From IMG/VR virus record IMGVR_UViG_3300051213_000340, positions 1 through 60,814 of that record: a DNA stretch of 60,814 bases. One strand, written 5' to 3'. Position 1 is the stretch's first letter, and each line of letters begins with the position of its first letter. The stretch comes from a virus. Its lineage: Duplodnaviria > Caudoviricetes. This document shows, piece by piece, positions 1-60,814 of the stretch. Both the position numbers and the translations under genes were made by a program. The notes beneath the pieces are model-generated. The model did no database searches and had not been told where the DNA came from. It saw only the letters and a program-made list of their open reading frames with translations.

Positions 1-122
1 GTCACGCTGTCACGCCTACGCTGTCACGCCTACGCTGTCACGCCTACGCTGTCACGCCTACGCTGTCACGCCTACGCTGTCACGCCTACGCTGTCACGCT
101 GTCACGCCTACGCTGTCACGCT
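1..122. repeat. Tandem repeat of 14-bp unit GTCACGCCTACGCT (7 full copies plus three 8-bp GTCACGCT units)
   Basis: Read directly; full units at 9-92 and 101-114, short units at 1-8, 93-100, 115-122; may continue beyond the window edge. Confidence 0.97.
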
Positions 123-158
123 GTCCGATTGAATAGCGTTCGCTTGAACACTAGCCAT

Positions 159-335
159 TGCAGTATTTACTGCATACCGCATTGCAGTATTTACTGCATA
201 CCGCATTGCAGTATTTACTGCACCATGTTCCATGATTCCCGATCCGTGGCACACAGAACCAGTCGCCGATCCATGAAACACAGAACCAGTCGCCTTGCAG
301 TATTTACTGCAACTCGCCGTGCAGTATTTACTGCA
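159..335. promoter_or_regulatory. Cluster of five 16-bp palindromes TGCAGTA-TT-TACTGCA (at 159, 183, 207, 296, 320)
   Basis: Exact copies with perfect 7-bp arms; 24-bp period in both sub-clusters; regulatory role inferred. Confidence 0.85.
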
Positions 336-358
336 ACTTGAAACACAGAACCAGTCGC
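251..358. repeat. Three direct repeats ACACAGAACCAGTCGCC
   Basis: Copies at about 251, 278 and 342. Confidence 0.9.
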
Positions 359-369
359 CGCCGCTTACG

Positions 370-504
370 AGTCAAGTTCTTTTCCCGCCCCCTAATAATA
401 AAAAGTCTTTTCTATTAGTCTTACCTAATCTGTCCGACACATTAGCCACATCAATATGTTAGAGACTTTTTAGGTCGCCCCAATTTGGGACACATTAGGT
501 CACG
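370..504. repeat. Copy 1 of ~130-bp palindromic element (second copy at 22818-22949)
   Basis: Aligns by eye with 22818-22949; core CTAATCTGTC-C-GACACATTAG plus a third half-site GACACATTAGGT at 489. Confidence 0.9.
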
Positions 505-512
505 CTACCACA

Positions 513-581
513 GCCCGAAGAACTCGTCGTCACCGCCCGAAGAACTCGTCGTTGCCAGAACCACAGCCCGAAGAACTCGTC
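513..581. repeat. Three direct repeats GCCCGAAGAACTCGTC (iteron-like)
   Basis: Exact copies at 513, 535, 566. Confidence 0.9.
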
Positions 582-590
582 CTCTACACT

Positions 591-651
591 TAAAAATAAT
601 TTGATTTTAATAAAGAAAATTATTGACAAATAGTTTGTAATATGCTACAAT
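591..651 (+). promoter_or_regulatory. Strong sigma70-type early promoter P1
   Basis: TTGACA (623-628), 17-bp spacer, TG-n-TACAAT (646-651), AT-rich UP-like region; near-duplicate at 2180-2240. Confidence 0.9.
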
Positions 652-732
652 ATTATCACGGTTGGGAGAGGACAGAGAGCCAAACCAATCGGACTGGATA
701 ACCCGCAGTAAATACTGCAACTGAAATACATC

Positions 733-1038
733 ATGAAGAAAACCATCACTAGCAATGGCGAGATCCTGCAACAGGCTTTCGCGGATCGAGTTGCAGTAAA
801 TACTGCAACCAGAAAAGACTCCACGCTTCGAGTCTGTGAGCATCTAGAGATGTTCCAACCAGAACGCTGGAAGTCACGCGCTCGTTGGGAATACAAGCAC
901 ATCCCATCGCCGACCAACAATCAGATCAATGCAAAGCTCCGAAAGGAGTCCAGCATCGAGCGCAAGATCAGTGCGCTCTTGAGTAGCGGCAAGATCGAGC
1001 AAGCCGTCAAGCTCATAGACAAACACATCCTCCGCTGA
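733..1038 (+). CDS. Hypothetical early protein (101 aa)
   Basis: First ORF after P1, preceded by palindrome and AACTGAAATACA leader; contains a palindrome copy at 792. Confidence 0.7.
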   Translation: MKKTITSNGEILQQAFADRVAVNTATRKDSTLRVCEHLEMFQPERWKSRARWEYKHIPSPTNNQINAKLRKESSIERKISALLSSGKIEQAVKLIDKHILR

Positions 1039-1070
1039 TGCAGTATTTACTGCAACCCGAATCCCGAACC

Positions 1071-1289
1071 ATGAAAATCGAAGACGAAATCGTGATGCAC
1101 AACATCACAAAACACAAGCTCGATGATATGCGAGCAAGATTCATCGGCCTCCTTGAAGGTGATTTGAAACGGCATCTGGATACAATCCAAACCTGCCTCA
1201 ACATGGAACCTCCACGGATTGCTGTGGCAATCGAGCGGGTTGAAACAATCCAAGCAATCATCAAACGACAACTCGACTGCATTAAATAA
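1071..1289 (+). CDS. Hypothetical early protein (MKIEDEIV...)
   Basis: ATG follows palindrome (1039) and CCCGAACC leader shared with the 1738 ORF. Confidence 0.7.
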   Translation: MKIEDEIVMHNITKHKLDDMRARFIGLLEGDLKRHLDTIQTCLNMEPPRIAVAIERVETIQAIIKRQLDCIK

Positions 1290-1292
1290 ACC

Positions 1293-1363
1293 ATGTGAGT
1301 CGTAGTCCCTCACATCTAAAGGACTAGCGCATGAGTCTGCCAAACTCATGCAGTAGAATGGCA
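1293..1363 (+). ncRNA. Two adjacent H-type pseudoknots in intergenic leader (candidate cis-regulatory RNA)
   Basis: PK1: ATGTGAG/CTCACAT plus TAGTCC/GGACTA; PK2: GCATGAGT/ACTCATGC plus TGCCA/TGGCA; all Watson-Crick. Confidence 0.65.
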
Positions 1364-1371
1364 ACTGAATT

Positions 1372-1692
1372 ATGAATACTACCTACCAACATGAAGTATC
1401 CGCCGCCATCGAAGAGTTGGGTGGCGACAAAGTCCTCGCAATCATTGAGACCCTTTATCAAGATGGTCTTGACCTCTATCAAGAAGCGTGTCGCTCCGAA
1501 GCTAGAGATGCGGCCCTCGTTGAACACCACTTCATCGGCCACTCCGAAGCCATCGAAAAACTGCGAAGAGCATTGCTCATCGCGACAGACCGCATGCCAG
1601 TGGTCATTGCCGAAGAGAGTCAATACTACCACGCAACCGCCGAAGAGTTCGGCGATGAACATCGCTACGCCGCCGCCGCCGCTATGCAGTAA
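1372..1692 (+). CDS. Hypothetical acidic early protein (106 aa)
   Basis: ORF with AACTGAATT-ATG leader; stop codon lies inside the palindrome at 1685. Confidence 0.75.
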   Translation: MNTTYQHEVSAAIEELGGDKVLAIIETLYQDGLDLYQEACRSEARDAALVEHHFIGHSEAIEKLRRALLIATDRMPVVIAEESQYYHATAEEFGDEHRYAAAAAMQ

Positions 1693-1737
1693 ATACTGCA
1701 ACCCGAATCATGAATCCCTAATCCCTAATCCCGAACC

Positions 1738-1899
1738 ATGAATCCTAAACCGCACAACCTAAATCGTAAACGCTCGCACTCGCTCCTTCGCTGGAGCGAT
1801 GTGCAAGTGGCACTCACATTCACAATCTTTGTCGCCGCCAGTTGGATCGTTGGCTACGGCATCACTACACTGATCCTAATGTTCCAAAACAAATACTAA
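1738..1899 (+). CDS. Small membrane protein (53 aa)
   Basis: Hand-translated MNPKPHNL...VALTFTIFVAASWIVGYGITTLILMFQNKY; one hydrophobic helix; CCCGAACC-ATG leader. Confidence 0.65.
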   Translation: MNPKPHNLNRKRSHSLLRWSDVQVALTFTIFVAASWIVGYGITTLILMFQNKY

Positions 1900-1900
1900 T

Positions 1901-2182
1901 ATGATACAAGAACCAGAACAGCTGTGCCTCTTTGAGGCTGAAGAAGAATACAACGCCGAACCAAACTACCCATCGCATCGGGCGAAGACCGCACTCGAAC
2001 TGATGCAGTGGATCGGGAAGTCTGGACGCATCCGTGGCAGGATACGACCCAAAGTCAAAGTCATTGACTGCCGCCACTGCTTTGGCGGAGTCCATGTGCT
2101 TGTCACATTGGACGGGCAACGCGAGTGGTATTCGACTGCCGCTATCGAATGGCCGTTCATCACGGACGGCGGACACATCTAA
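1901..2182 (+). CDS. Hypothetical protein (93 aa)
   Basis: Abuts previous ORF, same strand as operon. Confidence 0.65.
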   Translation: MIQEPEQLCLFEAEEEYNAEPNYPSHRAKTALELMQWIGKSGRIRGRIRPKVKVIDCRHCFGGVHVLVTLDGQREWYSTAAIEWPFITDGGHI

Positions 2183-2240
2183 AAATAATTTGTTTTAGAT
2201 GAAGAAAATCATTGACAAATAGTTTGTTATATGCTATACT
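2180..2240 (+). promoter_or_regulatory. Strong sigma70-type early promoter P2 (paralog of P1)
   Basis: TTGACA (2212-2217), 17 bp, TG-n-TATACT (2235-2240); same downstream leader GGTTGGGAGAGGACAGAGAGCC. Confidence 0.9.
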
Positions 2241-2324
2241 ATTCATACGGTTGGGAGAGGACAGAGAGCCGAACCAACCTACTGAAACAAACCTGCAGTA
2301 AATACTGCAACATCAAATAGAACC

Positions 2325-3173
2325 ATGAATAACACAACTGGAATCCTTGTCAAAGTATCCTTTGGCAAGTTCGCCCCCAAAGTAAAGAACAAGAAGGCTA
2401 CCAAAGAGTATGCCAACAACCACCAATGTGACGAGTCGATGCATGAGTCTAGAACTCACTTGATTCCAAAACAATATGTCGATCCGATACAGAAGTTCCA
2501 AGCTTCTGTTCGCAATAACTTTGTCAACAACATCACTTTGCCGTGGGAGCGCGGAGGCACTTGCCTTATTCCCGCGAAGATGATTGACAAGTTCATGTCG
2601 GGCATCGGCAATCTGCGACAAGAGTATGACATACTTGTGGCGCAGTTCCTCGAAAAGTATGAGGACATCGTGGCTGATGCAAAGGTCAGACTCAATGGCG
2701 ACTTCGATGCATCACGCTATCCGTCCAGACAAGATGTGTCTGCTTGCTTCCGCATGGATGTGACCTACTCGCCACTGCCTGATGCTGGTGACTACCGCAT
2801 TGATGTGTCCAAAGAGATCATGGAAGAAGTCCGTGCCGAAACCAATCGCGCCGCCGAAGCGAGATACGAAGCGGCGCGACAGGACTTGCGCCAACGACTC
2901 ATCGACAAAGTCGAACATCTGGCAGACAGATGTAAGGCAATAAATGAATCGGACAAAGCCAAATGGTATGAGTCAAACCTTACCAACATCACGGACTTGA
3001 TCGAACTCATACCAGACATGCTGATCGGAGATGATCCAGATCTACTCGATGCCGTAAAGGCCGCGAAGGAAATGCTCAACGGCATTGACTCCGATGCCAT
3101 CAAAGACAGCGAGTTCGTCCGTGACGACATCCGCAAGAAGGCCGCCGCCATTGTGTCGTCACTCCAATTCTAA
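2325..3173 (+). CDS. DUF3150-like protein (282 aa)
   Basis: TLPW..G..LIP and F....YP.......F segments; position directly upstream of an AAA/VWA pair. Confidence 0.55.
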   Translation: MNNTTGILVKVSFGKFAPKVKNKKATKEYANNHQCDESMHESRTHLIPKQYVDPIQKFQASVRNNFVNNITLPWERGGTCLIPAKMIDKFMSGIGNLRQEYDILVAQFLEKYEDIVADAKVRLNGDFDASRYPSRQDVSACFRMDVTYSPLPDAGDYRIDVSKEIMEEVRAETNRAAEARYEAARQDLRQRLIDKVEHLADRCKAINESDKAKWYESNLTNITDLIELIPDMLIGDDPDLLDAVKAAKEMLNGIDSDAIKDSEFVRDDIRKKAAAIVSSLQF

Positions 3174-3175
3174 CT

Positions 3176-3252
3176 ACCGACAGGGGGAGCGCATCTGATC
3201 ACGCTCACAACCATGCAGTAAATACTGCAACCACAACAAACTGAAATACACT
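3176..3252 (+). promoter_or_regulatory. Intergenic cassette A: hairpin + palindrome (3214) + AC-rich leader
   Basis: Near-identical to 5794-5873. Confidence 0.8.
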
Positions 3253-3261
3253 ACAACTATT

Positions 3262-4329
3262 ATGAACCATCCAGAAATTACCACCAACGATATCGTGTCC
3301 GTCCTTGACCGCTCTGCCAAAGCTGGCAACAAGAAGATCCCAATCTTCTTAGGAATCTATGGTTTGGGCAAGTCACACTGCGGACATGAGTTCGCGCTCA
3401 AGACTGGCAGACAATACATTGACTTCCGTCTGCCCTATCGAACCTTCAACGATGTCCGTGGATTCGGTATCCCGAATCGTGAACGCGGAGTCATGGAGTG
3501 GCTAGTCGATGAGGACTTACCGCAAGATCCCAATGGTTCCTATGCCTTCCATTGGGAAGAGCTGACCAATGCCATGCCTTCTGTCCAGAAGGTCGCCATG
3601 CAAGGCATGCTCGACCGCAAGATCGGGCAGTATGAGTTCCCCAAAGACACCATCATGTTCGCGTCTGGCAACCGACTAGCTCACAAGACTGGTGTCGAGC
3701 GCATGCTCGCCGCCCTTGCCGACCGACTTGCCATCTACCATGTCCGTCCCGATCTGGACAGCTACATGAATTACTTGCAGACTCACGGAAAGTCTGCTGA
3801 AGTAGTTGCATACTTGTCCAGCAATCCGACTGCTACTTACGACTTCGACATTACGAAGTGGGACAGCGAGTCCAACCTGCCAACCTTCCGATCATTCGAC
3901 AGGCTCGATGAGCTTGCCGCATCCTACGAAGATACACAAGAGATGTGCAATGACCCGCTCTTGCGAGCGCATGCCGCCGCTTGTGTCGGCGCAAAGCACG
4001 GCGAGCAGTTCGCGCAGTTCATCAAGCTGACCAGCAAAGTCGGCGATGTCGGCAAGATGATCGAAGAGGCGGACACTTGTCGTATACCAAATGAGATCGA
4101 CATCAAGTGGCTCATTGCTTGCCGTGCGATTGTGCTTGCCACCAAAGAAAACCTGCAACAAGTTCTTGTCTTGACTCACCGCTTGACAGATGAGTCAAAC
4201 AAAGATAGTCAATTACAGGCGATGGAATCCTTTGTTGGCAACACGATCAAGCGGCGCAAGCCAGACTTGATGCGGACAAAGGCCATGATCGACTGGCATG
4301 TTAAACACGGCGATGCACTCTCCAGCTGA
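3262..4329 (+). CDS. MoxR/CbbQ-like AAA+ ATPase (355 aa)
   Basis: Walker A GIYGLGKS, Walker B FHWEE, sensor-1 ASGNR, Arg-finger ALADRL. Confidence 0.85.
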   Translation: MNHPEITTNDIVSVLDRSAKAGNKKIPIFLGIYGLGKSHCGHEFALKTGRQYIDFRLPYRTFNDVRGFGIPNRERGVMEWLVDEDLPQDPNGSYAFHWEELTNAMPSVQKVAMQGMLDRKIGQYEFPKDTIMFASGNRLAHKTGVERMLAALADRLAIYHVRPDLDSYMNYLQTHGKSAEVVAYLSSNPTATYDFDITKWDSESNLPTFRSFDRLDELAASYEDTQEMCNDPLLRAHAAACVGAKHGEQFAQFIKLTSKVGDVGKMIEEADTCRIPNEIDIKWLIACRAIVLATKENLQQVLVLTHRLTDESNKDSQLQAMESFVGNTIKRRKPDLMRTKAMIDWHVKHGDALSS

Positions 4330-4550
4330 ACTACTAAACCAGATCTTGAACCATGAACCCCGAAACCTGCTAACACAGCAGGTTGAGGGGATCATTGAAG
4401 AAGCGATCTGGTTTAGCAGATGGTTGGAGAAAATGAATTGTTCATCCCACATGAGACGAGAAGGCTACTACTATCTAGTATCTGACGAAGTCTATGAGCT
4501 ATGGACACAGCATCACAAGACACTGAAACAATTAGCAATACAGCATAAGT

Positions 4551-5789
4551 ATGAAAGCAAAAGAAATGATAGACAAAGCGATGCTAGTCATCGCAAATCA
4601 CCACGACTTCTTCGCGCCAGCCGCGTTGGCTATGCCGTGGCAGGAGTGTCGGGATATCCCGACAGCATGCACGAATGGTGAGCGTGTGCTTTACAATCCA
4701 GAGTTTCTGGAGTCACTGCCACAGCCAGCCGTTGTTGGACTGATCATTCATGAGATCGCCCATCCGTTGTTGGGACATCTCGAACGGAGCAAGCACATGG
4801 AACACAACACAGCCAACATCGCGTTCGACTACGAGATCAACAATCTCATCGAAGTCTACAACAAAGATGCCGCTCGCAAGATCATCCTTCCAGCAGATGC
4901 GTTTGTCGATGTCGCCAAATACAAGAACGAAGCTGGCGAAGTAGTCTACAAGAAACTGATGGACGAGAAGAAGAACAATCCGCCACCGCCACCACCGCCC
5001 AAAGGCAAAGGCAAAGGCAAAGCTGACAGCGGAGGCGACAACGAAGGCGAGAGCGAGAGCGACAACGATGGCAAAGGCAAAAGCAAACCATCGTCAAGCG
5101 GTATGTTCGAGCAACCATCTGGCAACTCTGACAACAAGAGCAATGTCGAGAAGCGCTGGCGCGAGATCCTGTCCAGCACATTGCAGACTGCGAAGTTGCG
5201 TGGCACTGCCAGTGCTGAACTACTTCAGAAGTTCTCATCCATCATGGAGCCGCCGCTCAAGATGCGCGACCTTCTAGAGAAGTATGTCTGCGAGTTCGCC
5301 ATGTCTGACGACAGCACAAAGTCCGACAAGCGTTGGCTTGCCAACAACGATATGTGTGTATCTGGCATGGAGTCCGAACGCCACGGCACTATCATCTTTA
5401 TCAAAGACACATCTGGTTCTATCACTGACGACATCCTCAAGACATCCTGTTCCGTGATTCAAGATGCTGTCAACACACTCAACGCATCCCGCCTCATTGT
5501 TCTCGATGTCGATGCAGAAGTCTGCGATGTGCAGGAGTTCATGCCCAACGAAGATATTCCATTGACTTGCAAAGGTCGCGGCGGCACAGACTTCCGACCC
5601 GCTTTCGATTGGGCTAAAGACAATGCGTCCGATGCTCGCGTCCTCATCTATCTGACTGACGGATGGGGGGAGTTTCCCACAGATGTTCCAGACATCCCAA
5701 CCCTCTGGCTATCATGGGATCGTGACGAGTCCGACTATCCGTTCGGACAAGTCATTCCACTTTCGGTATTGGCTAACGCCACCGCATAA
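4551..5789 (+). CDS. Putative metallopeptidase + VWA domain protein (DUF2201-like)
   Basis: TACTNG and HEIAH zincin motif; low-complexity linker; MIDAS DTSGS, GGTDF, YLTDG. Confidence 0.88.
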   Translation: MKAKEMIDKAMLVIANHHDFFAPAALAMPWQECRDIPTACTNGERVLYNPEFLESLPQPAVVGLIIHEIAHPLLGHLERSKHMEHNTANIAFDYEINNLIEVYNKDAARKIILPADAFVDVAKYKNEAGEVVYKKLMDEKKNNPPPPPPPKGKGKGKADSGGDNEGESESDNDGKGKSKPSSSGMFEQPSGNSDNKSNVEKRWREILSSTLQTAKLRGTASAELLQKFSSIMEPPLKMRDLLEKYVCEFAMSDDSTKSDKRWLANNDMCVSGMESERHGTIIFIKDTSGSITDDILKTSCSVIQDAVNTLNASRLIVLDVDAEVCDVQEFMPNEDIPLTCKGRGGTDFRPAFDWAKDNASDARVLIYLTDGWGEFPTDVPDIPTLWLSWDRDESDYPFGQVIPLSVLANATA

Positions 5790-5793
5790 CATA

Positions 5794-5873
5794 ACTGACG
5801 GGGGAAGCGCATCCGATCACGCTTACAACTCTGCAGTAAATACTGCAACTAAACTAACAAACTGAAATACACT
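5794..5873 (+). promoter_or_regulatory. Intergenic cassette B: hairpin + palindrome (5832) + AC-rich leader
   Basis: Near-identical to 3176-3252 with a compensatory stem change. Confidence 0.8.
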
Positions 5874-6896
5874 ATGAAAATCAAAGAAGTAATCAATGCC
5901 GTTATCAACGACAACCCACACAATTGCAGCTCGTCCGTCCTCCGTTGGTATGGTAAGAGCAAAACGCTGTTGTTCCTGCACAAAGATCAATGGGAAGTAG
6001 CACTACTCAAGTTCGACAATGTAATCTTCTTCGAGAAGAACAGAGTCAATAGCGTCATGCATAGACACAAAGACCGCTACGATTACAACCATATGTGGGG
6101 CAAACTGGCACATGAGGGCAATCTAATGATCGACTTGTATGAGACGATCAAACCAGCAGTCGATACTCGCAAGACTATTCCCAACAACTATGTGTTGTTG
6201 CGTAGCTTGATCGACCATGTTGTTCCCAAAGATCAATTAGATCTGTATTGGAAATACACATGGCTCATGCCACTATGTTCTTATGCACAAGAGCTGAACA
6301 AAGATACCATCAATGTCGATCTAGCATTGGCAGACATGACATTCAATGAACACTTCAATAAGTTCAAGGACTTCATGCAGTCGTTCAACTCGATAGCTGT
6401 CGATGGCAACACAGAAGAGAAGCGTGATGCACTAGAGACTTTCTTTAGGGATAGTCAGCTACTGAACAATAACTTTAGTAAATACAAAAAGCTAGAGTAT
6501 TATCCTTACACAGCTGGTGATTACATCCACCGCAATCACATACAGGCTATCTTGCCGACTTCTAATGTAGGCAACGCACAAGAATTCTGGAATGCAGATC
6601 TAACAAATCGTAGAGCTGATTGGGCTTACAACGAAGCGTTGTTCCACTTTGACAAGCCGCATAACTTACTGACCCATTGGGACTCACTGGTCAACATCTT
6701 CAAGATGATCGATCTACCAGAACCAGAAGTGTATGGCATCAAGTTCTGCGTAGAGAACATCAAGACACTCGCCGCTCTATTCGACACAGCCAAACAAGAC
6801 TACACTCATCCGTTGGACTGGCTCAAGAATGAGAAGGAACAATCAGAGCCAGCGCAACAAGCAGTCGAGTCCTATCCTACAACCTTACTCGCCTAA
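5874..6896 (+). CDS. Hypothetical protein (340 aa)
   Basis: Long ORF after cassette B; no motif recognised. Confidence 0.8.
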   Translation: MKIKEVINAVINDNPHNCSSSVLRWYGKSKTLLFLHKDQWEVALLKFDNVIFFEKNRVNSVMHRHKDRYDYNHMWGKLAHEGNLMIDLYETIKPAVDTRKTIPNNYVLLRSLIDHVVPKDQLDLYWKYTWLMPLCSYAQELNKDTINVDLALADMTFNEHFNKFKDFMQSFNSIAVDGNTEEKRDALETFFRDSQLLNNNFSKYKKLEYYPYTAGDYIHRNHIQAILPTSNVGNAQEFWNADLTNRRADWAYNEALFHFDKPHNLLTHWDSLVNIFKMIDLPEPEVYGIKFCVENIKTLAALFDTAKQDYTHPLDWLKNEKEQSEPAQQAVESYPTTLLA

Positions 6897-6901
6897 CCAA
6901 T

Positions 6902-7579
6902 ATGAAACTACTGACAACATCTAACTACAAGACACTCAAAGGAACTAGCAAAGGCTACGATACTTATGGCTTGCACATGATTCCTGCATCCCTATCTGGT
7001 AGAAATGTATGTGCTTCCAGTTCCGCTGGATGTCGGGAAGCATGCCTCAATACTGCTGGCAGAGGTGCGATGGGTTCTGTTCAGAACGCACGACTCAAGA
7101 AGACACTGCTCTTCTTTGAAGATCGTGACAAGTTCATGGGCTATCTCGCTGACGACATCGAAGCGGCAATCAAGAAGTCAAAGCGCAAAGGCATGACTCC
7201 GTGCTTCCGCCTCAACCTCACCAGTGATTTGATGTGGGAGAAGTATGGCATCATCGAGATGTTCGCTGACCAGATCTTCTATGACTACACCAAACACTTC
7301 ACACGGATGCTACGCTTTATCAACGGAGGCTTTCCTGCTAACTACCATCTGACATTCTCTAGATCAGAATGCAATGATGCTGATGTAGCTAGAGTGCTTG
7401 CGGCTGGTGGCAATGTCGCCGCTGTGTTTGGCTCTCGTCTACCAGACACATGGATGGGAAAGCCTGTCATCAGCGGAGACGAAACAGACTTGCGATTTCT
7501 CGACCCGAAAAATGTCATCGTCGGGTTGACCACAAAGGGCAAAGCAAAGCATGACACAACGGGATTCGTTATCCATTAA
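6902..7579 (+). CDS. Gene product 88-like protein (Cys-rich, radical-SAM-like motif)
   Basis: NVC-x6-CREACL..AGRG, FRLN.TSD, FYDYTK, NYHLTFS motifs. Confidence 0.75.
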   Translation: MKLLTTSNYKTLKGTSKGYDTYGLHMIPASLSGRNVCASSSAGCREACLNTAGRGAMGSVQNARLKKTLLFFEDRDKFMGYLADDIEAAIKKSKRKGMTPCFRLNLTSDLMWEKYGIIEMFADQIFYDYTKHFTRMLRFINGGFPANYHLTFSRSECNDADVARVLAAGGNVAAVFGSRLPDTWMGKPVISGDETDLRFLDPKNVIVGLTTKGKAKHDTTGFVIH

Positions 7580-7583
7580 GGCT

Positions 7584-7679
7584 ATGAGTCTAGAACAAAC
7601 CCTAACACTGATGCTCGTCACCTTCATCGTTGTCGTGGTGAGCGGCATCCTCAACAACGACGACGACGACCGCTATTGA
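7584..7679 (+). CDS. Tiny membrane peptide with acidic tail (31 aa)
   Basis: Hand-translated MSLEQTLTLMLVTFIVVVVSGILNNDDDDRY. Confidence 0.5.
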   Translation: MSLEQTLTLMLVTFIVVVVSGILNNDDDDRY

Positions 7680-7704
7680 TGCCTGTATCCTGCACGATGG
7701 ATAC

Positions 7705-8000
7705 TGCGTAGCTTACCGCATAGTTGGAGCACTAACCTAACAAATAGAAACAAACATTATGAGACTCGGAAAAGTAAAAGTGCAAATAGAATATGTTGTC
7801 GATCTCGATAACGAAGAGATGGTTCAGCACGCCTTCGATGCGTTGTATGAAGATATGTGTGGTGCGTGTAAGTATGACTCCATACATGATGTGATAGAGA
7901 TTACTGAGGAAGACCTAAGCCTCAAACAAGAAGACATACCAGAGTTCCTACTCGACACAGCTGAATAATTAAACTGAATGCGTAGCTTACCGCATAGTTG
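7705..8000 (+). repeat. Two copies of TGCGTAGCTTACCGCATAGTTG (7705, 7979), each upstream of a small ORF
   Basis: 22-bp exact match, both intergenic. Confidence 0.85.
7759..7968 (+). CDS. Hypothetical acidic protein (69 aa)
   Basis: Flanked by the 22-bp repeats; A/C-rich leader. Confidence 0.7.
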   Translation: MRLGKVKVQIEYVVDLDNEEMVQHAFDALYEDMCGACKYDSIHDVIEITEEDLSLKQEDIPEFLLDTAE

Positions 8001-8034
8001 TAGCATAAACCACTAACAATAGAAAACAAACACT

Positions 8035-8346
8035 ATGAAAACTGAACTACTAATAGATAATGTTATTGAACAGATCGAAGAGGATCTGTATTACAATGAT
8101 CGTTCTGCAATCGTAGAGCTAATGTCATTCGTTCCAGAAGATAATCTGCTTGGGTATCTTGGAGAAAGATACACAAACAAACCCGCTACCCACAAAGAGC
8201 GCAAGACAGCAGAGTTTAAGCGGGAGATCCAAAGAATACAGAACTCCCTCCGTGACTGGAGGGACTCTGATCCAGAGGACAACGACGCACACTGGTATGC
8301 AATCATCGATGCGCTTACTGATGCAACAGGAGTTGAACCACAATAA
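8035..8346 (+). CDS. Hypothetical protein (103 aa)
   Basis: ORF after second 22-bp repeat. Confidence 0.7.
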   Translation: MKTELLIDNVIEQIEEDLYYNDRSAIVELMSFVPEDNLLGYLGERYTNKPATHKERKTAEFKREIQRIQNSLRDWRDSDPEDNDAHWYAIIDALTDATGVEPQ

Positions 8347-8365
8347 CACTAACCACAATAACAAT

Positions 8366-8881
8366 ATGAATCCAAGTGACGAAGCATATAAGTTAGCCGC
8401 ATCATTCTATCTGTCATCTACACACGATGACTGGACTGGTGACAGACTACGCAAAGCAATACTCGCCGACATCAATGGCGACGACAAGCAAGCACTTGCT
8501 GACCAGCAGGAGCTTGTAGTGTGGGAACCCATCGAACGACACATCTGTGGCAATTGTTCTATGGACGATCCTAATGAAGAACTCAACGACCTCATTGAGA
8601 ATCTTGCTATTGCTTTCATGCAGTTTGCTGAAAAGCATATCCCAAACCCTATCCGTAAAGTAGTAGTCGAACACAACATTCGACCACTCAACAATAGCGG
8701 AATCACCTATCCTGTTAAGATCATACCAGCAAAAGATTTTGGCAGTGATTTCAACAAGTATGTGGGGCTTACCCTCACTCACGAAGAGGGCATGACTGGT
8801 GATGGAACTTCTGTCAGTTATAGTCAAACCTTTCTACGCACTAGAAAATCAGATGAAGAACTCTTAAACGAATTCAACTAA
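8366..8881 (+). CDS. Hypothetical protein (MNPSDEAY...)
   Basis: Start moved to ATG 8366 after A/C-rich leader to avoid overlap with previous gene. Confidence 0.7.
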   Translation: MNPSDEAYKLAASFYLSSTHDDWTGDRLRKAILADINGDDKQALADQQELVVWEPIERHICGNCSMDDPNEELNDLIENLAIAFMQFAEKHIPNPIRKVVVEHNIRPLNNSGITYPVKIIPAKDFGSDFNKYVGLTLTHEEGMTGDGTSVSYSQTFLRTRKSDEELLNEFN

Positions 8882-8885
8882 CCAT

Positions 8886-9059
8886 ATGAAAAACATCATG
8901 TTCGATCTAGCCGCCTCAATCATTACAGACAAAGACTTCTATGACTTGTCTGTCAGTGAACTTGTCGAAGCCGCAAGAAACAGACTTGACATTATTGAAG
9001 AAGAGAATAACACAGAAGCATTCGGATTCTGCGACGAGTATGAGTCCGACAAAGAATAA
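8886..9059 (+). CDS. Hypothetical acidic protein (57 aa)
   Basis: Hand-translated MKNIMFDLAASIITDKDFY...; fills the gap in the operon. Confidence 0.6.
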   Translation: MKNIMFDLAASIITDKDFYDLSVSELVEAARNRLDIIEEENNTEAFGFCDEYESDKE

Positions 9060-9079
9060 CAATTAACTATATTACTATT

Positions 9080-9361
9080 ATGAAATTTGAGAATATCAAC
9101 CACCCAACTGTAGCCACCATTGATGTCAATGGTGTAGATGTATCCATTAAATCGCGGCCAGAGAAGAACAATGTAAGTGGGTGGGCAGTCATTGCCTTCA
9201 CACCAGCATGCTCCATCAGATGCCAGAAGATACATCGTCAAGAACATCTGACGGCATTCTGTGAAGCTGTCGCAGCAGCGGCTGGTTCTTTTGACGAAGA
9301 CGATGCGGACGCTATCTGTGCAGCTGTCCTTTCAATTACACTCAATCCCCCAATTGATTGA
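9080..9361 (+). CDS. Hypothetical protein (93 aa)
   Basis: ORF in operon. Confidence 0.65.
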   Translation: MKFENINHPTVATIDVNGVDVSIKSRPEKNNVSGWAVIAFTPACSIRCQKIHRQEHLTAFCEAVAAAAGSFDEDDADAICAAVLSITLNPPID

Positions 9362-9366
9362 TAGAT

Positions 9367-9681
9367 ATGAAAGAACACATAAGGATAGTAGACTCTATAC
9401 TCAAAGCCACATCACTCTATTCTGGAATACAATACAAGACTCTGAAGCAGAAGAGTATAAAAGCATCCACTCTAATATGGAGAGACATCGCAATGTTTAT
9501 CGCGACTATGATTGAAAGCGTTCATCCGTCAGATGCGGCGAAGGCTTTCGGCGTAACCAAAAAGACAATCATTGAATCAAACTTGAGAACACTAAAGTTC
9601 AATCAAGACAAACTCGATGAGATCTCGTCTGAGATATACGAGTTATCCAAATCATTAGAGGAAAAGAGAAGGGCTATCTAG
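9367..9681 (+). CDS. DnaA domain IV-like / HTH DNA-binding protein
   Basis: WRDIAMFIA...SDAAKAFGVTKKTIIES resembles the DnaA C-terminal R..AMY...IG..F..DHTTV pattern, degenerate. Confidence 0.5.
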   Translation: MKEHIRIVDSILKATSLYSGIQYKTLKQKSIKASTLIWRDIAMFIATMIESVHPSDAAKAFGVTKKTIIESNLRTLKFNQDKLDEISSEIYELSKSLEEKRRAI

Positions 9682-9832
9682 AATAAGACTCTGCCCATAT
9701 CAATCCAGCATTCGCTGTAGCATATGACATCCATACCAATGCCCACGGAATGTTGCCTTTAATGGCATAACTAATCCCGACTACGGCATACAATACCATT
9801 GCCATTGCTACAACGAATTGCTCGAAGCTCAT
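9674..9832 (-). CDS. Small two-helix membrane protein (52 aa)
   Basis: MSFEQFVVAMAMVLYAVVGISYAIKGNIPWALVWMSYATANAGLIW; directly after the giant gene. Confidence 0.65.
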   Translation of the reverse strand: MSFEQFVVAMAMVLYAVVGISYAIKGNIPWALVWMSYATANAGLIWAESYSR

Positions 9833-9836
9833 TTGA

Positions 9837-12800
9837 TTAGAGGTTAAGTGGAGCGAAGCGTGAGGGGAACAGGCGGTTGATCTCATCCTGCATGATGTTC
9901 AATCGTCTGATTCCTTCACCCCCTTCTTCCAACTGGAGCATGTCCTCAATGAATTTGGGAGACAAGACTGGCTTCTCAATCATCTTGTTCTGCAACAGCA
10001 TGATCCTGCGCGGCCCCATCTTAATATCGGAACTCCGCATCAGAGACACCAGTTCTTTTTCGGTCATGCCGAAGCCCTTAACTCCACTGAGTCCACGAAG
10101 ACCTTTGTAGATCTCCCCTTCAATTCGGACGCGAGACTCAACAAACTCTCTTGCGGCCTCACGGATCTGGCTATCTGGTATGCCTCTCTTACTCTTGGCA
10201 ATGTTCTTCCGACTATCGAAGTCAGACCTCTCTGACATCTTGTCTTTAAGGAACCGCTCTGCCCGATCTTTCAGTTCAACTGGATAAGACTTGATCGGCT
10301 TGATAGCATCAAGAGCTATCGCGAGAGGCTCATATTGAGGATCGACTGCCACACCACGCGCAGAAGTGATTGCCCTATATGCCTTCTCAAGTGTCGGAGG
10401 AGTATAGACTTTCAGTAGGATATACTCTAGCGATTTACCGAAGATGTTTAATTTGTCTGAATCGTAATAGATCGGCTGTCCTGTAGAACTATCCTTGTTG
10501 TAGACCGTATCGAGAACTGCACCACTAAAGATTTGCATATCGAGATACTGACTCATGAACGCATTAGTAAATGAGACCATCGCGTCTACTGGATTTCCTC
10601 TGAAGATATTTTCTCCAGCGCGTAGGAATGGATCAATCACACTAGCGAATGGATTGAGGAAGGTGAAGTCCATAGACCTCAACTTTCCATCCCACGGATA
10701 GTAGAAGAAGGTATTGTCTCTAGAGTATTCGGGAACGGTTGAACGAAGCACTTCATCCTCATCCTCTCCGATGCCCATTGCCATTTGAATAGCTGTCGGA
10801 ACAGCGGCGGACAATACTCCTAATATAGAAGTCATTCCCGTAAACCTTTTCCATCCACGGCTCACCATCACTGGATTGCCAGATCTAATTTCTGCCAATG
10901 CTTCTGTGTAAGTATTGTAAATGATCCGTGGAACCTCTGTCTTGAACCGTAAGAACGGAGCGATGAACATGCCCACAGTCCTAACGGATTCTCTGACAAT
11001 CGGAGGAGCTTCAGAATAACTTTGAGCTGTAGCCTTAACTTTTCTAGCCGCTTCGTATTTGATTTCGTAATCAGAAAGTTTGGCGTAGAAAGAATCTGTT
11101 CGGCCCTCACGGATATCTGCTTCCTTTGCTTTGGTCAATGTGCTGACCTCATTCTCAAAGTATGCCATCTTGTAGAATCCGTCCACCGCTTGAGACAGTT
11201 CACTGAGTCTTGAGGTAAGTGGTTTGATGAACTCTTCCCCTTTGGCAGCGGCCATCTTAATCTTACCAGAGATCGTGTGGATCTCTTCGTTGATCCGCTC
11301 CATGTTAAACTTATTGGACAACATGTCCTTAACAAGATTGGCATTAAGCTCGTTGTTGAGAACACCTAACGAAATCAACTCTGCTTGATACTCATTGATC
11401 TCGTCTGGTCTCATAAACTTTTCGCCGACATACTTCAGATTCTTGAGCATCTTGCCGTATGTGTTGAACGAAACTCCTTGTGACGGAGCGAAGAACGCCA
11501 TGTTGCCGATGATGTTTCTGAAGTAGAACGGAATTGATCCTAATGTTTTAACACCCAATGAAAGTCCAGTTAAGGAATTGAATGTGGTGACAACAGTGTT
11601 CACTGCTTGTTGTGCGCCAGTAAGGTTCTCATCTATAACTGGAGGAGTATACATGCGACGCATACCATCGACCATTTCTTTTGGCCCATAGTAATTGTAT
11701 GTTGGATCGTATTGCCCTGCCAGTCCTTGAGGAACTTTCTCTTCTGTATCTGGAGTGTAAAGCTTTCCAGTTCTGATGTTAACATACTCCTGTTGCATCA
11801 TCGGATTCTTTTTAATCCGCTCACGGAGATCGTCTTCTGTGAGGAGGAATCCATCTTGGACTGGTTCCCCATTCTCATCGAGAACTGGATTGCCATCTGG
11901 TCCAATGACAGGACGGAGTTTCGCCATGTCGATCAAGTTGTTGTAGAATGATTGGCGAGCAACCATTGTAGATACAACAGAGTAAGTGCGGAGTAGGTTG
12001 TTGAGTCCTTCCGTTTCTTGATCGTACTCGCCCAACAATTTACGGACGCTTGGATCGAGATCCGACTTCCTCCTAAGGTTGTCGATCAAAGACTTCGTCA
12101 CACCTTTCGGCAGAGTTCCGACTCTCCCAATATAGTCTGGAGAATAGGAACGCAGGAACTGCGCCATGAATTGTGAGATGATAGCTGGATCGTTGTTCAC
12201 CTCATCCGTAGCAAGTTCAATTGCCTTCTCTTTTGTAATCGGAGCTGTTCCAGTTATCTTCGCATTATTTTTAGAGACGCGTAGTTTTTTGTTTGCGAGC
12301 TGTTTGATATAGCGGTCGCGAAAATAAACCGATGCTTCCTGTCTTATCTCCACAAACTTAGGATCATTAGACTCAAGAACACGCTCGATGTATCCCTCTT
12401 CGTTGAACGCTTTGTATGCTCTGGTAAGATAGATGCCCATGTTGGCATCGAACTTAACTTGCATGGACTCCGAAAGGTTATACTTCTCTTTGACCTTCTT
12501 CGACATCAAGTCAGTCACCTTACGCATCTCGACCAAAGCCGCCGCCAATTGTGGGGAATCTTTGGAGATGCGCTCGATAGCTCTGGCTTGTCTTGCGCGG
12601 ATCTCTTGGCGAGCCTTATCGGTTTCTGCGTCGATCCGATCTTTGATCATGGCCTTACGCATAGCGGCGAGAGCATCTGTCGAGATCCACTTCTTGTCGA
12701 TCTCGCCTCTCGCAACAGCCTCTGTTCGAGCGGCCTTAGCATTGCGGTAGTCTTCTTGGAAGGATTGTTTAAGCTTCTTATCAATCTTAATGAACTCCGT

Positions 12801-15800
12801 AGTACCAGTTGCATCAGACAGAACTGAAGGATCAATGCCGCCTTTGCCGTAAGTCTCTGTGATCAACTTATTGATCTTAACCATCATAGACTTTCCGAGT
12901 TTGTCAGTCGCCTGTTCAAAGAACTTCTGGCTCTTGAACAGCGTTTGGATTCGGGGATCAATGTCACCCTTAAACAACTTCTCCAAACGGGTACTCATGT
13001 GTTTGTATTCTCCAGCAGAGAACAGCGAGACTGGAAGTTCCAACGAATCAAACAATCCTTTAAACCTTCTCTCGATCTCTTCATCAGTAGTATCTGCTGT
13101 AATCTCGGCAGCAGTAGCAGTGAAACGCTGGCGGATGATCTCGAAGTTGGCATCTGGATTGTTGGGATCAAACGCAGAGTGAGTGTCTGGATTGTATGTT
13201 CCTTCTTGCAAGAAGCGAAGCTCTGTGGACATACGATGGATCGCCGCCGCCAGCTCTGGATTGTTCTTGTTGATATTGTATCGGGCATACATACGGCGGA
13301 AGAATCCGCGCATATACCTAAATGCAATACGCATCAGACTTGGATTGCTCTCATAGAAAGCGATGTCTTCTTCCGTAGTAAAGCCGCGAGTAATCTTCTG
13401 CGCTCTCATACGCAACATCTCTCCGATAAGCTGGTTCTTGATTTCAGCGTTATCGTCACGGCGTAGTGCCAGTTTGAGTTGATCGCGTCTAGCTGGTACG
13501 GAAGTGTAGTCGTCGATGATGTCATCAAATTCCACATCGGACATTGTATTAGCCAGCTCTGTTATTTCTTCTGTAGTGAATGCGTAGAACTCAGCGACAT
13601 GGAAAAGCTCTTCGTTGAAGATGGACTCCATCATGGCTTTTGCCATCAGCGGGTTCTCAATGTTGGAACTCCTTGAAAGTAAGGCTTCCCGCATTTTGCT
13701 ACGGTTGACGAAGATAGCAGAAACAGAACGCCCTTCGCTATCCTGCATGAGGGCGGCTACAACGGCGGCTTCTGGACGATCCTTAAAGATTCCGTTCCTG
13801 TCAGCTTCTTCTTGAGTCTCAAACACTGTGACTTCAACATTGTCAGGAACCAAAGAACTAATCGCTTGATCAATCAGCTGGTTGATTCCCGCTTCCTGTT
13901 CTGGAGTCGAATCAATGTTGGAGTCGATTGGTTCAAACGAAGTCATCCTAACTTCTGCATCAGAACTTTTAACTGGAACAATCCTGCGGGATGCTCCGTT
14001 GTTTCTCGTTTCGACGAGAGACCTATCGACTTGCGATTCAATCGAGTATTGGTCGTCAATGTTTCCGAGAGTGGACAGATCAACCAGAGCGGCGAACGCT
14101 TTGTCGATGTCGGTCTTCGGTTTGATACCAAAGAAATCTAGAATCGCATCATAGATTCGGGCGAAGAAACTCCTACTCTTGATCTCCTCTTGTTGGAGAA
14201 GTTTTAGTTTGGATTGGAACGACGGTGAGGAGAAGAAGGTAGCAACGAACTCTTCGATATTAACTGTCGCAGCTTCAAACTCAAGACTTCCAACTCCAGT
14301 CTTTTGCAGTTCGGAGTTGTATTGCTTCATGGCAAGTTGCATCAGACCATTAAGTCTGGTCTTTGCACTACGCTGTGCTGGCGTAAGAGATGCGTTTGGC
14401 CTGTTGAGAACATCAACCGTAATCGCGTGGATATATTCGTGAAGCAGGACGGACTCAACTCCGACTCCATAGAAGCCAGACTTATTGAGGTAAACCATGT
14501 TAGTGCCATCTACTCCGCGAGAGAAATCACCAGCCTTGTTGTTCTTGATGTCTGTAATCAGGAATCGTGTATTTAGGATAGTGGATTGGAAACGGAGCAG
14601 GAGTTTTGCAACAGCTCTGTTTTCTTTGCTAAGACCTTTCGTAGAGATTTGGCGGAGCGCATCATACACGCTCTGTGAGTTCCCACTTTCAAGACCCAAA
14701 CGATTGATCTCTTTCTGGTTAAGTCTACGATAGAACTCTCTGTACTTCGATCTGATGAAGGACGGAGCGGAATATCTGAACTGCACCTTCCGTTGTGATT
14801 CCAGTATACTAGCGGCCTCTTGTTCAGTGACTCCCGTCTCCTCCATGATCCGTTTGAGGTTCCGCTTTTCGAGAACGAACTTAGCTTCTTTCTCAGTAAG
14901 CCCGTTGCGTACAAGAATACTAACCGTATTAGCATCGGCGACTCGAGTGAAGTCGTAAGCGAATGCACCAGAAGCTTCAAACGCATCGTGTACCAGTGCA
15001 GAAGTAACATTCGCAACAGGGAAGTGATCCAACAGTTGGCGACGGAACGTAAACGATTCTGCTGCGGTTTGCTTATTAGTAGACGGCGATGCCCATTGTG
15101 CAATGTCACGGAAGACATCTACTGGAAACTTATTATCAGCAAGCTCTGGCTCATTAGCATAAACTGTTCGTTTGGCTAGACGCCTAATTGATTTAGCAAT
15201 ATCTGCGTCAGTTCTTAGAAGTTGCTCCACTTCCTTACGAACATTTCGGAATACTTTTTCAGCCTTCAACGAATCAAGGCTGGAGTGAATATCGTACGGG
15301 TTGCTGGAACCATAGATCTCCTCTAGAGCCGCATCCAATTCAAGTCGGCTTACATCAGAAACGTCTCCCTCAAATTGGATAGCTGCATCATAAAAATCGT
15401 TTTTCGATGCTGTTTCTTTCTCGTATTTGAGTCGTCCCATTACCCGTTCACTAACTCGCTTAACAACAGCACCAACGTTCGGGAACAAACCATTCTTGTC
15501 TGGACGAGATGTGTCGTCGTTAATCGAGTTAAAGATAAACTGATCAATGATAACGTTAGAGGAATCGGCATTGATATCCTCACCCCTCATAGTGACACCA
15601 TCTATCTTAGGCAGTGTCTGTCCTGTCTTGAATCCAGACGTAAGCAAGAAGTATGCTTGAGCTTCTTGCGTAGACTTATCTTTAATGTACTCTGGAAGTT
15701 TGAAGTCTTCTGGAACTTTGATCCGCTCCAAAAGAATTGATCGTGCTTTGGCTACCGAAGCTGGATCAATGCTGTACTTATTCTTTTCCTTAGTGGCATC

Positions 15801-18800
15801 AGAGACGATAGCGTTATTATTTTGGAGTGTTTGGTAGAGTTCTCCTCTAAACAATGTCAGATAGAATTCTGGAACAAGTTCCATAATTGCTGTTTCATTG
15901 GCGGTTCTGGTTTGTGCTGGTGTCAAACCTTTCTTCTTGTCACCAAATCCAAAAAGTTTAAGTAGTGCGTTCGATTGCCCAATAGCTTTTTTGGCTACCG
16001 GACTACCAGTAACTTGCGGGTAAACAGCATTAATGAACCGGTTGAACGAATCAATAGCTTTATAGTAAGTAGTGGTCGGGCTTCCTTCTTTAGGAGATTG
16101 TTCCCCCAAATTCTCTAGATCCCTATGAACATCTAATGTAGAATCAAGCGGCGGCTTGATGCCATCAGTGAAAACGAATTGCTTACTTATGGTTTCTGCA
16201 ACATCAGATACTGGTTTAGTGCTTTCTTTATCATTTACAATGGAGAGTTCTGAAAGCGGGTTCCTCGGATCTGGAAACCGGACATCGTAGATAACTCCAG
16301 TTTGTTTGTCGTATTTAATCGCTTTGTTTATGTTCCCACTAAATGTGTTCGGAATATAAATCGGCATCTTACTTTTAAGAGCCGCCGCAACTGTGAATGG
16401 GTTGTTGTCAAACAATCCAGTAATTCTTCCGCCATCAACAACTGTGTGGAATTTAATCTTCTCAGACTCCACGAACTGTTGTTTGAACGGGTTCCACCAA
16501 CTTGTACGTTTCGTTTGTTTCGTTTTGAACAAGCTGATTGGGATCTGATAAAGTTCAGACACCTCATCTGTAGAGAGCGGCTTGTACAATTCAAAGACAC
16601 GCTTTGCCAGATTGTCCGACAGATCAGATTCACTGATATCGGAATCGAATCCTTTAGGCATCCCGTATCTTGATCCCCGCATAAAGCGAATTGGGGCTCC
16701 GGCTTGAGCCAGTCTTTCAACTACCTCATCTCGCGAAGCACTTACAGCTTTTTCGATGGCGTTCTTTTGTTTGGGGGTTTCGGTTTGGACCGCTTGTGGT
16801 TGTTGTTTAAAAACAATTTTATTTAAATTGTTTTCAAACACAATGGGGGCGTTACGCATTTCGTCCGTAAGGTGTCTCGCGCGTTTCGTCCCGAGTAACA
16901 GAAGTGATACCGGCATTGCAACGTCCGGCTCGATCTCAGACGCGGCATCGGTGCGGCTTCTGCCCTCATGCTGTTTGGGATTAAGCACCCACACTTTACG
17001 CTCATCATTCCACGTGACGTTTAGGTAAGGTGGTGCAATAGATTCTCCTTCTTGTATTTTGCCTTTAATATACTCTTTTGTGTCTGGATCGGAAACACCT
17101 TCAGGCACTAGTTTCCTAAATTCAGACGGAAGCATTGGTACAGTAAACCCAAAATAGTTAACATCTATTTGTCGTGGGGTGTTGCCAATACCTCTCACAT
17201 CCCATTTAATCTTTGGTGGGGTTGTGGCTTCAGTAATCGGAGCTTTAGTCTTAGCCACTGGAGCTTTAGCTGTTGTAGCTTTAGCCACTGGAGCTTTAGC
17301 CGCTTTTTTCGGTGCAGTCTTCTCAACAACAGGCTCCATGTTTCCGGAAGCGATTTGGATGTTGTTGAAGGTATCTACAAGATGCTTCATTACTTCTTCC
17401 TTGTTCACGCCCAAGGATTCAGCTTGAGTGTTAATGCGGATCTCGTCTTCCTTAGTGAAGGCAAGAGCATCTTCTGGAGCATCGGTTTCTTCGACTGTTT
17501 TTTCTGGTGTAGTAATCGAAGTCGCTTCTGCTTGGATTGCTGGCAGAGTTTTTTCTGCGGCGACAGGCGCAGCCGCTTGTATCGGCGGCTCGATCTCAAC
17601 TTCCACTTCAGATACTGGAGCTGGAAGTGGCTTAATTTGTTGTGGCCCTTCGTCTTCTACAACTACCATTTCTTCTCTGATTGCCTGTTCAACTTCTTCT
17701 TGAGTGACATTAGACAACCTATCCTGAATAAGTTTTACACGTTCTGGATCTGCCTTCGGAAGAGTTTCGGCAACTGGTCTTTCAACTTCAACTGGCTCTT
17801 CCGCAGCCACTTCTTCTTGAGTTTCAAGAAGTGGTACTTCTGGTTGAATAACTTCGGCTTCAACATCAATAGTCGGACCTTCCTCAGCGACTGGCTCTGT
17901 GGCTGCTGCTTGTTCTTCAGGAGCAACTACTTCCGGTACAAATACAACCTCTGGCTCTGCGCCCATATTTGTAAGGTTGCGTGGAGTAAGAACATTGAGA
18001 GAAGGTTCTGGTTCTCCGACACCAGCTTCGTCTTTCACAGTAGTTCCATCCTCCGGAACTACTGGTACTTGCGGCGGAGACACAGTGGCTCTAGCTTCTG
18101 CCAATTTACTAGCGGCATAAGCTGCGCGGCCAGAGCGTGGGGCTTTTAGGATCGACAGAACGGTTTGAGCGGAGATCGGACTTGTCTCAGCGAGCCTGTT
18201 GCTAATGTCTTGAGCAAACGTTATCTCTGCCAAACGACGTTGTTCAGCGTTGCTCTGGCGCATTACCAAATCCTTAGTCGCTTTAACTGCTGGAACGCCA
18301 GCACCCATACCAGCACCGATAAGGGCGGAGCGGCCAGCACTTTCAAGTCTTTGGAGAAACGGAGTGTTCTCATCTGTAGCTGCGTCCGAAACAAAGCTAT
18401 TGATAAAGTCATCAAGACCTTCTTCCATACCTTCGTCGAGAGCATTTCGTGCTGCCTCTTTAGTAAATTTAGTAGAACCAAATTTTTTCAGAGTACTGTC
18501 GAACGCTTTAGAAACTACTTGCGTAAACTCTTCGTCTTTGATGTCGTCGATTTTGGTGATCTTAGTCAGTATGTTTTTGATCTGCTTCTTAGAAGCACCG
18601 CCTAATAGAGCATCTTCAAGAGCGCCACGGCCCAAAGCTCCGAATGAAGATGTGATAGCTGCTGTAATAGCACCGCTAGTTAAACCAGCACCCAAAGCAC
18701 GATCATGCATTTGCTCTGGAGTCATGTTGGCATGGTTCTCGATCCGTTTCTTTTCTACATCGGACAAGCTATCCCACTTACCTTCTTTCTGTAATTTGTC

Positions 18801-20672
18801 GCGAAGATTTTTGGCTTCTTGGAATTGGTTATAAACAGAAGCATATGTTGCTCCAGCTGAACGGTTGAACGCTGGCAACGCCATAGCTGAAGTCGTACCT
18901 ATTTTAGAAATAAGGGAACTGTTATATGCTTTGATAGCGGCCATTGCTCCATTGGCTCCAGCTTCTTGAGTAGACTGTTTAATAAGTCCCTCAGCCAGAA
19001 GTCGTTTAGAAGCCTGTTCCAAAGTTTCGTTTGGCAATTGCCTAAACGCATTAGAAGCCATAGATTTAACTAGACCTTTTGCAGTGAGGCGGGCTCCAGA
19101 TTTAGCGGCAGCAAACGCAGCACCACCAGCTCCCGCTGCTGGAGCAGTGGCGAGAGAAAGGAGTGCAGTAGCGCCGACGTCAACAAGCATTGGCGCAATT
19201 GCTTCCATGAAATCTTGTCCAGTGCCCAATTCAGTATTGAACAAACGAGCAATTTCCCGACGGTCATTGCGCTCTTTAATGTTGCCAATCATGTAGTCGC
19301 GAGCCCAATCGGCCTTCGCCATCATTGGGAGAGCTGCAACTAGTTCTCCGAAACCATCCTGAACAGACTCAGCAATACCAGAAATACGAGTGGCCATCTC
19401 GCTAAAGTTTTCTGGATTGGAAGCGTACTCGCCCAAAATTTCGTAATCCTTTTTGCCAGCAGCACGTCCCGCTTGCAATGTGTTAAGCCACTTCTCAGAT
19501 GTCTCATCAAAGCGGGAGAGCTTTTCATTGTAGTGATCGAAGTTGGCTTGCAGGAACGGGATACGGCTATCCATGATTCGAGTGCGATCATCATCCGTAA
19601 GCTGTGGGTTCCCATCCAGAGCTGCTTTCAACTTGTTCTCGTCCGCCATAATGGACGGATTTACAAGCGGAGTTTCGTATCCGACATTACGGATATTTTT
19701 ATAAAGCTCTTCTGGATCTTCATAAATTTTAAATTTTCCTCCGCCGTTTGCACGTGCGTAAGCAGATTGAGTAAAAGCTTTTTCAATTTCTTGATCTGTA
19801 AATCCTTCATTATCTGGAAGCGTTTTGTTTACTTCCTTACGGATAGAAGCAAAATCTGGTTTTTGGACATCGGTAACTTCACGCCCTTCTCTATCCGCTT
19901 CTGCAAGTGTGTCAGCATATTTATCCAGTGTGGAGTTTGAAAGGCCACCCCAAATATTCTCGATAACGGATCGAGCTTCTGTGTAACGTTTCACTTTATA
20001 TGCTTCCTCTTTGAAGCCAGACGGGACTCTAGTTGTTGCGAGAATTCCAGCAGTATCAGCAAAAGTGATCCCACCGTCTGCACTGTTGCGAATAGAGTCG
20101 GCTAGATTCTCTTTGTCAAAAGAACTTCCAATGATATACTCTTGACGGCCTTCTGCGTTAGTAATTCTAGCAATTGGAAGTTCACCAGTTAGAACCTTCC
20201 TACGTTTGGCATCGTCATAATAACGATCAGCAACCGTCGCGGCATAAGACTCAAGCTCCATGCCCCTTTGTTTAGTGGCTTCATCCATCTCCTGCCCTTC
20301 GGGATAAGCTTCTTTGAATGCAAAATATCTAGAAGCTGCGTCCCATTCAGGAGTATCGTAATTAAACGTGGACTGGATCGCTTTGAGTTTGGTATCCAGA
20401 CTAGTATCTTCTGGAGCAAAGAGGCTTGCAAGATTGTCGCTATTGCTCCAATCGACATCTGGCTTTTCTTCTTTAAGACGTTCTATTGTTGTGTTTAGAA
20501 TGTCTTTCTCAATCTCTTCATTATAGACGTTGGCTTTAACGTACTCTTCCCTAACATAATTGCTCCAGTTCAAACGGTCTTTGACGACGTCGCCTGTAGA
20601 GTTCGTAGTTTTCCAGTTTGAAAATGATTCAAATTCTGGCTCTTGTTGAGTCAAGTCGTCTAGTTCTGTCAT
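9837..20672 (-). CDS. Giant internal virion / large polyvalent-type protein (3611 aa)
   Basis: Gly/Ala hydrophobic segments near N-terminus, E/P/A-rich linker, HEGRSR ParB-like motif, zincin HEYIH with downstream EEFVA, second degenerate zincin NEELFH, helical C-terminus. Confidence 0.8.
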   Translation of the reverse strand: MTELDDLTQQEPEFESFSNWKTTNSTGDVVKDRLNWSNYVREEYVKANVYNEEIEKDILNTTIERLKEEKPDVDWSNSDNLASLFAPEDTSLDTKLKAIQSTFNYDTPEWDAASRYFAFKEAYPEGQEMDEATKQRGMELESYAATVADRYYDDAKRRKVLTGELPIARITNAEGRQEYIIGSSFDKENLADSIRNSADGGITFADTAGILATTRVPSGFKEEAYKVKRYTEARSVIENIWGGLSNSTLDKYADTLAEADREGREVTDVQKPDFASIRKEVNKTLPDNEGFTDQEIEKAFTQSAYARANGGGKFKIYEDPEELYKNIRNVGYETPLVNPSIMADENKLKAALDGNPQLTDDDRTRIMDSRIPFLQANFDHYNEKLSRFDETSEKWLNTLQAGRAAGKKDYEILGEYASNPENFSEMATRISGIAESVQDGFGELVAALPMMAKADWARDYMIGNIKERNDRREIARLFNTELGTGQDFMEAIAPMLVDVGATALLSLATAPAAGAGGAAFAAAKSGARLTAKGLVKSMASNAFRQLPNETLEQASKRLLAEGLIKQSTQEAGANGAMAAIKAYNSSLISKIGTTSAMALPAFNRSAGATYASVYNQFQEAKNLRDKLQKEGKWDSLSDVEKKRIENHANMTPEQMHDRALGAGLTSGAITAAITSSFGALGRGALEDALLGGASKKQIKNILTKITKIDDIKDEEFTQVVSKAFDSTLKKFGSTKFTKEAARNALDEGMEEGLDDFINSFVSDAATDENTPFLQRLESAGRSALIGAGMGAGVPAVKATKDLVMRQSNAEQRRLAEITFAQDISNRLAETSPISAQTVLSILKAPRSGRAAYAASKLAEARATVSPPQVPVVPEDGTTVKDEAGVGEPEPSLNVLTPRNLTNMGAEPEVVFVPEVVAPEEQAAATEPVAEEGPTIDVEAEVIQPEVPLLETQEEVAAEEPVEVERPVAETLPKADPERVKLIQDRLSNVTQEEVEQAIREEMVVVEDEGPQQIKPLPAPVSEVEVEIEPPIQAAAPVAAEKTLPAIQAEATSITTPEKTVEETDAPEDALAFTKEDEIRINTQAESLGVNKEEVMKHLVDTFNNIQIASGNMEPVVEKTAPKKAAKAPVAKATTAKAPVAKTKAPITEATTPPKIKWDVRGIGNTPRQIDVNYFGFTVPMLPSEFRKLVPEGVSDPDTKEYIKGKIQEGESIAPPYLNVTWNDERKVWVLNPKQHEGRSRTDAASEIEPDVAMPVSLLLLGTKRARHLTDEMRNAPIVFENNLNKIVFKQQPQAVQTETPKQKNAIEKAVSASRDEVVERLAQAGAPIRFMRGSRYGMPKGFDSDISESDLSDNLAKRVFELYKPLSTDEVSELYQIPISLFKTKQTKRTSWWNPFKQQFVESEKIKFHTVVDGGRITGLFDNNPFTVAAALKSKMPIYIPNTFSGNINKAIKYDKQTGVIYDVRFPDPRNPLSELSIVNDKESTKPVSDVAETISKQFVFTDGIKPPLDSTLDVHRDLENLGEQSPKEGSPTTTYYKAIDSFNRFINAVYPQVTGSPVAKKAIGQSNALLKLFGFGDKKKGLTPAQTRTANETAIMELVPEFYLTLFRGELYQTLQNNNAIVSDATKEKNKYSIDPASVAKARSILLERIKVPEDFKLPEYIKDKSTQEAQAYFLLTSGFKTGQTLPKIDGVTMRGEDINADSSNVIIDQFIFNSINDDTSRPDKNGLFPNVGAVVKRVSERVMGRLKYEKETASKNDFYDAAIQFEGDVSDVSRLELDAALEEIYGSSNPYDIHSSLDSLKAEKVFRNVRKEVEQLLRTDADIAKSIRRLAKRTVYANEPELADNKFPVDVFRDIAQWASPSTNKQTAAESFTFRRQLLDHFPVANVTSALVHDAFEASGAFAYDFTRVADANTVSILVRNGLTEKEAKFVLEKRNLKRIMEETGVTEQEAASILESQRKVQFRYSAPSFIRSKYREFYRRLNQKEINRLGLESGNSQSVYDALRQISTKGLSKENRAVAKLLLRFQSTILNTRFLITDIKNNKAGDFSRGVDGTNMVYLNKSGFYGVGVESVLLHEYIHAITVDVLNRPNASLTPAQRSAKTRLNGLMQLAMKQYNSELQKTGVGSLEFEAATVNIEEFVATFFSSPSFQSKLKLLQQEEIKSRSFFARIYDAILDFFGIKPKTDIDKAFAALVDLSTLGNIDDQYSIESQVDRSLVETRNNGASRRIVPVKSSDAEVRMTSFEPIDSNIDSTPEQEAGINQLIDQAISSLVPDNVEVTVFETQEEADRNGIFKDRPEAAVVAALMQDSEGRSVSAIFVNRSKMREALLSRSSNIENPLMAKAMMESIFNEELFHVAEFYAFTTEEITELANTMSDVEFDDIIDDYTSVPARRDQLKLALRRDDNAEIKNQLIGEMLRMRAQKITRGFTTEEDIAFYESNPSLMRIAFRYMRGFFRRMYARYNINKNNPELAAAIHRMSTELRFLQEGTYNPDTHSAFDPNNPDANFEIIRQRFTATAAEITADTTDEEIERRFKGLFDSLELPVSLFSAGEYKHMSTRLEKLFKGDIDPRIQTLFKSQKFFEQATDKLGKSMMVKINKLITETYGKGGIDPSVLSDATGTTEFIKIDKKLKQSFQEDYRNAKAARTEAVARGEIDKKWISTDALAAMRKAMIKDRIDAETDKARQEIRARQARAIERISKDSPQLAAALVEMRKVTDLMSKKVKEKYNLSESMQVKFDANMGIYLTRAYKAFNEEGYIERVLESNDPKFVEIRQEASVYFRDRYIKQLANKKLRVSKNNAKITGTAPITKEKAIELATDEVNNDPAIISQFMAQFLRSYSPDYIGRVGTLPKGVTKSLIDNLRRKSDLDPSVRKLLGEYDQETEGLNNLLRTYSVVSTMVARQSFYNNLIDMAKLRPVIGPDGNPVLDENGEPVQDGFLLTEDDLRERIKKNPMMQQEYVNIRTGKLYTPDTEEKVPQGLAGQYDPTYNYYGPKEMVDGMRRMYTPPVIDENLTGAQQAVNTVVTTFNSLTGLSLGVKTLGSIPFYFRNIIGNMAFFAPSQGVSFNTYGKMLKNLKYVGEKFMRPDEINEYQAELISLGVLNNELNANLVKDMLSNKFNMERINEEIHTISGKIKMAAAKGEEFIKPLTSRLSELSQAVDGFYKMAYFENEVSTLTKAKEADIREGRTDSFYAKLSDYEIKYEAARKVKATAQSYSEAPPIVRESVRTVGMFIAPFLRFKTEVPRIIYNTYTEALAEIRSGNPVMVSRGWKRFTGMTSILGVLSAAVPTAIQMAMGIGEDEDEVLRSTVPEYSRDNTFFYYPWDGKLRSMDFTFLNPFASVIDPFLRAGENIFRGNPVDAMVSFTNAFMSQYLDMQIFSGAVLDTVYNKDSSTGQPIYYDSDKLNIFGKSLEYILLKVYTPPTLEKAYRAITSARGVAVDPQYEPLAIALDAIKPIKSYPVELKDRAERFLKDKMSERSDFDSRKNIAKSKRGIPDSQIREAAREFVESRVRIEGEIYKGLRGLSGVKGFGMTEKELVSLMRSSDIKMGPRRIMLLQNKMIEKPVLSPKFIEDMLQLEEGGEGIRRLNIMQDEINRLFPSRFAPLNL

Positions 20673-20703
20673 AGCAGTACTCTTTCTATTATGTTAGTGT
20701 AGG

Positions 20704-21669
20704 TTATTTAGATTTCTCAGAGATTTTTGAGGCTGGTTTTGTTCCCGTACGAGCAGTGTATTCGTCGTAAAGTTTTCCGTAAACGTCTGTTACAAGAGTT
20801 GAGTCGTTCGGAATATCTCCTTCATCAAGATCAGCCGCTAATGGGTTCCGCGCTTTGTACATCTTAAAAAGGATTCTCCTATCGATTTCTTTCAAGAAGG
20901 GTTTTGTAACGTCGGTTGTACCAGTTGTACCAGTACCCCATTCTTTGTCTCCGGCTGTAAGTTCATCTTTTGCCGGAGAAAGTTTTTGGATGTAATCAAG
21001 TTGGTCTTTAAGAACAGCAGTCTTGCCCTTTTCTTTTTCCTCTTGGCTTTCAAGACGTTTTTCAAAAAGTTTTTGTTGTTGTGCTGATTCTAGCTCTTGT
21101 TGCTGCTTCTGTTTAACCGTATCAGCAAGAACGCCCAATGTTTGAGCCGCTTCTGTTCCGGTTCCAGCAATAGTTTGTGCAGCGGACTTATCTCCAAGTT
21201 CTGCTGCTCTGTAAGCCGCTTGTTTGCGTAGAGCCTCATTAACGTCTTTCGTACCCAAAGCTTTGATCGTATTATCAAAAAAGTTATTGACGAGCGGGCT
21301 ACCGAACTTAGCGTATCCAAGCCGCATTTTCTCAGCTTCAAGAATCTTAGTTGGCGTATCCATATTCGGATTGTCAATAAGCGCCGTAAGCATCGGCTCT
21401 ATTTTAGGTAGAGCTTCTTCAAGATCCAATTGGTCTTGGATTTGTTTGCGTGTTTTTTGTAAATTTAATTGGGCTTCCTCAAATGCAATTTGTTGTCTCT
21501 GTGCCGCTTGTTGGATCTCGGCAATTCTCACGGCTGAGGCTTCACGGGCCACGTCCACCCCTTCTCTCAAAAATTTTTGCTGTGCAAAATAAGCTGGTGA
21601 GATAGCCCCACCAAAATTGTTTCCACGGAGAGGAGCGATGTCGGACTCGTATGAAAAGGGATCAGCCAT
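20704..21669 (-). CDS. Probable internal virion (ejection) protein (321 aa)
   Basis: Q/A/K-rich helical protein directly upstream of the giant gene, as in podovirus ejection operons. Confidence 0.6.
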   Translation of the reverse strand: MADPFSYESDIAPLRGNNFGGAISPAYFAQQKFLREGVDVAREASAVRIAEIQQAAQRQQIAFEEAQLNLQKTRKQIQDQLDLEEALPKIEPMLTALIDNPNMDTPTKILEAEKMRLGYAKFGSPLVNNFFDNTIKALGTKDVNEALRKQAAYRAAELGDKSAAQTIAGTGTEAAQTLGVLADTVKQKQQQELESAQQQKLFEKRLESQEEKEKGKTAVLKDQLDYIQKLSPAKDELTAGDKEWGTGTTGTTDVTKPFLKEIDRRILFKMYKARNPLAADLDEGDIPNDSTLVTDVYGKLYDEYTARTGTKPASKISEKSK

Positions 21670-21680
21670 AGTAAGATTTA

Positions 21681-22430
21681 TTACTTAATAAAGTAGGGCA
21701 TTTGTTTTGTCTCCCCATCTTCAGGCGGTTTGTTCATTTTTAAAAAGGCGTCGATTCTAGCACGTTGTTCTTCCCTATCCAAAGCAATTTGTTCATTTTG
21801 CAAGAGGAGTTCCTGTTCAGCTCGATATAAATTGGCGGCGGCAATGTTCTGCATTTCTTTAGGCAGAGAAGATCTACGTCCACCAATTTGAGTTCCAGAA
21901 GGTCGAGTCTCAAGACCGCCGACAGCTCCCTGAACCCCACGAATTGGTTGTCCTGTATTTTTATCGTAACGAGTTAGTGCTGATGAGGAGCCAATTGGCT
22001 TATTTTGCATTTGGGACAAATTGTCAAGATTTGGGGTAAACAAACGATTCTCCGCAGCAGTAGCCGCTACTGGTGTTTGTTTATTAGCTTCCTGCGACAT
22101 CTTAGCCAGTGCGGGAGCAGATCCTTCCGGAGCTTCAGCCTCAAATTCACTGCGGTATTTCTTATAGAGACCACTCAACTGGCCGCGAGAAACACCGATA
22201 TCGGCCCCAATTTTGACCATTTGTTCAGGATCAACCTTAACTTCATCGCGAGCAAATTGTTTAAGTATAGAACCTAACTCTTGTCGTTTCTCCAAACGGC
22301 TCGCTTCTGGAGCTGCTGGAGCGGTTGGAGCGGTTGGTGGGTTAGCTTTAGCAGCGGCCAAACGGGCCTTCTCTTCTTCAAAACGTTTCCGAACATCCGG
22401 CGGTAATGATGTTAGTGCAGGTCCAGCCAT
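21681..22430 (-). CDS. Probable internal virion protein (~249 aa)
   Basis: Low-complexity, A/P/Q-rich; start placed at ATG 22430 because a -10 box overlaps the upstream ATG. Confidence 0.6.
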   Translation of the reverse strand: MAGPALTSLPPDVRKRFEEEKARLAAAKANPPTAPTAPAAPEASRLEKRQELGSILKQFARDEVKVDPEQMVKIGADIGVSRGQLSGLYKKYRSEFEAEAPEGSAPALAKMSQEANKQTPVAATAAENRLFTPNLDNLSQMQNKPIGSSSALTRYDKNTGQPIRGVQGAVGGLETRPSGTQIGGRRSSLPKEMQNIAAANLYRAEQELLLQNEQIALDREEQRARIDAFLKMNKPPEDGETKQMPYFIK

Positions 22431-22437
22431 ATCGAGC

Positions 22438-22466
22438 ATTTTAAAGGTCGATGCTTACGATGTCAA
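22438..22466 (-). promoter_or_regulatory. Leaderless-type sigma70 promoter
   Basis: TTGACA-17-TAAAAT-7 nt-ATG. Confidence 0.75.
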
Positions 22467-22473
22467 CACATTA

Positions 22474-22767
22474 TCACCACAAGTATTTACAAGCCCAATG
22501 GCGGGCAGTCGTCTTATCGTTCGCCGTCTGGCAATTGTGTCTAGAGCGGAAGTTAGCCCGCCGCTTCGGATCTTTGTGCTGCGTAAAATCCTCGTAGCCT
22601 CTCGCGCCAAAAGAAACCTTTTTGATTTTGTCACCTTCCTTACCCAAAACCACAAACTTCTTTGGAGAACCTGCTGGTGCTTTCTTCGGTTTGTTAAAAC
22701 CAGCATACTTCTCTCCCATATATTGGATCTGACCGGAAGGTAGTCTCTTAAATCGTTTGTTAGCCAC
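22474..22767 (-). CDS. Small basic protein, DUF5754-like
   Basis: KVSFGARGYEDFTQHKDPKRRANFRSRH...ARHWACKYLW pattern. Confidence 0.7.
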   Translation of the reverse strand: MANKRFKRLPSGQIQYMGEKYAGFNKPKKAPAGSPKKFVVLGKEGDKIKKVSFGARGYEDFTQHKDPKRRANFRSRHNCQTANDKTTARHWACKYLW

Positions 22768-22773
22768 AGACAG

Positions 22774-22801
22774 ATCTTATCAAAAATTTGGTGAAAGTCA
22801 A
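22774..22801 (-). promoter_or_regulatory. Leaderless-type promoter
   Basis: TTGACT-16-TAAGAT (with TGn extension)-6 nt-GTG. Confidence 0.6.
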
Positions 22802-22817
22802 TACAGTCTCAAGACTA

Positions 22818-22949
22818 GTCAATAATTTTCCCACCCCCCTTATATAAAAGTGTTTTCTATTTGGCTTACCTAATGTGTCCGACACATTAGGTACATCAAT
22901 ATGTTAAAGACTTTTTGAGTGGGGGTATTTTCCGACACATTAGGTCACG
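22818..22949. repeat. Copy 2 of ~130-bp palindromic element
   Basis: Perfect 13-bp inverted repeat TACCTAATGTGTC-C-GACACATTAGGTA (22867-22893), third half-site at 22934. Confidence 0.9.
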
Positions 22950-23033
22950 GCGTTACCGTTCGGTAACGAACGGCGTTATTTGCACATGAGCGGCACATAA
23001 GATTCCCGTTCGGGAATCCTGTATCCTGTACCC

Positions 23034-24821
23034 TTAATCCAGAGCCGCTGTCATGTCCGACGAAAGGGCGTTCTGGAGCGACTTGAAGGTCACCTGTCTC
23101 CGGAATCCGGAACCAGTTTCATCGTTCGGTGGCTCGACGGCCACTAGACCTAAGCGTTGACGGGCGCAGTCCAGAGCCAGAAAGGCGGCGTCCGCTAAGT
23201 CCGGCGATTTGCCGAAGCGGGACTTGAACTCTGGCTTCGACTCGATCTTGACTTTGAGCGTACCGCCTTTAACCAGATCGTAGTTTCTGGCGCAGATCTC
23301 CTGAGCAAGATCAGCAGAGACTCCGAAGATCTGTTTGGTTCGCATTAGTTCCTTCCCAACGAACCAGAGTTCGGATACACGGTTCACGTAGAGTTCTTCG
23401 CCAGTTAGCTTGCTGTTGGCGCTGACCCGCTTTTCCGACGGCTTGCCACCGAAACTGACGCGGAAGATCGAAGATGACCACTCGCCAGCCAGAACGTCGC
23501 AGAACGGAGCACCAGCGCCAGTGGCGTCAACTGCCACGTTTTCTGGTAGGATGCCCTTCCTGACGCAATGGTCTTTGATTTGGCGTACGATCTGGTAAGT
23601 CCGTGGAACTGCCTTATTAGTGGCATCATCGTTCAAGTGGATCGCCTCATCGAACTCCAGTACATAGTGGCCCGCTTTATTGTATCCTACTTTGGCTACA
23701 TACAGGATCGTCCTGTCGCCGCCGTTAGTAAAGGCAGGATCTAGTCCGGCGACCAGCAGTGGTTTTGCTGCCCACTCGACTTTGCTCATGGCTCCACTGG
23801 CGGAAAGCTCCGCTTCGCTGTAGATTCCTTGAGTCTCGTCGCTGTCAAAGAAAACGGCACGAACCATCCGCATGTAGCCGCGAGACTCCTGTCCTAAAAG
23901 GGCTCTGTCCTCAGCCAGCTTCTCCTCCGTCGGTAGCCACGGATAGAGTGTCTCGCCAGCCAGAATGTTCGGGCTTCGCTCGCCGTCCAGCCTTAGATAA
24001 AAACCATTCCACTTCGTGTCCCAATTGTCCGCCGTATTAGTGTCTACGGATTCCCAACCCTTTTTCGGTTCCGCCCATACTCCGAATGCGTCGAAGCGGC
24101 TGTTCGGGTTGGACATCCCGATCATCTGGAGGAACGGGTTTTTAGACAAGTTGGTCAGACCAGCATGAAGAATCGCCTCCGACAATTCGGAAAGCTCGTC
24201 CGCAATTACGATGACGCGCTTCTGCTTGATACCGATGAATTTGCCGACAGCTTCGCGAGTCTTGCTCTTTTCAGCGGCGATCAGCATCAGGCCAGCCCGT
24301 TCGATCAAGTCTCCGTTCTCGTTGATGTAGGCTACGCTGCCAATTGAATCCCGAATCTTGCACGGTGCTGCCTGAACCACTGTAAGGAGTGAGATGACTG
24401 AACCCCAAATCCGGCGTCTGGCTTCCCGCAAAGTGGTACTGGTCATCATGACCAGCGTGTCTTGCGGCTCCGACAACCAGTTGATGATACCCCATGCCGC
24501 CATCGTATGGGACTTTCCAGAGCTTGCGGAACCGCCGATTGCCAGATACTTATTGCGGATCGCTGCACGGATCATTTCCTCCGCCCACGGATGCCGAACC
24601 ATCAGCGGCTCTGGCAGTTCTGAATTATTCCATAGCTCGTCACAGCATCGCCAGAAGTAGAACTCTTTGGCCCGTGGACTGGTGTGGTTGGCAAATCCGT
24701 ACAGAAGAGCCGTCAAAAGATTGGTCGGCGGGATCAGCAAACCTCCGACGTCCATCTTCTTCGTCGTCGGGTCAATTCGTGGCTCCAATAATTTTTTAGT
24801 TTTTTCTGAAGAAGAACTCAT
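23034..24821 (-). CDS. terL: Terminase large subunit
   Basis: Walker A GGSASSGKS, Walker B VIADE, motif III MSNP, nuclease GLDPA, AVDATG, SPDLADA. Confidence 0.92.
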   Translation of the reverse strand: MSSSSEKTKKLLEPRIDPTTKKMDVGGLLIPPTNLLTALLYGFANHTSPRAKEFYFWRCCDELWNNSELPEPLMVRHPWAEEMIRAAIRNKYLAIGGSASSGKSHTMAAWGIINWLSEPQDTLVMMTSTTLREARRRIWGSVISLLTVVQAAPCKIRDSIGSVAYINENGDLIERAGLMLIAAEKSKTREAVGKFIGIKQKRVIVIADELSELSEAILHAGLTNLSKNPFLQMIGMSNPNSRFDAFGVWAEPKKGWESVDTNTADNWDTKWNGFYLRLDGERSPNILAGETLYPWLPTEEKLAEDRALLGQESRGYMRMVRAVFFDSDETQGIYSEAELSASGAMSKVEWAAKPLLVAGLDPAFTNGGDRTILYVAKVGYNKAGHYVLEFDEAIHLNDDATNKAVPRTYQIVRQIKDHCVRKGILPENVAVDATGAGAPFCDVLAGEWSSSIFRVSFGGKPSEKRVSANSKLTGEELYVNRVSELWFVGKELMRTKQIFGVSADLAQEICARNYDLVKGGTLKVKIESKPEFKSRFGKSPDLADAAFLALDCARQRLGLVAVEPPNDETGSGFRRQVTFKSLQNALSSDMTAALD

Positions 24822-24872
24822 TTTTTACTTGCGCGGTTAACCTACTTAGTTTAAACAGATCGTCAACAACTA

Positions 24873-25472
24873 ATGAACGACGACTCCGATACCGAAAATT
24901 TGGTGCTCGAAAGGGCGCTAGAGATGTATGCAAAAGACTATAAAATAAAGACTATTGCAAAAGAATTGAACGTCCATGCTGGAACAGTTCGACGATGGTT
25001 CAAGAAAGCTGGCATTCCGGCTAAGAAGAACGGCTTCGCCCGTCCGAAGAACAAGCCAGTTGCTGATGTGTACACTGACCAGCTGGCGGTGGATCTGGAA
25101 GAAAATCTCGAAGACTACACGGAGGACGCGATCCGTCTGGCCAAACACGATGCCCGCATGGCAGAGGATTCCGCGATGATGGACATTGCTGAAGCGCAGT
25201 CCACGCCAGCCGACAAGTACCAGCACTACATCGCCGCCGCCGGAATCAAGCTGCTGCGCGACTCTATGAAGAATTTGAGGGGGCCGAAGACTGTTCGGGA
25301 ACTCTCAGAACTAGACCAAATGATCCGTCGGAATTTGGGCTTGAACTCAAAAAGCGGCGGAGGCCAAAGCAAAATGCACATTGACATATCCATCCTAAAT
25401 AATTCTAAAGCAGACCGTGGAAACGGTTCTGTCTCCAAAATGAAACCAACCATAATTGATGTAGAATCCTAA
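24873..25472 (+). CDS. N-terminal HTH protein, terminase small subunit-like
   Basis: ALEMY....IKTIAKELNVHAGTVRRW HTH, helical middle, C-terminal IDISILN...IIDVES tail; adjacent and divergent to terL. Confidence 0.6.
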   Translation: MNDDSDTENLVLERALEMYAKDYKIKTIAKELNVHAGTVRRWFKKAGIPAKKNGFARPKNKPVADVYTDQLAVDLEENLEDYTEDAIRLAKHDARMAEDSAMMDIAEAQSTPADKYQHYIAAAGIKLLRDSMKNLRGPKTVRELSELDQMIRRNLGLNSKSGGGQSKMHIDISILNNSKADRGNGSVSKMKPTIIDVES

Positions 25473-25473
25473 T

Positions 25474-25713
25474 ATGTTTAAGTACGTAATATCCGAACTG
25501 AATCCGACTTCTCTAGTAAAGAAGAATCTGCCAAACAACGACTTCACATTTGAGGTCAAACAGTTGGCGGGACTTTTTTACAGGACGTTCCCGTACACAG
25601 CGAGAGAAGTATTTTTTCTCCAGTCCCTTTCAAAAGGAAGCACTATTCATGTGCCTGAAAGCGGCGATGGTGTTTTGGTGCGGGCCGACATCATCGATAA
25701 TCTACGAAGATAA
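25474..25713 (+). CDS. Hypothetical protein (79 aa)
   Basis: Tightly packed in operon. Confidence 0.65.
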   Translation: MFKYVISELNPTSLVKKNLPNNDFTFEVKQLAGLFYRTFPYTAREVFFLQSLSKGSTIHVPESGDGVLVRADIIDNLRR

Positions 25714-26024
25714 TGGATAGACGTTTTACGAAAGAAAATCAAAGTTTGATTTTAGCTCTGGTCTCGCGAGAATTTGCTTGCGAGCCAGAGATTTTATTTA
25801 CCAGCAACCGATCTGCCAGAGCTGCGAATGCGCGTCATGTCGCGATGTCGCTCATGAAAGCCCTCATGGATTGCACCTTTGCAGAGATAGCTGTATTGTT
25901 TAATCGAGACCATTCTACTGTCATACACGCTAAAAGGCGAATTGACGCTAATAAAAAGCTACAGACAATAGCTTTGAAAATAGCGAAAAAATATAAAGAA
26001 GAAACTGAAAGAAATGTAGAATGA
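25713..26024 (+). CDS. Stand-alone DnaA C-terminal (domain IV) DNA-binding protein
   Basis: ARHVAMSL......FAEIAVLFNRDHSTVIHA matches the DnaA domain IV signature. Confidence 0.85.
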   Translation: MDRRFTKENQSLILALVSREFACEPEILFTSNRSARAANARHVAMSLMKALMDCTFAEIAVLFNRDHSTVIHAKRRIDANKKLQTIALKIAKKYKEETERNVE

Positions 26025-26509
26025 TCATCGGCATCGACAACGGACTCGACGGCGGACTTTGTGCCATATCAGCGCACGACGGATCCATCATCGACAAGTT
26101 GGCGACGCCGACATTTGAACGAGCTGGCAAACGGGAAGTCGATACTTGTACCATCTACGACTGGATCACCGACCTGCATACTGAGCCCTTGATCGGGATT
26201 GAGGAACCGCTGAAACACGCGAAGTCTTCTCAAGCGATGCGGTCAATGGGGATCTCGTACGGCAAGATCTTAGGGATGTGCGAGTCCCACAAGCTCAAAG
26301 TCCAGCCGATCCAAGTGTTGGACTGGCAAGATTCTATGTTAGGCAAAGTGCCTAAGTCACAGACAAAAGTCTTTGCTTTGAGGAAAGCAAACGAACTCGC
26401 GCCGGATGAGGACTGGCGCAAGAACAACCGATGCACCGTACCCCATGACGGCATCGTTGACGCTTACCTCATAGCACAGTATACTAGACAAAGATATGCC
26501 AAAAGATAG
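26021..26509 (+). CDS. RuvC-like Holliday junction resolvase
   Basis: IIGIDNG.DGG, IEE, HDGIVDAYLIA acidic motifs. Confidence 0.85.
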   Translation: MIIGIDNGLDGGLCAISAHDGSIIDKLATPTFERAGKREVDTCTIYDWITDLHTEPLIGIEEPLKHAKSSQAMRSMGISYGKILGMCESHKLKVQPIQVLDWQDSMLGKVPKSQTKVFALRKANELAPDEDWRKNNRCTVPHDGIVDAYLIAQYTRQRYAKR

Positions 26510-26843
26510 CTGCTACAAAAAAGTCAAAGCGCAGTACGACGTATTCCCGTCTGCCCGCGCTTCACAAGCGATTGCCAAATGCCGGAAGGAATCTGGCAAT
26601 GTCAAGAAGTCTGAAGCCGGAACCAGCCTCAAACGTTGGGAACGCGAGAAGTGGGTTGACCAGAAAACTGGCAAGCCGTGTGGGGCTGGTGACAAAAATG
26701 AATACTGCCGCCCGACAAAACGAGTTTCTAAAGAGACGCCGAAGACCGCTGGCGAGATGTCGCCCACAGAGAAACGGCGTAAGATTTTGGAGAAAGCCCG
26801 TGTCGGCATGGGCGCAAAAGTATCACCCCTAAAAAGAAAGTAA
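26496..26843 (+). CDS. Small basic protein, DUF5872-like
   Basis: FPSARAS, LKRW..EKWVD..TGKPCG, YCRPTKRVSKETPKT. Confidence 0.7.
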   Translation: MPKDSCYKKVKAQYDVFPSARASQAIAKCRKESGNVKKSEAGTSLKRWEREKWVDQKTGKPCGAGDKNEYCRPTKRVSKETPKTAGEMSPTEKRRKILEKARVGMGAKVSPLKRK

Positions 26844-26846
26844 GTT

Positions 26847-27125
26847 ATGGACATCGCAAAAACACTAGAACAATGCCTTGACGACGAAGAAGAAGTCCTG
26901 CTTGCAGACGGCTTTGAAGAAGCGTTCATGGGAATCGCCCGCCAGTTCGGAAAGCCTTTTGCCGTATACAGTTTCGAGAAATGTATCGAGATACTTGCCA
27001 GAGAGATGACTGAGGAAGACGCTCTGGAGTATTTCTACTACAATGTAGAGGGCGCATGGGTAGGCGAAAACACTCCGGCCTTCATGTCGTGGGCCGATCC
27101 CGATGACGAGATTTTGGTCAGTTAA
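26847..27125 (+). CDS. Conserved phage hypothetical protein (92 aa)
   Basis: ADGFEEAFMG...EDALEYFYYNVEGAWVGENTP pattern recalled from aquatic phages. Confidence 0.75.
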   Translation: MDIAKTLEQCLDDEEEVLLADGFEEAFMGIARQFGKPFAVYSFEKCIEILAREMTEEDALEYFYYNVEGAWVGENTPAFMSWADPDDEILVS

Positions 27126-27182
27126 AAATTTTTCAATTTTTTTCTCGACTTCGTTCCGTTCTTCGAGTAAGAGCCTTCTCGA

Positions 27183-28478
27183 ATGAAAACACTATTCCCG
27201 AAGCAAGATGACGCCAAAGAGTTTTTTCTCTGCTGTCATAAGAACAAGATTAACACGCTGGACAGCTCAAGCGTTGGAACTGGCAAGACAGTTGTGGCAG
27301 TTCATCTGGCCAGAGATCTTAACAAGCCTGTCGCTGTACTTTGCCCGAAAGCGGTTGTCCCATCATGGGAACGAGAATTTAAAGAACATGGAATAACGCC
27401 ACTATTCGTCACGAACTTTGAGAAGATCCGTGGCGGCAAGACCAAATGGTTGTCGAAAGTTGGCAAGAAGATTTTGCGTTGGTCACTGCCGGAAGACACG
27501 CTGGTACTTGTAGACGAGATACACAAATGCAAAGGGCCATACACGTTAAACGCCCAACTGGTAATCTCGCTGGTACAGCAGAAATATTCTGTGCACGGCA
27601 TGTCCGCCACTGCCGCTGAAGATCCGACAGAGATGAGGGCGTTGGGCTACTTGTTGGGACTGCACTCGCTCAACAAGCCAGAGAACGGATTGGCCAGCTG
27701 GTACAGCTGGATGATGAAGTACGGATGCTATCAGGACGATTGGGGCGGATGGAAGCTGGCGACCAGAACAAAGCTGGCTTCGCTACGCAACATGATGTAC
27801 GGAGTCAACTGCAACAAACTTACAGTAGCAGACTTTCCGGACAGCTTCCGCGACAACCGTGTTTTCGTCGAGCCTACGGAATTCAAAGACCTCAAGAAGA
27901 TCGACAAAGCCTACGAGCAGTTGGGCATTACGCCAGCCATCATTGACGAGTACATCCTCAACGGCACTGTCGCCAACAGCGAACACATTCTGGTAAACAT
28001 ACTCAAAGCCCGCCAGCTGGCGGAGTCCTTCAAAGTGCCAGACATTGTCGAGATGGCGGAAGACTTTATCGCTGGTGGCAACAGCGTCGTGATCTTCGTG
28101 AACTTCACAGATACTGTGAATGCTCTGTGCGGCTTGCTTAACTGCCCAAAGATCGACGGCAACCAAACTGCCTTTCAAAGGCAACAAGCTGTCGATGACT
28201 TCCAAAGCGACGTCGCTAACTGCATTGTCGTCAACATTGCCGCTGGCGGTACTGGTCTGTCACTACATGATACCAATGGAGCAAGACCACGTATCTCACT
28301 TATTTGTCCGACATTTAACGCAAAGGATTATTTGCAAGTGTTGGGCCGGATACATCGCAACGGAGCTAAGTCGGACGCGATCCAAAAAGTTCTTGTTGCC
28401 GCTGGCACGATTGAGGAAGTTGTCATGAAGGCAATCCGGACAAAGACAGAGAATCTACAGGCAATTCACGGCGTGTAA
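27183..28478 (+). CDS. Superfamily 2 (SNF2-like) helicase
   Basis: GTGKT, DEIH, SAT, GTGLSL, Q..GRIHR motifs. Confidence 0.92.
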   Translation: MKTLFPKQDDAKEFFLCCHKNKINTLDSSSVGTGKTVVAVHLARDLNKPVAVLCPKAVVPSWEREFKEHGITPLFVTNFEKIRGGKTKWLSKVGKKILRWSLPEDTLVLVDEIHKCKGPYTLNAQLVISLVQQKYSVHGMSATAAEDPTEMRALGYLLGLHSLNKPENGLASWYSWMMKYGCYQDDWGGWKLATRTKLASLRNMMYGVNCNKLTVADFPDSFRDNRVFVEPTEFKDLKKIDKAYEQLGITPAIIDEYILNGTVANSEHILVNILKARQLAESFKVPDIVEMAEDFIAGGNSVVIFVNFTDTVNALCGLLNCPKIDGNQTAFQRQQAVDDFQSDVANCIVVNIAAGGTGLSLHDTNGARPRISLICPTFNAKDYLQVLGRIHRNGAKSDAIQKVLVAAGTIEEVVMKAIRTKTENLQAIHGV

Positions 28479-28551
28479 AATTTCTGAACTTTTTTCTTTA
28501 CTCTCATCGAACTCAGATTATTTTGACCACCAATACTAACCACAAAACACA

Positions 28552-28791
28552 ATGTCATTTGGAACTGGAGCAGGAAAGGGCGATCTGCCAAGAGCCGTAA
28601 ACGGCGAAGCATATCGGGACAACTTCGATAATATCTTCCGCAAACAGAGAGAGTTCACTTACGAACAACTTCTGAAGATGCACGACACAGCTATTGAGTC
28701 AGGACAATTTGATAGGGCAGCAGAATACAAACAAAAAATAGAACAACTAAAATATGGAGACCAAAACAATAGACCAGAAACACATGAGTGA
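28552..28791 (+). CDS. Small conserved phage protein
   Basis: GKGD.PR.V....Y..NFD.IF motif. Confidence 0.7.
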   Translation: MSFGTGAGKGDLPRAVNGEAYRDNFDNIFRKQREFTYEQLLKMHDTAIESGQFDRAAEYKQKIEQLKYGDQNNRPETHE

Positions 28792-28960
28792 CCAGACAAC
28801 CGAATGCTGTAACATGACAAGCCACCACATAACTTATAAGTTAATGCACAGACTGGCTTCCGAAAACCCAAGAATAATTGAGTATTGTTTCAGTGATCGT
28901 CCTGATGAAATTTTTACTGATCGTGATCTTTTAATGAAACATCGCGGATTTACTCCTTAA
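28754..28960 (+). CDS. Hypothetical protein
   Basis: Fills gap on the operon strand; start uncertain. Confidence 0.4.
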   Translation: METKTIDQKHMSDQTTECCNMTSHHITYKLMHRLASENPRIIEYCFSDRPDEIFTDRDLLMKHRGFTP

Positions 28961-29001
28961 GAACTTAGGCAAACTGTGACCATAATACCCACCACTTTTC
29001 T

Positions 29002-29700
29002 ATGAGTACACAATACAATGATCCGAAAGGCGCTATCGGCGCGACTAAAGTACCGTTGGGTCTGATCCCGCCGCATGCGATGGAACAAACCGCATGGGTC
29101 CACAAGTTGGGCGCAGACAAGTACGGAGCATGGAACTGGCGCGAGACTGGCGTGTGCGCTAGTACGTACGTCAACGCAATCCTTCGACACTTGAACGCGT
29201 GGCGCGACGGCGAAGACTTGGACCCTGAATCCGGTATCTCGCATCTGGCACACGTTGCCTGTAGCGCGAACATCCTTATGGATGCTGGCTACTGTGGCAA
29301 GCTACAGGATGACAGGAACACCACACGTCAGTGCAACGAAGTCGAAGATGTAGACGACGGACTGTGGACCGAACTTGACGAAAGCATCAAAGAAGATTGG
29401 GCTGAAGCAGGATACCGCGTTTTAGATAGGGGTGAGATCTTGCAAGACGGCGACGAAGTCTATGTCGGATCTGGCATTTGGATGCCACTTTTCATTCCTA
29501 ATTGGGTCAAGCAGGAAGTCGTTGACGGAATTTACCGCCGCAAACTCATCACAAATTGTGATCTTAAAGAGACTTGTGATTCCAAATCGGAATCTCAAGA
29601 GGAGTGCGAGTGTGGACGCCGCTACGTCTACCACTTCATGTTCGGCTGGATCTGCGAAGACTGCGACCTCTACAGCGATAAGAAAGACTACTACCCATGA
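29002..29700 (+). CDS. dATP/dGTP diphosphohydrolase N-terminal domain (DUF5664) protein with Cys-rich C-terminal extension
   Basis: K.PLGLIPP, GADKYG.WNWR, AILRHL.AW..GED.DPESG.SHLAH. Confidence 0.85.
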   Translation: MSTQYNDPKGAIGATKVPLGLIPPHAMEQTAWVHKLGADKYGAWNWRETGVCASTYVNAILRHLNAWRDGEDLDPESGISHLAHVACSANILMDAGYCGKLQDDRNTTRQCNEVEDVDDGLWTELDESIKEDWAEAGYRVLDRGEILQDGDEVYVGSGIWMPLFIPNWVKQEVVDGIYRRKLITNCDLKETCDSKSESQEECECGRRYVYHFMFGWICEDCDLYSDKKDYYP

Positions 29701-29897
29701 TACACGACCGACAAATGAAGATCACTGTGGAGATCCCACACGAAGGAAGCAAGCTGGAGTTCTCGCTGCCGCGAGACCAGCCGCTTGAAGACTTAGTCAC
29801 GGTGTTTCGCACCGTAATGACCTACCTGTCATGGCATCCAGACATTACTGAATCCATGTTCAAACGGGAATTTCTGGAGGATCACGGCGTCGAGTAA
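29697..29897 (+). CDS. Hypothetical protein (66 aa)
   Basis: ATGA overlap with previous gene. Confidence 0.65.
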   Translation: MIHDRQMKITVEIPHEGSKLEFSLPRDQPLEDLVTVFRTVMTYLSWHPDITESMFKREFLEDHGVE

Positions 29898-29910
29898 TGC
29901 GTCAAATTTT

Positions 29911-29981
29911 GCCCTATTAGTTTAATGGTAAAACGGTAGATTTGTAATCTTCTGACGAAAGTTCGATTCTTTCATGGGGCT
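29911..29981 (+). tRNA. tRNA-Thr (anticodon UGU), CCA not encoded
   Basis: Acceptor GCCCTAT/ATGGGGC, D arm GTTT/AAAC with TGG, anticodon loop TT-TGT-AA (one T-T stem mismatch), T arm GAAAG-TTCGATT-CTTTC. Confidence 0.9.
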
Positions 29982-30045
29982 CTTAACTCGTCATAAATGG
30001 CGTGTTACGCTAGAAACCAATACTTAAAACGCCACTAAAGACGAC

Positions 30046-30150
30046 ATGAATTTCACACCAATAATTATTACGCTCGCCGTAATGCTGTTCCTTGTAGGCT
30101 TTGTCATGTACGTAATCTACAAGTCAGTGGACGACGACTTCTGGTATTAA
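30046..30150 (+). CDS. Tiny membrane peptide with acidic tail (34 aa)
   Basis: Hand-translated MNFTPIIITLAVMLFLVGFVMYVIYKSVDDDFWY. Confidence 0.55.
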   Translation: MNFTPIIITLAVMLFLVGFVMYVIYKSVDDDFWY

Positions 30151-30205
30151 ACATATGGGCAGGACACACTTAGAAACGCCCTTACTGCATGGAAGGAGTA
30201 CACTC

Positions 30206-30475
30206 ATGAATAAATGCTGCACATATTGTGAATCTGATAAAGAGCCATATTTTTCTCGCGTTGAACCGATGGGTTTTTACTGCGTTGAATGTGGTCATAA
30301 TTTCGATGGGGTAGATCCAGAAGACTCCAAAGAAATAAAAAAACAACTCGCCTCCGAACGCGCCCTAGCGGATCGGCTGGGACAATCACTGTTAAGAGTA
30401 TCTGAGATGTCGCCGCTGATTTACGCACACGTAATGGATGATCTCGCCGCATGGAAGGAGGCCCGCAGTGAGTGA
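30206..30475 (+). CDS. Zinc-ribbon-containing hypothetical protein
   Basis: CTYC...CVECG; GGAAGGAG upstream of ATG 30206. Confidence 0.6.
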   Translation: MNKCCTYCESDKEPYFSRVEPMGFYCVECGHNFDGVDPEDSKEIKKQLASERALADRLGQSLLRVSEMSPLIYAHVMDDLAAWKEARSE

Positions 30476-30698
30476 GCGACCAACACCAGAAACAGATGCG
30501 TTGGCATCGGAGCATAGAGGGGCTGTGATATGGCCGGACTTCGCCCGCAAACTTGAGCGCGAGCGGGATGAGGCGCGTGAAGAATGCAGCCAGTATAGGG
30601 GCATGCTTATTCGCTTGTACAACGACCTGTTCGTGCACCACGGCGGCCAAGCAGTGCGCGAGTTTAAAGAATTATTCAGAGAAGAAAACTACAACTAA
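30468..30698 (+). CDS. Hypothetical protein (TPETDA...FARKLERERDEAR type)
   Basis: Recurrent phage motif; GTG start after AAGGAGG. Confidence 0.65.
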   Translation: MSERPTPETDALASEHRGAVIWPDFARKLERERDEAREECSQYRGMLIRLYNDLFVHHGGQAVREFKELFREENYN

Positions 30699-30702
30699 CA
30701 CT

Positions 30703-30981
30703 ATGAAACCATACTACTACGTTTACAGATATGAACACAGAGGACCGACCGCTCGACACGGAACAATTGAATCCGCACAAAAAGAAGCAGAGCGGCTTGC
30801 CGAACAACATCCAGAATCTACCTTCGAGATCCTGAAATGTGTCGGCCAAACCAGAACTACTAAAGCAAAGACTTTCTGGATGGACGGTGAAGAGCCCGAA
30901 GAAATTACCCGTCTCGCGCCGCCTACCCAAAAATTCCAGTACCACAATGGAAACGCAAAGTTCAACAGTGCTCCCTTCTAG
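30703..30981 (+). CDS. Hypothetical protein
   Basis: PT.RH.TIESA..EAERLA..HP..TF pattern; A/C-rich leader. Confidence 0.7.
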   Translation: MKPYYYVYRYEHRGPTARHGTIESAQKEAERLAEQHPESTFEILKCVGQTRTTKAKTFWMDGEEPEEITRLAPPTQKFQYHNGNAKFNSAPF

Positions 30982-31147
30982 GAAGTACATCTGTATCATT
31001 TGTGGTACAAAGGGGCGCCGTGGCAACAAGCCGGAACAACGGCTAATGGAGCCGATCTGTCCGAAGTGCCAGAATGACTTCTGGACAGTCGAACGGATCA
31101 TACCGGTACTGCCGAAGTTTCTTGAGTACTACCATTCCAAACAATAA
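30947..31147 (+). CDS. Zinc-ribbon protein
   Basis: CIICG...CPKCQ. Confidence 0.55.
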   Translation: METQSSTVLPSRKYICIICGTKGRRGNKPEQRLMEPICPKCQNDFWTVERIIPVLPKFLEYYHSKQ

Positions 31148-31169
31148 CTGATGACAGACAATCGGAATC

Positions 31170-31349
31170 ATGATAACTGAACCAAACACCAAAACGAAGG
31201 AAGAGGCATTGAGGTATTTTGCTGAGATGCCACCCATAACCAATGAGGACGGCTCGTTGGATTACGAAGCAATGGCTGGAGAGCTTCTCGTCGAAGGAGT
31301 CCCTTTTGCAGAAGTTAGCCCCTATATGAAAGCTCTTGGATTAGCCTAA
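31170..31349 (+). CDS. Hypothetical protein (59 aa)
   Basis: Hand-translated MITEPNTKTKEEALRYFAEM...; fills gap. Confidence 0.5.
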   Translation: MITEPNTKTKEEALRYFAEMPPITNEDGSLDYEAMAGELLVEGVPFAEVSPYMKALGLA

Positions 31350-31363
31350 TAGACACTAACCAT

Positions 31364-31714
31364 ATGAGCATCATAGACGAAGCCATTGAAAAGATCCTTG
31401 CCGACAAACGGGAAGCCCAACTGGAAGCGGCTCGCTGGAGAGCGGAGGCATTGATGCTCCGTAGCATTCGGCAGCAACAGGAAGAGTTGGGCCTGACCGA
31501 CCGCAATAACCACGCGCTCCGTGTGCGTTGGGTAAATGCTTTGCGAAAACTCGTTGACAAACGGATGCCCGTAAATAAGATGGGCTCTCCGATGACTACT
31601 GATGTCGATGTCCTACTGGCAACAGAGGAGGAACATCTCGAAGTCTTGAACACTCTCTATGAAAAAAGAAACACCGAAACTAACAGCGCAAAACCTAATC
31701 ATGACTGCCCTTAA
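31364..31714 (+). CDS. Hypothetical protein (116 aa)
   Basis: ORF in operon. Confidence 0.65.
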   Translation: MSIIDEAIEKILADKREAQLEAARWRAEALMLRSIRQQQEELGLTDRNNHALRVRWVNALRKLVDKRMPVNKMGSPMTTDVDVLLATEEEHLEVLNTLYEKRNTETNSAKPNHDCP

Positions 31715-31844
31715 AGAGGCTTACTTCAAGAGGGCTAAACAGGAAAAGATTGGAAGCACGAAACGACTAACCGAAGAAATTGACCTACTAGAATCAGCAA
31801 TCAAAGAACTCTCACAACAGATTAAAGATGACAAAGAAAATTGA
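31659..31844 (+). CDS. Hypothetical protein (61 aa)
   Basis: Helical ORF in operon. Confidence 0.55.
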   Translation: MKKETPKLTAQNLIMTALKEAYFKRAKQEKIGSTKRLTEEIDLLESAIKELSQQIKDDKEN

Positions 31845-32109
31845 ACCGTTTAAAATTATTGGTCGAAATGGCCACTCCTGCACTCTGACAAAACTGAAGC
31901 CCAAAAAGTATTTGATCTCCTTTGTACAACCGATAGTGCGGTACGGATACAATGAGGATATGACAGAAATTAATTTTGTTGATCCGTCCGGCGGGCCAAG
32001 TATTTCTATCGGCACATCTCTTAGAGAGCTGCATCCGAAATTGCCCGACAAGAAAGTAACGGCAATCACCGTTGATAAGGAAACCAAAGTCACCGTCATC
32101 GACCTATGA
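31828..32109 (+). CDS. Hypothetical protein (93 aa)
   Basis: FVDPSGGP.I..G motif; ATGA overlap with next gene. Confidence 0.7.
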   Translation: MTKKIEPFKIIGRNGHSCTLTKLKPKKYLISFVQPIVRYGYNEDMTEINFVDPSGGPSISIGTSLRELHPKLPDKKVTAITVDKETKVTVIDL

Positions 32110-33221
32110 AACAACAACCAGACCATAGCTCACGCGGACACGCGGAGTTCTCTCCGTCTTCCCTCAAGTACGTGTCGAAGTGTGCTGGATTCCACGGACG
32201 CGAAGGCACTAACGCTTCCGCTGAGATGGGTACACGCATCCACGAAGCTCTTGAAATCTTCGATCCCTCAGCCCTCCATAACGAGCAGGAACTGGAAATC
32301 TACGAGAAGATCGTGGAGATGGAGAAAGAGTTCCTGAGTAACTTTAGTACTGTCGTTGAAGAGCACAACGAGATCCAAGTCACTGTGCAGCTCAACGGCA
32401 CAGAGACATGGGGCACTTGCGACCGATTCCTGATTCTGGAATCCGGAAACGCTGTGATGGCTGACTACAAAACAGGCATCAGTATTATTGATCCACCGGA
32501 AAAGAACTGGCAAGCCAAAGCATATGTCGTCGGAGCTTTTCAAAAGTTTCCTAACATAGATGAGATTACATTCGTATTCTATGTGCCGCAGCATGATCAG
32601 TCTCTGCACCACACCTTCTCACGTGCAGCAGATCTCAACAGACTGATTGACGAACTTACTACAGTCATACTCAAAGCAGAAAAGGTTCGGCCAAAATGGA
32701 TCGGCGGTAAGCCAGCTCTGGAAGATCTGACACCGACACCGAACTGCCGCTTCTGCCGTTACGAAGATATCTGTCCAGCTTTAGGCGGACTCATTCTGGA
32801 AGTGGCGAAGAAGATTGACCCACAGCTTCCGGACGTTGATATCGAGAATACGGAAGATCCGTTAGTGCTGGAAGATCTCTGGAACATAGGAAAGATCGTG
32901 ACCAATTGGGCGGATCGCCAAAAGGCACGAACTCTTGATCTTGTCAAGAATGGACTTGAATTGCCCACGTTGAAACTCCAGTCTATGGGTTCAACGAAAA
33001 AAGTGGTTGACAATCAAGGACTGGTTGGTATCGCTATGGACTTCGGGATGACACCAGAAGAACTGATTAATGAGGCGACTCTGCCACTGTCTAAGATCGC
33101 AAAAGCAATTGCTGACCGCCACGAAAAATCAGAAAGAAAAAAAATCTCACAAGATTTTCTTGACGAATGCCAAAACGCTGGCATCGTCGAAAGCTCTGAC
33201 ACGCGCTACACACTTAGGTGA
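32106..33221 (+). CDS. Cas4-like PD-(D/E)XK exonuclease (DUF2800-like)
   Basis: HA.FSPSS....C, GT.IH, GTCD, DYKTG, Q...Y, CRFC.....CP. Confidence 0.88.
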   Translation: MKQQPDHSSRGHAEFSPSSLKYVSKCAGFHGREGTNASAEMGTRIHEALEIFDPSALHNEQELEIYEKIVEMEKEFLSNFSTVVEEHNEIQVTVQLNGTETWGTCDRFLILESGNAVMADYKTGISIIDPPEKNWQAKAYVVGAFQKFPNIDEITFVFYVPQHDQSLHHTFSRAADLNRLIDELTTVILKAEKVRPKWIGGKPALEDLTPTPNCRFCRYEDICPALGGLILEVAKKIDPQLPDVDIENTEDPLVLEDLWNIGKIVTNWADRQKARTLDLVKNGLELPTLKLQSMGSTKKVVDNQGLVGIAMDFGMTPEELINEATLPLSKIAKAIADRHEKSERKKISQDFLDECQNAGIVESSDTRYTLR

Positions 33222-33265
33222 GCGTCTGTCAAAAACAAGAAACAACAAAACTAGAAGCCAGTAAC

Positions 33266-33913
33266 ATGGAAGCAGTAACAACAGAAGTAGTAGGAACCAA
33301 ACCCACATCAATCATCGTCAACGAAAGTGGACTGATGATGGACGCAAACGACATTGATATCCCCCGTATCAATCTCGTTCAGAAAACCAGCGACATTGAC
33401 GCGCCAGTCGGGTCAGTCGTTATCGACAAGAAACACGTCCTCCTCAAACCCGATGAACCCGCCGAGACCATTGTGCTCATGGCGGTCAAAGGATGGCGTG
33501 AAGATATCCCTTACGACGATGACGGAATTCCCCGCATTGCGTACTCGCCTGAGGAAATGCAAGCAATTGCATCTCAGTCCGAATACGAGATGTTGGAGTT
33601 TGCTGAAATCACCCTTATGTTTAAACAACCGGAAGGATGTGAAAACGAAGAGGCTTATCCGTTCCCTATTGGCGACCACCAATATGCAATCGGTAAGATC
33701 AACGTTGCGAAGGATGCGTATCGTCAGACGTACAAGCGTCTTGCGACATTCGCCGCCTTCAACAAGTCGGTCCCCCTTCAGAACAAACTCTGGAACTTCG
33801 AGTCCAGCTTGATGACGAAAGGGAAGTATAGCTGGTATGCCCCGTCTCTGAGCATCACTCAGAAACAGCCAGACGAAGCCGTTCTTGAATTCACCTCTAA
33901 CTTCGGACGATAA
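33266..33913 (+). CDS. Putative ssDNA-binding/annealing protein
   Basis: DIDIPRINLVQKTS N-terminal motif; lies between exonuclease and DNA polymerase. Confidence 0.5.
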   Translation: MEAVTTEVVGTKPTSIIVNESGLMMDANDIDIPRINLVQKTSDIDAPVGSVVIDKKHVLLKPDEPAETIVLMAVKGWREDIPYDDDGIPRIAYSPEEMQAIASQSEYEMLEFAEITLMFKQPEGCENEEAYPFPIGDHQYAIGKINVAKDAYRQTYKRLATFAAFNKSVPLQNKLWNFESSLMTKGKYSWYAPSLSITQKQPDEAVLEFTSNFGR

Positions 33914-34131
33914 TGACACTAGACGCGCAACCCACTGAAACCGATATCATTAAAGCTGAAGTAGAAATGCTTACGAAAATGATTGAGGAAGTTATGGGCA
34001 ACATCAAACAAGCCCAAGCAAATATGGTTAAGATGGCGGTCGTTCGCGATCACCTTCTTAAGAGTATCGAAAACAAAGAAGAGCAATTGGTCTTTGATTT
34101 CGGCACACCCGATGCAGAGCCTACTGCTTAA
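33913..34131 (+). CDS. Hypothetical coiled-coil protein (72 aa)
   Basis: TAATG overlap with previous gene. Confidence 0.7.
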   Translation: MTLDAQPTETDIIKAEVEMLTKMIEEVMGNIKQAQANMVKMAVVRDHLLKSIENKEEQLVFDFGTPDAEPTA

Positions 34132-34147
34132 TAAATTGGCACAACTC

Positions 34148-34187
34148 AGCCCGTATCGGTACATGTTCAAACCGATACGGGCTTCTT
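34148..34187 (+). terminator. Hairpin upstream of DNA polymerase (terminator/attenuator or processing site)
   Basis: Perfect 13-bp stem AGCCCGTATCGGT/ACCGATACGGGCT, weak T tail. Confidence 0.6.
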
Positions 34188-34211
34188 CAACCCCGCTATG
34201 AACACTTACAT

Positions 34212-36845
34212 ATGGCTACATACGCACTCGACTTCGAGACCTATTATGATAAGAGGTGCTCGATCAAAACATTAGGCCCGATGGGCTATTTCTCACATCC
34301 CGACTTTGATGCCTACATGGTGTCGATTGTCGGTGATAACGGAGTCAAATTTGTTGGACCCCCAAAAGATTTTGACTGGAGTTTGCTACAGGATTCGGTT
34401 GTGCTTTCACACAACGCTTCATTCGACGAGTCCCTTTATCTGTACGGAGTCACTCAAGGATGGTGGCCAAATATACAGGCGCGTGAATGGCATTGCACTG
34501 CTGACATGGCAGTCTATTGTGGTTTGCCACGTTCTTTGAAAGGAGCTACTGCCGAAGCTTACAATCTCAAAGTAGACAAGACTACTAGAGACAACATGAG
34601 TGGCAAACGTTGGGAGAACATGAAGCCAGAGTTCAGGAAGGAAGTCAGCGACTATGCCCTTCAAGATTCTGAGCTTTGCTTGAAACTGTGGAAGGACTAC
34701 TCTGACAAGTGGCCAGAACACGAACGCAAGATAAGTCTCGTAAACCGCCGCTGTGGTCAACGCGGCATACCACTTAATACGGAGCTGCTGCGAACACAAC
34801 TTGAGACGATCAAGAAAGAATTATTTGAAGCTGAGAGTGCGATACCGTGGATTGGGGAACGCCCATTACTTAGCCGTGCGGCATTTGATGATCAATGCCG
34901 TTCAGTTGGAATCGAGCCGCCAGCCAGTTTGGCAGAGGGAGATCCCGACGCAGAAGAATGGTTGCGGGTACATGGACAGAAGTTCGTGTGGGTAAATGGA
35001 GTAAAGAACTGGAGGCGGATCAACTCGCTTAAGTGCAAACTCGAATCCTTTGATTACGCGACGATGCCGGATGGCCGTTTCTATGGAAACATCATGTACT
35101 TCGGAGCACATACTGGAAGGTTCAGTGGATCTGGTGGAAACCTCAATCTTCAAAACTTGCCGAAGGATGAGATGTTCGGCGTCAAGATGCGGCATCTCAT
35201 CGCGCCAAAAGAAGACAAGAGACTACTCGTAGTAGACCTTTCTCAGATCGAAGTCCGTACTCTCTGTTGGCTCGCCGGAGATCATGAGACTATGGAGGAG
35301 ATCAAAGAATCGGAAGATATCTATGAAGCGTTCGCCATTCGTTTCGGCTTGTGGTCTCGCGAAAAGGGTTCACTCCGTAACGATCCCCAAACTCGCCACA
35401 AAGTGAAGGCGATGGTTTTAGGCTGCTTTGGTCCAGAAACAAAAGTGTTGACAGATCGTGGCTGGATCGATATCGTCAGAGTCAGAGATACGGATAAAGT
35501 ATGGGACGGAACACAATGGGTACACCACGAAGGACTCCTCCACCAAGGAGTACAAGAGACAATATCACGATTCGGAGTGGAAGCGACTTCGGACCACGAA
35601 ATCCTGACGGAACATGGATGGCGGGAGTGGGGCGAAGTCCAACGATCCGAAAAGGATTTGAAGTCGGCACTAGTCATGGCGAGCTTACCATCTTGTCATA
35701 TGAGCGAACAACGCGAAACAATGGCCGGACTGGATGGAATCCGTTGGTCAAATGTTCGTGTGGCTGGAGCGGAACTGTTGACCGCAATAACCTGCAAAGT
35801 GGGAAAACTACTCGATGCAATTGTTGCGCTAAGAAAGCCTCTGCCCGCACAACAATGCGTAGATTCGGGTATGCTGAAATTGTACCGGACTCAGCACATC
35901 GGGAAAGATTGCTCAATAGAATTAGTGCCATCTACAATAGATGCCACAACCCGAATGACTCCGGTTATCACCACTATGGCGGTCGCGGGATTTGGGTATA
36001 TGAGCCTTGGCTCCGTAATAGGCCGGAGTTTCTTGCGTACCTCATCACCCTTGATGGATGGGATCAACCACATCTCCAACTCGATAGGATTGACAATAAC
36101 AAAGGTTATGAACCGAATAATTTACGGTTTGTTACCCCGATGCAGAACGTTCACAATAGGCGGTCTGTTAAGAGCTTGCAAAAAAGAATCCAAGAGCTTG
36201 AGGCGGAAATCAGAAGTCTACGATCTGAAAAACTGCGGACCAAATAATCGGTTTACAATTAACACAGACTTAGGACCGATTATTGTCCACAACTGTGGAT
36301 ATGGTGCGGGTGCTCCAAAATTCGCCATGATGTCTGGAATGACGGAAGACGAAGCTAAAGAGGCTGTGAACCTTTATCGCACCAAAATGAAGAAGGTGAA
36401 GAAGCTGTGGTCAAATTATAACACAGACATCATCACTTCTTACGATACGCAGAACCGATTCACTGTGGATCTTCCGAGTGGTCGGACTCTTGACTATGGA
36501 AGACTTAGCCCCAAAAAGCAAAACGACAAAATCCATTACGTGGCAATGATGCCCAAAAATGGAAAGCGTGTACCTGTTAAGCTTTGGGGTGGTCTAGTGG
36601 CCGAAAACGCGAGTCAGGCTTTAGCCCGTGACATCTTTAGTCATATGTTGTGTAAGATCGATTCCATTGGACATAGTGCCAAATTGATCATGCACGTACA
36701 TGACGAAGTTGTTGTAGAGGCTGACGCCGATAAAGCTGAATACGTCTTATCCCAAATCATCGATATCATGTCCACTCCACCGGATTGGATTCCAGACATA
36801 CCACTTTCCGCCGAAGGAAAAATTCTAACCAAATACGAAAAATGA
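34212..36845 (+). CDS. polA: Family A DNA polymerase with 3'-5' exonuclease domain, interrupted by an intein
   Basis: Exo ALDFET, HNASFD, YALQD; HTGRFSG, NLQNLP; motif A DLSQIEVR; motif B KAMVLG/CGYG; motif C HVHDE. Confidence 0.95.
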   Translation: MATYALDFETYYDKRCSIKTLGPMGYFSHPDFDAYMVSIVGDNGVKFVGPPKDFDWSLLQDSVVLSHNASFDESLYLYGVTQGWWPNIQAREWHCTADMAVYCGLPRSLKGATAEAYNLKVDKTTRDNMSGKRWENMKPEFRKEVSDYALQDSELCLKLWKDYSDKWPEHERKISLVNRRCGQRGIPLNTELLRTQLETIKKELFEAESAIPWIGERPLLSRAAFDDQCRSVGIEPPASLAEGDPDAEEWLRVHGQKFVWVNGVKNWRRINSLKCKLESFDYATMPDGRFYGNIMYFGAHTGRFSGSGGNLNLQNLPKDEMFGVKMRHLIAPKEDKRLLVVDLSQIEVRTLCWLAGDHETMEEIKESEDIYEAFAIRFGLWSREKGSLRNDPQTRHKVKAMVLGCFGPETKVLTDRGWIDIVRVRDTDKVWDGTQWVHHEGLLHQGVQETISRFGVEATSDHEILTEHGWREWGEVQRSEKDLKSALVMASLPSCHMSEQRETMAGLDGIRWSNVRVAGAELLTAITCKVGKLLDAIVALRKPLPAQQCVDSGMLKLYRTQHIGKDCSIELVPSTIDATTRMTPVITTMAVAGFGYMSLGSVIGRSFLRTSSPLMDGINHISNSIGLTITKVMNRIIYGLLPRCRTFTIGGLLRACKKESKSLRRKSEVYDLKNCGPNNRFTINTDLGPIIVHNCGYGAGAPKFAMMSGMTEDEAKEAVNLYRTKMKKVKKLWSNYNTDIITSYDTQNRFTVDLPSGRTLDYGRLSPKKQNDKIHYVAMMPKNGKRVPVKLWGGLVAENASQALARDIFSHMLCKIDSIGHSAKLIMHVHDEVVVEADADKAEYVLSQIIDIMSTPPDWIPDIPLSAEGKILTKYEK
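35424..36293 (+). mobile_element. Intein (290 aa, residues 405-694) in PolA motif B
   Basis: Block A CFGPETKVLTDRGW, block B ATSDHEILT..GW, block F VYDL, block G IIVHN followed by Cys+1; removal restores KAMVLGCGYG. Confidence 0.95.
35618..36247 (+). CDS. HNH-type homing endonuclease nested in the intein in an alternate reading frame (frame open from 35501)
   Basis: G.LT...CSCG...NLQSGKTTRC.C, RC.NP....Y..YGGRGI.V...W, LDRIDNNKGYEPNNLRF.T...N..N. Confidence 0.88.
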   Translation: MAGVGRSPTIRKGFEVGTSHGELTILSYERTTRNNGRTGWNPLVKCSCGWSGTVDRNNLQSGKTTRCNCCAKKASARTTMRRFGYAEIVPDSAHRERLLNRISAIYNRCHNPNDSGYHHYGGRGIWVYEPWLRNRPEFLAYLITLDGWDQPHLQLDRIDNNKGYEPNNLRFVTPMQNVHNRRSVKSLQKRIQELEAEIRSLRSEKLRTK

Positions 36846-39016
36846 GCTACCGATACCTAAAGAACCTAAGAGAAACAAAAGCCGTTAAAGCACAAAGCCT
36901 TAACAACCTACAGAAACCAAAACCAAAATTCGCCTCTAAGGCAGACTTCCGTGCGTGGTGTTCCAACGCTGCAACAGACCATGTGTTCTACAATATGGTC
37001 GAAGGAAGTACGCCATCGAAGCGGATCAGCAACGACAACCCACCGAATAAAATCTATGGCGTAGTTGCCGACTATGACGCTCCAGTTAATTGGGGCAGCA
37101 TTGACAGCGACATAACTGCGAAGTGTGGGGTTAATATGCCGACGTGGAGAACTAAGACACAATCTGGCTATCTCCGTTTGGTTTGGGAATTTGATAATCC
37201 GATCCCGATTGCTCCAGAGATGTTTGACGCATTCATGAAGCAAATGAATTCGTCACTCAAACTAGATCGTCTGTTTGCTGGCTTTGACAGTACCTCATTG
37301 AGGGCCAGCCAGTACTTTGAATTAGGCGAAGACTGGCACAGCTTAGGGGGTAAAGTCTCTGACGCTACAGTACAGACGGCTCTGATGAAAGCCGCTAACG
37401 ATCATCCGCCGCAGTCTTCGGAGACTTCGATCCCGATCTCTGTGATCGCAGCCGAAGTTGAATCCCGATTCCCGAATCGTTGGATCGGAGAATTTGAAGT
37501 CGGATGCCGTGGTCCACTGTTCTGGATTGATGACGGTATCAACCGTGACGGTTGCCAAGTGTCGGAAGACGGCATCATCTGTTACTCTGACCGTGCTGGA
37601 AAAGGCTTCGTGTCGTGGAAGGAAATCTTCGGAGCGAAGTTCGTTAAGGATTACGAAGAGAAGAAGATGGGCAATCTACTGGACGAGTACTGGTACAATG
37701 GCAGATCGTTCTTCAAAGTCCTGTTCACTTCCGCTGTTACCATTCCACGCGAGCAACTGATTCTGGAGCTGAGGCAGTACGGATTCTCGCTCAAGCCAAA
37801 GAAGGGCCAGCCACTATCTGAGCTGGAGTCAGCTATCCTCACTATCTCTAACCAGAACCGCATCGACGAGATCGCGCCAGTCGTGTTCTCAAAGGATCGT
37901 GTGGTCGCCTACAACGGCCATCGGATTCTCAACTGCGCCAATATCACGCCAGTCGAGCCAGACTCAGATGGCGATCCAGCTAAGTGGCCGTTCATCCATG
38001 AGTGGCTCAATCAGCTGTTCGTCAATACTTCTGGCAATAGACCGACTGTGGAGTATCTGTATTCGTGGCTCAAGCGTTTCTACAGCGCAGTGCTAGACCG
38101 TGAGTTCGTTCAAGGACAGGCTCTGCTGCTTGTCGGACCGACGAACAAAGGAAAATCACTACTATCGAACAGAGTCATTTCCGGTCTGGTCGGCGGCTAC
38201 GCCGATGCCAGCGATTACATTTCCGGACAGACTAAGTTCAACAAAGACTTAGGACGTGTTGCCGCATGGGTCATTGACGACACCACATCGGCTGCGTCCT
38301 TTCAGGATCAGCGCAAAGCCACAGAGATTATCAAACGATCTGTCGCCAACCCGCGAGTTGAGTATCAAGCGAAGTACGCAGACGCCATGTCGATTCCGTG
38401 GACGGGACGAGTGATCATGTCTCTGAACATGGATGCCAACAGTCTGTCCGTGATTCCGGCTCTGGATTCAAGCAACAGAGATAAGCTGATGGCACTCCGT
38501 ATTAGTGACAAAGCCACCAGCAACTTTCCAAGGAATTCGGTACTGGAAGCGACTATCGAACAGGAACTGCCACACTTCGCGAAATTCCTAATCGACTGGA
38601 AGATCCCGAAAGAGATCGAAGACTTCGGACGCTTTGGCATCGTCAGCTATATCGACGAGACAATTGCCTCCGCTGCCTATGACAACTCCAGCCGTTCGTC
38701 AGTGGCAGAGTTGGTGGAGTTCTTCTCTAAGCGTTGCCGCGCACTTAATCCAGATATGGATATCTGGCAGGGAACGCTTACGGAATTCCAAGTCGCGCTA
38801 CACGATTTCAACAATGGTCGTGGCGTCGGCATGTCCAACAATCTGGAGTTCGTCCGCCGTGGCATGTCCACGATGGAAGAGGCAAGCCGGAACAACAAGC
38901 ACTTGCGTCCGGTCAAATCTCATGGCCAAGGCGGTGGTAAGATTTGGGAGATCAATCTGAACCCCAAATACGATATCACTGTTGGTCCTTCAGATAATCC
39001 AGCAGAAGCGGCATAG
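36842..39016 (+). CDS. Primase-helicase (PrimPol-like N-terminus + SF3/DUF5906-like helicase)
   Basis: ADYD and T.SGYLRLVW N-terminal motifs; Walker A GPTNKGKS, Walker B VIDD, SLN; ATGA overlap with polA. Confidence 0.8.
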   Translation: MSYRYLKNLRETKAVKAQSLNNLQKPKPKFASKADFRAWCSNAATDHVFYNMVEGSTPSKRISNDNPPNKIYGVVADYDAPVNWGSIDSDITAKCGVNMPTWRTKTQSGYLRLVWEFDNPIPIAPEMFDAFMKQMNSSLKLDRLFAGFDSTSLRASQYFELGEDWHSLGGKVSDATVQTALMKAANDHPPQSSETSIPISVIAAEVESRFPNRWIGEFEVGCRGPLFWIDDGINRDGCQVSEDGIICYSDRAGKGFVSWKEIFGAKFVKDYEEKKMGNLLDEYWYNGRSFFKVLFTSAVTIPREQLILELRQYGFSLKPKKGQPLSELESAILTISNQNRIDEIAPVVFSKDRVVAYNGHRILNCANITPVEPDSDGDPAKWPFIHEWLNQLFVNTSGNRPTVEYLYSWLKRFYSAVLDREFVQGQALLLVGPTNKGKSLLSNRVISGLVGGYADASDYISGQTKFNKDLGRVAAWVIDDTTSAASFQDQRKATEIIKRSVANPRVEYQAKYADAMSIPWTGRVIMSLNMDANSLSVIPALDSSNRDKLMALRISDKATSNFPRNSVLEATIEQELPHFAKFLIDWKIPKEIEDFGRFGIVSYIDETIASAAYDNSSRSSVAELVEFFSKRCRALNPDMDIWQGTLTEFQVALHDFNNGRGVGMSNNLEFVRRGMSTMEEASRNNKHLRPVKSHGQGGGKIWEINLNPKYDITVGPSDNPAEAA

Positions 39017-39545
39017 CAGTGAGCTTCTTAATTTCAATGTGATAACCATCGGTCTTGTACTTGAAATTAGAATCCGCTTCTACTTCGTCCTTCTTCTTGA
39101 ACATGGAACGACGCCTGAATGATCCAGTTTTAATCCACCCCAAAAGCCACAACTTGTTTAACGAGTTGTGGCAGCGGAGGAAAACATAGAGATCATTCTG
39201 AAACATATGGGTCTTCTTCAATTCCACAGAAGCCAGATAATCTGGTTTCGGAATTGAAGAAGCCTGTTTTGTTTTAACCTCAATCGAGATATTTGAATGC
39301 GACATCAAGTCGTAGCTTTTGGTAGCTGGAACTGTGTTGTCGATAAAGGCACTAAGATATTTCTCAGTGGCGATTTCGCCTAAGAATCCGCTCATTCTAC
39401 CAGCACCTCTAGTGTATGAGTTTGCCAAAACACCCATCTGTTCTGACATATCGGCGGCTCGTTTGAAGTCCTCACCAGAAGGGCGGAACTCAATAAACTT
39501 CCCGTTTGCAACGGGTTTGAATTGGTCAAGCATTAGATTTTGCAA
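38976..39545 (-). CDS. PD-(D/E)XK-fold nuclease-like protein
   Basis: G.LGE, YDL......IEVKTK, YVF, LLGW. Confidence 0.65.
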   Translation of the reverse strand: MQNLMLDQFKPVANGKFIEFRPSGEDFKRAADMSEQMGVLANSYTRGAGRMSGFLGEIATEKYLSAFIDNTVPATKSYDLMSHSNISIEVKTKQASSIPKPDYLASVELKKTHMFQNDLYVFLRCHNSLNKLWLLGWIKTGSFRRRSMFKKKDEVEADSNFKYKTDGYHIEIKKLTAMPLLLDYLKDQQ

Positions 39546-39831
39546 TACGTTTCAAGAAGGTGTCCCATGCCGGAAAGAAAATCTCCTCCATACACCGAAC
39601 TATTGGCTCTTGCTCATAGCGATCAGCAAACCCGACACCAGAAAGAAGCAACGCTGCCTCCATCAATTCGTGTCGGATAGTAATCAATTTAATAGAATCT
39701 GGAATAGCACGGCTAATCTCAATCGTTTTGAGGTCGTGCTTATACTGGCCATAGGTATCATCAAGATCGCAGAAAAGTAGGCGTACACGCCTACCTGCAA
39801 CCATAATTGTCTTTGGCCATTTGTTTTTCAT
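39526..39831 (-). CDS. Small zincin-like phage protein
   Basis: YGQY.....IEI...TIRHELMEA...E (HExxE variant). Confidence 0.6.
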   Translation of the reverse strand: MKNKWPKTIMVAGRRVRLLFCDLDDTYGQYKHDLKTIEISRAIPDSIKLITIRHELMEAALLLSGVGFADRYEQEPIVRCMEEIFFPAWDTFLKRIAKSNA

Positions 39832-39853
39832 CTGTTTAAAATTTATTTAGTTT

Positions 39854-40723
39854 TTAAGATAAGCGCCGATCAACGGCTTCCATAAAGGATTCATTTTTAA
39901 CCAGTGAAGGAATTATTGTAGCCGCATCTTTAAAAAATTGTCCGTCTTTATCTCCTTCGTATTCTCCTTTTTTGGAGCGGCGTAGGGCTTCGAGCATATT
40001 TTTTGAATCTATCGAGAACCCCTCAAATCTAGACTCTTCTGGTTTTTTATCCTCAGCTTCAATATATTTACCTAAAGACTCCCCGTCAAAACGTTTACCT
40101 GTCAACTTAAAATTCTCGCGGGTAACGCGCCCCAACACATCAATTGCCTCAACTGGTTTTGTAAGGTGGTCAATTGCAGAGTCTTTAGATCCAGCTTCTG
40201 TTGATCCTTTACTATAATTGGGCTCAGTACTTCCCGTCGGGTAAGCTACATGTCCCAATTCGTGTTGAATAATATCATCTTGGCTAATCCCATATTTAGA
40301 TTTTAATTGAGATTCGGGCAATACTTCAATTTTTTCAACCTTATTAATACCCCTAACATCCGGTCTAGAGCTATATGCTAGACCTCCTGTACCTAAAGGT
40401 AAGTCTGGATTTTCTTCAATAGGGACTGGCGCGTCTAAACTATTATCTAGATCTCTAGCCGCAAAAGATCGCTTATCAAAGCGCTTAGGTATCCCATCAC
40501 GAATGGCTGGTTCCCATGACCGTGCCGGAAAATTTTCATCTGTATATTCCTTCGCAGCGGCTAATTCTTTATCGTAATTTCTACCATATGCTCTAATTAA
40601 GTAATCAGAAAGTTTAGCAATTCTTTTGCTTTCTTTTGTAGTATTAGATTCTTCACCAGAATCTTTACCATATTTTTTGATTACGTAATCAGCAATCTCA
40701 GAAGTATTGTCTTTTGGTGGCAT
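39854..40723 (-). CDS. Hypothetical protein with zincin motif
   Basis: IIQHELGH with downstream HL..P.E; AT-rich. Confidence 0.65.
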   Translation of the reverse strand: MPPKDNTSEIADYVIKKYGKDSGEESNTTKESKRIAKLSDYLIRAYGRNYDKELAAAKEYTDENFPARSWEPAIRDGIPKRFDKRSFAARDLDNSLDAPVPIEENPDLPLGTGGLAYSSRPDVRGINKVEKIEVLPESQLKSKYGISQDDIIQHELGHVAYPTGSTEPNYSKGSTEAGSKDSAIDHLTKPVEAIDVLGRVTRENFKLTGKRFDGESLGKYIEAEDKKPEESRFEGFSIDSKNMLEALRRSKKGEYEGDKDGQFFKDAATIIPSLVKNESFMEAVDRRLS

Positions 40724-40769
40724 ATGTTTAAAATAAGTTAGATAGGTCAACTCATGCTTGACCTATTGC

Positions 40770-40901
40770 TCACTTTTTAACCTTAACAGCTCCGCTGTGA
40801 AGCTCCTTCTTCAGCTTGCCTTGTTCCTTTTCGGAGAGCGGGCTAACTTTGGAGAGCAAGTAAGCGACTTGTTTCTGTGATTTGGATTTGGCTGGTGTCA
40901 T
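40770..40901 (-). CDS. Small basic protein (43 aa)
   Basis: Hand-translated MTPAKSKSQKQVAYLLSKVSPLSEKEQGKLKKELHSGAVKVKK. Confidence 0.6.
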   Translation of the reverse strand: MTPAKSKSQKQVAYLLSKVSPLSEKEQGKLKKELHSGAVKVKK

Positions 40902-40904
40902 AGT

Positions 40905-41675
40905 TTAATATGTTCGAGTTGATGGGACAGATCTAGCTTTTGATGCCTTATCAAGTTCTTTAGCGTATTCGGGATTTTCTTCTTGGAGTTTTTTCCAATC
41001 TTCTTTTATTCTAGCATTTTCTTCTGGAGATTTTTTATTGGCATAATCCCATCCACCGTCGAACATTCGGTAAACTGATTTTCCTTCTTTTGCCGCTTCT
41101 TCTCCAGATGCAAGTAACCCAAGAAGACCAGCTGCTTTACCTGCTTTTGGGGAATTTAATTCGTTTGTAACCACTCTAGAAAGTGATGTTCTCACTGGTT
41201 CGTATTTTCCTTCCCCAACGTGCTTCCACAGTTTCACCTCAGAGGCTGGTAAACTCGTATGTGGTTGTTGCGTTTTTGGGTCAACTGGAGGGAAGTGTGT
41301 AGAACCCTTCCCATGTCTTCCAGTTGCAGACACAGATAGCGGAGATTTCGTTTCAATAATGTAATGGTTTGGGTCGGCTTTTGCATAAGACACACTAGCC
41401 TCACCCTTTGCAAATGAGGGCCATTTAGTTGGCCTATTACCTAAACTAATCTTCCCATCTTTTGATTTTAGCTCATAATCTACTCCCGCTGTTTTCGCTG
41501 AACGAACTACTCCAGATTGCTGAATATCTTTAGCCGCAGCTTCACCACGAATTACACGATAAAACTTATTTTTATCTTGAAAATAATCAATCGATTTTGG
41601 AGATTCTCGATTTGCCACCGCCTTAGAAAGTAGTGTAGCTATTTTTTTCTCCTGTTCTAATTCTTCCGGAGTCAT
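40905..41675 (-). CDS. Hypothetical protein (256 aa), possible ADP-ribosyltransferase-like fold
   Basis: ORF clear; FYR...I..SG.V, PSF, IIE pattern only suggestive. Confidence 0.6.
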   Translation of the reverse strand: MTPEELEQEKKIATLLSKAVANRESPKSIDYFQDKNKFYRVIRGEAAAKDIQQSGVVRSAKTAGVDYELKSKDGKISLGNRPTKWPSFAKGEASVSYAKADPNHYIIETKSPLSVSATGRHGKGSTHFPPVDPKTQQPHTSLPASEVKLWKHVGEGKYEPVRTSLSRVVTNELNSPKAGKAAGLLGLLASGEEAAKEGKSVYRMFDGGWDYANKKSPEENARIKEDWKKLQEENPEYAKELDKASKARSVPSTRTY

Positions 41676-42241
41676 GGTTTCTCTGCGGATAGCCAGCTAA
41701 TGATTGCGTCTGCGTAGGCTCTGGCCAGCTCTTCGCGGCGGACGGAATAGAAATCAGTCTCTTCGACATTGCTGCCGAAGTAGGGCTCCAGAATAGCCGC
41801 TGGACAGTGGGTACGCTGTAGGAACGCAGAACCTCTGTCGCCGCTGGCGATGGCTTTCAGACCTCTGGATTTCCGCTGTAGGAAAAACTTCTTGAACGAG
41901 AAATGAAAACAGGATGCCAGTCTGGCGGAGCGTCCGGAACGATGCCAATGGAGAAACTCGTATCCGTTGGCCGTCGGTCCGGCAGAGTTGAAGTGCAGCT
42001 CGACGGCTACGTCAGCGGCGTACTCCCTAATCTGTGCGGCGATCCAGCTCATTGCGCTGCTGTAGCCAGAGCCGCCGTATTCGGACCAGACTTTCACGTC
42101 GTGCTTCGCGTCACGCAAAAGCTCCGCTGTGCGTTCCGCAAGCGGTTTGTTGAAAGCCCATTCAGAGACGCCGTCGGTATTCACCGCACCTTTGTCGCCT
42201 GAACGGCTATGTCCAACGCAAATAGCGATCTTTTTGGACAT
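41672..42241 (-). CDS. N-acetylmuramoyl-L-alanine amidase (Amidase_3) endolysin
   Basis: IAICVGH, SE...N, VELHFNS, PAAILEPYF Zn-binding and catalytic residues. Confidence 0.92.
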   Translation of the reverse strand: MSKKIAICVGHSRSGDKGAVNTDGVSEWAFNKPLAERTAELLRDAKHDVKVWSEYGGSGYSSAMSWIAAQIREYAADVAVELHFNSAGPTANGYEFLHWHRSGRSARLASCFHFSFKKFFLQRKSRGLKAIASGDRGSAFLQRTHCPAAILEPYFGSNVEETDFYSVRREELARAYADAIISWLSAEKP

Positions 42242-42265
42242 GCGGTGAATACCTTTCCGTAAGGA

Positions 42266-42418
42266 TTACTTGGCGTCTTTGGCCTTGATCAAGCCAACGC
42301 CAGCGGTTACGGCAGCAAATGCGCCGACGAAATCGGGCGCTCCGCCTTTGAGGATTTGGATGCCAACGTTAGAAAGTGTGGCAATAATGGTTAATACTCC
42401 GAGTACGGTAGTTTTCAT
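42266..42418 (-). CDS. Holin-like small membrane protein (50 aa)
   Basis: Hand-translated MKTTVLGVLTIIATL...FAAVTAGVGLIKAKDAK; two hydrophobic segments; upstream of endolysin. Confidence 0.7.
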   Translation of the reverse strand: MKTTVLGVLTIIATLSNVGIQILKGGAPDFVGAFAAVTAGVGLIKAKDAK

Positions 42419-42431
42419 AGGCGTGTTGTGG

Positions 42432-42665
42432 TTATGGTTTTTTCTTGTTGCGCCACCTCATTATGAGCTGGTTCACCATGTTATACAGCGAAACGATGCT
42501 GATTGCAAGGAAAATAACACTACTCCCAAATCGCACCCACCAGTCCAATTGTTCCTGAAATGAGGTGATGATGGCTAGAGAAGAGGCGGCTGCGCCAGTA
42601 GCCCCATTTAGATAAGACCACATAGGACTGTTTGAGATATCGGTGGCTAAGTGGTCTTGCAACAT
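42432..42665 (-). CDS. Holin-like membrane protein (77 aa)
   Basis: Hydrophobic segments and basic C-terminus, in lysis cluster. Confidence 0.65.
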   Translation of the reverse strand: MLQDHLATDISNSPMWSYLNGATGAAASSLAIITSFQEQLDWWVRFGSSVIFLAISIVSLYNMVNQLIMRWRNKKKP

Positions 42666-42670
42666 ATTGG

Positions 42671-43609
42671 TTAGTACATGTTTTGTGGGGTCCCGTTTCC
42701 GGAATAGGGGTCGATGGTAAAGACTTGTCTGGCGGCTCCACGGCTGGCATCTTTCTCCTCTTCCAGTAGCTGGCGGCAGACTTGCCAGTGGTAGCCGGAG
42801 CGTTCGATGTCGGCGTTGTCCTCAGCGGTGGTGGCTAGAATCGCGCACTTGATGGCATTCACGTTGCCCAAATAGACGATGTCGGTCTCCTCCATCAACG
42901 GAACGAATGCCCGTTTCAGGAGCAGGAAAACTTTTTGGGTTGCGCCGTTGGACGGAGTGCTTGTGCGGTAGCGGCGGTAGCGGGCGACGAAATCGCCGCG
43001 ACCTTCTGCCAGTGTGTAGACTTTGGTCGAGTCGGCTGTATTAAACGCTTCGAGCCTTACCTTAACCGGAACGCCTTGGAATCGAATATCCGTGATCTTA
43101 CGGATATCAGTATGGGGCAGGAGCATCGCAGCAGAGTCGTCGATTTCAGCAAGATAGTTGCCTTTTGCGCCACTTTCCCGCTCATATTCTACATAAACGG
43201 AGCCGTCGTTTGGCAAAGTCGTGTTGGGCGAAAGGGGCTCCAGACGGACAGAATGGTTAGCGTCATTCGGGATTACTTCCACCGCTGGCCCATAGCCGTC
43301 GTCCACGATGCCGAAGATCGGATAGGCGCTGTAGCTGTTGGGAATCCCCCCGACTTTGTAGTCGTGCCATTGGGCCCACAGATTCTTCGGAGTGCCGTCC
43401 ACTGTGGCGCACATGATGGATTCGGCCTCAGCTGGCAAAGAGAAGTAGCCATTTGTGGTCGTGATCTCCAGCTCGTAGCAGAGATCCTTCCAGTAGCCCA
43501 TAGCGTAAAGCCGTGGCAGGACGAGATTCAGGACTGGCAAGAACCGCTGGTCAGGCGAACAGTAGCTCGACAGCTGATCAGAGAGGGACTTTACGGTCAT
43601 GGCTGGCAT
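42671..43609 (-). CDS. Probable head-tail adaptor / tail tubular protein (312 aa)
   Basis: Size, composition and position in morphogenesis block. Confidence 0.5.
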   Translation of the reverse strand: MPAMTVKSLSDQLSSYCSPDQRFLPVLNLVLPRLYAMGYWKDLCYELEITTTNGYFSLPAEAESIMCATVDGTPKNLWAQWHDYKVGGIPNSYSAYPIFGIVDDGYGPAVEVIPNDANHSVRLEPLSPNTTLPNDGSVYVEYERESGAKGNYLAEIDDSAAMLLPHTDIRKITDIRFQGVPVKVRLEAFNTADSTKVYTLAEGRGDFVARYRRYRTSTPSNGATQKVFLLLKRAFVPLMEETDIVYLGNVNAIKCAILATTAEDNADIERSGYHWQVCRQLLEEEKDASRGAARQVFTIDPYSGNGTPQNMY

Positions 43610-43615
43610 AGCGGC

Positions 43616-43644
43616 AGTGTACAGGAAAAAGGGTCATTGGTCAA
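43616..43644 (-). promoter_or_regulatory. Leaderless-type promoter
   Basis: TTGACC-17-TACACT-6 nt-ATG. Confidence 0.75.
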
Positions 43645-43651
43645 GTATGGT

Positions 43652-44596
43652 CTATGAAAGGGGGCTGTTGACGATAGCGCCAGTGGTGGTATTGTAGACT
43701 GGCTGGCCGCTGGCGTTTTTGTAGGGCCAAAACTCTGTTGCGGTTACGGTAAAAGACGGGTCAATTGAGACTGGATTTCCTTCAACATATTCAACTTTAA
43801 TGCCGTAAAGTTTTTGTTCTTTTGATATCTCCCCAATACTATAAGTGACAGTAGATGAAACATATGTAACTGTTGCATATGGCTCCGGTGGGTCACCCAA
43901 TTCTACGGTTTTGGAATCGCCTACATTAGACAAAAAAGTGCCAGTTATTTCGTATCTCGATTTGGAGGGCGACAAATTGGCATAGATAGCTCCTTGATCG
44001 CGGTATATGTAAAGCGCATTTATTCCTAAAATATAGTAGTCAGAAAAGTTGTCCATATCGACAGCTATGTGTACTCTTCCATCCTCTTTAATATCGGGAT
44101 AAAAACCTATACCCGCTTCAACTGAACCATCGTATTGGTAATATTTGTATTGGGGTATAAATAAGTTAGACGGGTCACTTTCACTAAAATAATCTGGATT
44201 ATAGATACTTGGCTCCACAGTATAATCCCCACCGTAACTTAATTTCTTTAGTACGGAGTAAATATATACGGCTTCGTGTAGCTCAAGTGGACCCAAAGAA
44301 TTTGTGCCGTCACCCACTAAAGCCCTAAGCTCGGAACCGCCCGTATATGTTCCGTGCGTTGATGGGTTATAGGCGTTTACCCATTCCGGTATTTCATTAG
44401 GCATGGAGTATTCAGGATATAAATCCGAAAGAGACGTCGCGTCTGAGTTTATCCAGCTAAGTATTGCTGGTCTACCGTCAGAGTCATATCCGCTAGTCCA
44501 TTTTTTTCCCAATATAATTGCTGAATAAAATGGGCTAAAAGAATTTGGCTCATTTGCATAAGACCACAACGGAACTGTAGAAACTCTGCCAAACAT
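43652..44596 (-). CDS. Probable tail-associated protein (314 aa)
   Basis: Tyr/Ser-rich, AT-rich body, GC-richer C-terminal tip. Confidence 0.6.
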   Translation of the reverse strand: MFGRVSTVPLWSYANEPNSFSPFYSAIILGKKWTSGYDSDGRPAILSWINSDATSLSDLYPEYSMPNEIPEWVNAYNPSTHGTYTGGSELRALVGDGTNSLGPLELHEAVYIYSVLKKLSYGGDYTVEPSIYNPDYFSESDPSNLFIPQYKYYQYDGSVEAGIGFYPDIKEDGRVHIAVDMDNFSDYYILGINALYIYRDQGAIYANLSPSKSRYEITGTFLSNVGDSKTVELGDPPEPYATVTYVSSTVTYSIGEISKEQKLYGIKVEYVEGNPVSIDPSFTVTATEFWPYKNASGQPVYNTTTGAIVNSPLS

Positions 44597-44597
44597 A

Positions 44598-45248
44598 CTA
44601 GATTCTGGATTGGTGTGTCGGGGCTACCTGTAGGATGTAAACAGGAGCACCGTTGAAGAAACTTACTGCGGTTCTAAAAGATGTCGTAACGGCTTGCCAC
44701 GCTTTAAGTGCTTTCCCTATTTCTGTTCCCTCTTCGTCGAGAAGTGGTTCTACAGTAATCTTCCCGATTAGGAGACGGAGTTTGGTTTGCTTTCCATCTT
44801 CAAGAAGAACTTCGTTTGTATCGTCAGCGCCAACAGCATTGATCGTAAAGCCGTCGTTGGTTACTTCAAAAGGATTAGAGGTGACTGTTGCTTCGGCGAC
44901 AATAAATTTTTCTTCTGTGATTTCTTTATCTTCATTTAGACCAGTTATATTAAAAGGGCCTCCGTTAATTCCATTGATAATGCTAGACCTTAGAAATACT
45001 TTATATGTTGGTGCTTCTCCACTTTTGACTGTTATCTTAAATGGATGGTTGCCACCGCCGCTGACTATAGAACCAGTTGCAATTGGTGATACGTCAGCAG
45101 ATTCAGTTCTCGGACTGCTAAGATTGGTACTGAAAGATTGTTTTGAGACAATCGTTTGTTGAATTGGATCAAAACTTTTATCGCGTATCCGCTCATAGGA
45201 TCTTAAAGTATCCCGAATAAAGCTATCCATGTTTATGTCTTCAGCCAT
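44598..45248 (-). CDS. Probable tail protein (216 aa)
   Basis: GGG.HPFK motif, beta-rich, in tail block. Confidence 0.6.
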   Translation of the reverse strand: MAEDINMDSFIRDTLRSYERIRDKSFDPIQQTIVSKQSFSTNLSSPRTESADVSPIATGSIVSGGGNHPFKITVKSGEAPTYKVFLRSSIINGINGGPFNITGLNEDKEITEEKFIVAEATVTSNPFEVTNDGFTINAVGADDTNEVLLEDGKQTKLRLLIGKITVEPLLDEEGTEIGKALKAWQAVTTSFRTAVSFFNGAPVYILQVAPTHQSRI

Positions 45249-45258
45249 AATAATTTAT

Positions 45259-47901
45259 TTAAGCGAATTGTGACGCATCAACGACAATAGCGGAACATTT
45301 AACCCAACCCCATTTGAAGGGCTCTGCTTTGGAGCTTATGATGTAATTCCCACTCCTTGGAATATCTGGTGGACTTGTCGCTGGCAAGGAAGGTGGATTA
45401 ACGTTTACTGGACAATTAACATTGTATGATTCAGATGCTGAAGTATCAAAGTCTCCAGTAAGGCGGGCATTGGCAACTGCTGTAACGTTAATGCTAGAAT
45501 ATTGTGTTGCGTTCGTGATTGGTATGGTTCCGTGTATGGTCGGATTAATTGTAGTTACGTCAACCGTTCTATCGATTGAATAAGACCCTTCTTCTGTTAC
45601 AGATCTAGTAGACCCTTCATCGCCGTCTATAGTTTTAACTTTCGATTCGTGTGCAGAAGCCTGTGCTGAAGCTGTTAATCTAGCTCCTTGAGTTACAATC
45701 GTATGTGCTTTTGGTTTGAATACTGGCCATGCTTGTGCGCTGACACCCGCTACAGAATTAAGTCTAGATATTAATGCACCTTCTGAAAATGAATTATTTG
45801 ACGACTTAGCGTAAAAGAAATAGATTGTTGCTTTAATGTCGCTCCCAAAAACATTTTCATATTCAAGTTTTAAAGACGGGATCAATGAATAAGTAAAACT
45901 ACCATTAGAACTCGATCTCGCTTCTATAGAATAACCATTACCAGCTGGAGCAACTCCAGATCCTTCTGAATCCCCTTCGTTTTTTGATTCGTCTTTCGCC
46001 CAAATAATTTCAGCCGACTTCAAAACAGTGGGCATTTGAATATCGGTACGGATCGGCATCGATACAAGATAGCTTTCAAGTGCCTCTTCCGGAACCTCTT
46101 CAGTAATCTTTAGTGAACGGTCTTCGTTCACTACTTGATAAGAAACATTCGCCTCATCAAAAGCGGTCGGAGGATCAACGAATTGCTGTCTTCTTACAAC
46201 TTGAGTATTGAGCGTCGGATCCCATTCAGAGCTTTTGAGTTCAGGCCAGCTGTTTACTTTTACCGTTTCTACAATAAATTTATCGTCTCCGATAGCCGTG
46301 GCTTGTGATTGAGAAATATATAGTCCGGTTTCGATTGTCGGAGTAGTTGTTAACTTTTCACTAACTGTAGCCTTTGTTCCCTCCACATATGCTCTCTCGA
46401 CGTCTGGCAAAGCAACAGTGCCACTTGGCAAATCCCTTTTTGTAATTTGTTCACGGTAGACAAATTCATTAAGCTGTTGCTCGCTGCGTTCAAGCTCTCC
46501 AGTCGAAAGATTCGGCTTTGATGCTTGGCCAACCTTATCCTTTCGTTCTGTAATTGTCTCAACTTCTGCGCGAAATCTTTCTGGAACGGTATCGGATTTC
46601 TGTGTCGAATAAGACTTTGCCTCAAATAATTTTGGGACTTCTGTCTTGCGGACAACGTAAGTACCATCGCCCAACGCATCGCTCTGGATATCTTTAAGAG
46701 CCGTCGGAGATTCAATAGTGTCACCGATTTGGAGCGTGTCAGTAACAGTAGCAACTAGCTTTTCGTTGGTCGTAATCTTTTGAGATATCGACTTCGGCAG
46801 AGTAGTAAGGTCACGCTGTGTGCTCGATTTACGCTTAGTGAATACGGTAAGCTGTTGCTCTGAGGCTGCAAATTCTCCAGCCTCAAGAGTCGGCATCTCA
46901 GCTGTGCCTTCCACAGTTTCCTCCGTACTCTCAGTCGGAACGAGAACACGGAACTTTTCTGGAACTGGATCGGGCTTCTGGATCGAATAGCTTTCAGCAG
47001 CAAATAACTCAGGAACCTCCGTTTTGCGGACAATGTAAGTGCCATCACCCAAAGCCTGACTTTCGATATCAACGGTAGAAGACGGCAGCTCAGTGGTGTC
47101 GCCGGACTGAACAGTCTCAGTGATATCTGCCAATTGCTTAACATTCGTAGTGGCTTTTTGTCCAAGAGACACTGGTAAGGTACTGTGATCTCTAGTGGCC
47201 GTGCGGACCAGTTTGATGTCTGGATTGATCTGGTCTTCTTTGACAGAAAGTTGCGATCCTGTAAGCGTTGGGAGCTCAACAGATCCTTCGACGAGTTCCT
47301 CAGTAACTTGTTCTGGAACAAGGATTTGGAACTTTTCAGGAAGTGGATCTGTCCGTTGTACTGTATACGAGAGTTTATCATCAAGGAAAGCCTTCTCGAT
47401 GTACGTGTGCACTTCGGCAACAAACAGTGCGTTTAGCTCTTGCTCTTGGATCGGCTGCTGTTGGCGGTCGAAGAAGACGTACTCGACGTCGTCGAACTTG
47501 CCTTCCGGCACGTTCATCATCGGAGTGGCGAACTCGATGTCCATCGGCTGGAACTTGTCACGCAACGTGACATAAGAACGCTGGACAACACGGAACTCCC
47601 GACCTCCAGCATTTCCGACTACGTTACGGTAGCCGGAAGAGAAGTTGTAGAGATCCTGATTCTCGCGCTCTGCTGCGTAGAAGAATTCAAAGATGCCATC
47701 GCGTTCGATGTCTACAGGCTTAACAAAGACCAGCTTGTGGTCAGGCCACTTCTTAGGATTAGGATGGGGCGTCCCGTATTCAGGAATCTCGGATCTGGTA
47801 CAGTCACGAACTTCGCTGAACAGAACGTCGCCAATGATCGGCGTCGGATAGACGCGACGGTCCTGCCTGTATGGAGCTTGTGGTAGTTGGGATACTGCCA
47901 T
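45259..47901 (-). CDS. Large structural protein with three ~126-aa internal repeats (880 aa)
   Basis: Repeats start DP.PEKF and contain ALGDGTY.VRKTEVP.LF.A.SYS.QK. Confidence 0.8.
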   Translation of the reverse strand: MAVSQLPQAPYRQDRRVYPTPIIGDVLFSEVRDCTRSEIPEYGTPHPNPKKWPDHKLVFVKPVDIERDGIFEFFYAAERENQDLYNFSSGYRNVVGNAGGREFRVVQRSYVTLRDKFQPMDIEFATPMMNVPEGKFDDVEYVFFDRQQQPIQEQELNALFVAEVHTYIEKAFLDDKLSYTVQRTDPLPEKFQILVPEQVTEELVEGSVELPTLTGSQLSVKEDQINPDIKLVRTATRDHSTLPVSLGQKATTNVKQLADITETVQSGDTTELPSSTVDIESQALGDGTYIVRKTEVPELFAAESYSIQKPDPVPEKFRVLVPTESTEETVEGTAEMPTLEAGEFAASEQQLTVFTKRKSSTQRDLTTLPKSISQKITTNEKLVATVTDTLQIGDTIESPTALKDIQSDALGDGTYVVRKTEVPKLFEAKSYSTQKSDTVPERFRAEVETITERKDKVGQASKPNLSTGELERSEQQLNEFVYREQITKRDLPSGTVALPDVERAYVEGTKATVSEKLTTTPTIETGLYISQSQATAIGDDKFIVETVKVNSWPELKSSEWDPTLNTQVVRRQQFVDPPTAFDEANVSYQVVNEDRSLKITEEVPEEALESYLVSMPIRTDIQMPTVLKSAEIIWAKDESKNEGDSEGSGVAPAGNGYSIEARSSSNGSFTYSLIPSLKLEYENVFGSDIKATIYFFYAKSSNNSFSEGALISRLNSVAGVSAQAWPVFKPKAHTIVTQGARLTASAQASAHESKVKTIDGDEGSTRSVTEEGSYSIDRTVDVTTINPTIHGTIPITNATQYSSINVTAVANARLTGDFDTSASESYNVNCPVNVNPPSLPATSPPDIPRSGNYIISSKAEPFKWGWVKCSAIVVDASQFA

Positions 47902-47905
47902 GATT

Positions 47906-49825
47906 TTAGATGAGTGCTACTGCCGTCACGTTCATGAAATCTATAGTTGCGCTATTTGTTCCATCTATATTCGTAACAAACACTTCAATAAAGTTATTAT
48001 TGTTTAGCTCAACAATACATTGGCAGGATACGGTATATAAAATACCAATACCAGAACCCGTTGCTGAAACAATTGATGAATTTAATATAGATGATCCGTC
48101 TTTATAAATTGCAAATTTATAATCATTCGAATTAGCCCCGTGGAAACTTATCACCGCATTGATTAAAAACTTACGTGTTGTAGATCCCACATACGTTAAT
48201 CTGTTATTAACGGGGTGTGTGAAGTTGGATAAGACATTGGCCGTTGTTGTTCCGGTAACTTTTACAAAAGTTCCAGCTGTGCCTATTGTTGTTGTGACAG
48301 CGTTCGAAATATAATACTCGCCATACGCAGATTGGGTGAATCCCGTACCACCATTCTCCACCGGCAAGGTCCCTCCAACTTGTTGCGTTAGACTGATGAA
48401 GTCATACGTCATGAAGTTACCGTCCCCGTTACTGTATATAAATCCATTGTCACTTGAAATATCCACCCCAAAACCGCCATTGGCAACTGGAAGTATTCCG
48501 GTAACATGTGTTGTAAGGCCGACCTTCCCATAAGATGGAGCAATACCGACGCCACCGGAAAGGAGTACATTTCCTGCCGCAACATCTGCAAGTTTAGCAA
48601 CTGATGTGGTAGTGTTTGCGTAAAGCAAATCTCCGACGGCGTACGAGCTTTGGCCAGTGCCGCCGTTAGTTGCCGAAAGAGTGCCTGTTACTCCAGTCGT
48701 GAGTGGTAGTCCAGTACAGCTTGTCAACGTGCCAGACGATGGAGTACCTAAAGCTGGCGTGGTAAGTGTCGGGCTGGTAAGAGTTTTATTGGTCAGCGTC
48801 TGAGTATCTGTCGTTCCAACGATATCTCCAGTCGGAGCGTCTACCCTTTGAAATTGACTGGTTCCGTTTGACTTAACAATACCAGCAGCCAGTGTTGTCA
48901 CGCCAGTGCCGCCGTATTGAACTGGAATGGCGGAAATGAAAGTAGTGCCACTTCCCATTGTTTTATTGGTCAGCGTCTGCGTGTCTGACGTTCCAACAAT
49001 ATCACCAGTCGGCGCAGTAACTGTTGATATGGTTGTTCCAGATCCTTTTAGAATTCCACCAGTAGCCCCAAATGTAGATAGGCCAGTGCCACCGTATTGA
49101 ACTGGAATGGCAGAGCTGAAAGTAGTACCGCTTCCCATTGTTTTGTTGGTCAGCGTCTGTGTATCCGTTGTTCCGACAATGTCACCAGTTGGAGCGTCCA
49201 CACTTTGAAATTGACTGGTTCCGTTTGATTTAACAATACCAGCAGCAAGAGTAGTCACGCCAGTTCCTCCGGCAGAAACTGGCAAAGTACCAGAAGTTCC
49301 AGAAGAAAGATCAACTGCGCTCCATGACGGAGCGGCAGATCCGTTGGACTTCAGGACATATCCAGATGTTCCAGCAGCCAACATAGTAGTCGCTCCAGAA
49401 CCTGTTTGATATGGGATAGAACCGACAGAACCGCCAGCAATATTTGTGGCGGTAGTTGCTGTGTTCGCATTACCAGTAGTGCTTTGGTTTAGTGTGGGAA
49501 ACTGTGTACCATCTGTGGCAAGCGATGGGGTTCCATTGGCCATTCTTAGAATGCCAGTGCCCAAAGAAGACAACGAAACGCCGTTGATCTTTGTAAGGGT
49601 AAGTTCGCCGTTGTTGTCTGTGACGTCGCCAGTATGAGTTTTATTGGAGATCTTAGCGTTATTAATAACGTGCTGGTCGTAAATGGCCGAACTCATTAGG
49701 CCGCTGGTGCTGGTAGAGGCTACAGGAATTGCGTCACTGCCTCCGGTAAGGTGGGTACTCGCGTGGCTGGACGGTACGCTGACGCCAGCTTCTGAGATAG
49801 TGAGGATGTAGGTATCTGATGGCAT
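47906..49825 (-). CDS. Tail fibre protein (639 aa)
   Basis: T/G/S-rich; repeated LPV..GGTG and [17 protein letters not shown] units; AT-rich C-terminal tip domain. Confidence 0.8.
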
Positions 49826-49829
49826 GATC

Positions 49830-50207
49830 TTAACTGATTGGGTCTACAGGTGCTCCTTTGGTAATGTTGGCCCGCACCGTAACTGAGCCGTAGAGAAGGC
49901 GTTCCATAACTCCGCCGCGCTGCATGAAGATGTCGTACTCGTATTCTGTGGACGGCTTCAATAGCAATGTGTTGGCCTCCGAAAGATTAAAAGCAACCTG
50001 ACCGTTGTCGCCGCCATCGAGAATGTTTGCCGTAAACGATACGATCTCCTTCTTTGTGGCCGTCTCGCGGATGTCCGCGTAGAAACCAAAAGCTGCCGCT
50101 TCCGCTGGATCAAGATCAATAGCTTCGCCCAACTGGTTCTGGATTGTCAGAACGAAGCTGTACTCAGCTGCACGGTCAATGGTGATGTCGTAGTTTGCGG
50201 CGAGCAT
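49830..50207 (-). CDS. Fibre-associated adaptor, Ig-like (paralog of 53948-54283)
   Basis: AA.Y.I.I, F.A.IRE, Y.YD, LLYG.V shared with paralog. Confidence 0.7.
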
Positions 50208-50213
50208 TGGTTC

Positions 50214-50242
50214 AGTCTACAGGATTAAGGGTTGGGTGTCCA
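50214..50242 (-). promoter_or_regulatory. Leaderless-type promoter
   Basis: TGGACA-17-TAGACT-6 nt-ATG; spacer identical to the 52057 promoter. Confidence 0.75.
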
Positions 50243-50353
50243 GTCTTTGTGCAATGCTAGCGTCAAAGACAAGCCACATACTACGCAGTGATTCTGCGCT
50301 AAGGTTGCTCCGTATGAGTTGATCTAATGTCATATCTTTGATGGTAATACAAA

Positions 50354-51772
50354 TTAAAGCGTTGCGATGAGACTGTCGTAAAGATACTGATGTCCAGCGT
50401 TATTAATGTGAACGCCATCACCAGCATCATATGTCGATTTTATGTTAAGAGTTGATGGATCAGCGAGTTCAGAAAATGTATTTACAACTTTAGATCCATA
50501 TGTTGATATAATTGCATCAGCAGTATCTTTTAGTATTTGTTTTCCTGCTGAAGTAGCGTTAGTGCGTGGTTGAGTTGTGAATATACGATAATCAACCCCA
50601 TATAAGGTACATTGATCTATAATAGCATCAAGTACAGACATATAATTGCTTGTTGTCCCGTTTGTTTGGAATATAAAATTGCTAGGAAAATTTATAAGAA
50701 CAATTTTAGCGTTGTTTTGAATTGCATAAGTAACATTACGAAGCGGATCTGGTGTATCTGTCCATCCAGTAGGTATTGTGTAACCTGTTGGGGCTGAATT
50801 TGATATTGCAGAACCACTAATTGCTCTATTGAACGTGGAACCAGTCGTGTAATACGTAGTAAATTTAGAAGCCCATGAGTTTCCAGATGTCGCACCAACA
50901 CCAACAGCAGTACTAGAACCAACAATGAACGCTGAAGTTGGTGTTACTGGAGCGGATAGATTTGCAGCAAGCGAAGCGAAATAAGCGTTCACCCTAGATT
51001 GTAGCGAAGCAATGTTAACAGCCTCACCAATAGAGTAAAAACCTATCGACGATTGTGTTGGTATTTCAAGAGTTGGTCCACTTCTACCAAAGATAAATAA
51101 CTGATTATTATTTGGGGCTTGCGATGTATCAACTCTAGTGGCGATTGATTTATTAACATTTACATAATCGTAACTGGTTGATAGGTTACGGCTACAACAA
51201 AGAAATCCATTTGTGTGATTAGCCGTTAATGATAAAGCGGTTGCATTTCTGTTTCTATATATTCCAGCAGCATTATTTTGACTAATAGTATTTGCTCCGT
51301 TGCCAGTACCTCCAGCACCAATATATGCAGCTGTAACACCAGTTACAATATTTGTCAAATAAACTGAATTATGGTTATTGTTTTGTGGGTCTGCGTCATT
51401 AGTCCTATTTGAATTTAAATATTTTGTTGTACCATTTCCCGTTAAGCCATTTAACCTTGTGTAGTCAGTACCTAATCCAACAAAGTTATTATTCGTTGGG
51501 GCAACCCCCTTCAGCGGGATCAACGCGCCAGAAAGAGTTCTCGGCCCAGCAAGAAAGTTTGATGATTTAATTGCGTCCCAATTACTAACTCCAGCATTTG
51601 GGCTTGCGTCAGACTTACATCCTTTTACAAAATCATTGATTGCCGTTTTAAGCCATGATTCTAGCGGCAAACCATCTGCTGCTTGAACAGCATTGATATA
51701 CGATTTGGCATCGGCATCAAGTGATGCGATACTCGCTCCTTTTACAAGACTGGTTCCTAAACCTAAACGCAT
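50354..51772 (-). CDS. Virion-associated protein with C-terminal SGNH/GDSL esterase domain
   Basis: Blocks VGSST, NRAISG, FPSN, DGVHIN..GH. Confidence 0.8.
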   Translation of the reverse strand: MRLGLGTSLVKGASIASLDADAKSYINAVQAADGLPLESWLKTAINDFVKGCKSDASPNAGVSNWDAIKSSNFLAGPRTLSGALIPLKGVAPTNNNFVGLGTDYTRLNGLTGNGTTKYLNSNRTNDADPQNNNHNSVYLTNIVTGVTAAYIGAGGTGNGANTISQNNAAGIYRNRNATALSLTANHTNGFLCCSRNLSTSYDYVNVNKSIATRVDTSQAPNNNQLFIFGRSGPTLEIPTQSSIGFYSIGEAVNIASLQSRVNAYFASLAANLSAPVTPTSAFIVGSSTAVGVGATSGNSWASKFTTYYTTGSTFNRAISGSAISNSAPTGYTIPTGWTDTPDPLRNVTYAIQNNAKIVLINFPSNFIFQTNGTTSNYMSVLDAIIDQCTLYGVDYRIFTTQPRTNATSAGKQILKDTADAIISTYGSKVVNTFSELADPSTLNIKSTYDAGDGVHINNAGHQYLYDSLIATL

Positions 51773-52050
51773 TAGAGTGCTTTATAGAGGACAACTGGAC
51801 AAGCGATGCGAGCTAAGGAACCGCTTGCAATAGTGAGTGGGGTGTAGAGCGTATAGCCGTCAGGGAACGTAATGCTCGTCTGAGTGCCGCTGAGGAGTGG
51901 TGCTTCGGATGCGGAGAACGAAGTAGTGATCGCGCCACCGCCGCCGACGAAGCTGAGGGCACAGTATTGGCCAGCTGGAATAGCGGTGTTGGCGGCAACG
52001 AATTGGGCTCCGGCTTCTCCGAAGGATTGTTTGTCGATATTGTTGGTCAT
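51772..52050 (-). CDS. Small structural protein (92 aa)
   Basis: Beta-rich, TAATG-coupled to the SGNH gene. Confidence 0.7.
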   Translation of the reverse strand: MTNNIDKQSFGEAGAQFVAANTAIPAGQYCALSFVGGGGAITTSFSASEAPLLSGTQTSITFPDGYTLYTPLTIASGSLARIACPVVLYKAL

Positions 52051-52056
52051 GGGGTT

Positions 52057-52085
52057 AGTCTACAGGATTAAGGGTTGGGGGTCAA
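52057..52085 (-). promoter_or_regulatory. Leaderless-type promoter
   Basis: TTGACC-17-TAGACT-6 nt-ATG. Confidence 0.78.
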
Positions 52086-52087
52086 TG

Positions 52088-52456
52088 TTAAGCGTCGGTT
52101 GGTTCCGGTTCCGGCGCTGGCGGCGCTACGTACTCGAAGGCTGTGCCGTTAAACACAATGTCTGCACGGCCAGCAGTGACTGGTGCACGGTTCGGGAACT
52201 GTGGTAGAGCGAGCAAGTCAAGGGTCGCGTTAATGGCGTTGCCTGTTGCGGTATTGGCTGCGAATGTGGCTAGTGTGGTCGGCACATCGTGATTAAGAAC
52301 AGCGAGCAAACGGTCTGTGGGCAGGGACCAGAAGAGTTCGTTCTCGTTTTTAAGGATGGCTGCAAGATGGTTCGTGGCTTCGGCTGCGCGGAGTACGGAC
52401 TCGTCCTTAGCGGCCAAGTCTTGTTCAAGTTGTGTTTTTGGTGTGAGTAGAGACAT
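52088..52456 (-). CDS. Hypothetical protein downstream of fibre (possible chaperone)
   Basis: Position after fibre; Pro-rich tail. Confidence 0.65.
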   Translation of the reverse strand: MSLLTPKTQLEQDLAAKDESVLRAAEATNHLAAILKNENELFWSLPTDRLLAVLNHDVPTTLATFAANTATGNAINATLDLLALPQFPNRAPVTAGRADIVFNGTAFEYVAPPAPEPEPTDA

Positions 52457-52460
52457 AGTA

Positions 52461-53948
52461 TTAGGCGATTTTTCTGGCGATAATGTAAGACCGCTTTCTA
52501 GTGGTATTCGGGGCTAATGGAGTAGCGACGAACTGACAAAACTCAATAGATATTTCTGTATTGTTTGTAAGAACCTCAATGAGGCCGTTTAAACATCGTC
52601 TATATGTTGTCGCAGTAAGTAAAGTAAAGGACCTCTGACTAAGTGTAGTACTATCACTTGCAAGTGATACAAAAGCTGAACTAGAGTTATCAGACCCGAA
52701 AAAATCTAATAGAGAAGTTCTTATTGGACTACTTGATCTTAACCCAAAAAGATAACCGCCATTACCCGCCCCAGATGCGGTAGCCGAGATAACTGAATCA
52801 ATTTGATACATCCCGATTGGTAGAGTTACGGAAGTAAGTTTAAACGGAACAGCATCAGTAGATTGGTATGTTTCTGTTCTTATTCCAACATAGGTTGCTC
52901 CGTATCGGGCATCACCTAAATCTCTGGTAAGCGCACTTGTGCCGTTTGTAGCCGACTGTCCAGTAAGCTCCATTTGACCGCTAAATGTCTTTGCTCCAGC
53001 AGCTGTCTGCTCTCCAGAAAGCATTACCGCTGTATTATTGGTAGCAATCGTTCCAGCACTAGTCGGAAGGTTGAGCGAAATATCTTGAGTTTGTCCGAGA
53101 GTTGTTGGATTTATCTGCGCGTAATAAGTGTCTCCGTGAAGTCTTATGTGCTTTGCGTTGATTCCTCCGGTAGTATTGCGGAGCGCAATGGTGTCTGCTG
53201 TTGGCGCGGTAACATCAGTTTTTCTACGGCCTTGCATGTTCACCACGATAACACCAGAATTACTCTGCACTCTTGAAACAACACCGACAGATTGCACTTC
53301 ACCAGTTGTCGGTTTGGTTCCGGTCAATGCGCCAACACCGACAAAAAGTTCTTGGTTTAGCGTATAAGCGTTCGTGTTTGCTGCTGGTAGTTCGCCTAGG
53401 ATCACGGCATCGCCTTCGCCATTGTTGGCGAGGTCCTGATCGAGCAAACCGACTGCTGGCATTTTCGCCGGATCGGTGTTGTCCGCAGCAGCGATCTGAA
53501 CGCGATCTGTGTCTCCAACATTGCCGACAATGTAAACCGGAGTCCCGCGAGTCAAAGGCACACCGGATGTGTTCTTGACATGGATGTAAAGATCGCCAGC
53601 AAGTGAGCCGTGGATATGCGGCAGAGTTGCCGTTCCAGTCGCGGAGAGAGTTGTAAACGCTCCGGTGTTCGGTGTTCCAGAACCTATTGGGTCTGGTGCG
53701 GCGAAGTTAATGTGAGAGTTATCGAAGAGGCCATCAACAGCACCCGCAACATTCGTACCATCTCCGTAGATAAAGCCAGTAAGGTTGGTGCTTGTAGAAG
53801 TGGTAATCTCGTTGGGGCCCGCTGGTCCTTCCGGCCCGACTTCTCCTTGGGGTCCGGCGGGTCCTTGTACGCCAGTATTAACAGAAAGCTGTAACTCTGT
53901 GCCTTCGACCACAGACAGCTTGTACTTTGATGTTTCGTTGCTGGCCAT
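52461..53948 (-). CDS. Tail/capsid fibre protein with short collagen-like stretch (495 aa)
   Basis: GVQGPAGPQGEVGPEGPAGP; KN.SG..L..GTPVYI domain; AT-rich C-terminus. Confidence 0.75.
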   Translation of the reverse strand: MASNETSKYKLSVVEGTELQLSVNTGVQGPAGPQGEVGPEGPAGPNEITTSTSTNLTGFIYGDGTNVAGAVDGLFDNSHINFAAPDPIGSGTPNTGAFTTLSATGTATLPHIHGSLAGDLYIHVKNTSGVPLTRGTPVYIVGNVGDTDRVQIAAADNTDPAKMPAVGLLDQDLANNGEGDAVILGELPAANTNAYTLNQELFVGVGALTGTKPTTGEVQSVGVVSRVQSNSGVIVVNMQGRRKTDVTAPTADTIALRNTTGGINAKHIRLHGDTYYAQINPTTLGQTQDISLNLPTSAGTIATNNTAVMLSGEQTAAGAKTFSGQMELTGQSATNGTSALTRDLGDARYGATYVGIRTETYQSTDAVPFKLTSVTLPIGMYQIDSVISATASGAGNGGYLFGLRSSSPIRTSLLDFFGSDNSSSAFVSLASDSTTLSQRSFTLLTATTYRRCLNGLIEVLTNNTEISIEFCQFVATPLAPNTTRKRSYIIARKIA

Positions 53949-54283
53949 TATACGTTGCTAATGTTGCTTACGGCGTTGACTGTGCCGTATAGTAGTTTGG
54001 TTACGAGACCACCTGAAGCGGTCCAAAAGAAGTCCCATTTGTACTGTTTGGAAGGACTAAGAAGTTTTGTCTGGTCATCTGTCAAGGAGAACTTGACAGT
54101 TCCGTCGCCTAAAGAAGTGATAGTAAAGGCAGCTACTAGAGGCTTCTTGTGCTCCTCGCGGATCTCAGCAATGAACGAGGAGTCGGTAAAATCAATAGGG
54201 TCATCGAAGGCGTTAAGGACTCTCAACGTGAAATTGAAGTCCTCTCCGCAAGCGATGGAAAGGTTATACTGAGCCGCTGACAT
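53948..54283 (-). CDS. Fibre-associated adaptor, Ig-like (paralog of 49830-50207)
   Basis: AAQYNLSI..GEDF, FIAEIRE, YKWD, LLYGTV. Confidence 0.7.
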   Translation of the reverse strand: MSAAQYNLSIACGEDFNFTLRVLNAFDDPIDFTDSSFIAEIREEHKKPLVAAFTITSLGDGTVKFSLTDDQTKLLSPSKQYKWDFFWTASGGLVTKLLYGTVNAVSNISNV

Positions 54284-54291
54284 CGTGAGCA

Positions 54292-54320
54292 AATATATCT
54301 ATTTGCCAGCTCTATGTCAA
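54292..54320 (-). promoter_or_regulatory. Near-leaderless promoter
   Basis: TTGACA-17-TATATT-8 nt-ATG. Confidence 0.7.
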
Positions 54321-54323
54321 GGC

Positions 54324-54686
54324 TTAACGCTTCGGCTGTGCAAGAGCGCGTTCGATGGCGATCATGAAGCCGCCACCTTCCGGTGCGCCTCTGTCTCCCA
54401 TCTTGCCGCAGCCGCATTTGGCTTTGTCGCCGCCGCACTGCTCGCACATTTCGCCGCCTTCTTCGCCTTCTTCCATCTCGCCGCCTTCGTCGGCTTCGCC
54501 TTCCGCGCCTTCTTCGTACTCCTCTTCTTCCATCTCTGGCTCTTCTGAGGCAATCGGGATTCCGGCTACGGATACGGGCATAAGCATGCCGTCCATAGCA
54601 AGGAACTCAACTTCGGCGGTAAACGGTTTGGTCTCTGCGTCTTTGGGCAGTTTCAGGCCGTCGGGAATAGGGATGTGGTTTTTCAT
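54324..54686 (-). CDS. Acidic hypothetical protein with CxxC...CxC (120 aa)
   Basis: E/G-rich tract; coupled to upstream gene. Confidence 0.7.
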   Translation of the reverse strand: MKNHIPIPDGLKLPKDAETKPFTAEVEFLAMDGMLMPVSVAGIPIASEEPEMEEEEYEEGAEGEADEGGEMEEGEEGGEMCEQCGGDKAKCGCGKMGDRGAPEGGGFMIAIERALAQPKR

Positions 54687-55519
54687 TTAAGTGTGCGGTA
54701 GAATGCGAGAGATGCCCCGACGTCTGACTTATTGAGAACGTCTGGATTGCTTTCAACGAAGCTGCGAAGCTGTGCCATACGGGCTTTGTCAACTCGCGAT
54801 TGTGGGTTGAATGGGGTGCCAGTGCTGGTCTTGAAGAGGGACGACATACGTTCTTCGGAGGCGGACGGCTTCGGGGGCTCTACCTTTTCGGTAAATGCCG
54901 CTGGAGTTTCAGTGTCCGCGACTGGAGTGAACTCTGCACCGCCAGCCATATCAGAAAGAGTAGATACTCCTTCACGCTCAAACTTCCGCTCAAGACGCTC
55001 ATCTCTGCGTTCGCGGCGAGATTGTTGCGGTGCTGGCTCTGTCATTTCGGCCCTTTCAGGGGCAGGAGCCTCTTGCGCTGGAGGAGCTGCTTGGGTAGCC
55101 ATCGGTGCTGGTGCAGCGGCTGGTGCAGCGGCTGGTGCAGCGGCTGGTGTGGCTTCGGTCTTATAGCCAGCTTCGCGGTTCTCGCGAGAGACTTGATTGA
55201 CGATATCGGTAATGACTTTGTTTTTATCCTCAACTCCTTTGGGGGTATTGAGCGTCGAACCAAAGAAATCGATTAGGCTTTGCCGAGCTTGATCGTAATC
55301 AGCAAACATACGGTCATCGTCGCGTGTGGCGCGGCTAGCGGCTTCGGCGCGAGTTTTTGGTTTTTCTTTACGGGTCAAACCAGCAATTTTTTCTTGCTTC
55401 GCTTTGAGATTGGCGACTCGTTTTTCTAGTTCTGGAGTCTGATACTTTTTAGAGTACTGAGTATCGAAACCAGCTTCGCCAGTTCGCTCCATGATCGCTG
55501 TTAAGAAATCTTTAGCCAT
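54683..55519 (-). CDS. Hypothetical protein with PAAA repeats (278 aa)
   Basis: Long ORF; 12-bp tandem repeat near 55107-55148. Confidence 0.75.
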   Translation of the reverse strand: MAKDFLTAIMERTGEAGFDTQYSKKYQTPELEKRVANLKAKQEKIAGLTRKEKPKTRAEAASRATRDDDRMFADYDQARQSLIDFFGSTLNTPKGVEDKNKVITDIVNQVSRENREAGYKTEATPAAAPAAAPAAAPAPMATQAAPPAQEAPAPERAEMTEPAPQQSRRERRDERLERKFEREGVSTLSDMAGGAEFTPVADTETPAAFTEKVEPPKPSASEERMSSLFKTSTGTPFNPQSRVDKARMAQLRSFVESNPDVLNKSDVGASLAFYRTLK

Positions 55520-55550
55520 AAGAAAACAAGATTAGGATTGGGAAAGGGTA

Positions 55551-55587
55551 GAACCCTGTATCATTCGGGATGAAGGATACAGGGTTC
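55551..55587 (-). terminator. Intergenic hairpin
   Basis: 12-bp stem GAACCCTGTATC/GATACAGGGTTC; T tail weak. Confidence 0.55.
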
Positions 55588-55595
55588 AGGTTGGG

Positions 55596-55760
55596 TTAGG
55601 GGGCTGGCGTGAGTTCCGTGATAGCGGTGATCAATTCAGCCATCGTGATGGTTTTAGGCCGTTGAGCAGAAACATCATAGATCTGAATCAAGTCGCCTTC
55701 GGCAACATTAAGACCAGTGAGTTTAGGTACAACAGGTGCATCGTCCAAACTTGGGGGCAT
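55596..55760 (-). CDS. Small protein (54 aa), possible capsid accessory
   Basis: Hand-translated MPPSLDDAPVVPKLTGLNVAEGDLIQIYDVSAQRPKTITMAELITAITELTPAP. Confidence 0.65.
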   Translation of the reverse strand: MPPSLDDAPVVPKLTGLNVAEGDLIQIYDVSAQRPKTITMAELITAITELTPAP

Positions 55761-55798
55761 ATATTTAAATGGTTAGGGTTAATCGATTAACTACACAG

Positions 55799-56500
55799 TT
55801 ATTGTGCAGAGATAATTTCTTCTTTTTTGGGGGTTTTGTCAAGCACCAATTTGGCCCCTTTGCTCATGTTATCCGAAGCCCATAACGGCTGGAGATTCGT
55901 GTAGTGGCAGAGCTTTTCTAGTTCTTCTACGGTCTTAGCAGAAGATAGAGGAACGATGTGATCGATGTGCCAAAGATGCTTATCCCCCCACGTCATTCCG
56001 CTTACAAACTGATTTTCTATATGATCTCTCAATTGTTCCCAAGAACAGCCGAGCATTCTAGCCGTTTTTGTGTTTTTTCCAAAACCTTTATGTCTAAAGG
56101 CATCGCGGACCCTACCTCTGCAACGGAGGGACAGCATGAAAATGGGGTCTTTTTTAATCCTTTCTCTATAGTATTTCCGCATATATTTACGGACTCTGTC
56201 TTTATTCTCGTTCACCCATGCTTTATTTTTAGCAAGTAAGTCTTCTCTGTTTTTGTCGTAGTATTTTTTCCGCTCTGCCTTGCGTTTTTTTATGTTTTTG
56301 CGATAACTTTTTCTTACATGCTGTTTGTAACGTTCGGTATTTTCTGTCCGGAATTTTTTTGAATTCAACCTTTTGCGCTCTAAGTATTTTTCAAATTTTT
56401 CGGGTGTAACCCACCACTCATTATTCTTAGCACCTTTAGCGCGGCCAATAAATATTAGACCAGTGATCGGGTCTTGGTATCCTTGTTTTTTATTATTCAT
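55799..56500 (-). CDS. Free-standing HNH endonuclease
   Basis: LGCS...L..HIENQF..GMTW, WHIDHIVPL, HYTNLQPLWA.DN.SKG; basic N-terminus; AT-rich. Confidence 0.9.
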   Translation of the reverse strand: MNNKKQGYQDPITGLIFIGRAKGAKNNEWWVTPEKFEKYLERKRLNSKKFRTENTERYKQHVRKSYRKNIKKRKAERKKYYDKNREDLLAKNKAWVNENKDRVRKYMRKYYRERIKKDPIFMLSLRCRGRVRDAFRHKGFGKNTKTARMLGCSWEQLRDHIENQFVSGMTWGDKHLWHIDHIVPLSSAKTVEELEKLCHYTNLQPLWASDNMSKGAKLVLDKTPKKEEIISAQ

Positions 56501-56530
56501 ATAACAATATTACATAACTGAATTAGTGGA

Positions 56531-56572
56531 TAAAATAAAGGGTTCCAGCCGATTAGACTGGAACCCTTTATT
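56531..56572 (-). terminator. Intrinsic terminator after major capsid gene
   Basis: 15-bp stem AATAAAGGGTTCCAG/CTGGAACCCTTTATT ending in TTTATTTT on the minus strand. Confidence 0.85.
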
Positions 56573-56579
56573 GGTTGGA

Positions 56580-57908
56580 TTAAGCAGCGGGAGTTGCCGA
56601 CGAACGGCGGAACAAGATGCAGTAGCCGAAGTCGGTCTTGATCGGCTTCGTCGCGCTGGCAAGAATGCCACGGAAGAAACCAGTCGTGCCGTCCGGATTG
56701 GTGATTTCGTTGAGGATGTTGGTCCACTTGAAGTCACCGCGATAGTTGACGGGATTGAAGGTCAGACCGTTCGAGCCCGACATCGGGTTCGGGATCTGCG
56801 ACTCCATCACGTGTGGGTGGATGATGTAAGCAGCTTCGTAGTCAGCACTGTCGTAGGCTGGATTGTAGCTGGTCACGCCGCTCGACACAGTGTAGGGCTG
56901 AACGCGAGTGACGGTGCCGGAGCTGATCGTGAAGCGCGGAGCGAGATCGTCAACCAGATGGTAGAAACCACGGAAGGACTTCTCAACACCGAGCGGCGCG
57001 ATGAGTTCCGAAACCTTAGCGTTGTTGTAGCGAACGTCGTCGCGGAAGCCAGCTTCGGTTTGCAGCGCGTAGGAAGCTTCCGAGCTGAGGACAACTGCGA
57101 AGACCGGACGACCGTTTTCCTTACCGTAGGACTCAGCGGCAGCGCCTTTACGCACAAGCTGGAAGTACAGCGTGTCGAGGATCTTGTTGCTGATGTTGGC
57201 GGTGGGGGTGTAGTCAACGCTCGAACCACTCGTAACGAAGTCATTGGTGAGATCAACTTCGGCGATTTGCTTGCCCTCAAACAGAGAACCGTCGGTCGCG
57301 TCGGTGATGGTCACGATAGGAGTGCCGGAAGCCAAGCAGGGAACCAAGTTCGCTGCGGTCTTCTCGTACTCATCACGATAGCGGTTTTCCCAAGTGTAGC
57401 GGCTCGACTCCGTGAGGAGGTCAAGGATAGCGCGGAGTTGCTCTTGACGATGAGCGGCGAAACGGAGGTCTTCCAGCGAGATGCGGGGCGACTCAATGAC
57501 AGCACGGCTGATGCTGTAGTTCTTGAGTTGCTTGCTGAACTGGACGAACGAACGCTTGTCGGCAGAACCAGTACCGCGACCGCCTTGGACATTGTCGGCA
57601 GCGTCCTTGAGGGGCTGGTTGAGGTCCGAAGTGTTGAACGAGTTAGCAGAAGCGTTAAGCGTTCCGAGTGCGCTCCATGCGACGCCAGCAGTCGAACCAG
57701 CCGTATCGGTGGTAGGAATAGCGCGGTCGTACACAAGGGTCGTGAGTTGATAGCCCATGCCTTCAGGGAAAGCGGACTGCTTGATGAGGTCCATCCACGG
57801 TGAAGTGTGGAGGGTACGCTTGTAGATATCCTGACCGATGCGGTTAGCTTCTTCGGCAAGGATGGTGTTGATTGCACTGATACCAGTGCCAAGATCGAAT
57901 GTGGACAT
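56580..57908 (-). CDS. Major capsid protein (442 aa)
   Basis: Follows portal and scaffold; strong codon bias; size; followed by terminator. Confidence 0.8.
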   Translation of the reverse strand: MSTFDLGTGISAINTILAEEANRIGQDIYKRTLHTSPWMDLIKQSAFPEGMGYQLTTLVYDRAIPTTDTAGSTAGVAWSALGTLNASANSFNTSDLNQPLKDAADNVQGGRGTGSADKRSFVQFSKQLKNYSISRAVIESPRISLEDLRFAAHRQEQLRAILDLLTESSRYTWENRYRDEYEKTAANLVPCLASGTPIVTITDATDGSLFEGKQIAEVDLTNDFVTSGSSVDYTPTANISNKILDTLYFQLVRKGAAAESYGKENGRPVFAVVLSSEASYALQTEAGFRDDVRYNNAKVSELIAPLGVEKSFRGFYHLVDDLAPRFTISSGTVTRVQPYTVSSGVTSYNPAYDSADYEAAYIIHPHVMESQIPNPMSGSNGLTFNPVNYRGDFKWTNILNEITNPDGTTGFFRGILASATKPIKTDFGYCILFRRSSATPAA

Positions 57909-57952
57909 AGTAGTTAAAGTTGGGGGTTGATAAAGGGGATTGGGGGTTGGTT

Positions 57953-58112
57953 TGCTTCACTTCCGACTGACCATATTAGAACCGAATTAAGGCACGGAGC
58001 GGGCCGATCAATCTTTCGTTAGGCGGTTGGTTTGTCGGGCACATAGACCCTTTATCACGAATCCTGATAGAACTGCTTAATGGCCAGAGCAACCGTCGGA
58101 ATCGTACAAGCA
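57953..58112 (-). ncRNA. Structured 5' leader of the capsid gene (candidate cis-regulatory RNA)
   Basis: Nested long-range stems TGCTT/AAGCA, TTCCGAC/GTCGGAA, TGGCCAT/ATGGTCA enclosing short hairpins. Confidence 0.55.
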
Positions 58113-58168
58113 GAAACTTACTATAAATCTAGCTTAATAGTCAATGACTATAATAAGATGTTAGCAAT

Positions 58169-59332
58169 TTAGATTCCGCCGAACGCCCGATTGATTGCAT
58201 CGACAAAACCGCCGTCTCCACCGGAAGTGGGTCGTTGGGCTTTAGCCGAAGAACCACTAGATATGGTAGGCTCTGCGGATTCGTACTCTGCCAGTTTATC
58301 GGTGAGGGCTTCGATCTCTTTGCGGAGACCGACGTACTCACGGACGATGGTCGGAAGCAATTGTGCCGACACAGCGTTGTAGGCAAAGTCAACCGGATGG
58401 ATCACGGACGGATCAACGCTGGCGGCTTTACTTTGGATAGCTTTAATATCAAGACCTTCAAGAGTCTTAACAAACGGTAGTTTCTCCGTGATGCGATCCA
58501 TAACGTTGCGCGTTACGTTCTCGCGGAGCTTGACTCGTTCGGCAAGTTCCTGCTTTTGGCGGGTCTCTTCTAGCAGAGCGGCTTCTTTTGCGGCTTCCTC
58601 AACGTTATCATACAGAGTACGGCGGCGCTCCAAGATAGGATTGACCTCCTCAATGATGCGGTAGATGCGGGCTTTGTCGCGGTCTGAGGCGTTTGGTAGC
58701 AGCTCAGAAAGACGCTCATCTTGGGCTTGTGGGTCGTCCAGAGCGATGATGTCGATGAGGGAGTTTCCGTCGATTTCATACTTGTCTGCGATTTGATCTG
58801 CTTGCTCCATCAACGTAGCGAGCGGCTTGGTAACGGCTTCCTGATAAGCGGAAGTCTGTTCAAGATTCGTGAACATGCGTTCATGCTCATACTCAGCGAG
58901 CTTGGCTTGGAGTTGCTCCACGTCCTTGTTCTCGACAAGAGCCGACATCTCTTGGAGTTTGGCCTCTTGCTCTTTGGAAAGCTGGCGAAGTTGTTCAAGC
59001 TCAGAGCGACTGCCCTTCAGCTCTTCTTTAAGTTGCTTGAAGCGGTTGGCGGCTTTGGGCGTCCAGTCAACTTCGTCAGTAAGTTGTTCAAGCGGGTCAT
59101 CATCGACGACGGCCTCTTTGGCAACTGGTTCTGCTGGCTCGCTGTTGTCCTCTTTGGCTTCTGGCTCTGACGGCTCTGACGGCTCCGTTGGTTCGGTTAC
59201 GCCGTTCTCCAGATTCTTAAATGCCGCATCGAGTGCCGCCTCAAAGGAGTTGGCTTCGTAGGCATCGGGCATTTGCTCCAGCGCGGCTTCGGCTGCTGGT
59301 GCTTCACTTACGGATTCTGTATGTGTGTCCAT
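58169..59332 (-). CDS. Probable capsid scaffolding protein (387 aa)
   Basis: Acidic disordered N-terminus, coiled coil, directly upstream of capsid gene. Confidence 0.75.
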   Translation of the reverse strand: MDTHTESVSEAPAAEAALEQMPDAYEANSFEAALDAAFKNLENGVTEPTEPSEPSEPEAKEDNSEPAEPVAKEAVVDDDPLEQLTDEVDWTPKAANRFKQLKEELKGSRSELEQLRQLSKEQEAKLQEMSALVENKDVEQLQAKLAEYEHERMFTNLEQTSAYQEAVTKPLATLMEQADQIADKYEIDGNSLIDIIALDDPQAQDERLSELLPNASDRDKARIYRIIEEVNPILERRRTLYDNVEEAAKEAALLEETRQKQELAERVKLRENVTRNVMDRITEKLPFVKTLEGLDIKAIQSKAASVDPSVIHPVDFAYNAVSAQLLPTIVREYVGLRKEIEALTDKLAEYESAEPTISSGSSAKAQRPTSGGDGGFVDAINRAFGGI

Positions 59333-59604
59333 TCTTCAAGACTTTGTTGTTGTGTTGTCGGGAGCTTGGTTAATTTCTGGAGATCTTTTACGAAATCCCC
59401 ATATCCGGCATACCAAGCAAGCCGGAGATTGTTTGTTTCGCCATTGGTTAATGTGGCGTATGATGGCGCGGCGGCGTCCTTTAGGATTGCCACCGCTGTC
59501 TGAAAGGCTTCGCTCTCCAGTACGGCGCGAAGCTCTTCGACGGCTTTGATATCGTTGAACCACCGATTCAAAGGAATCGGTACGGAGATTTTCTTTTTTA
59601 GCAT
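59308..59604 (-). CDS. Small protein between portal and scaffold (98 aa)
   Basis: Conserved position in podovirus-like head modules. Confidence 0.65.
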   Translation of the reverse strand: MLKKKISVPIPLNRWFNDIKAVEELRAVLESEAFQTAVAILKDAAAPSYATLTNGETNNLRLAWYAGYGDFVKDLQKLTKLPTTQQQSLEEWTHIQNP

Positions 59605-59606
59605 AT

Positions 59607-60814
59607 TTACTGTTCAGGTCCGGTTTGTCCCGCCATTTCCCTAAACTTGAGGGCTTCTTTGGCGTCGCGCATGGCTTGTTCCTGATCAAATTTGGCTTTT
59701 CGCAGCTGCATGTCAAGCTCTGCTTTTTGTTTTGCCATGTCCAATTTCATCTGATGTTCCTGCATCTTGAGGTCAATCGGATTCATTTGCGGCATTCCAG
59801 CGGCTCCTTCAGGACCAGCAGCAGCCATTTGTTGCTGTGCCTCAGCCTGTTCGCGCTGGATCTTCTGGAGTGCCTTCGTGGTGTTGTTGATTGCCTCCTC
59901 AGCGATCTGCATGACCTGCTTGGTCTGACCGACCAGTGATTGCAGTGAGGGGTCTCCAGCGGCGAACTGAAGCGTTTCGCCGATGTGTTGATAGAAAGCT
60001 TGCAGCATCGGCAGTGCCTGTTGTGGATCTGCTTGACCGACGTTGAGTTGCTCGATGATCTGGTTGAGAACCGGAACGTGGGTCTGCAAGTGCATGCCGT
60101 GCATCTCGTTCGGTACGACTGGAACTGGCTGACCAGCTTGGAGTTGTTGGTTCTCGAAATAGGCGATCTTGAGGTCAACGGTCGGACGCTCCTCTTGATT
60201 GGCAGGAACGTAGCGGTCGGCGAGATCGTGGCCCACGCGGGTGCTGACGATGTCTCTGGTAAGGTTGCGGCGACCGACTTCATCGAACGTGCCAGACATG
60301 GCCTGAAGCTCACGGAGGGCGACGAGACGGTTAGCGTAGGATCCATTGCCAATCGAGCGGACGGCTTTGGACTTGCTGAGATCGAGAGACTTGATGAACT
60401 CAGCTTCGACGCCACGGTCAGCGCAACGCTTGTAGAATTCCTTGATGGCTGCATCCGGCCTCTTGTTCTCTACAATGCGACGGACAACCTCTCTCATGAG
60501 ACGGGTCCATGATGCATAGAACAGGTTAAGGGATGCACCAGACAGGCGTGTCGAGACATCCATGTCTGCGACGACTTGCATCTGGTTCCTGTACGGTGAA
60601 CCCTGTTGCGGGCCGTATGTAGAGACTGTGTCGGTGTTGAGCTGGAGCTGGTTGGTCAGATCCTGCAACGCTGGCATGACCGCTTGCGAAAGGTTCGGGA
60701 TCGCCTTCTCGACGATCTTCACGTTGGGCGACACAATGGCATACGCACCGTAGTAGGTGAACTGCAACTCATCCAGAGCGCGTTGCGTTTCCGGCTGTAG
60801 CATGACAGCGGAAG
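59607..60814 (-). CDS. Portal protein, C-terminal part (5' end outside window)
   Basis: ORF appears open to the window edge; Q/M/A-rich helical tail; head-module position. Confidence 0.7.
   Translation of the reverse strand, partial: SAVMLQPETQRALDELQFTYYGAYAIVSPNVKIVEKAIPNLSQAVMPALQDLTNQLQLNTDTVSTYGPQQGSPYRNQMQVVADMDVSTRLSGASLNLFYASWTRLMREVVRRIVENKRPDAAIKEFYKRCADRGVEAEFIKSLDLSKSKAVRSIGNGSYANRLVALRELQAMSGTFDEVGRRNLTRDIVSTRVGHDLADRYVPANQEERPTVDLKIAYFENQQLQAGQPVPVVPNEMHGMHLQTHVPVLNQIIEQLNVGQADPQQALPMLQAFYQHIGETLQFAAGDPSLQSLVGQTKQVMQIAEEAINNTTKALQKIQREQAEAQQQMAAAGPEGAAGMPQMNPIDLKMQEHQMKLDMAKQKAELDMQLRKAKFDQEQAMRDAKEALKFREMAGQTGPEQ

Follow-up and report, generated by a model that had tools for sequence, protein, structure and literature searches.

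A duplicated palindromic element coupled to promoter modules in a freshwater phage: a candidate transcription-boundary and regulator-docking cassette

The window analysed here (60,814 bp) is the whole of an incomplete IMG/VR contig from an uncultured freshwater phage, and it carries two intergenic copies of one repeated unit on the + strand, copy 1 at 370–504 and copy 2 at 22818–22949. The initial annotation had described these as diverged direct copies, which was borne out by direct reading, by alignment (mean column identity 81%) and by BLAST of 370–504 against its own record (22817–22949 matched, 81%, E 1.2e-29); a repeat search likewise returned the pair D6 (381–504 and 22826–22949, 79%). 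Copy 1 lies approximately 120 nt upstream of an early promoter, between that promoter and the left-end repeats, and is separated from the promoter by three direct repeats of about 25 nt (D13, 507–584, + strand, spacing 22 and 31 nt), for which L084 and G001 have analogous repeats of different sequence at the equivalent place. Copy 2 occupies the gap that separates the terL stop codon from the promoter serving the next operon on the minus strand. It begins 85 nt beyond the stop of this large terminase gene (23034–24821, − strand; a 595-aa ORF matching phrog_2 at E 8.8e-16, with 338 relatives), in agreement with the earlier placement just past the end of terL. Two copies were thus confirmed within the window, but "present twice" is a lower bound: genes that nine of nine compared relatives carry past the position corresponding to 60814 are missing from the contig, and a third copy is probable in the missing part. 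Contigs from other runs contained further variants of the copies. In an Rfam scan at gathering score neither copy matched any family, the sole match being a tRNA at 29911–29981.

Both copies are organised around a long palindrome with outer and inner arms. In copy 2 (22846–22916) the inner arms TACCTAATGTGTC (22867–22879) and GACACATTAGGTA (22881–22893) form the perfect 13-nt inverted repeat around a single C (22880) that had been claimed for it, and no other perfect palindrome in the window reaches 11-nt arms with a gap of 5 or less. Its outer arm AAAAGTGTTTT (22846–22856) pairs with AAAGACTTTTT (22906–22916), and a C-run at 22830–22839 can pair with a G-run at 22917–22925. The palindrome of copy 1 (400–471) is imperfect, with two C-C mismatches between inner arms 424–434 and 436–446, which flank a central C at 435; its outer arm AAAAAGTCTTT (400–410) pairs with AGAGACTTTTT (461–471). 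The outer arms and the non-coding location were confirmed for both copies.

A third, auxiliary half-site, GACACATTAGG plus GTCACG, follows on the + strand at 489–504 in copy 1 and, in identical form, at 22934–22949 in copy 2. The 11-mer GACACATTAGG itself (489–499 and 22934–22944) is offset from the second half-site, the inner arm of the same sense, by 53 bp in both copies, so that the exact three-site geometry noted at the outset stands. Allowing one mismatch, all six occurrences of the 11-mer in the 60,814 b fell within the two copies; at up to two mismatches there were 20, against a chance expectation of 12.7 ± 3.2, which is not above chance. Although this half-site is the same in both copies, 10 of the 17 nt preceding it differ. 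Three lineages have an extra half-site at exactly 53 bp, its sequence being of two unrelated kinds among them: exact in both window copies, with 2/12 mismatches in copy c1 and 3 in copy c3 of G001, and with 1/12 mismatch in copy cJ of G002, where both the sequence and the side of the palindrome are different. Run X1 yielded two more copy variants carrying the auxiliary site at the same offset. No such site was present in c2 of G001, c2 of G002, both G003 copies, all four G004 copies or the L008/L084 contig.

The unit is also coupled to a promoter module. In copy 2 a leftward UP/-35 module, GTCAATAATTTTC (22818–22830, − strand), lies 57 nt from the palindrome centre and is the exact reverse complement of 615–627, the UP/-35 segment of the "11-of-12" early promoter. 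That promoter (615–651, + strand) is of strong sigma70 type, with GAAAATTATTGACA, a 17-nt spacer, TACAAT and a TG before the -10, and is duplicated at 2204–2240 (repeat D7). The homologous module of copy 1 (371–383, − strand) reads GTCAAGTTCTTTT on the + strand, so its TTGAC also points leftward. Neither window module is followed by a recognisable -10, and copy 2 depends on a second sigma70-type promoter 22 nt beyond its module (22774–22801, − strand; TTGACT, 16 nt, TAAGAT, with TG), 7 nt ahead of the GTG start of a DUF5754 gene (22474–22767). Across genomes G000–G004, 11 of 13 copies have TTGAC 58–65 nt from the palindrome centre. At terL loci the first TTGAC downstream of the centre falls at 56–65 nt in 20/32 and at 74–98 nt in 8/32, a count in which the script picked the wrong palindrome in 4/32. 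A credible -10 and then a start codon follow the module in five copies, namely c2 and cJ of G002, c2 of G003, and cE and cJ2 of G004; in G002 c2, G002 cJ and G004 cJ2 a -10-like hexamer stands 17 nt on with a start codon 7–8 nt further, and in G004 cE the order is TTGACA, 17 nt, TATTCT, with an ORF start 81 nt from TTGAC.

Relatives carry two to four copies per genome (window 2, G001 3, G002 2, G003 2, G004 4). In G000–G004 one copy lies 37–154 nt after the terL stop, ahead of the next late-direction gene, and G001–G004 have another in the gap between X and Y, conserved genes that read in the late direction, Y being HNH-like. G004 has a further copy between two co-directional early genes, and one of its copies, cE, is oriented in the early direction. 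Copies are arranged as tandem pairs in G004 (with a 135-bp period) and in the strain of run X5. The terL-side copy was found at 33 of 69 loci and needs only one change on a quick TerL tree (SH-aLRT 92; none of 500 shuffles was as low), and the two positions are constant among lineages down to 73% TerL identity; the element is vertically inherited across these relatives. The ancestral positions are the junction of terL with the next operon and the X–Y gap at the head of the late block, and copy 1 is an extra copy in one clade, so the bracketing of the early genes and ejected-protein operon remarked on in the initial annotation looks incidental. Within the clade that lacks the terL copy, the X–Y gap of G008 and of G009 still contains a weak, AT-rich palindrome set in the same A/T frame (folding z −2.7 and −2.4, respectively); G006 and G007 have none there. 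No window gene was found in all of G001–G004 yet absent from five genomes lacking the terL-side copy. Conservation among relatives, to which the earlier interpretation had been tied, holds for the architecture and, in a subset, for the 53-bp spacing, but not for the half-site sequence.

The common frame in relatives consists of A4–5, an outer stem, the inner palindrome, the outer stem again and T5, over a palindrome of 70–76 nt with lineage-specific inner arms of 11–15 nt. The A4–5 and T5 flanks are its best conserved feature and border a stem in all aligned copies. The outer stems covary (GTC/GAC, CTT/AAG, CTCCCC/GGGGAG), and inner arms pair with their own partner at 10.6/12 positions versus 3.7 with the arm of another element, with at least three Watson-Crick pair types at 12/12 positions. 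RNAalifold on a plain MAFFT alignment recovered seven pairs, six of them with compensatory changes, and in L015 a perfect palindrome folded across 71 nt from AAAA to TTTT. Relative to shuffled sequences, copy 2 gave folding z values of −4.1 (+ RNA), −4.0 (− RNA) and −5.0 (DNA), and copy 1 weaker ones of −1.7, −3.0 and −1.75, respectively. Hairpins with a U-run were present on both strands, and the folding energies of 16 unique copies exhibited no strand bias (terL sense better in 8, antisense in 7, one tie; 14 versus 19 G-U pairs), which fits a DNA-level or two-way role.

At least seven inner-arm types occur among lineages, and the two arms stay complementary throughout. Types switch between close relatives, A and B being interleaved within a single 13-row TerL clade, yet agree among the copies of one genome in all six genomes with at least two copies (the window, G001–G004 and the L008/L084 contig). 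No protein tracked arm type among those compared: genomes of types A and B do not differ in the HTH of a 199-aa protein or in the DnaA-IV-like p103 and p79. The product of gp1 (733–1038) is hypervariable, and its core is closer between the two type-A genomes in a comparison of three lineages only. The L062 copy resembles a type-A left half joined to a type-B-like right flank, indicating recombination inside the element; together with gene conversion, such exchange could keep copies alike without any factor.

These comparisons suggest, tentatively, that the unit is a stem-loop plus promoter boundary cassette whose palindrome is in addition a candidate docking site for a lineage-specific DNA-binding factor. 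Each copy would mark a boundary between transcription units, laid out in the late direction as upstream gene end, palindrome with A-tract, stem and T-tract, C-run, UP/-35 module and next gene. As a hairpin with U-runs both ways the palindrome may stop or insulate transcription from the upstream unit, while the inner arms, together with the auxiliary half-site five turns of the helix away, may dock a phage-encoded factor that would time the adjacent promoter, as in an early-to-late switch. Against it count the absence of a recognisable -10 after both window modules, the copies that have no auxiliary site, the terL loci with TTGAC at 74–98 nt, the failure of the compared proteins to track arm type, the terminator scan, which did not flag the element, and the position of copy 1 with no co-directional gene before it. 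On sequence evidence a transcription-boundary and regulator-docking cassette is most likely, rather than twin origins or packaging sites, and the origin, plain terminator and packaging readings are weaker. The general idea that the element is a DNA-level platform for a sequence-specific protein, put forward in the initial annotation, is supported by the third half-site, identical in both window copies, the recurrence of the 53-bp spacing with another half-site sequence in G002, arm-type switching with agreement within genomes, and the lack of strand preference; the options named there, twin origins, packaging and recombination, were not supported.

An unlikely explanation is that the copies are plain two-way intrinsic terminators or insulators, alike through duplication, recombination and gene conversion, with no dedicated factor. 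The A-run, covarying stem and T-run at the 3′ ends of terL and gene X resemble Rho-independent two-way terminators, a gene 3′ end precedes copy 2 and the X–Y copies, and in G000–G004 a co-directional gene ends no more than about 200 nt ahead of 9 of the 13 copies. The recombinant L062 copy and the persistence of the weak A/T-framed palindrome in the X–Y gap of G008 and G009 also accord with this. However, the stem has at least 30 pairs, is irregular and AT-rich at its base (GTC/GAC plus A-T pairs beside the U-run, with T-runs of only 4–5), and carries an apical sequence common to the copies of a genome, all unlike Rho-independent terminators; a terminator scan did not flag the element, and there is no RNA-strand bias. 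A hairpin would have no use for the solitary half-site, but the two window copies preserve it without change next to 17 nt that are scrambled, and G002 has one at the same 53 bp with another sequence on the other side. Canonical GC-rich terminators occur elsewhere, two after a 221-aa ORF in G001 and one in G007, and no co-directional gene precedes copy 1 in the window, G001 or L084, which leaves termination no obvious substrate there.

Multi-copy replication origins, with inverted initiator sites in an AT-rich palindrome plus an auxiliary site, are somewhat less probable again. The HSV-1 origins oriS and oriL are palindromic and multi-copy, with inverted initiator boxes and an auxiliary box, and phage P4 has ori and crr sites bound by its primase-helicase. 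The element likewise sets inverted sites in an AT-rich palindrome with a phased third site near, AT-rich spacers and A/T tracts, in at least two copies per genome and in promoter-rich gaps; iteron-like direct repeats adjoin copy 1 and its homologues, and the phage encodes a primase-helicase and two small DnaA-domain-IV-like proteins. Cumulative GC skew in the window and G001 has a minimum near the gap between terL and the HTH gene and a maximum at the contig ends. However, that minimum (24,893) is about 2 kb from copy 2, and the skew is of other shape or sign in G002, G003 and G004, so that turning points are inconsistent over five relatives. Unlike the HSV and P4 origins, the element goes with a promoter module and with the 3′ ends of genes, its ancestral positions lying between co-directional late genes. 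Only copy 1 has iterons alongside, p103 (DnaA-IV-like) does not follow arm type, and a large sister clade without the terL-side copy or a long GC-containing palindrome keeps the same replication genes.

Variable copy number (2 to 4), the tandem pairs and the early-facing cE of G004 would suit a selfish or neutral miniature repeat (MITE-like) spreading within these genomes, but this is very unlikely given positions syntenic to 73% TerL identity with one change on the TerL tree, no transposase, and a frame and arm complementarity that are kept while sequence turns over. Least probable, by a little, is a role in packaging, in forming genome ends, in staged DNA entry or in recombination between copies. 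In its favour, the two ancestral copies flank packaging-type nuclease genes (after terL, before the HNH-like Y), cruciform extrusion is possible at long palindromes, and the phage encodes resolvases resembling RuvC and endonuclease VII. Against it, the terminal direct repeats of related contigs fall away from the element: those of G002 (373 nt, 100%) are about 1 kb distant from its junction copy, and those of G006 (549 nt, 99.6%) belong to a genome that has no long palindrome. Cuts 22 kb apart would give sub-genomic pieces, contigs (not reads) of four runs showed no joint between copies, and, as first noted, the scanned ORFs include neither a tyrosine nor a serine recombinase.

A boundary cassette that also docks a regulator would have partial parallels in other phages. 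At the phi29 early/late switch, divergent early and late promoters are separated by inverted repeats, to which the small phage protein p4 binds as dimers, repressing one promoter and activating another. Shared with it are the podovirus-type genome and the placing of inverted repeats, with their A/T tracts, either between promoters that differ in timing or upstream of them. No p4 homologue was found here, however, and the sites are unrelated in sequence to those of phi29; this palindrome is also much longer, and its unit recurs at widely separated loci. A second parallel is the promoter-early stem-loop (PeSL) of T4-type phages, also reportedly treated by Arbiol et al. in 2010 (PMC2839356). PeSLs are composite terminator/promoter cassettes, multi-copy and intergenic, with a stem-loop just 5′ of a promoter that is sigma70-like and has AT-rich sequence upstream; copies are alike within a genome and unlike between phage lineages, degraded forms retain only the -35, and PeSLs are linked to gain or loss of adjacent genes (Comeau, Arbiol and Krisch 2014; PMC4122927). 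Their stem-loops are short (e.g. A3-4 G3, loop, C3 T3-4) and reach tens of copies in hyperplastic regions (PMC4122927). The element differs in its 70–76-nt palindrome with 11–15-nt lineage-specific arms, its 2–4 copies at fixed core positions, its phased solitary half-site, and the lack of PeSL-type circle excision in the contigs. It resembles PeSLs in being intergenic with several similar copies per genome, in pairing a stem-loop with a TTGAC/UP module of which the two window examples keep the -35 only, and in having a neighbour, the DUF5754 gene beside copy 2, that is present in some relatives and absent from others.

The element of about 130 nt that lies at 370–504 (copy 1) and again at 22818–22949 (copy 2) is real, inherited and structured, and its likeliest single reading, which we hold tentatively, is a boundary cassette with an embedded putative factor site. 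The initial annotation had described two copies with a three-site geometry, and this was right in every detail that could be tested: all six occurrences in the window of the half-site (the inner-arm sequence) with at most one mismatch fall inside the two copies, and the third, solitary half-site, 53 bp from the inner arm of the same sense, is perfectly kept in both, with 10 of the 17 preceding nucleotides different. Copy 2 folds far better than shuffled sequences and copy 1 weakly so. Among 16 unique copies the strand in the sense of the large terminase gene (terL) folded better in eight and the antisense strand in seven, with one tie, and thus without strand bias; G-U pairs numbered 14 on the former versus 19 on the latter. 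Copy 1 sits between outward-pointing promoter pieces, where a transcript is not expected. The 53-bp offset recurs in the related genome G001 with two to three mismatches, and in a second relative, G002, with a half-site of unrelated sequence on the opposite side of the palindrome; by our own arithmetic, about 1e-3 auxiliary matches that close would be expected by chance within ±140 nt in G002. Conservation among relatives is therefore borne out for the architecture and frame and, in some genomes (G001, G002), for the offset, but not for the half-site sequence, which is unrelated in G002. Outside three lineages, most copies lack the auxiliary site.

The lack of fold bias, the position of copy 1, the kept third half-site and the recurring 53 bp together favour a half-site that is read as duplex DNA in phase with the helix, whereas covariation in the outer stems and the frame of A/T runs favour a hairpin, and we therefore read the element as doing both jobs. 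A plain terminator, which would be the hairpin job alone, is unlikely, if the best placed of the alternatives. An RNA antiterminator, with the auxiliary site competing for one arm, was rejected because that site precedes the hairpin (5′) in the window and follows it (3′) in G002, with exact spacing in both. We also rejected a fourth half-site that seemed to overlap the −35 of the 22466–22438 promoter (GTCAACACATTAT), together with its G001 counterpart, which do not covary with arm type; relatives with type B arms share the promoter sequence of this site (GTCAACACGATATCACC), and the resemblance is ordinary promoter homology.

In the terL loci fetched from relatives, the gap after the terL stop carries the frame GTCAAT.ATTTTC, a C-rich run, TATAAAA(G/C)T.TTT.TA, the inner palindrome and A(G/C)TTTTT. 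The element is present in 33 of the 69 loci whose sequence continues for 200 nt or more past terL; 20 of these passed a strict test, and 13 were recognised by eye or by other scripts. In a 69-row TerL tree, a quick one for which the careful search is unfinished, presence amounts to one change (SH-aLRT 92), and 0 of 500 label shuffles gave a value as low. All 36 loci that lack the element fall on one side of a branch, nested next to an element-bearing clade, and their lack of it would most simply reflect one loss. In this clade, which has no terL copy, the gap between two conserved late-direction genes, X and Y, still holds an AT-rich stretch that shares the frame and is weakly palindromic; its folding gave z scores of −2.7 and −2.4 in the related genomes G008 and G009, and was no better than shuffles in G006 and G007. 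The frame is therefore older than the long GC-containing palindrome. The strict frame pattern was found in 0 of 5 genomes, and an all-or-none reading of it was softened in view of the weak palindrome in G008 and G009.

Whole records hold two to four copies per genome (G001 three, G002 two, G003 two and G004 four). One copy always follows terL, and in G001–G004 another lies between gene X (86–173 aa, late direction, no family) and gene Y (143–168 aa, late direction, weak HNH-endonuclease PHROG matches in 4/4, E 2e-6 to 3e-3), both of which are conserved in all nine compared relatives. The position of copy 1, upstream of the early promoter, is shared by the window, G001 and the contig L084, and no equivalent was found in G002–G004. 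The description of the element as present twice stands in that both window copies are real, but contigs from two metagenome runs (X1 and X2), which diverge from the window within copy 1, carry further variants of the element; a third run, X5, holds a tandem copy. Among lineages, the inner arms are of at least seven types. Across 45 unique elements, a set that includes a few false positives and some copies in both orientations, they pair with their own partner at 10.6 of 12 positions versus 3.7 with the arm of another element, and every position shows at least three Watson-Crick pair types. In each of the six genomes that carry more than one copy, all copies have the same arm type. Close relatives show types A and B intermingled, and one locus, L062, appears to have recombined inside the element.

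A bolder and decidedly doubtful proposal is that the inner arms are a fast-switching "address", with a predicted phage protein binding the half-site as duplex DNA. The linear form would offer two inverted sites and one site five turns off, and an extruded hairpin one site per arm; the two to four copies would act in concert as a single set, serving either as several palindromic replication origins or as an early-to-late switch of a new kind. Relatives infecting the same cell would exchange specificities, and the set would have been lost once at the terL position in one sister clade and have decayed to an AT-rich remnant between X and Y. Among known systems, the element may resemble the phi29 p4 switch, the HSV and P4 origins and P1 parS. 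A replication origin as such, suggested at the outset, is likewise rather doubtful, since GC skew was inconsistent across five genomes and was discarded as an origin marker, leaving the suggestion unsupported.

The boundary cassette also has a promoter side. On its left, copy 2 is flanked by the UP/−35 part of the early promoter in exact reverse complement, and 11 of the 13 copies in the window and G001–G004 have a TTGAC 58–65 nt from the centre of the palindrome. Among 32 terL loci, in four of which the script had centred on the wrong repeat, TTGAC lies at 56–65 nt in 20 and at 74–98 nt in eight. Several relatives have this module with a good −10 and a start codon directly after, where it would therefore be the working promoter of the next gene; in the window, the −10 is missing from both modules, and a second promoter, this one complete, comes after copy 2. 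Late-direction promoters end 7–8 nt before the start codon (window 22767–22801 and 22431–22466; G002 58273–58310; G004 44200–44236), so that their mRNAs would be leaderless or nearly so.

The closest described kind of element is the promoter-early stem-loop (PeSL), a cassette of T4-type phages that combines a stem-loop with a promoter (PMC4122927). The element is like PeSLs in its layout, in having several copies, in a sequence specific to the lineage and in degraded forms that keep only the −35, and unlike them in palindrome length, in its few, fixed positions, in its switching inner arms and in its phased solitary half-site. A mobile repeat is a very improbable reading. Among the papers listed for palindromic repeats, two-way terminators and late promoters in phages, none was relevant. 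The cassette offers a concrete handle on gene regulation in this phage group: where the virion-gene operons begin, it marks two or three control points that stay fixed, and its site changes specificity between near relatives. Should a factor bind it, the system would be a compact, naturally occurring collection of operator/regulator pairs that are orthogonal to one another, and would mark the exchange of modules by phages that infect the same cell. Should the cassette be no more than a joint between terminator and promoter, it would carry the PeSL concept beyond T4-type myoviruses, into a podovirus-like group unrelated to them.

None of the proteins compared tracks arm type, and no window gene had a presence/absence profile that fitted the split between genomes that have the terL-side copy and genomes that lack it. 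As readers of the arms, the 199-aa HTH protein (24873–25472; Pfam matches TerS-like but weak), p79 and the DnaA-IV-like p103 were rejected because the segments with which they would read DNA do not differ between type A and type B genomes, and p107 (9358–9681) because homologues turned up in L084 and G001 alone. Extending the comparison of gp1 (733–1038) with arm type by scans of viral and metagenome contigs returned the two known loci and two short L084-type contigs, nothing more, and the early ATPase used as bait returned one locus. The DnaA C-terminal DNA-binding domain PF08299 was matched by two small stand-alone proteins, one at 25713–26024 (+; E 1.2e-17), which keeps an RDHSTVIHA motif that we take to resemble the DnaA signature, and one at 9358–9681 (+; E 5.7e-5, below the cut-off), which is hypervariable between close relatives.

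The IMG/VR record of 60,814 b is classed as linear with a CheckV estimate of 100%. Its early genes (733–9681, +) lie behind a near-consensus sigma70 promoter (623–651, +; TTGACA, 17 nt, TACAAT) with a second copy at 2212–2240; the surrounding region is duplicated (586–688 and 2175–2277, 86% over 103 nt), the second copy without the palindrome. An operon on the minus strand (22767 to 9837) encodes a DUF5754 protein, two proteins without family and a 3611-aa protein without family, and is followed by terL (24821 to 23034, −), the replication genes (24873–39016, +) and the virion and lysis genes (60803 to 39854, −). The contig ends 11 nt past the start of a 398-aa gene (60803–60814), beyond which relatives extend 1.5–3.5 kb further with genes X and Y and one element copy. 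Both genes are absent from the window and present in all nine compared relatives; the contig is therefore cut short at 60814 and the CheckV figure too high. TerL has 338 relatives in IMG/VR and 813 in a large protein set at E <= 1e-20, none with an informative name, and the cultured-phage collection gave neither a DNA nor a TerL match. Runs holding this phage are freshwater, aquatic and wastewater metagenomes, and the group is abundant in fresh and marine waters.

Direct terminal repeats were found in G002 (1–373 = 59472–59844, 100%) and G006 (first 549 nt = last 549 nt, 99.6%), both classed by IMG/VR as linear without end repeats, which suggests short terminal redundancy or circular assembly in the group. 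These repeats lie away from the element, and a role in packaging, DNA entry or recombination, each of them proposed initially, is very improbable; there is a small chance that none of the readings considered here is right.

The sole Rfam match in the window is a tRNA gene (29911–29981, +). A family A DNA polymerase ORF (34212–36845, +) matches polymerase profiles at residues 3–405 and 695–877 and the endonuclease profile phrog_93 at residues 424–739, a stretch that may be an intein or inserted endonuclease; relatives align to just 46% of this ORF. The 3611-aa ORF (9837–20672, −), of which only 26–64% aligns in relatives, had no PHROG match, no Pfam match above cut-off and no PDB-sequence match, and its identification as an N4-like virion RNA polymerase was rejected on these searches. 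The two genes after DUF5754 (20704–22439, −) are 29–36% identical or missing in phages of the related loci L005–L073 whose TerL is 89–95% identical, with short patches of higher identity in a few (e.g. L008, 63% over 22% of the 252-aa protein), and we place the mosaic break after DUF5754 rather than at the element.

The window has 12 sites with the 16-nt palindrome TGCAGTA-AA/TT-TACTGCA, versus 0.05 expected, all in the left end and early region (159–5847) and mostly 25–45 nt before start codons (e.g. 704–719, 792–807, 1685–1700, 2294–2309, 3214–3229 and 5832–5847, with five at 159–335). Its AAA-centred form is on the would-be transcribed strand on either side of copy 1, and relatives carry compensatory variants (TGCATTAAATAATGCA in L084, TGTCATAAATATGACA in G001). 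It looks like a second, separate site family of nut-like RNA hairpins or operators. Short tandem repeat arrays mark the left end of the window (1–123; units of 8/14 nt, GTCACGCT / GTCACGCCTACGCT), of G001 (L095 2600–3121; CTGTCACG over more than 500 nt) and of L084 (1–200; 15 nt), and three independent contigs end inside such arrays. The GTCACG motif also closes both element copies.

What the first reader, a model, noticed from the sequence alone, without database searches (positions are those of the whole stretch)
35424..36293. Dual-coded intein: homing endonuclease written in a different frame inside the PolA intein
Seen: the polA frame is stop-free and holds a complete intein (C405 to HN694, Cys+1) in motif B. 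Between blocks B and F are ~185 residues with no LAGLIDADG or HNH motif. The same nucleotides read in the -1/+2 frame (open 35501-36247) give a full phage HNH-type endonuclease (CSCG...C.C zinc module, YGGRGI, DRIDNNKGYEPNN). Its likely ATG (35618) is formed from the GGA-TGG codons after intein block B, and its TAA falls in block F. Established: canonical inteins carry the endonuclease in frame. Inference: a free-standing HNH gene invaded a mini-intein out of frame and the intein frame was purged of stops, giving a two-frame mobile element. The nuclease would be made by internal initiation, or by -1 slippage at the A_AAG in GAA-AAG near 35649-35654. I recall rare similar architectures in other phage inteins, so novelty needs a literature check.
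Basis: partly seen in the sequence, partly recalled or inferred. Interest (0 to 1): 0.92.

Follow-up and report, generated by a model that had tools for sequence, protein, structure and literature searches.

The report
Polymerase intein with out-of-frame nuclease gene
A self-splicing protein insert (intein) in this phage's DNA polymerase gene carries its likely mobility nuclease as a separate gene written one base out of step over the same DNA; the layout is real and kept by selection, but inteins of this kind were first described in 2025-2026.

Summary
polA (34212-36845) is one open frame holding a 290-codon class-1 intein (35424-36293) in motif B. An HNH-like gene (35516-36247) runs through the intein's middle in the -1 frame.

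It is not an artefact. All 36 of 36 polymerase-embedded copies examined, including Salmonella phage SETP3, share the same frame offset. Contigs of public runs show no indels.

Selection switches frame:
- Splicing lobes: omega 0.06-0.23 in the pol frame.
- Core: omega 0.04-0.06 in the HNH frame and 1.35-1.83 in the pol frame.

The pol-frame middle is predicted disordered, while the HNH-frame product folds.

The nuclease is probably made by independent initiation at a conserved ATG (35516). Stops in its frame are avoided from exactly that point (0 of 120 susceptible sites against 30.6 expected). A sigma-70-like promoter held by synonymous constraint lies about 40 nt upstream. No slippery site is conserved.

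The element is sporadic: 79 of 80 close polA relatives lack it.

The architecture class is in print (2025-2026 preprints), and this scan found the same polA/HNH layout before on other DNA. I rate it a new member of a known kind.

The parts
34212..36845 (+). Family A DNA polymerase gene (polA), one continuous ORF of 877 codons including the intein
   Evidence: ORF; PF00476, E 9.9e-28; phrog_17, E 2.5e-76
34212..35423 (+). N-extein (404 codons), ending ...KAMVLG in motif B
   Evidence: exact junction in 79 intein-free relatives
35424..36293 (+). Class-1 intein, 290 codons: Cys1 ... His289-Asn290, followed by Cys+1
   Evidence: invariant C1, T55, H58, D267, H289, N290; Hint fold
35424..35693 (+). 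N-terminal splicing lobe (intein residues 1-90, blocks A and B), constrained in the pol frame
   Evidence: pLDDT about 70-92 in 10-residue blocks; pol-frame omega 0.13-0.23 over 35424-35648
35448..35476 (+). Sigma-70-like promoter candidate TTGACA-17-TATCGT inside the intein's N-lobe coding sequence, about 40 nt upstream of the nuclease ATG (inferred, not shown to fire)
   Evidence: 10 of 12 match; Leu9 = TTG in 15 of 20 against 3.0 expected; third base of codon 16 = T in 16 of 21 against 5.6; control columns unbiased
35516..36247 (+). HNH-like homing-endonuclease gene in the -1 frame (243 codons plus TAA). In this window an in-frame ATG also lies at 35501 and a conserved one at 35618.
35694..36164 (+). 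Pol-frame 'linker' (intein residues 91-247): translated as part of the precursor but unconstrained and predicted unstructured
   Evidence: pLDDT below 50; pol-frame omega 1.35-1.83 in the core; no conservation
35663..36235 (+). Folded part of the nuclease (residues 50-240) under strong purifying selection in the HNH frame
   Evidence: pLDDT about 80-95; HNH-frame omega 0.04-0.06 over 35649-36203; 127 of 216 variable sites at HNH codon position 3
35753..35827 (+). Cys4 module of the nuclease (C80, C82, C101, C104, all invariant)
36083..36121 (+). DRIDNNKGYEPNN motif (beta-beta-alpha region), with invariant Arg191 where canonical HNH_3 proteins have the catalytic His
   Evidence: invariant columns; E188-191, E203-206, H208-214; weak hhalign alignment placing D-R opposite D-H
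36195..36293 (+). C-terminal splicing lobe (blocks F and G, residues 258-290), constrained in the pol frame; the nuclease stop codon lies inside it
   Evidence: pLDDT about 83-92; pol-frame omega 0.06-0.11 over 36204-36293
36294..36845 (+). C-extein, starting CGYGAG (rest of motif B)

Best explanation
This is a mobile class-1 intein in motif B of a phage family A DNA polymerase. Its homing-endonuclease slot holds a complete HNH-like gene read in the -1 frame on the same strand.

The polymerase frame stays open, so the precursor is made in full and the intein splices itself out. About 157 residues of meaningless, disordered pol-frame peptide serve as the linker between its two splicing lobes.

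The nuclease is a separate protein. Translation most likely starts at the conserved ATG at 35516, which overlaps the second conserved Trp codon of the intein. The transcript is possibly made from a sigma-70-like promoter written into the intein's own N-terminal coding sequence (35448-35476). The first 45 or so residues of the nuclease are a disordered tail dictated by the Hint-domain codons.

The nuclease then presumably cuts intein-less polA alleles during co-infection, and repair copies intein plus nuclease gene as one unit.

Shown: the architecture, its conservation, frame-specific selection, stop avoidance, the two predicted folds, and a sporadic distribution with intein/extein incongruence.

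Inferred: splicing, nuclease activity and target, the promoter, and the start codon.
For: Architecture conserved:
- The window, L001-L003 (GenBank phages SETP3, EBPR siphovirus 2, Vibrio phage 97.13) and L004-L035 (IMG/VR) make 36 of 36 polymerase-embedded copies with pol frame = HNH frame + 1.
- The pol frame is open throughout. The HNH frame is open in 35 of 36.

Assembly: contigs of three studies match 34900-35508 and 35671-36800 with 0 differences and 0 gaps. There were no indels and no joints in any of the 4 runs.

Selection:
- Variable sites peak at pol codon position 3 in the lobes (13 of 19 and 24 of 34).
- They peak at HNH codon position 3 in the core (127 of 216).
- Omega is 0.04-0.06 in the HNH frame in the core. 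It is 0.06-0.23 in the pol frame in the lobes.

Folds:
- The intein model is confident for residues 1-90 and 258-290 and below pLDDT 50 for 91-247. Its top PDB matches are mini-inteins at probability 1.00.
- The HNH-frame model has mean pLDDT 77.7 and is folded from about residue 50 to 240. It has 101 BFVD matches at E <= 0.001, several of which are named HNH homing endonucleases.

Start of translation:
- ATG in 30 of 34 loci and GTG in 4 of 34.
- The third base before the Trp codon is A in 19 of 21 against 8.7 expected.
- HNH-frame stops: 36 in 600 codons upstream of the ATG against 0 in 1000 downstream.
- Stop-prone codon pairs end in T in 42 of 127 upstream (34.6 expected) and in 0 of 120 between the two ATGs (30.6 expected).

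Promoter.

Mobility:
- 79 of 80 closest polA relatives are intein-free with an exact junction.
- L005 shares 92% of the HNH but 61% and 44% of the exteins. L011 shares 89% and 86% of the exteins but 56% of the HNH.
Against: - No experiment or transcript data exist. No RNA holder was listed, and contigs cannot show starts.
- Pfam HNH models hit 0 of 28 family members.
- Searches of solved structures by sequence and by fold gave no significant match.
- The residue aligned with the catalytic His of canonical HNH proteins is an invariant Arg. Nuclease chemistry is therefore unproven.
- The promoter scan found 5 sites in 3 kb against 3.7 +/- 1.8 expected. The promoter case thus rests on synonymous-site conservation alone. 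6 of 21 lineages lack a good -35/-10 pair.
- A second conserved NTG at 35618 sits where free-standing homologues start, so the true start is not settled.
- The P values ignore phylogenetic relatedness, although control columns in the same alignment show no bias.
- One copy (L012) has a nonsense codon in the HNH frame with the intein intact.
Confidence: 0.8

Rival explanations
1. Assembly or sequencing artefact: the nuclease is really in frame with the intein, and two compensating indel errors displace it.
For: No single laid contig spans the whole stretch.
Against: - 36 of 36 copies from independent metagenomes and isolate genomes share the same offset.
- No indels appeared in contigs of 4 runs.
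- The pol frame is stop-free where free-standing homologues have 0.058 stops per codon.
- The pol frame of the splicing lobes is selected on both sides.
- No in-frame long relative was found among proteins of 427-2000 residues (weak evidence).
Confidence: 0.01
2. The nuclease is made by programmed -1 ribosomal frameshifting from the pol frame. This would give an N-extein + N-intein + HNH fusion rather than a separate protein.
For: The HNH frame is the -1 frame of polA, the natural direction for such a shift. 13 of the 34 loci listed have some X_XXY_YYZ heptamer within 220 nt after the ATG; that is 8 distinct sequences (AAACCCT/G, TTTAAAC, AAAGGGG, GGGGGGC).
Against: - The window has no heptamer, and none is conserved in position.
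- The GAA-AAG site is not a canonical heptamer and is absent from L009.
- Stop avoidance starts sharply at the conserved ATG, not at a later site.
- The start codon itself is under synonymous constraint.
- The RNA around it has no unusual structure (z = -0.09).
Confidence: 0.06
3. One reading: no promoter of its own; translation starts at ATG 35618 by internal initiation on the polA mRNA.
For: - The Gly codon before the block-B Trp is GGA in 13 of 15 against 2.8 expected. The HNH-frame codon there is ATG, GTG or TTG in 19 of 20 loci.
- This Met lies about 20 residues before the GxLT motif, like the N-termini of free-standing homologues.
Against: - The HNH frame is protected from stops already from 35516 (0 of 120 susceptible pairs against 30.6 expected between the two ATGs).
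- This is unexplained if translation began only at 35618.
- The purine-rich stretch before 35618 ends 2-3 nt from the ATG, while the one before 35516 has a 5-nt spacing (my reading of the sequence).
- The M/V/L pattern also fits a conserved hydrophobic residue.
Confidence: 0.15
4. The nested protein is not a homing nuclease. It would be a DNA-binding or other factor, its catalytic His having been lost, kept for the phage's or the intein's benefit.
For: - An invariant Arg sits where canonical HNH_3 proteins have His.
- There are no Pfam HNH hits (0 of 28) and no PDB match.
Against: - Its relatives are free-standing phage genes annotated as HNH homing endonucleases. These have AP2, NUMOD and HTH partner domains.
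- Homologues sit between split-intein halves, as known homing endonucleases do.
- The intein is sporadic and incongruent with its exteins, which needs a mobility function.
Confidence: 0.1
5. The HNH frame in this copy is a decaying relic and the intein is in effect a mini-intein.
For: One relative (L012) carries TGG>TAG in the HNH frame with the intein frame intact. Homing-cycle theory expects such decay.
Against: - The window's ORF is intact, and all invariant residues are present.
- Omega is 0.04-0.06 against its closest relatives.
- L012 differs from the intact L011 by only 5 substitutions, so that break is very recent.
Confidence: 0.03

Closest known systems
[quoted passage not shown]
   Same: A same-strand, out-of-frame homing-endonuclease ORF lies between the splicing blocks of a contiguous intein. 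The in-frame stretch there forms no recognisable structure. The distribution suggests ongoing transfer. The proposed origin is invasion by a free-standing endonuclease gene.
   Different: The endonuclease family differs (endonuclease VII-like against this Cys4 + DRIDNNKGY HNH-like family). So do the hosts (actinophages) and the host proteins named there (DNA polymerase III alpha, minor capsid, terminase, thymidylate synthase). The parts I read report no start-codon, stop-avoidance or promoter analysis. I could not see the supplements.
Cyanobacterial dnaX intein with an out-of-frame LAGLIDADG endonuclease in the +2 ORF (Phillips, DeSimone and Gogarten, bioRxiv 10.64898/2026.09.14.751524; I read the abstract, section 17 and passages). 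It credits Gorbalenya 1998, which I did not see.
   Same: A broadly distributed intein with an overlapping endonuclease ORF. dN/dS is low in the endonuclease frame and raised in the extein frame over the overlap. Distribution is sporadic. Secondary invasion of a mini-intein is proposed.
   Different: The genes are cellular (cyanobacterial), the endonuclease is LAGLIDADG, and the host protein is different.
ShiLan domain: an out-of-frame HNH hidden in an in-frame-open insertion of a phage methylase (Arsenault et al., Genes 2025, PMC11855218; I read the abstract and Discussion)
   Same: A hidden HNH ORF sits in another frame of an insertion that leaves the host frame open. How it is translated is an open question.
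   Different: That insertion has no splicing domains and stays in the host protein. Here a complete intein removes it.
Fractured genes: split-intein halves flanking a free-standing endonuclease gene (Dassa et al. 2009, PMC2677866; I read passages)
   Same: A free-standing-type endonuclease gene lies in the intein's endonuclease slot, and its coding sequence overlaps the intein parts. Homologues of this very HNH family occur in that layout (L067 in polA, L038 in another gene).
   Different: In the window the host gene is not broken; one ORF runs through. Dassa et al. found GIY-YIG and Vsr-like enzymes, not HNH.
Canonical full-length inteins with an in-frame LAGLIDADG or HNH domain (for example PI-SceI; recalled)
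   Same: Same position of the endonuclease between blocks B and F. Same presumed homing cycle.
   Different: The endonuclease is a domain of the intein polypeptide there. Here it is a separate gene product from another frame.

Membership tests
Class-1 intein (Hint domain) | N-terminal Cys/Ser, block B T-x-x-H, and C-terminal His-Asn followed by Cys/Ser/Thr | tested here: met
   C1, T55, H58, D267, H289 and N290 are invariant in 20 of 20 aligned inteins. Cys+1 follows.
Class-1 intein (Hint domain) | Hint fold | tested here: met
   The AF2 model is confident for residues 1-90 and 258-290. Foldseek against PDB lists mini-inteins first (Ssp DnaB, DnaX, gp41-1, RecA) at probability 1.00 and E 1e-3 to 1e-2, aligning only 74-92 columns. 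Pfam intein models did not hit at E <= 0.1.
Class-1 intein (Hint domain) | In-frame insertion at a conserved site, with intein-free alleles that join precisely | tested here: met
   79 of 80 related polA loci read VLG|CGYG with a 0-nt gap. The carrier has an 870-nt gap.
Class-1 intein (Hint domain) | Protein splicing activity | not testable with these tools
   Inferred from intact catalytic residues and from the essential host gene.
HNH (beta-beta-alpha-metal) endonuclease | Match to curated HNH family models | tested here: inconclusive
   PHROG families annotated HNH endonuclease match strongly (phrog_374 at 6.8e-35, phrog_2081 at 2e-23, phrog_3377 at 8.4e-22). Pfam HNH models hit 0 of 28 members. 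NCBIfam gave nothing. A profile search of PDB sequences gave nothing relevant.
HNH (beta-beta-alpha-metal) endonuclease | Catalytic His at the end of the first beta strand | tested here: not met
   The motif reads D190-R191-I-D-N-N-K-G-Y with R191 invariant in 28 of 28. A weak hhalign alignment (E 0.026, probability 1.9%) puts D-R opposite the D-H of SETP3 ORF37, an annotated HNH endonuclease. The identity of the catalytic position is partly recalled.
HNH (beta-beta-alpha-metal) endonuclease | Beta-beta-alpha fold with conserved Asn residues | tested here: inconclusive
   The model shows E188-191, E203-206 and H208-214 over the motif, with N202 and N214 invariant. Foldseek against PDB found no match at E <= 0.001. 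BFVD matches include proteins named HNH homing endonuclease.
HNH (beta-beta-alpha-metal) endonuclease | DNA cleavage | not testable with these tools
   Inferred from mobility patterns only.
[quoted passage not shown] | Endonuclease ORF on the same strand in another frame between the splicing blocks, with the host frame open | tested here: met
   (36 of 36).
[quoted passage not shown] | Purifying selection on the endonuclease frame and relaxed in-frame linker | tested here: met
[quoted passage not shown] | Homology to the published examples (endonuclease VII-like or LAGLIDADG endonuclease; their host proteins) | tested here: inconclusive
   The family differs by name. phrog_1035 'endonuclease VII' matches only at E 0.0093. 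I therefore file it as a new member of the kind, not of those families.
Fractured gene / split intein | Host gene in two ORFs, each with one intein half | tested here: not met
   The window has a single 877-codon ORF. The layout is met in relatives L067 and L038.
Programmed -1 ribosomal frameshift site | Conserved X_XXY_YYZ heptamer with a downstream structure | tested here: not met
   No heptamer in the window, and none conserved in position among 34 loci. The fold of 35478-35570 gave z = -0.09.

The most novel reading that the evidence does not exclude
The Hint-domain coding sequence of this intein family has been overprinted with a whole expression cassette for the nested nuclease. The cassette comprises a sigma-70-type promoter (-35 in the Val-Leu-Thr codons of block A, -10 in the x-Ile-Val codons), a leader, a start codon built on a conserved Trp codon, and about 45 codons of N-terminal tail. 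The element would then be a self-contained two-gene mobile cassette that expresses its nuclease independently of polA. One nonsense mutation in the unconstrained pol-frame linker would turn it into a split intein, which would make this dual-coded form a direct precursor of 'fractured' polymerase genes.
Probability: 0.4. Interest if true: 0.6.

Novelty: new member of a known kind. Interest (0 to 1): 0.45.

Why it matters
This is a clean, widespread case of about 730 nt read in two frames. Selection hands over from one frame to the other twice within one mobile element.

It shows that an intein can tolerate about 157 residues of arbitrary peptide in its endonuclease slot. A homing nuclease can also ride in an intein without being part of it.

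The same layout occurs in cultivable E. coli and Salmonella phages (SETP3, EP23, Pubbukkers). The open question raised by the 2025-2026 papers, how hidden endonucleases are expressed, therefore becomes testable. Specific predictions are the promoter at the block-A codons and the ATG on the second Trp.

It also matters for annotation. In the four GenBank records I opened, one of which carries no annotation at all, the nested gene is not annotated.

Tried and rejected
- DNA similarity: blastn of 35200-36500 against GenBank phages found no match.
- Family models: Pfam on both frames gave only DNA_pol_A for the whole protein. Pfam on all 28 family members gave no HNH model. NCBIfam gave nothing useful.
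- Solved structures: the PDB profile search returned only chance-level hits. Foldseek of the nuclease model against PDB gave 0 matches at E <= 0.001.
- ESM Atlas, residues 46-243: best score 0.90, to unnamed viral clusters. NUMOD3, I-HmuI_NUMOD-like and AP2 clusters scored 0.83, which makes them leads only.
- hhalign of the family against SETP3 ORF37 was weak (E 0.026).
- In-frame fused relatives: none among 289 candidates of 427-2000 residues at E <= 1e-5. The tool calls this weak evidence.
- Frameshift signals: none conserved.
- RNA structure around the start: z = -0.09.
- The promoter scan alone is not above chance (5 found against 3.7 +/- 1.8).
- Expression: no RNA holder listed. One run guessed to be RNA (X11) holds a 767-nt contig over 35519-36285, but contigs cannot show starts, ends or transcription.
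- I did not use complex prediction, the search of protein representatives or the listing of cluster members.
- Supplementary files of the preprints were closed. Their tables may list polymerase-I or HNH cases that bear on novelty.
- I considered and rejected an artefact, a relic gene and -1 frameshifting (see rivals).


Full report
**What is there.** The window is a complete 60,814-base virus record.
- One search lists one polA ORF, 34212..36845 (877 aa). PF00476 matches it on both sides of an insert.
- The insert is a 290-codon intein, 35424-36293. It starts with Cys, ends with His-Asn and is followed by Cys.
- A second + strand ORF, 35501..36247, runs through the middle of the intein in the -1 frame.
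- This second ORF matches PHROG families annotated as HNH endonuclease (phrog_374 at E 6.8e-35, three more below 1e-20).
- Pfam and NCBIfam find nothing in either frame of the insert.

**It is real and conserved.**
- tblastn of the -1 frame product against GenBank phages hit 1024 records. The best hits lie under DNA polymerase genes of Salmonella phage SETP3, Shigella phage EP23, E. coli phages, EBPR siphovirus 2 and a Vibrio phage.
- In the three I opened (L001-L003), the polymerase is one long ORF and the HNH match sits in the other frame, exactly as in the window.
- A scan of IMG/VR gave 80 loci. With the window and L001-L003, that makes 84 sequences examined.
- 36 of them hold the HNH inside a polymerase ORF. 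All 36 have pol frame = HNH frame + 1.
- In all 36 the pol frame is open through the insert. The open stretch is 875-1229 codons in loci that are not cut by a contig end.
- The HNH frame is open in 35 of 36.
- The other 48 loci (38% identity or less) have both other frames closed. I read 46 of them as free-standing genes. The other two (L038, L067) have intein pieces in a third frame.
- Contigs of four public runs laid on 34900-36800 show no inserted or deleted letters and no joints.
  - Three studies carry pieces identical to the window over 34900-35508 and 35671-36800.
  - No single piece spans everything, and the best holder may be the window's own sample.

**Selection changes frame twice.** I compared the window with L004-L007 and L009.
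- In the N-lobe before the ATG, variable sites fall on pol codon position 3 (13 of 19).
- In the C-lobe they also fall on pol codon position 3 (24 of 34).
- In the core they fall on HNH codon position 3 (127 of 216).
- Nei-Gojobori estimates:

| Region | pol-frame omega | HNH-frame omega |
|---|---|---|
| 35424-35648 | 0.13-0.23 | above 1 |
| 35649-36203 | 1.35-1.83 | 0.04-0.06 (four pairs; dS saturated for L009) |
| 36204-36293 | 0.06-0.11 (four pairs; dS saturated for L009) | 0.68-2.37 (five pairs) |

- The hand-over lies near 35650-35700 and near 36180-36210.

**Stop statistics.**
- Free-standing homologues carry 0.058 stops per codon in the frame that corresponds to pol, and 0 of 35 are open.
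- 20 of 20 embedded copies are open.

**Folds.**
- The intein model (20-sequence alignment) is confident for residues 1-90 and 258-290. It is below pLDDT 50 for residues 91-247.
- Its PDB matches are mini-inteins at probability 1.00. E values are only about 1e-3 and 74-92 columns align.
- The catalytic residues C1, T55, H58, D267, H289 and N290 are invariant.
- The nuclease model (28-sequence alignment) has mean pLDDT 77.7. Residues 1-45 are disordered and the body is folded.
- The nuclease model has no significant PDB match. It has 101 BFVD matches at E <= 0.001.
  - The first is an uncharacterised 247-aa protein of Salmonella phage LPSE1 (42% identity).
  - The following matches include proteins named HNH homing endonuclease or AP2-domain protein.
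- The family has an invariant Cys4 module and the motif D-R-I-D-N-N-K-G-Y...N...N.
- The Arg in that motif is invariant. In a weak alignment it stands opposite the His of a canonical HNH protein.
- 'HNH' is therefore an annotation-level label, and the chemistry is open.

**How the nuclease is probably made.**
- An ATG that overlaps the second conserved Trp codon of the intein (window 35516) is present in 30 of 34 loci, with GTG in the other 4. L012 and L016 were left out as broken or cut.
- The base that creates this ATG is A in 19 of 21 lineages against 8.7 expected from extein codon usage.
- The HNH frame has 36 stops in the 600 codons upstream of this ATG and 0 in the 1000 codons downstream.
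- A sharper test counts codon pairs where a synonymous T would create an HNH-frame stop:

| Position | Pairs ending in T | Expected |
|---|---|---|
| Upstream of the ATG | 42 of 127 | 34.6 |
| Between 35516 and 35618 equivalents | 0 of 120 | 30.6 |
| After the 35618 equivalent | 0 of 86 | 20.6 |

- The frame is therefore protected from that ATG onward, although its amino acids there are not conserved.
- A second NTG, at 35618, is also constrained: GGA in 13 of 15 against 2.8 expected.
- No slippery heptamer is conserved, and the window has none.
- The local RNA fold is unremarkable.

**Promoter candidate.**
- The scan lists TTGACA-17-TATCGT at 35448-35476. This alone is not above chance.
- The Leu codon that supplies TTG is TTG in 15 of 20 lineages against 3.0 expected. 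That makes it the strongest synonymous bias among 18 conserved columns.
- The T that opens the -10 is present in 16 of 21 against 5.6 expected.
- Columns such as C1, G13, I17, D28 and G29 are unbiased.
- By my count, 15 of 21 lineages have at least 5 of 6 in the -35 together with at least 4 of 6 in the -10.
- These P values ignore relatedness.

**Mobility.**
- Of the 80 closest polA relatives (62-89% N-extein identity), 79 lack the intein and join exactly at VLG|CGYG. The one carrier is the contig of L004.
- Intein and exteins disagree:
  - L005 shares 92% of the HNH and 93% of the N-lobe, but 61% and 44% of the exteins.
  - L011 shares 89% and 86% of the exteins, but 56% of the HNH.
- Identity of the splicing lobes tracks identity of the HNH, so the two parts travel together.
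- L012 differs from L011 by five substitutions. One of them is TGG>TAG in the HNH frame, with the intein frame intact. Such decay is expected of a selfish nuclease.

**Origin.**
- The nearest relatives outside inteins are whole free-standing genes, and no in-frame fusion was found (weak evidence). Both favour invasion by a free-standing gene, as the preprints propose.
- A one-step out-of-frame insertion should bring about 11 pol-frame stops, so the founding event must have been rare or passed through another state.
- Homologues of the same nuclease sit between split-intein halves in L067 (polA, another site) and L038.
- The contiguous dual-coded form is one nonsense mutation away from that layout. 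I did not test the direction of change.

**Literature.** Searches were.
- bioRxiv 10.1101/2025.01.02.630785 reports actinophage inteins with antisense or out-of-frame endonucleases. [quoted passage not shown]
- bioRxiv 10.64898/2026.09.14.751524 describes the cyanobacterial dnaX intein with a +2-frame LAGLIDADG under purifying selection. It credits Gorbalenya 1998.
- PMC11855218 describes a hidden HNH in a non-intein insertion.
- PMC2677866 describes fractured genes.
- The two papers that hold both 'SETP3' and 'intein' were seen only as search listings. A Jerseyvirus paper (PMC8425127, passages only) mentions inteins but not this layout.
- I found no paper on the family A polymerase/HNH case. 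Subscription journals and supplements were not searchable.

**Earlier findings of this scan.** The same layout was seen on other DNA many times: 61 notes in at least 54 genomes. Two follow-ups also proposed a promoter and start codon of its own. I looked these up after reaching my reading, and they agree with it.

**Verdict.** This is a new member of a known kind. It is of moderate interest, mainly because it makes the expression question testable.

Noticed in passing
L067:821-3853: A polA gene fractured at a different site. ORF 821..2116 ends with an N-intein half. ORF 2744..3853 starts with a C-intein half (...VIHN|S). A 295-codon homologue of this HNH (1860..2747) lies between them, overlapping the end of the first half and the start of the second. 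This is an HNH-type 'fractured gene'; Dassa et al. [quoted passage not shown]
   Followed up: partly
L038:1-2942: Another gene is split by an intein. I ran no family search on it; from memory it looks like a terminase large subunit. The N half ends at 1395. The C half (...IVSN|C) lies in ORF 2142..2942. A 413-codon HNH homologue with C-terminal repeats (1160..2401) bridges the two halves.
   Followed up: partly
L029 and L030: 1313-4999: A 1229-codon polymerase ORF appears to hold two inteins. The first carries the out-of-frame HNH (3001-3546). A second set of intein blocks matches at 3980-4762.
   Followed up: no
L012:2646-3500: This copy has TGG>TAG in the CxCGW motif of the HNH frame while the intein frame stays open. 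It differs from the intact L011 by only 5 substitutions. This is either a very recent inactivation or a sequencing error.
   Followed up: yes
window 35520-35536 (intein codons 33 and 37): Two further strong synonymous biases lie just after the nuclease ATG. Val33 is GTA in 16 of 20 against 4.1 expected. Gly37 is GGA in 12 of 21 against 3.6 expected. They may reflect the initiation context or the conserved M-G-(N/K/T) start of the nuclease. This is unexplained.
   Followed up: no
window 35325-35419 (run X11, contig 12): A 130-nt contig of a relative (9 differences in 95 nt) leaves the window at about 35419. It continues with letters that fit the start of the C-extein, then an adapter-like string. 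It may be an intein-free allele in the same sample, but it is too short to be sure.
   Followed up: no
window 36785-39016: The next ORF (743 aa as listed, TTG start) overlaps the end of polA by 61 nt in another frame. The true start is probably further downstream. I did not examine it.
   Followed up: no
L002:4250-4747 (SETP3 ORF37): SETP3 also has a canonical free-standing HNH/AP2-type gene about 200 nt downstream of its intein-bearing polA, and an intein-containing helicase close by. Several mobile elements cluster in that replication module.
   Followed up: no
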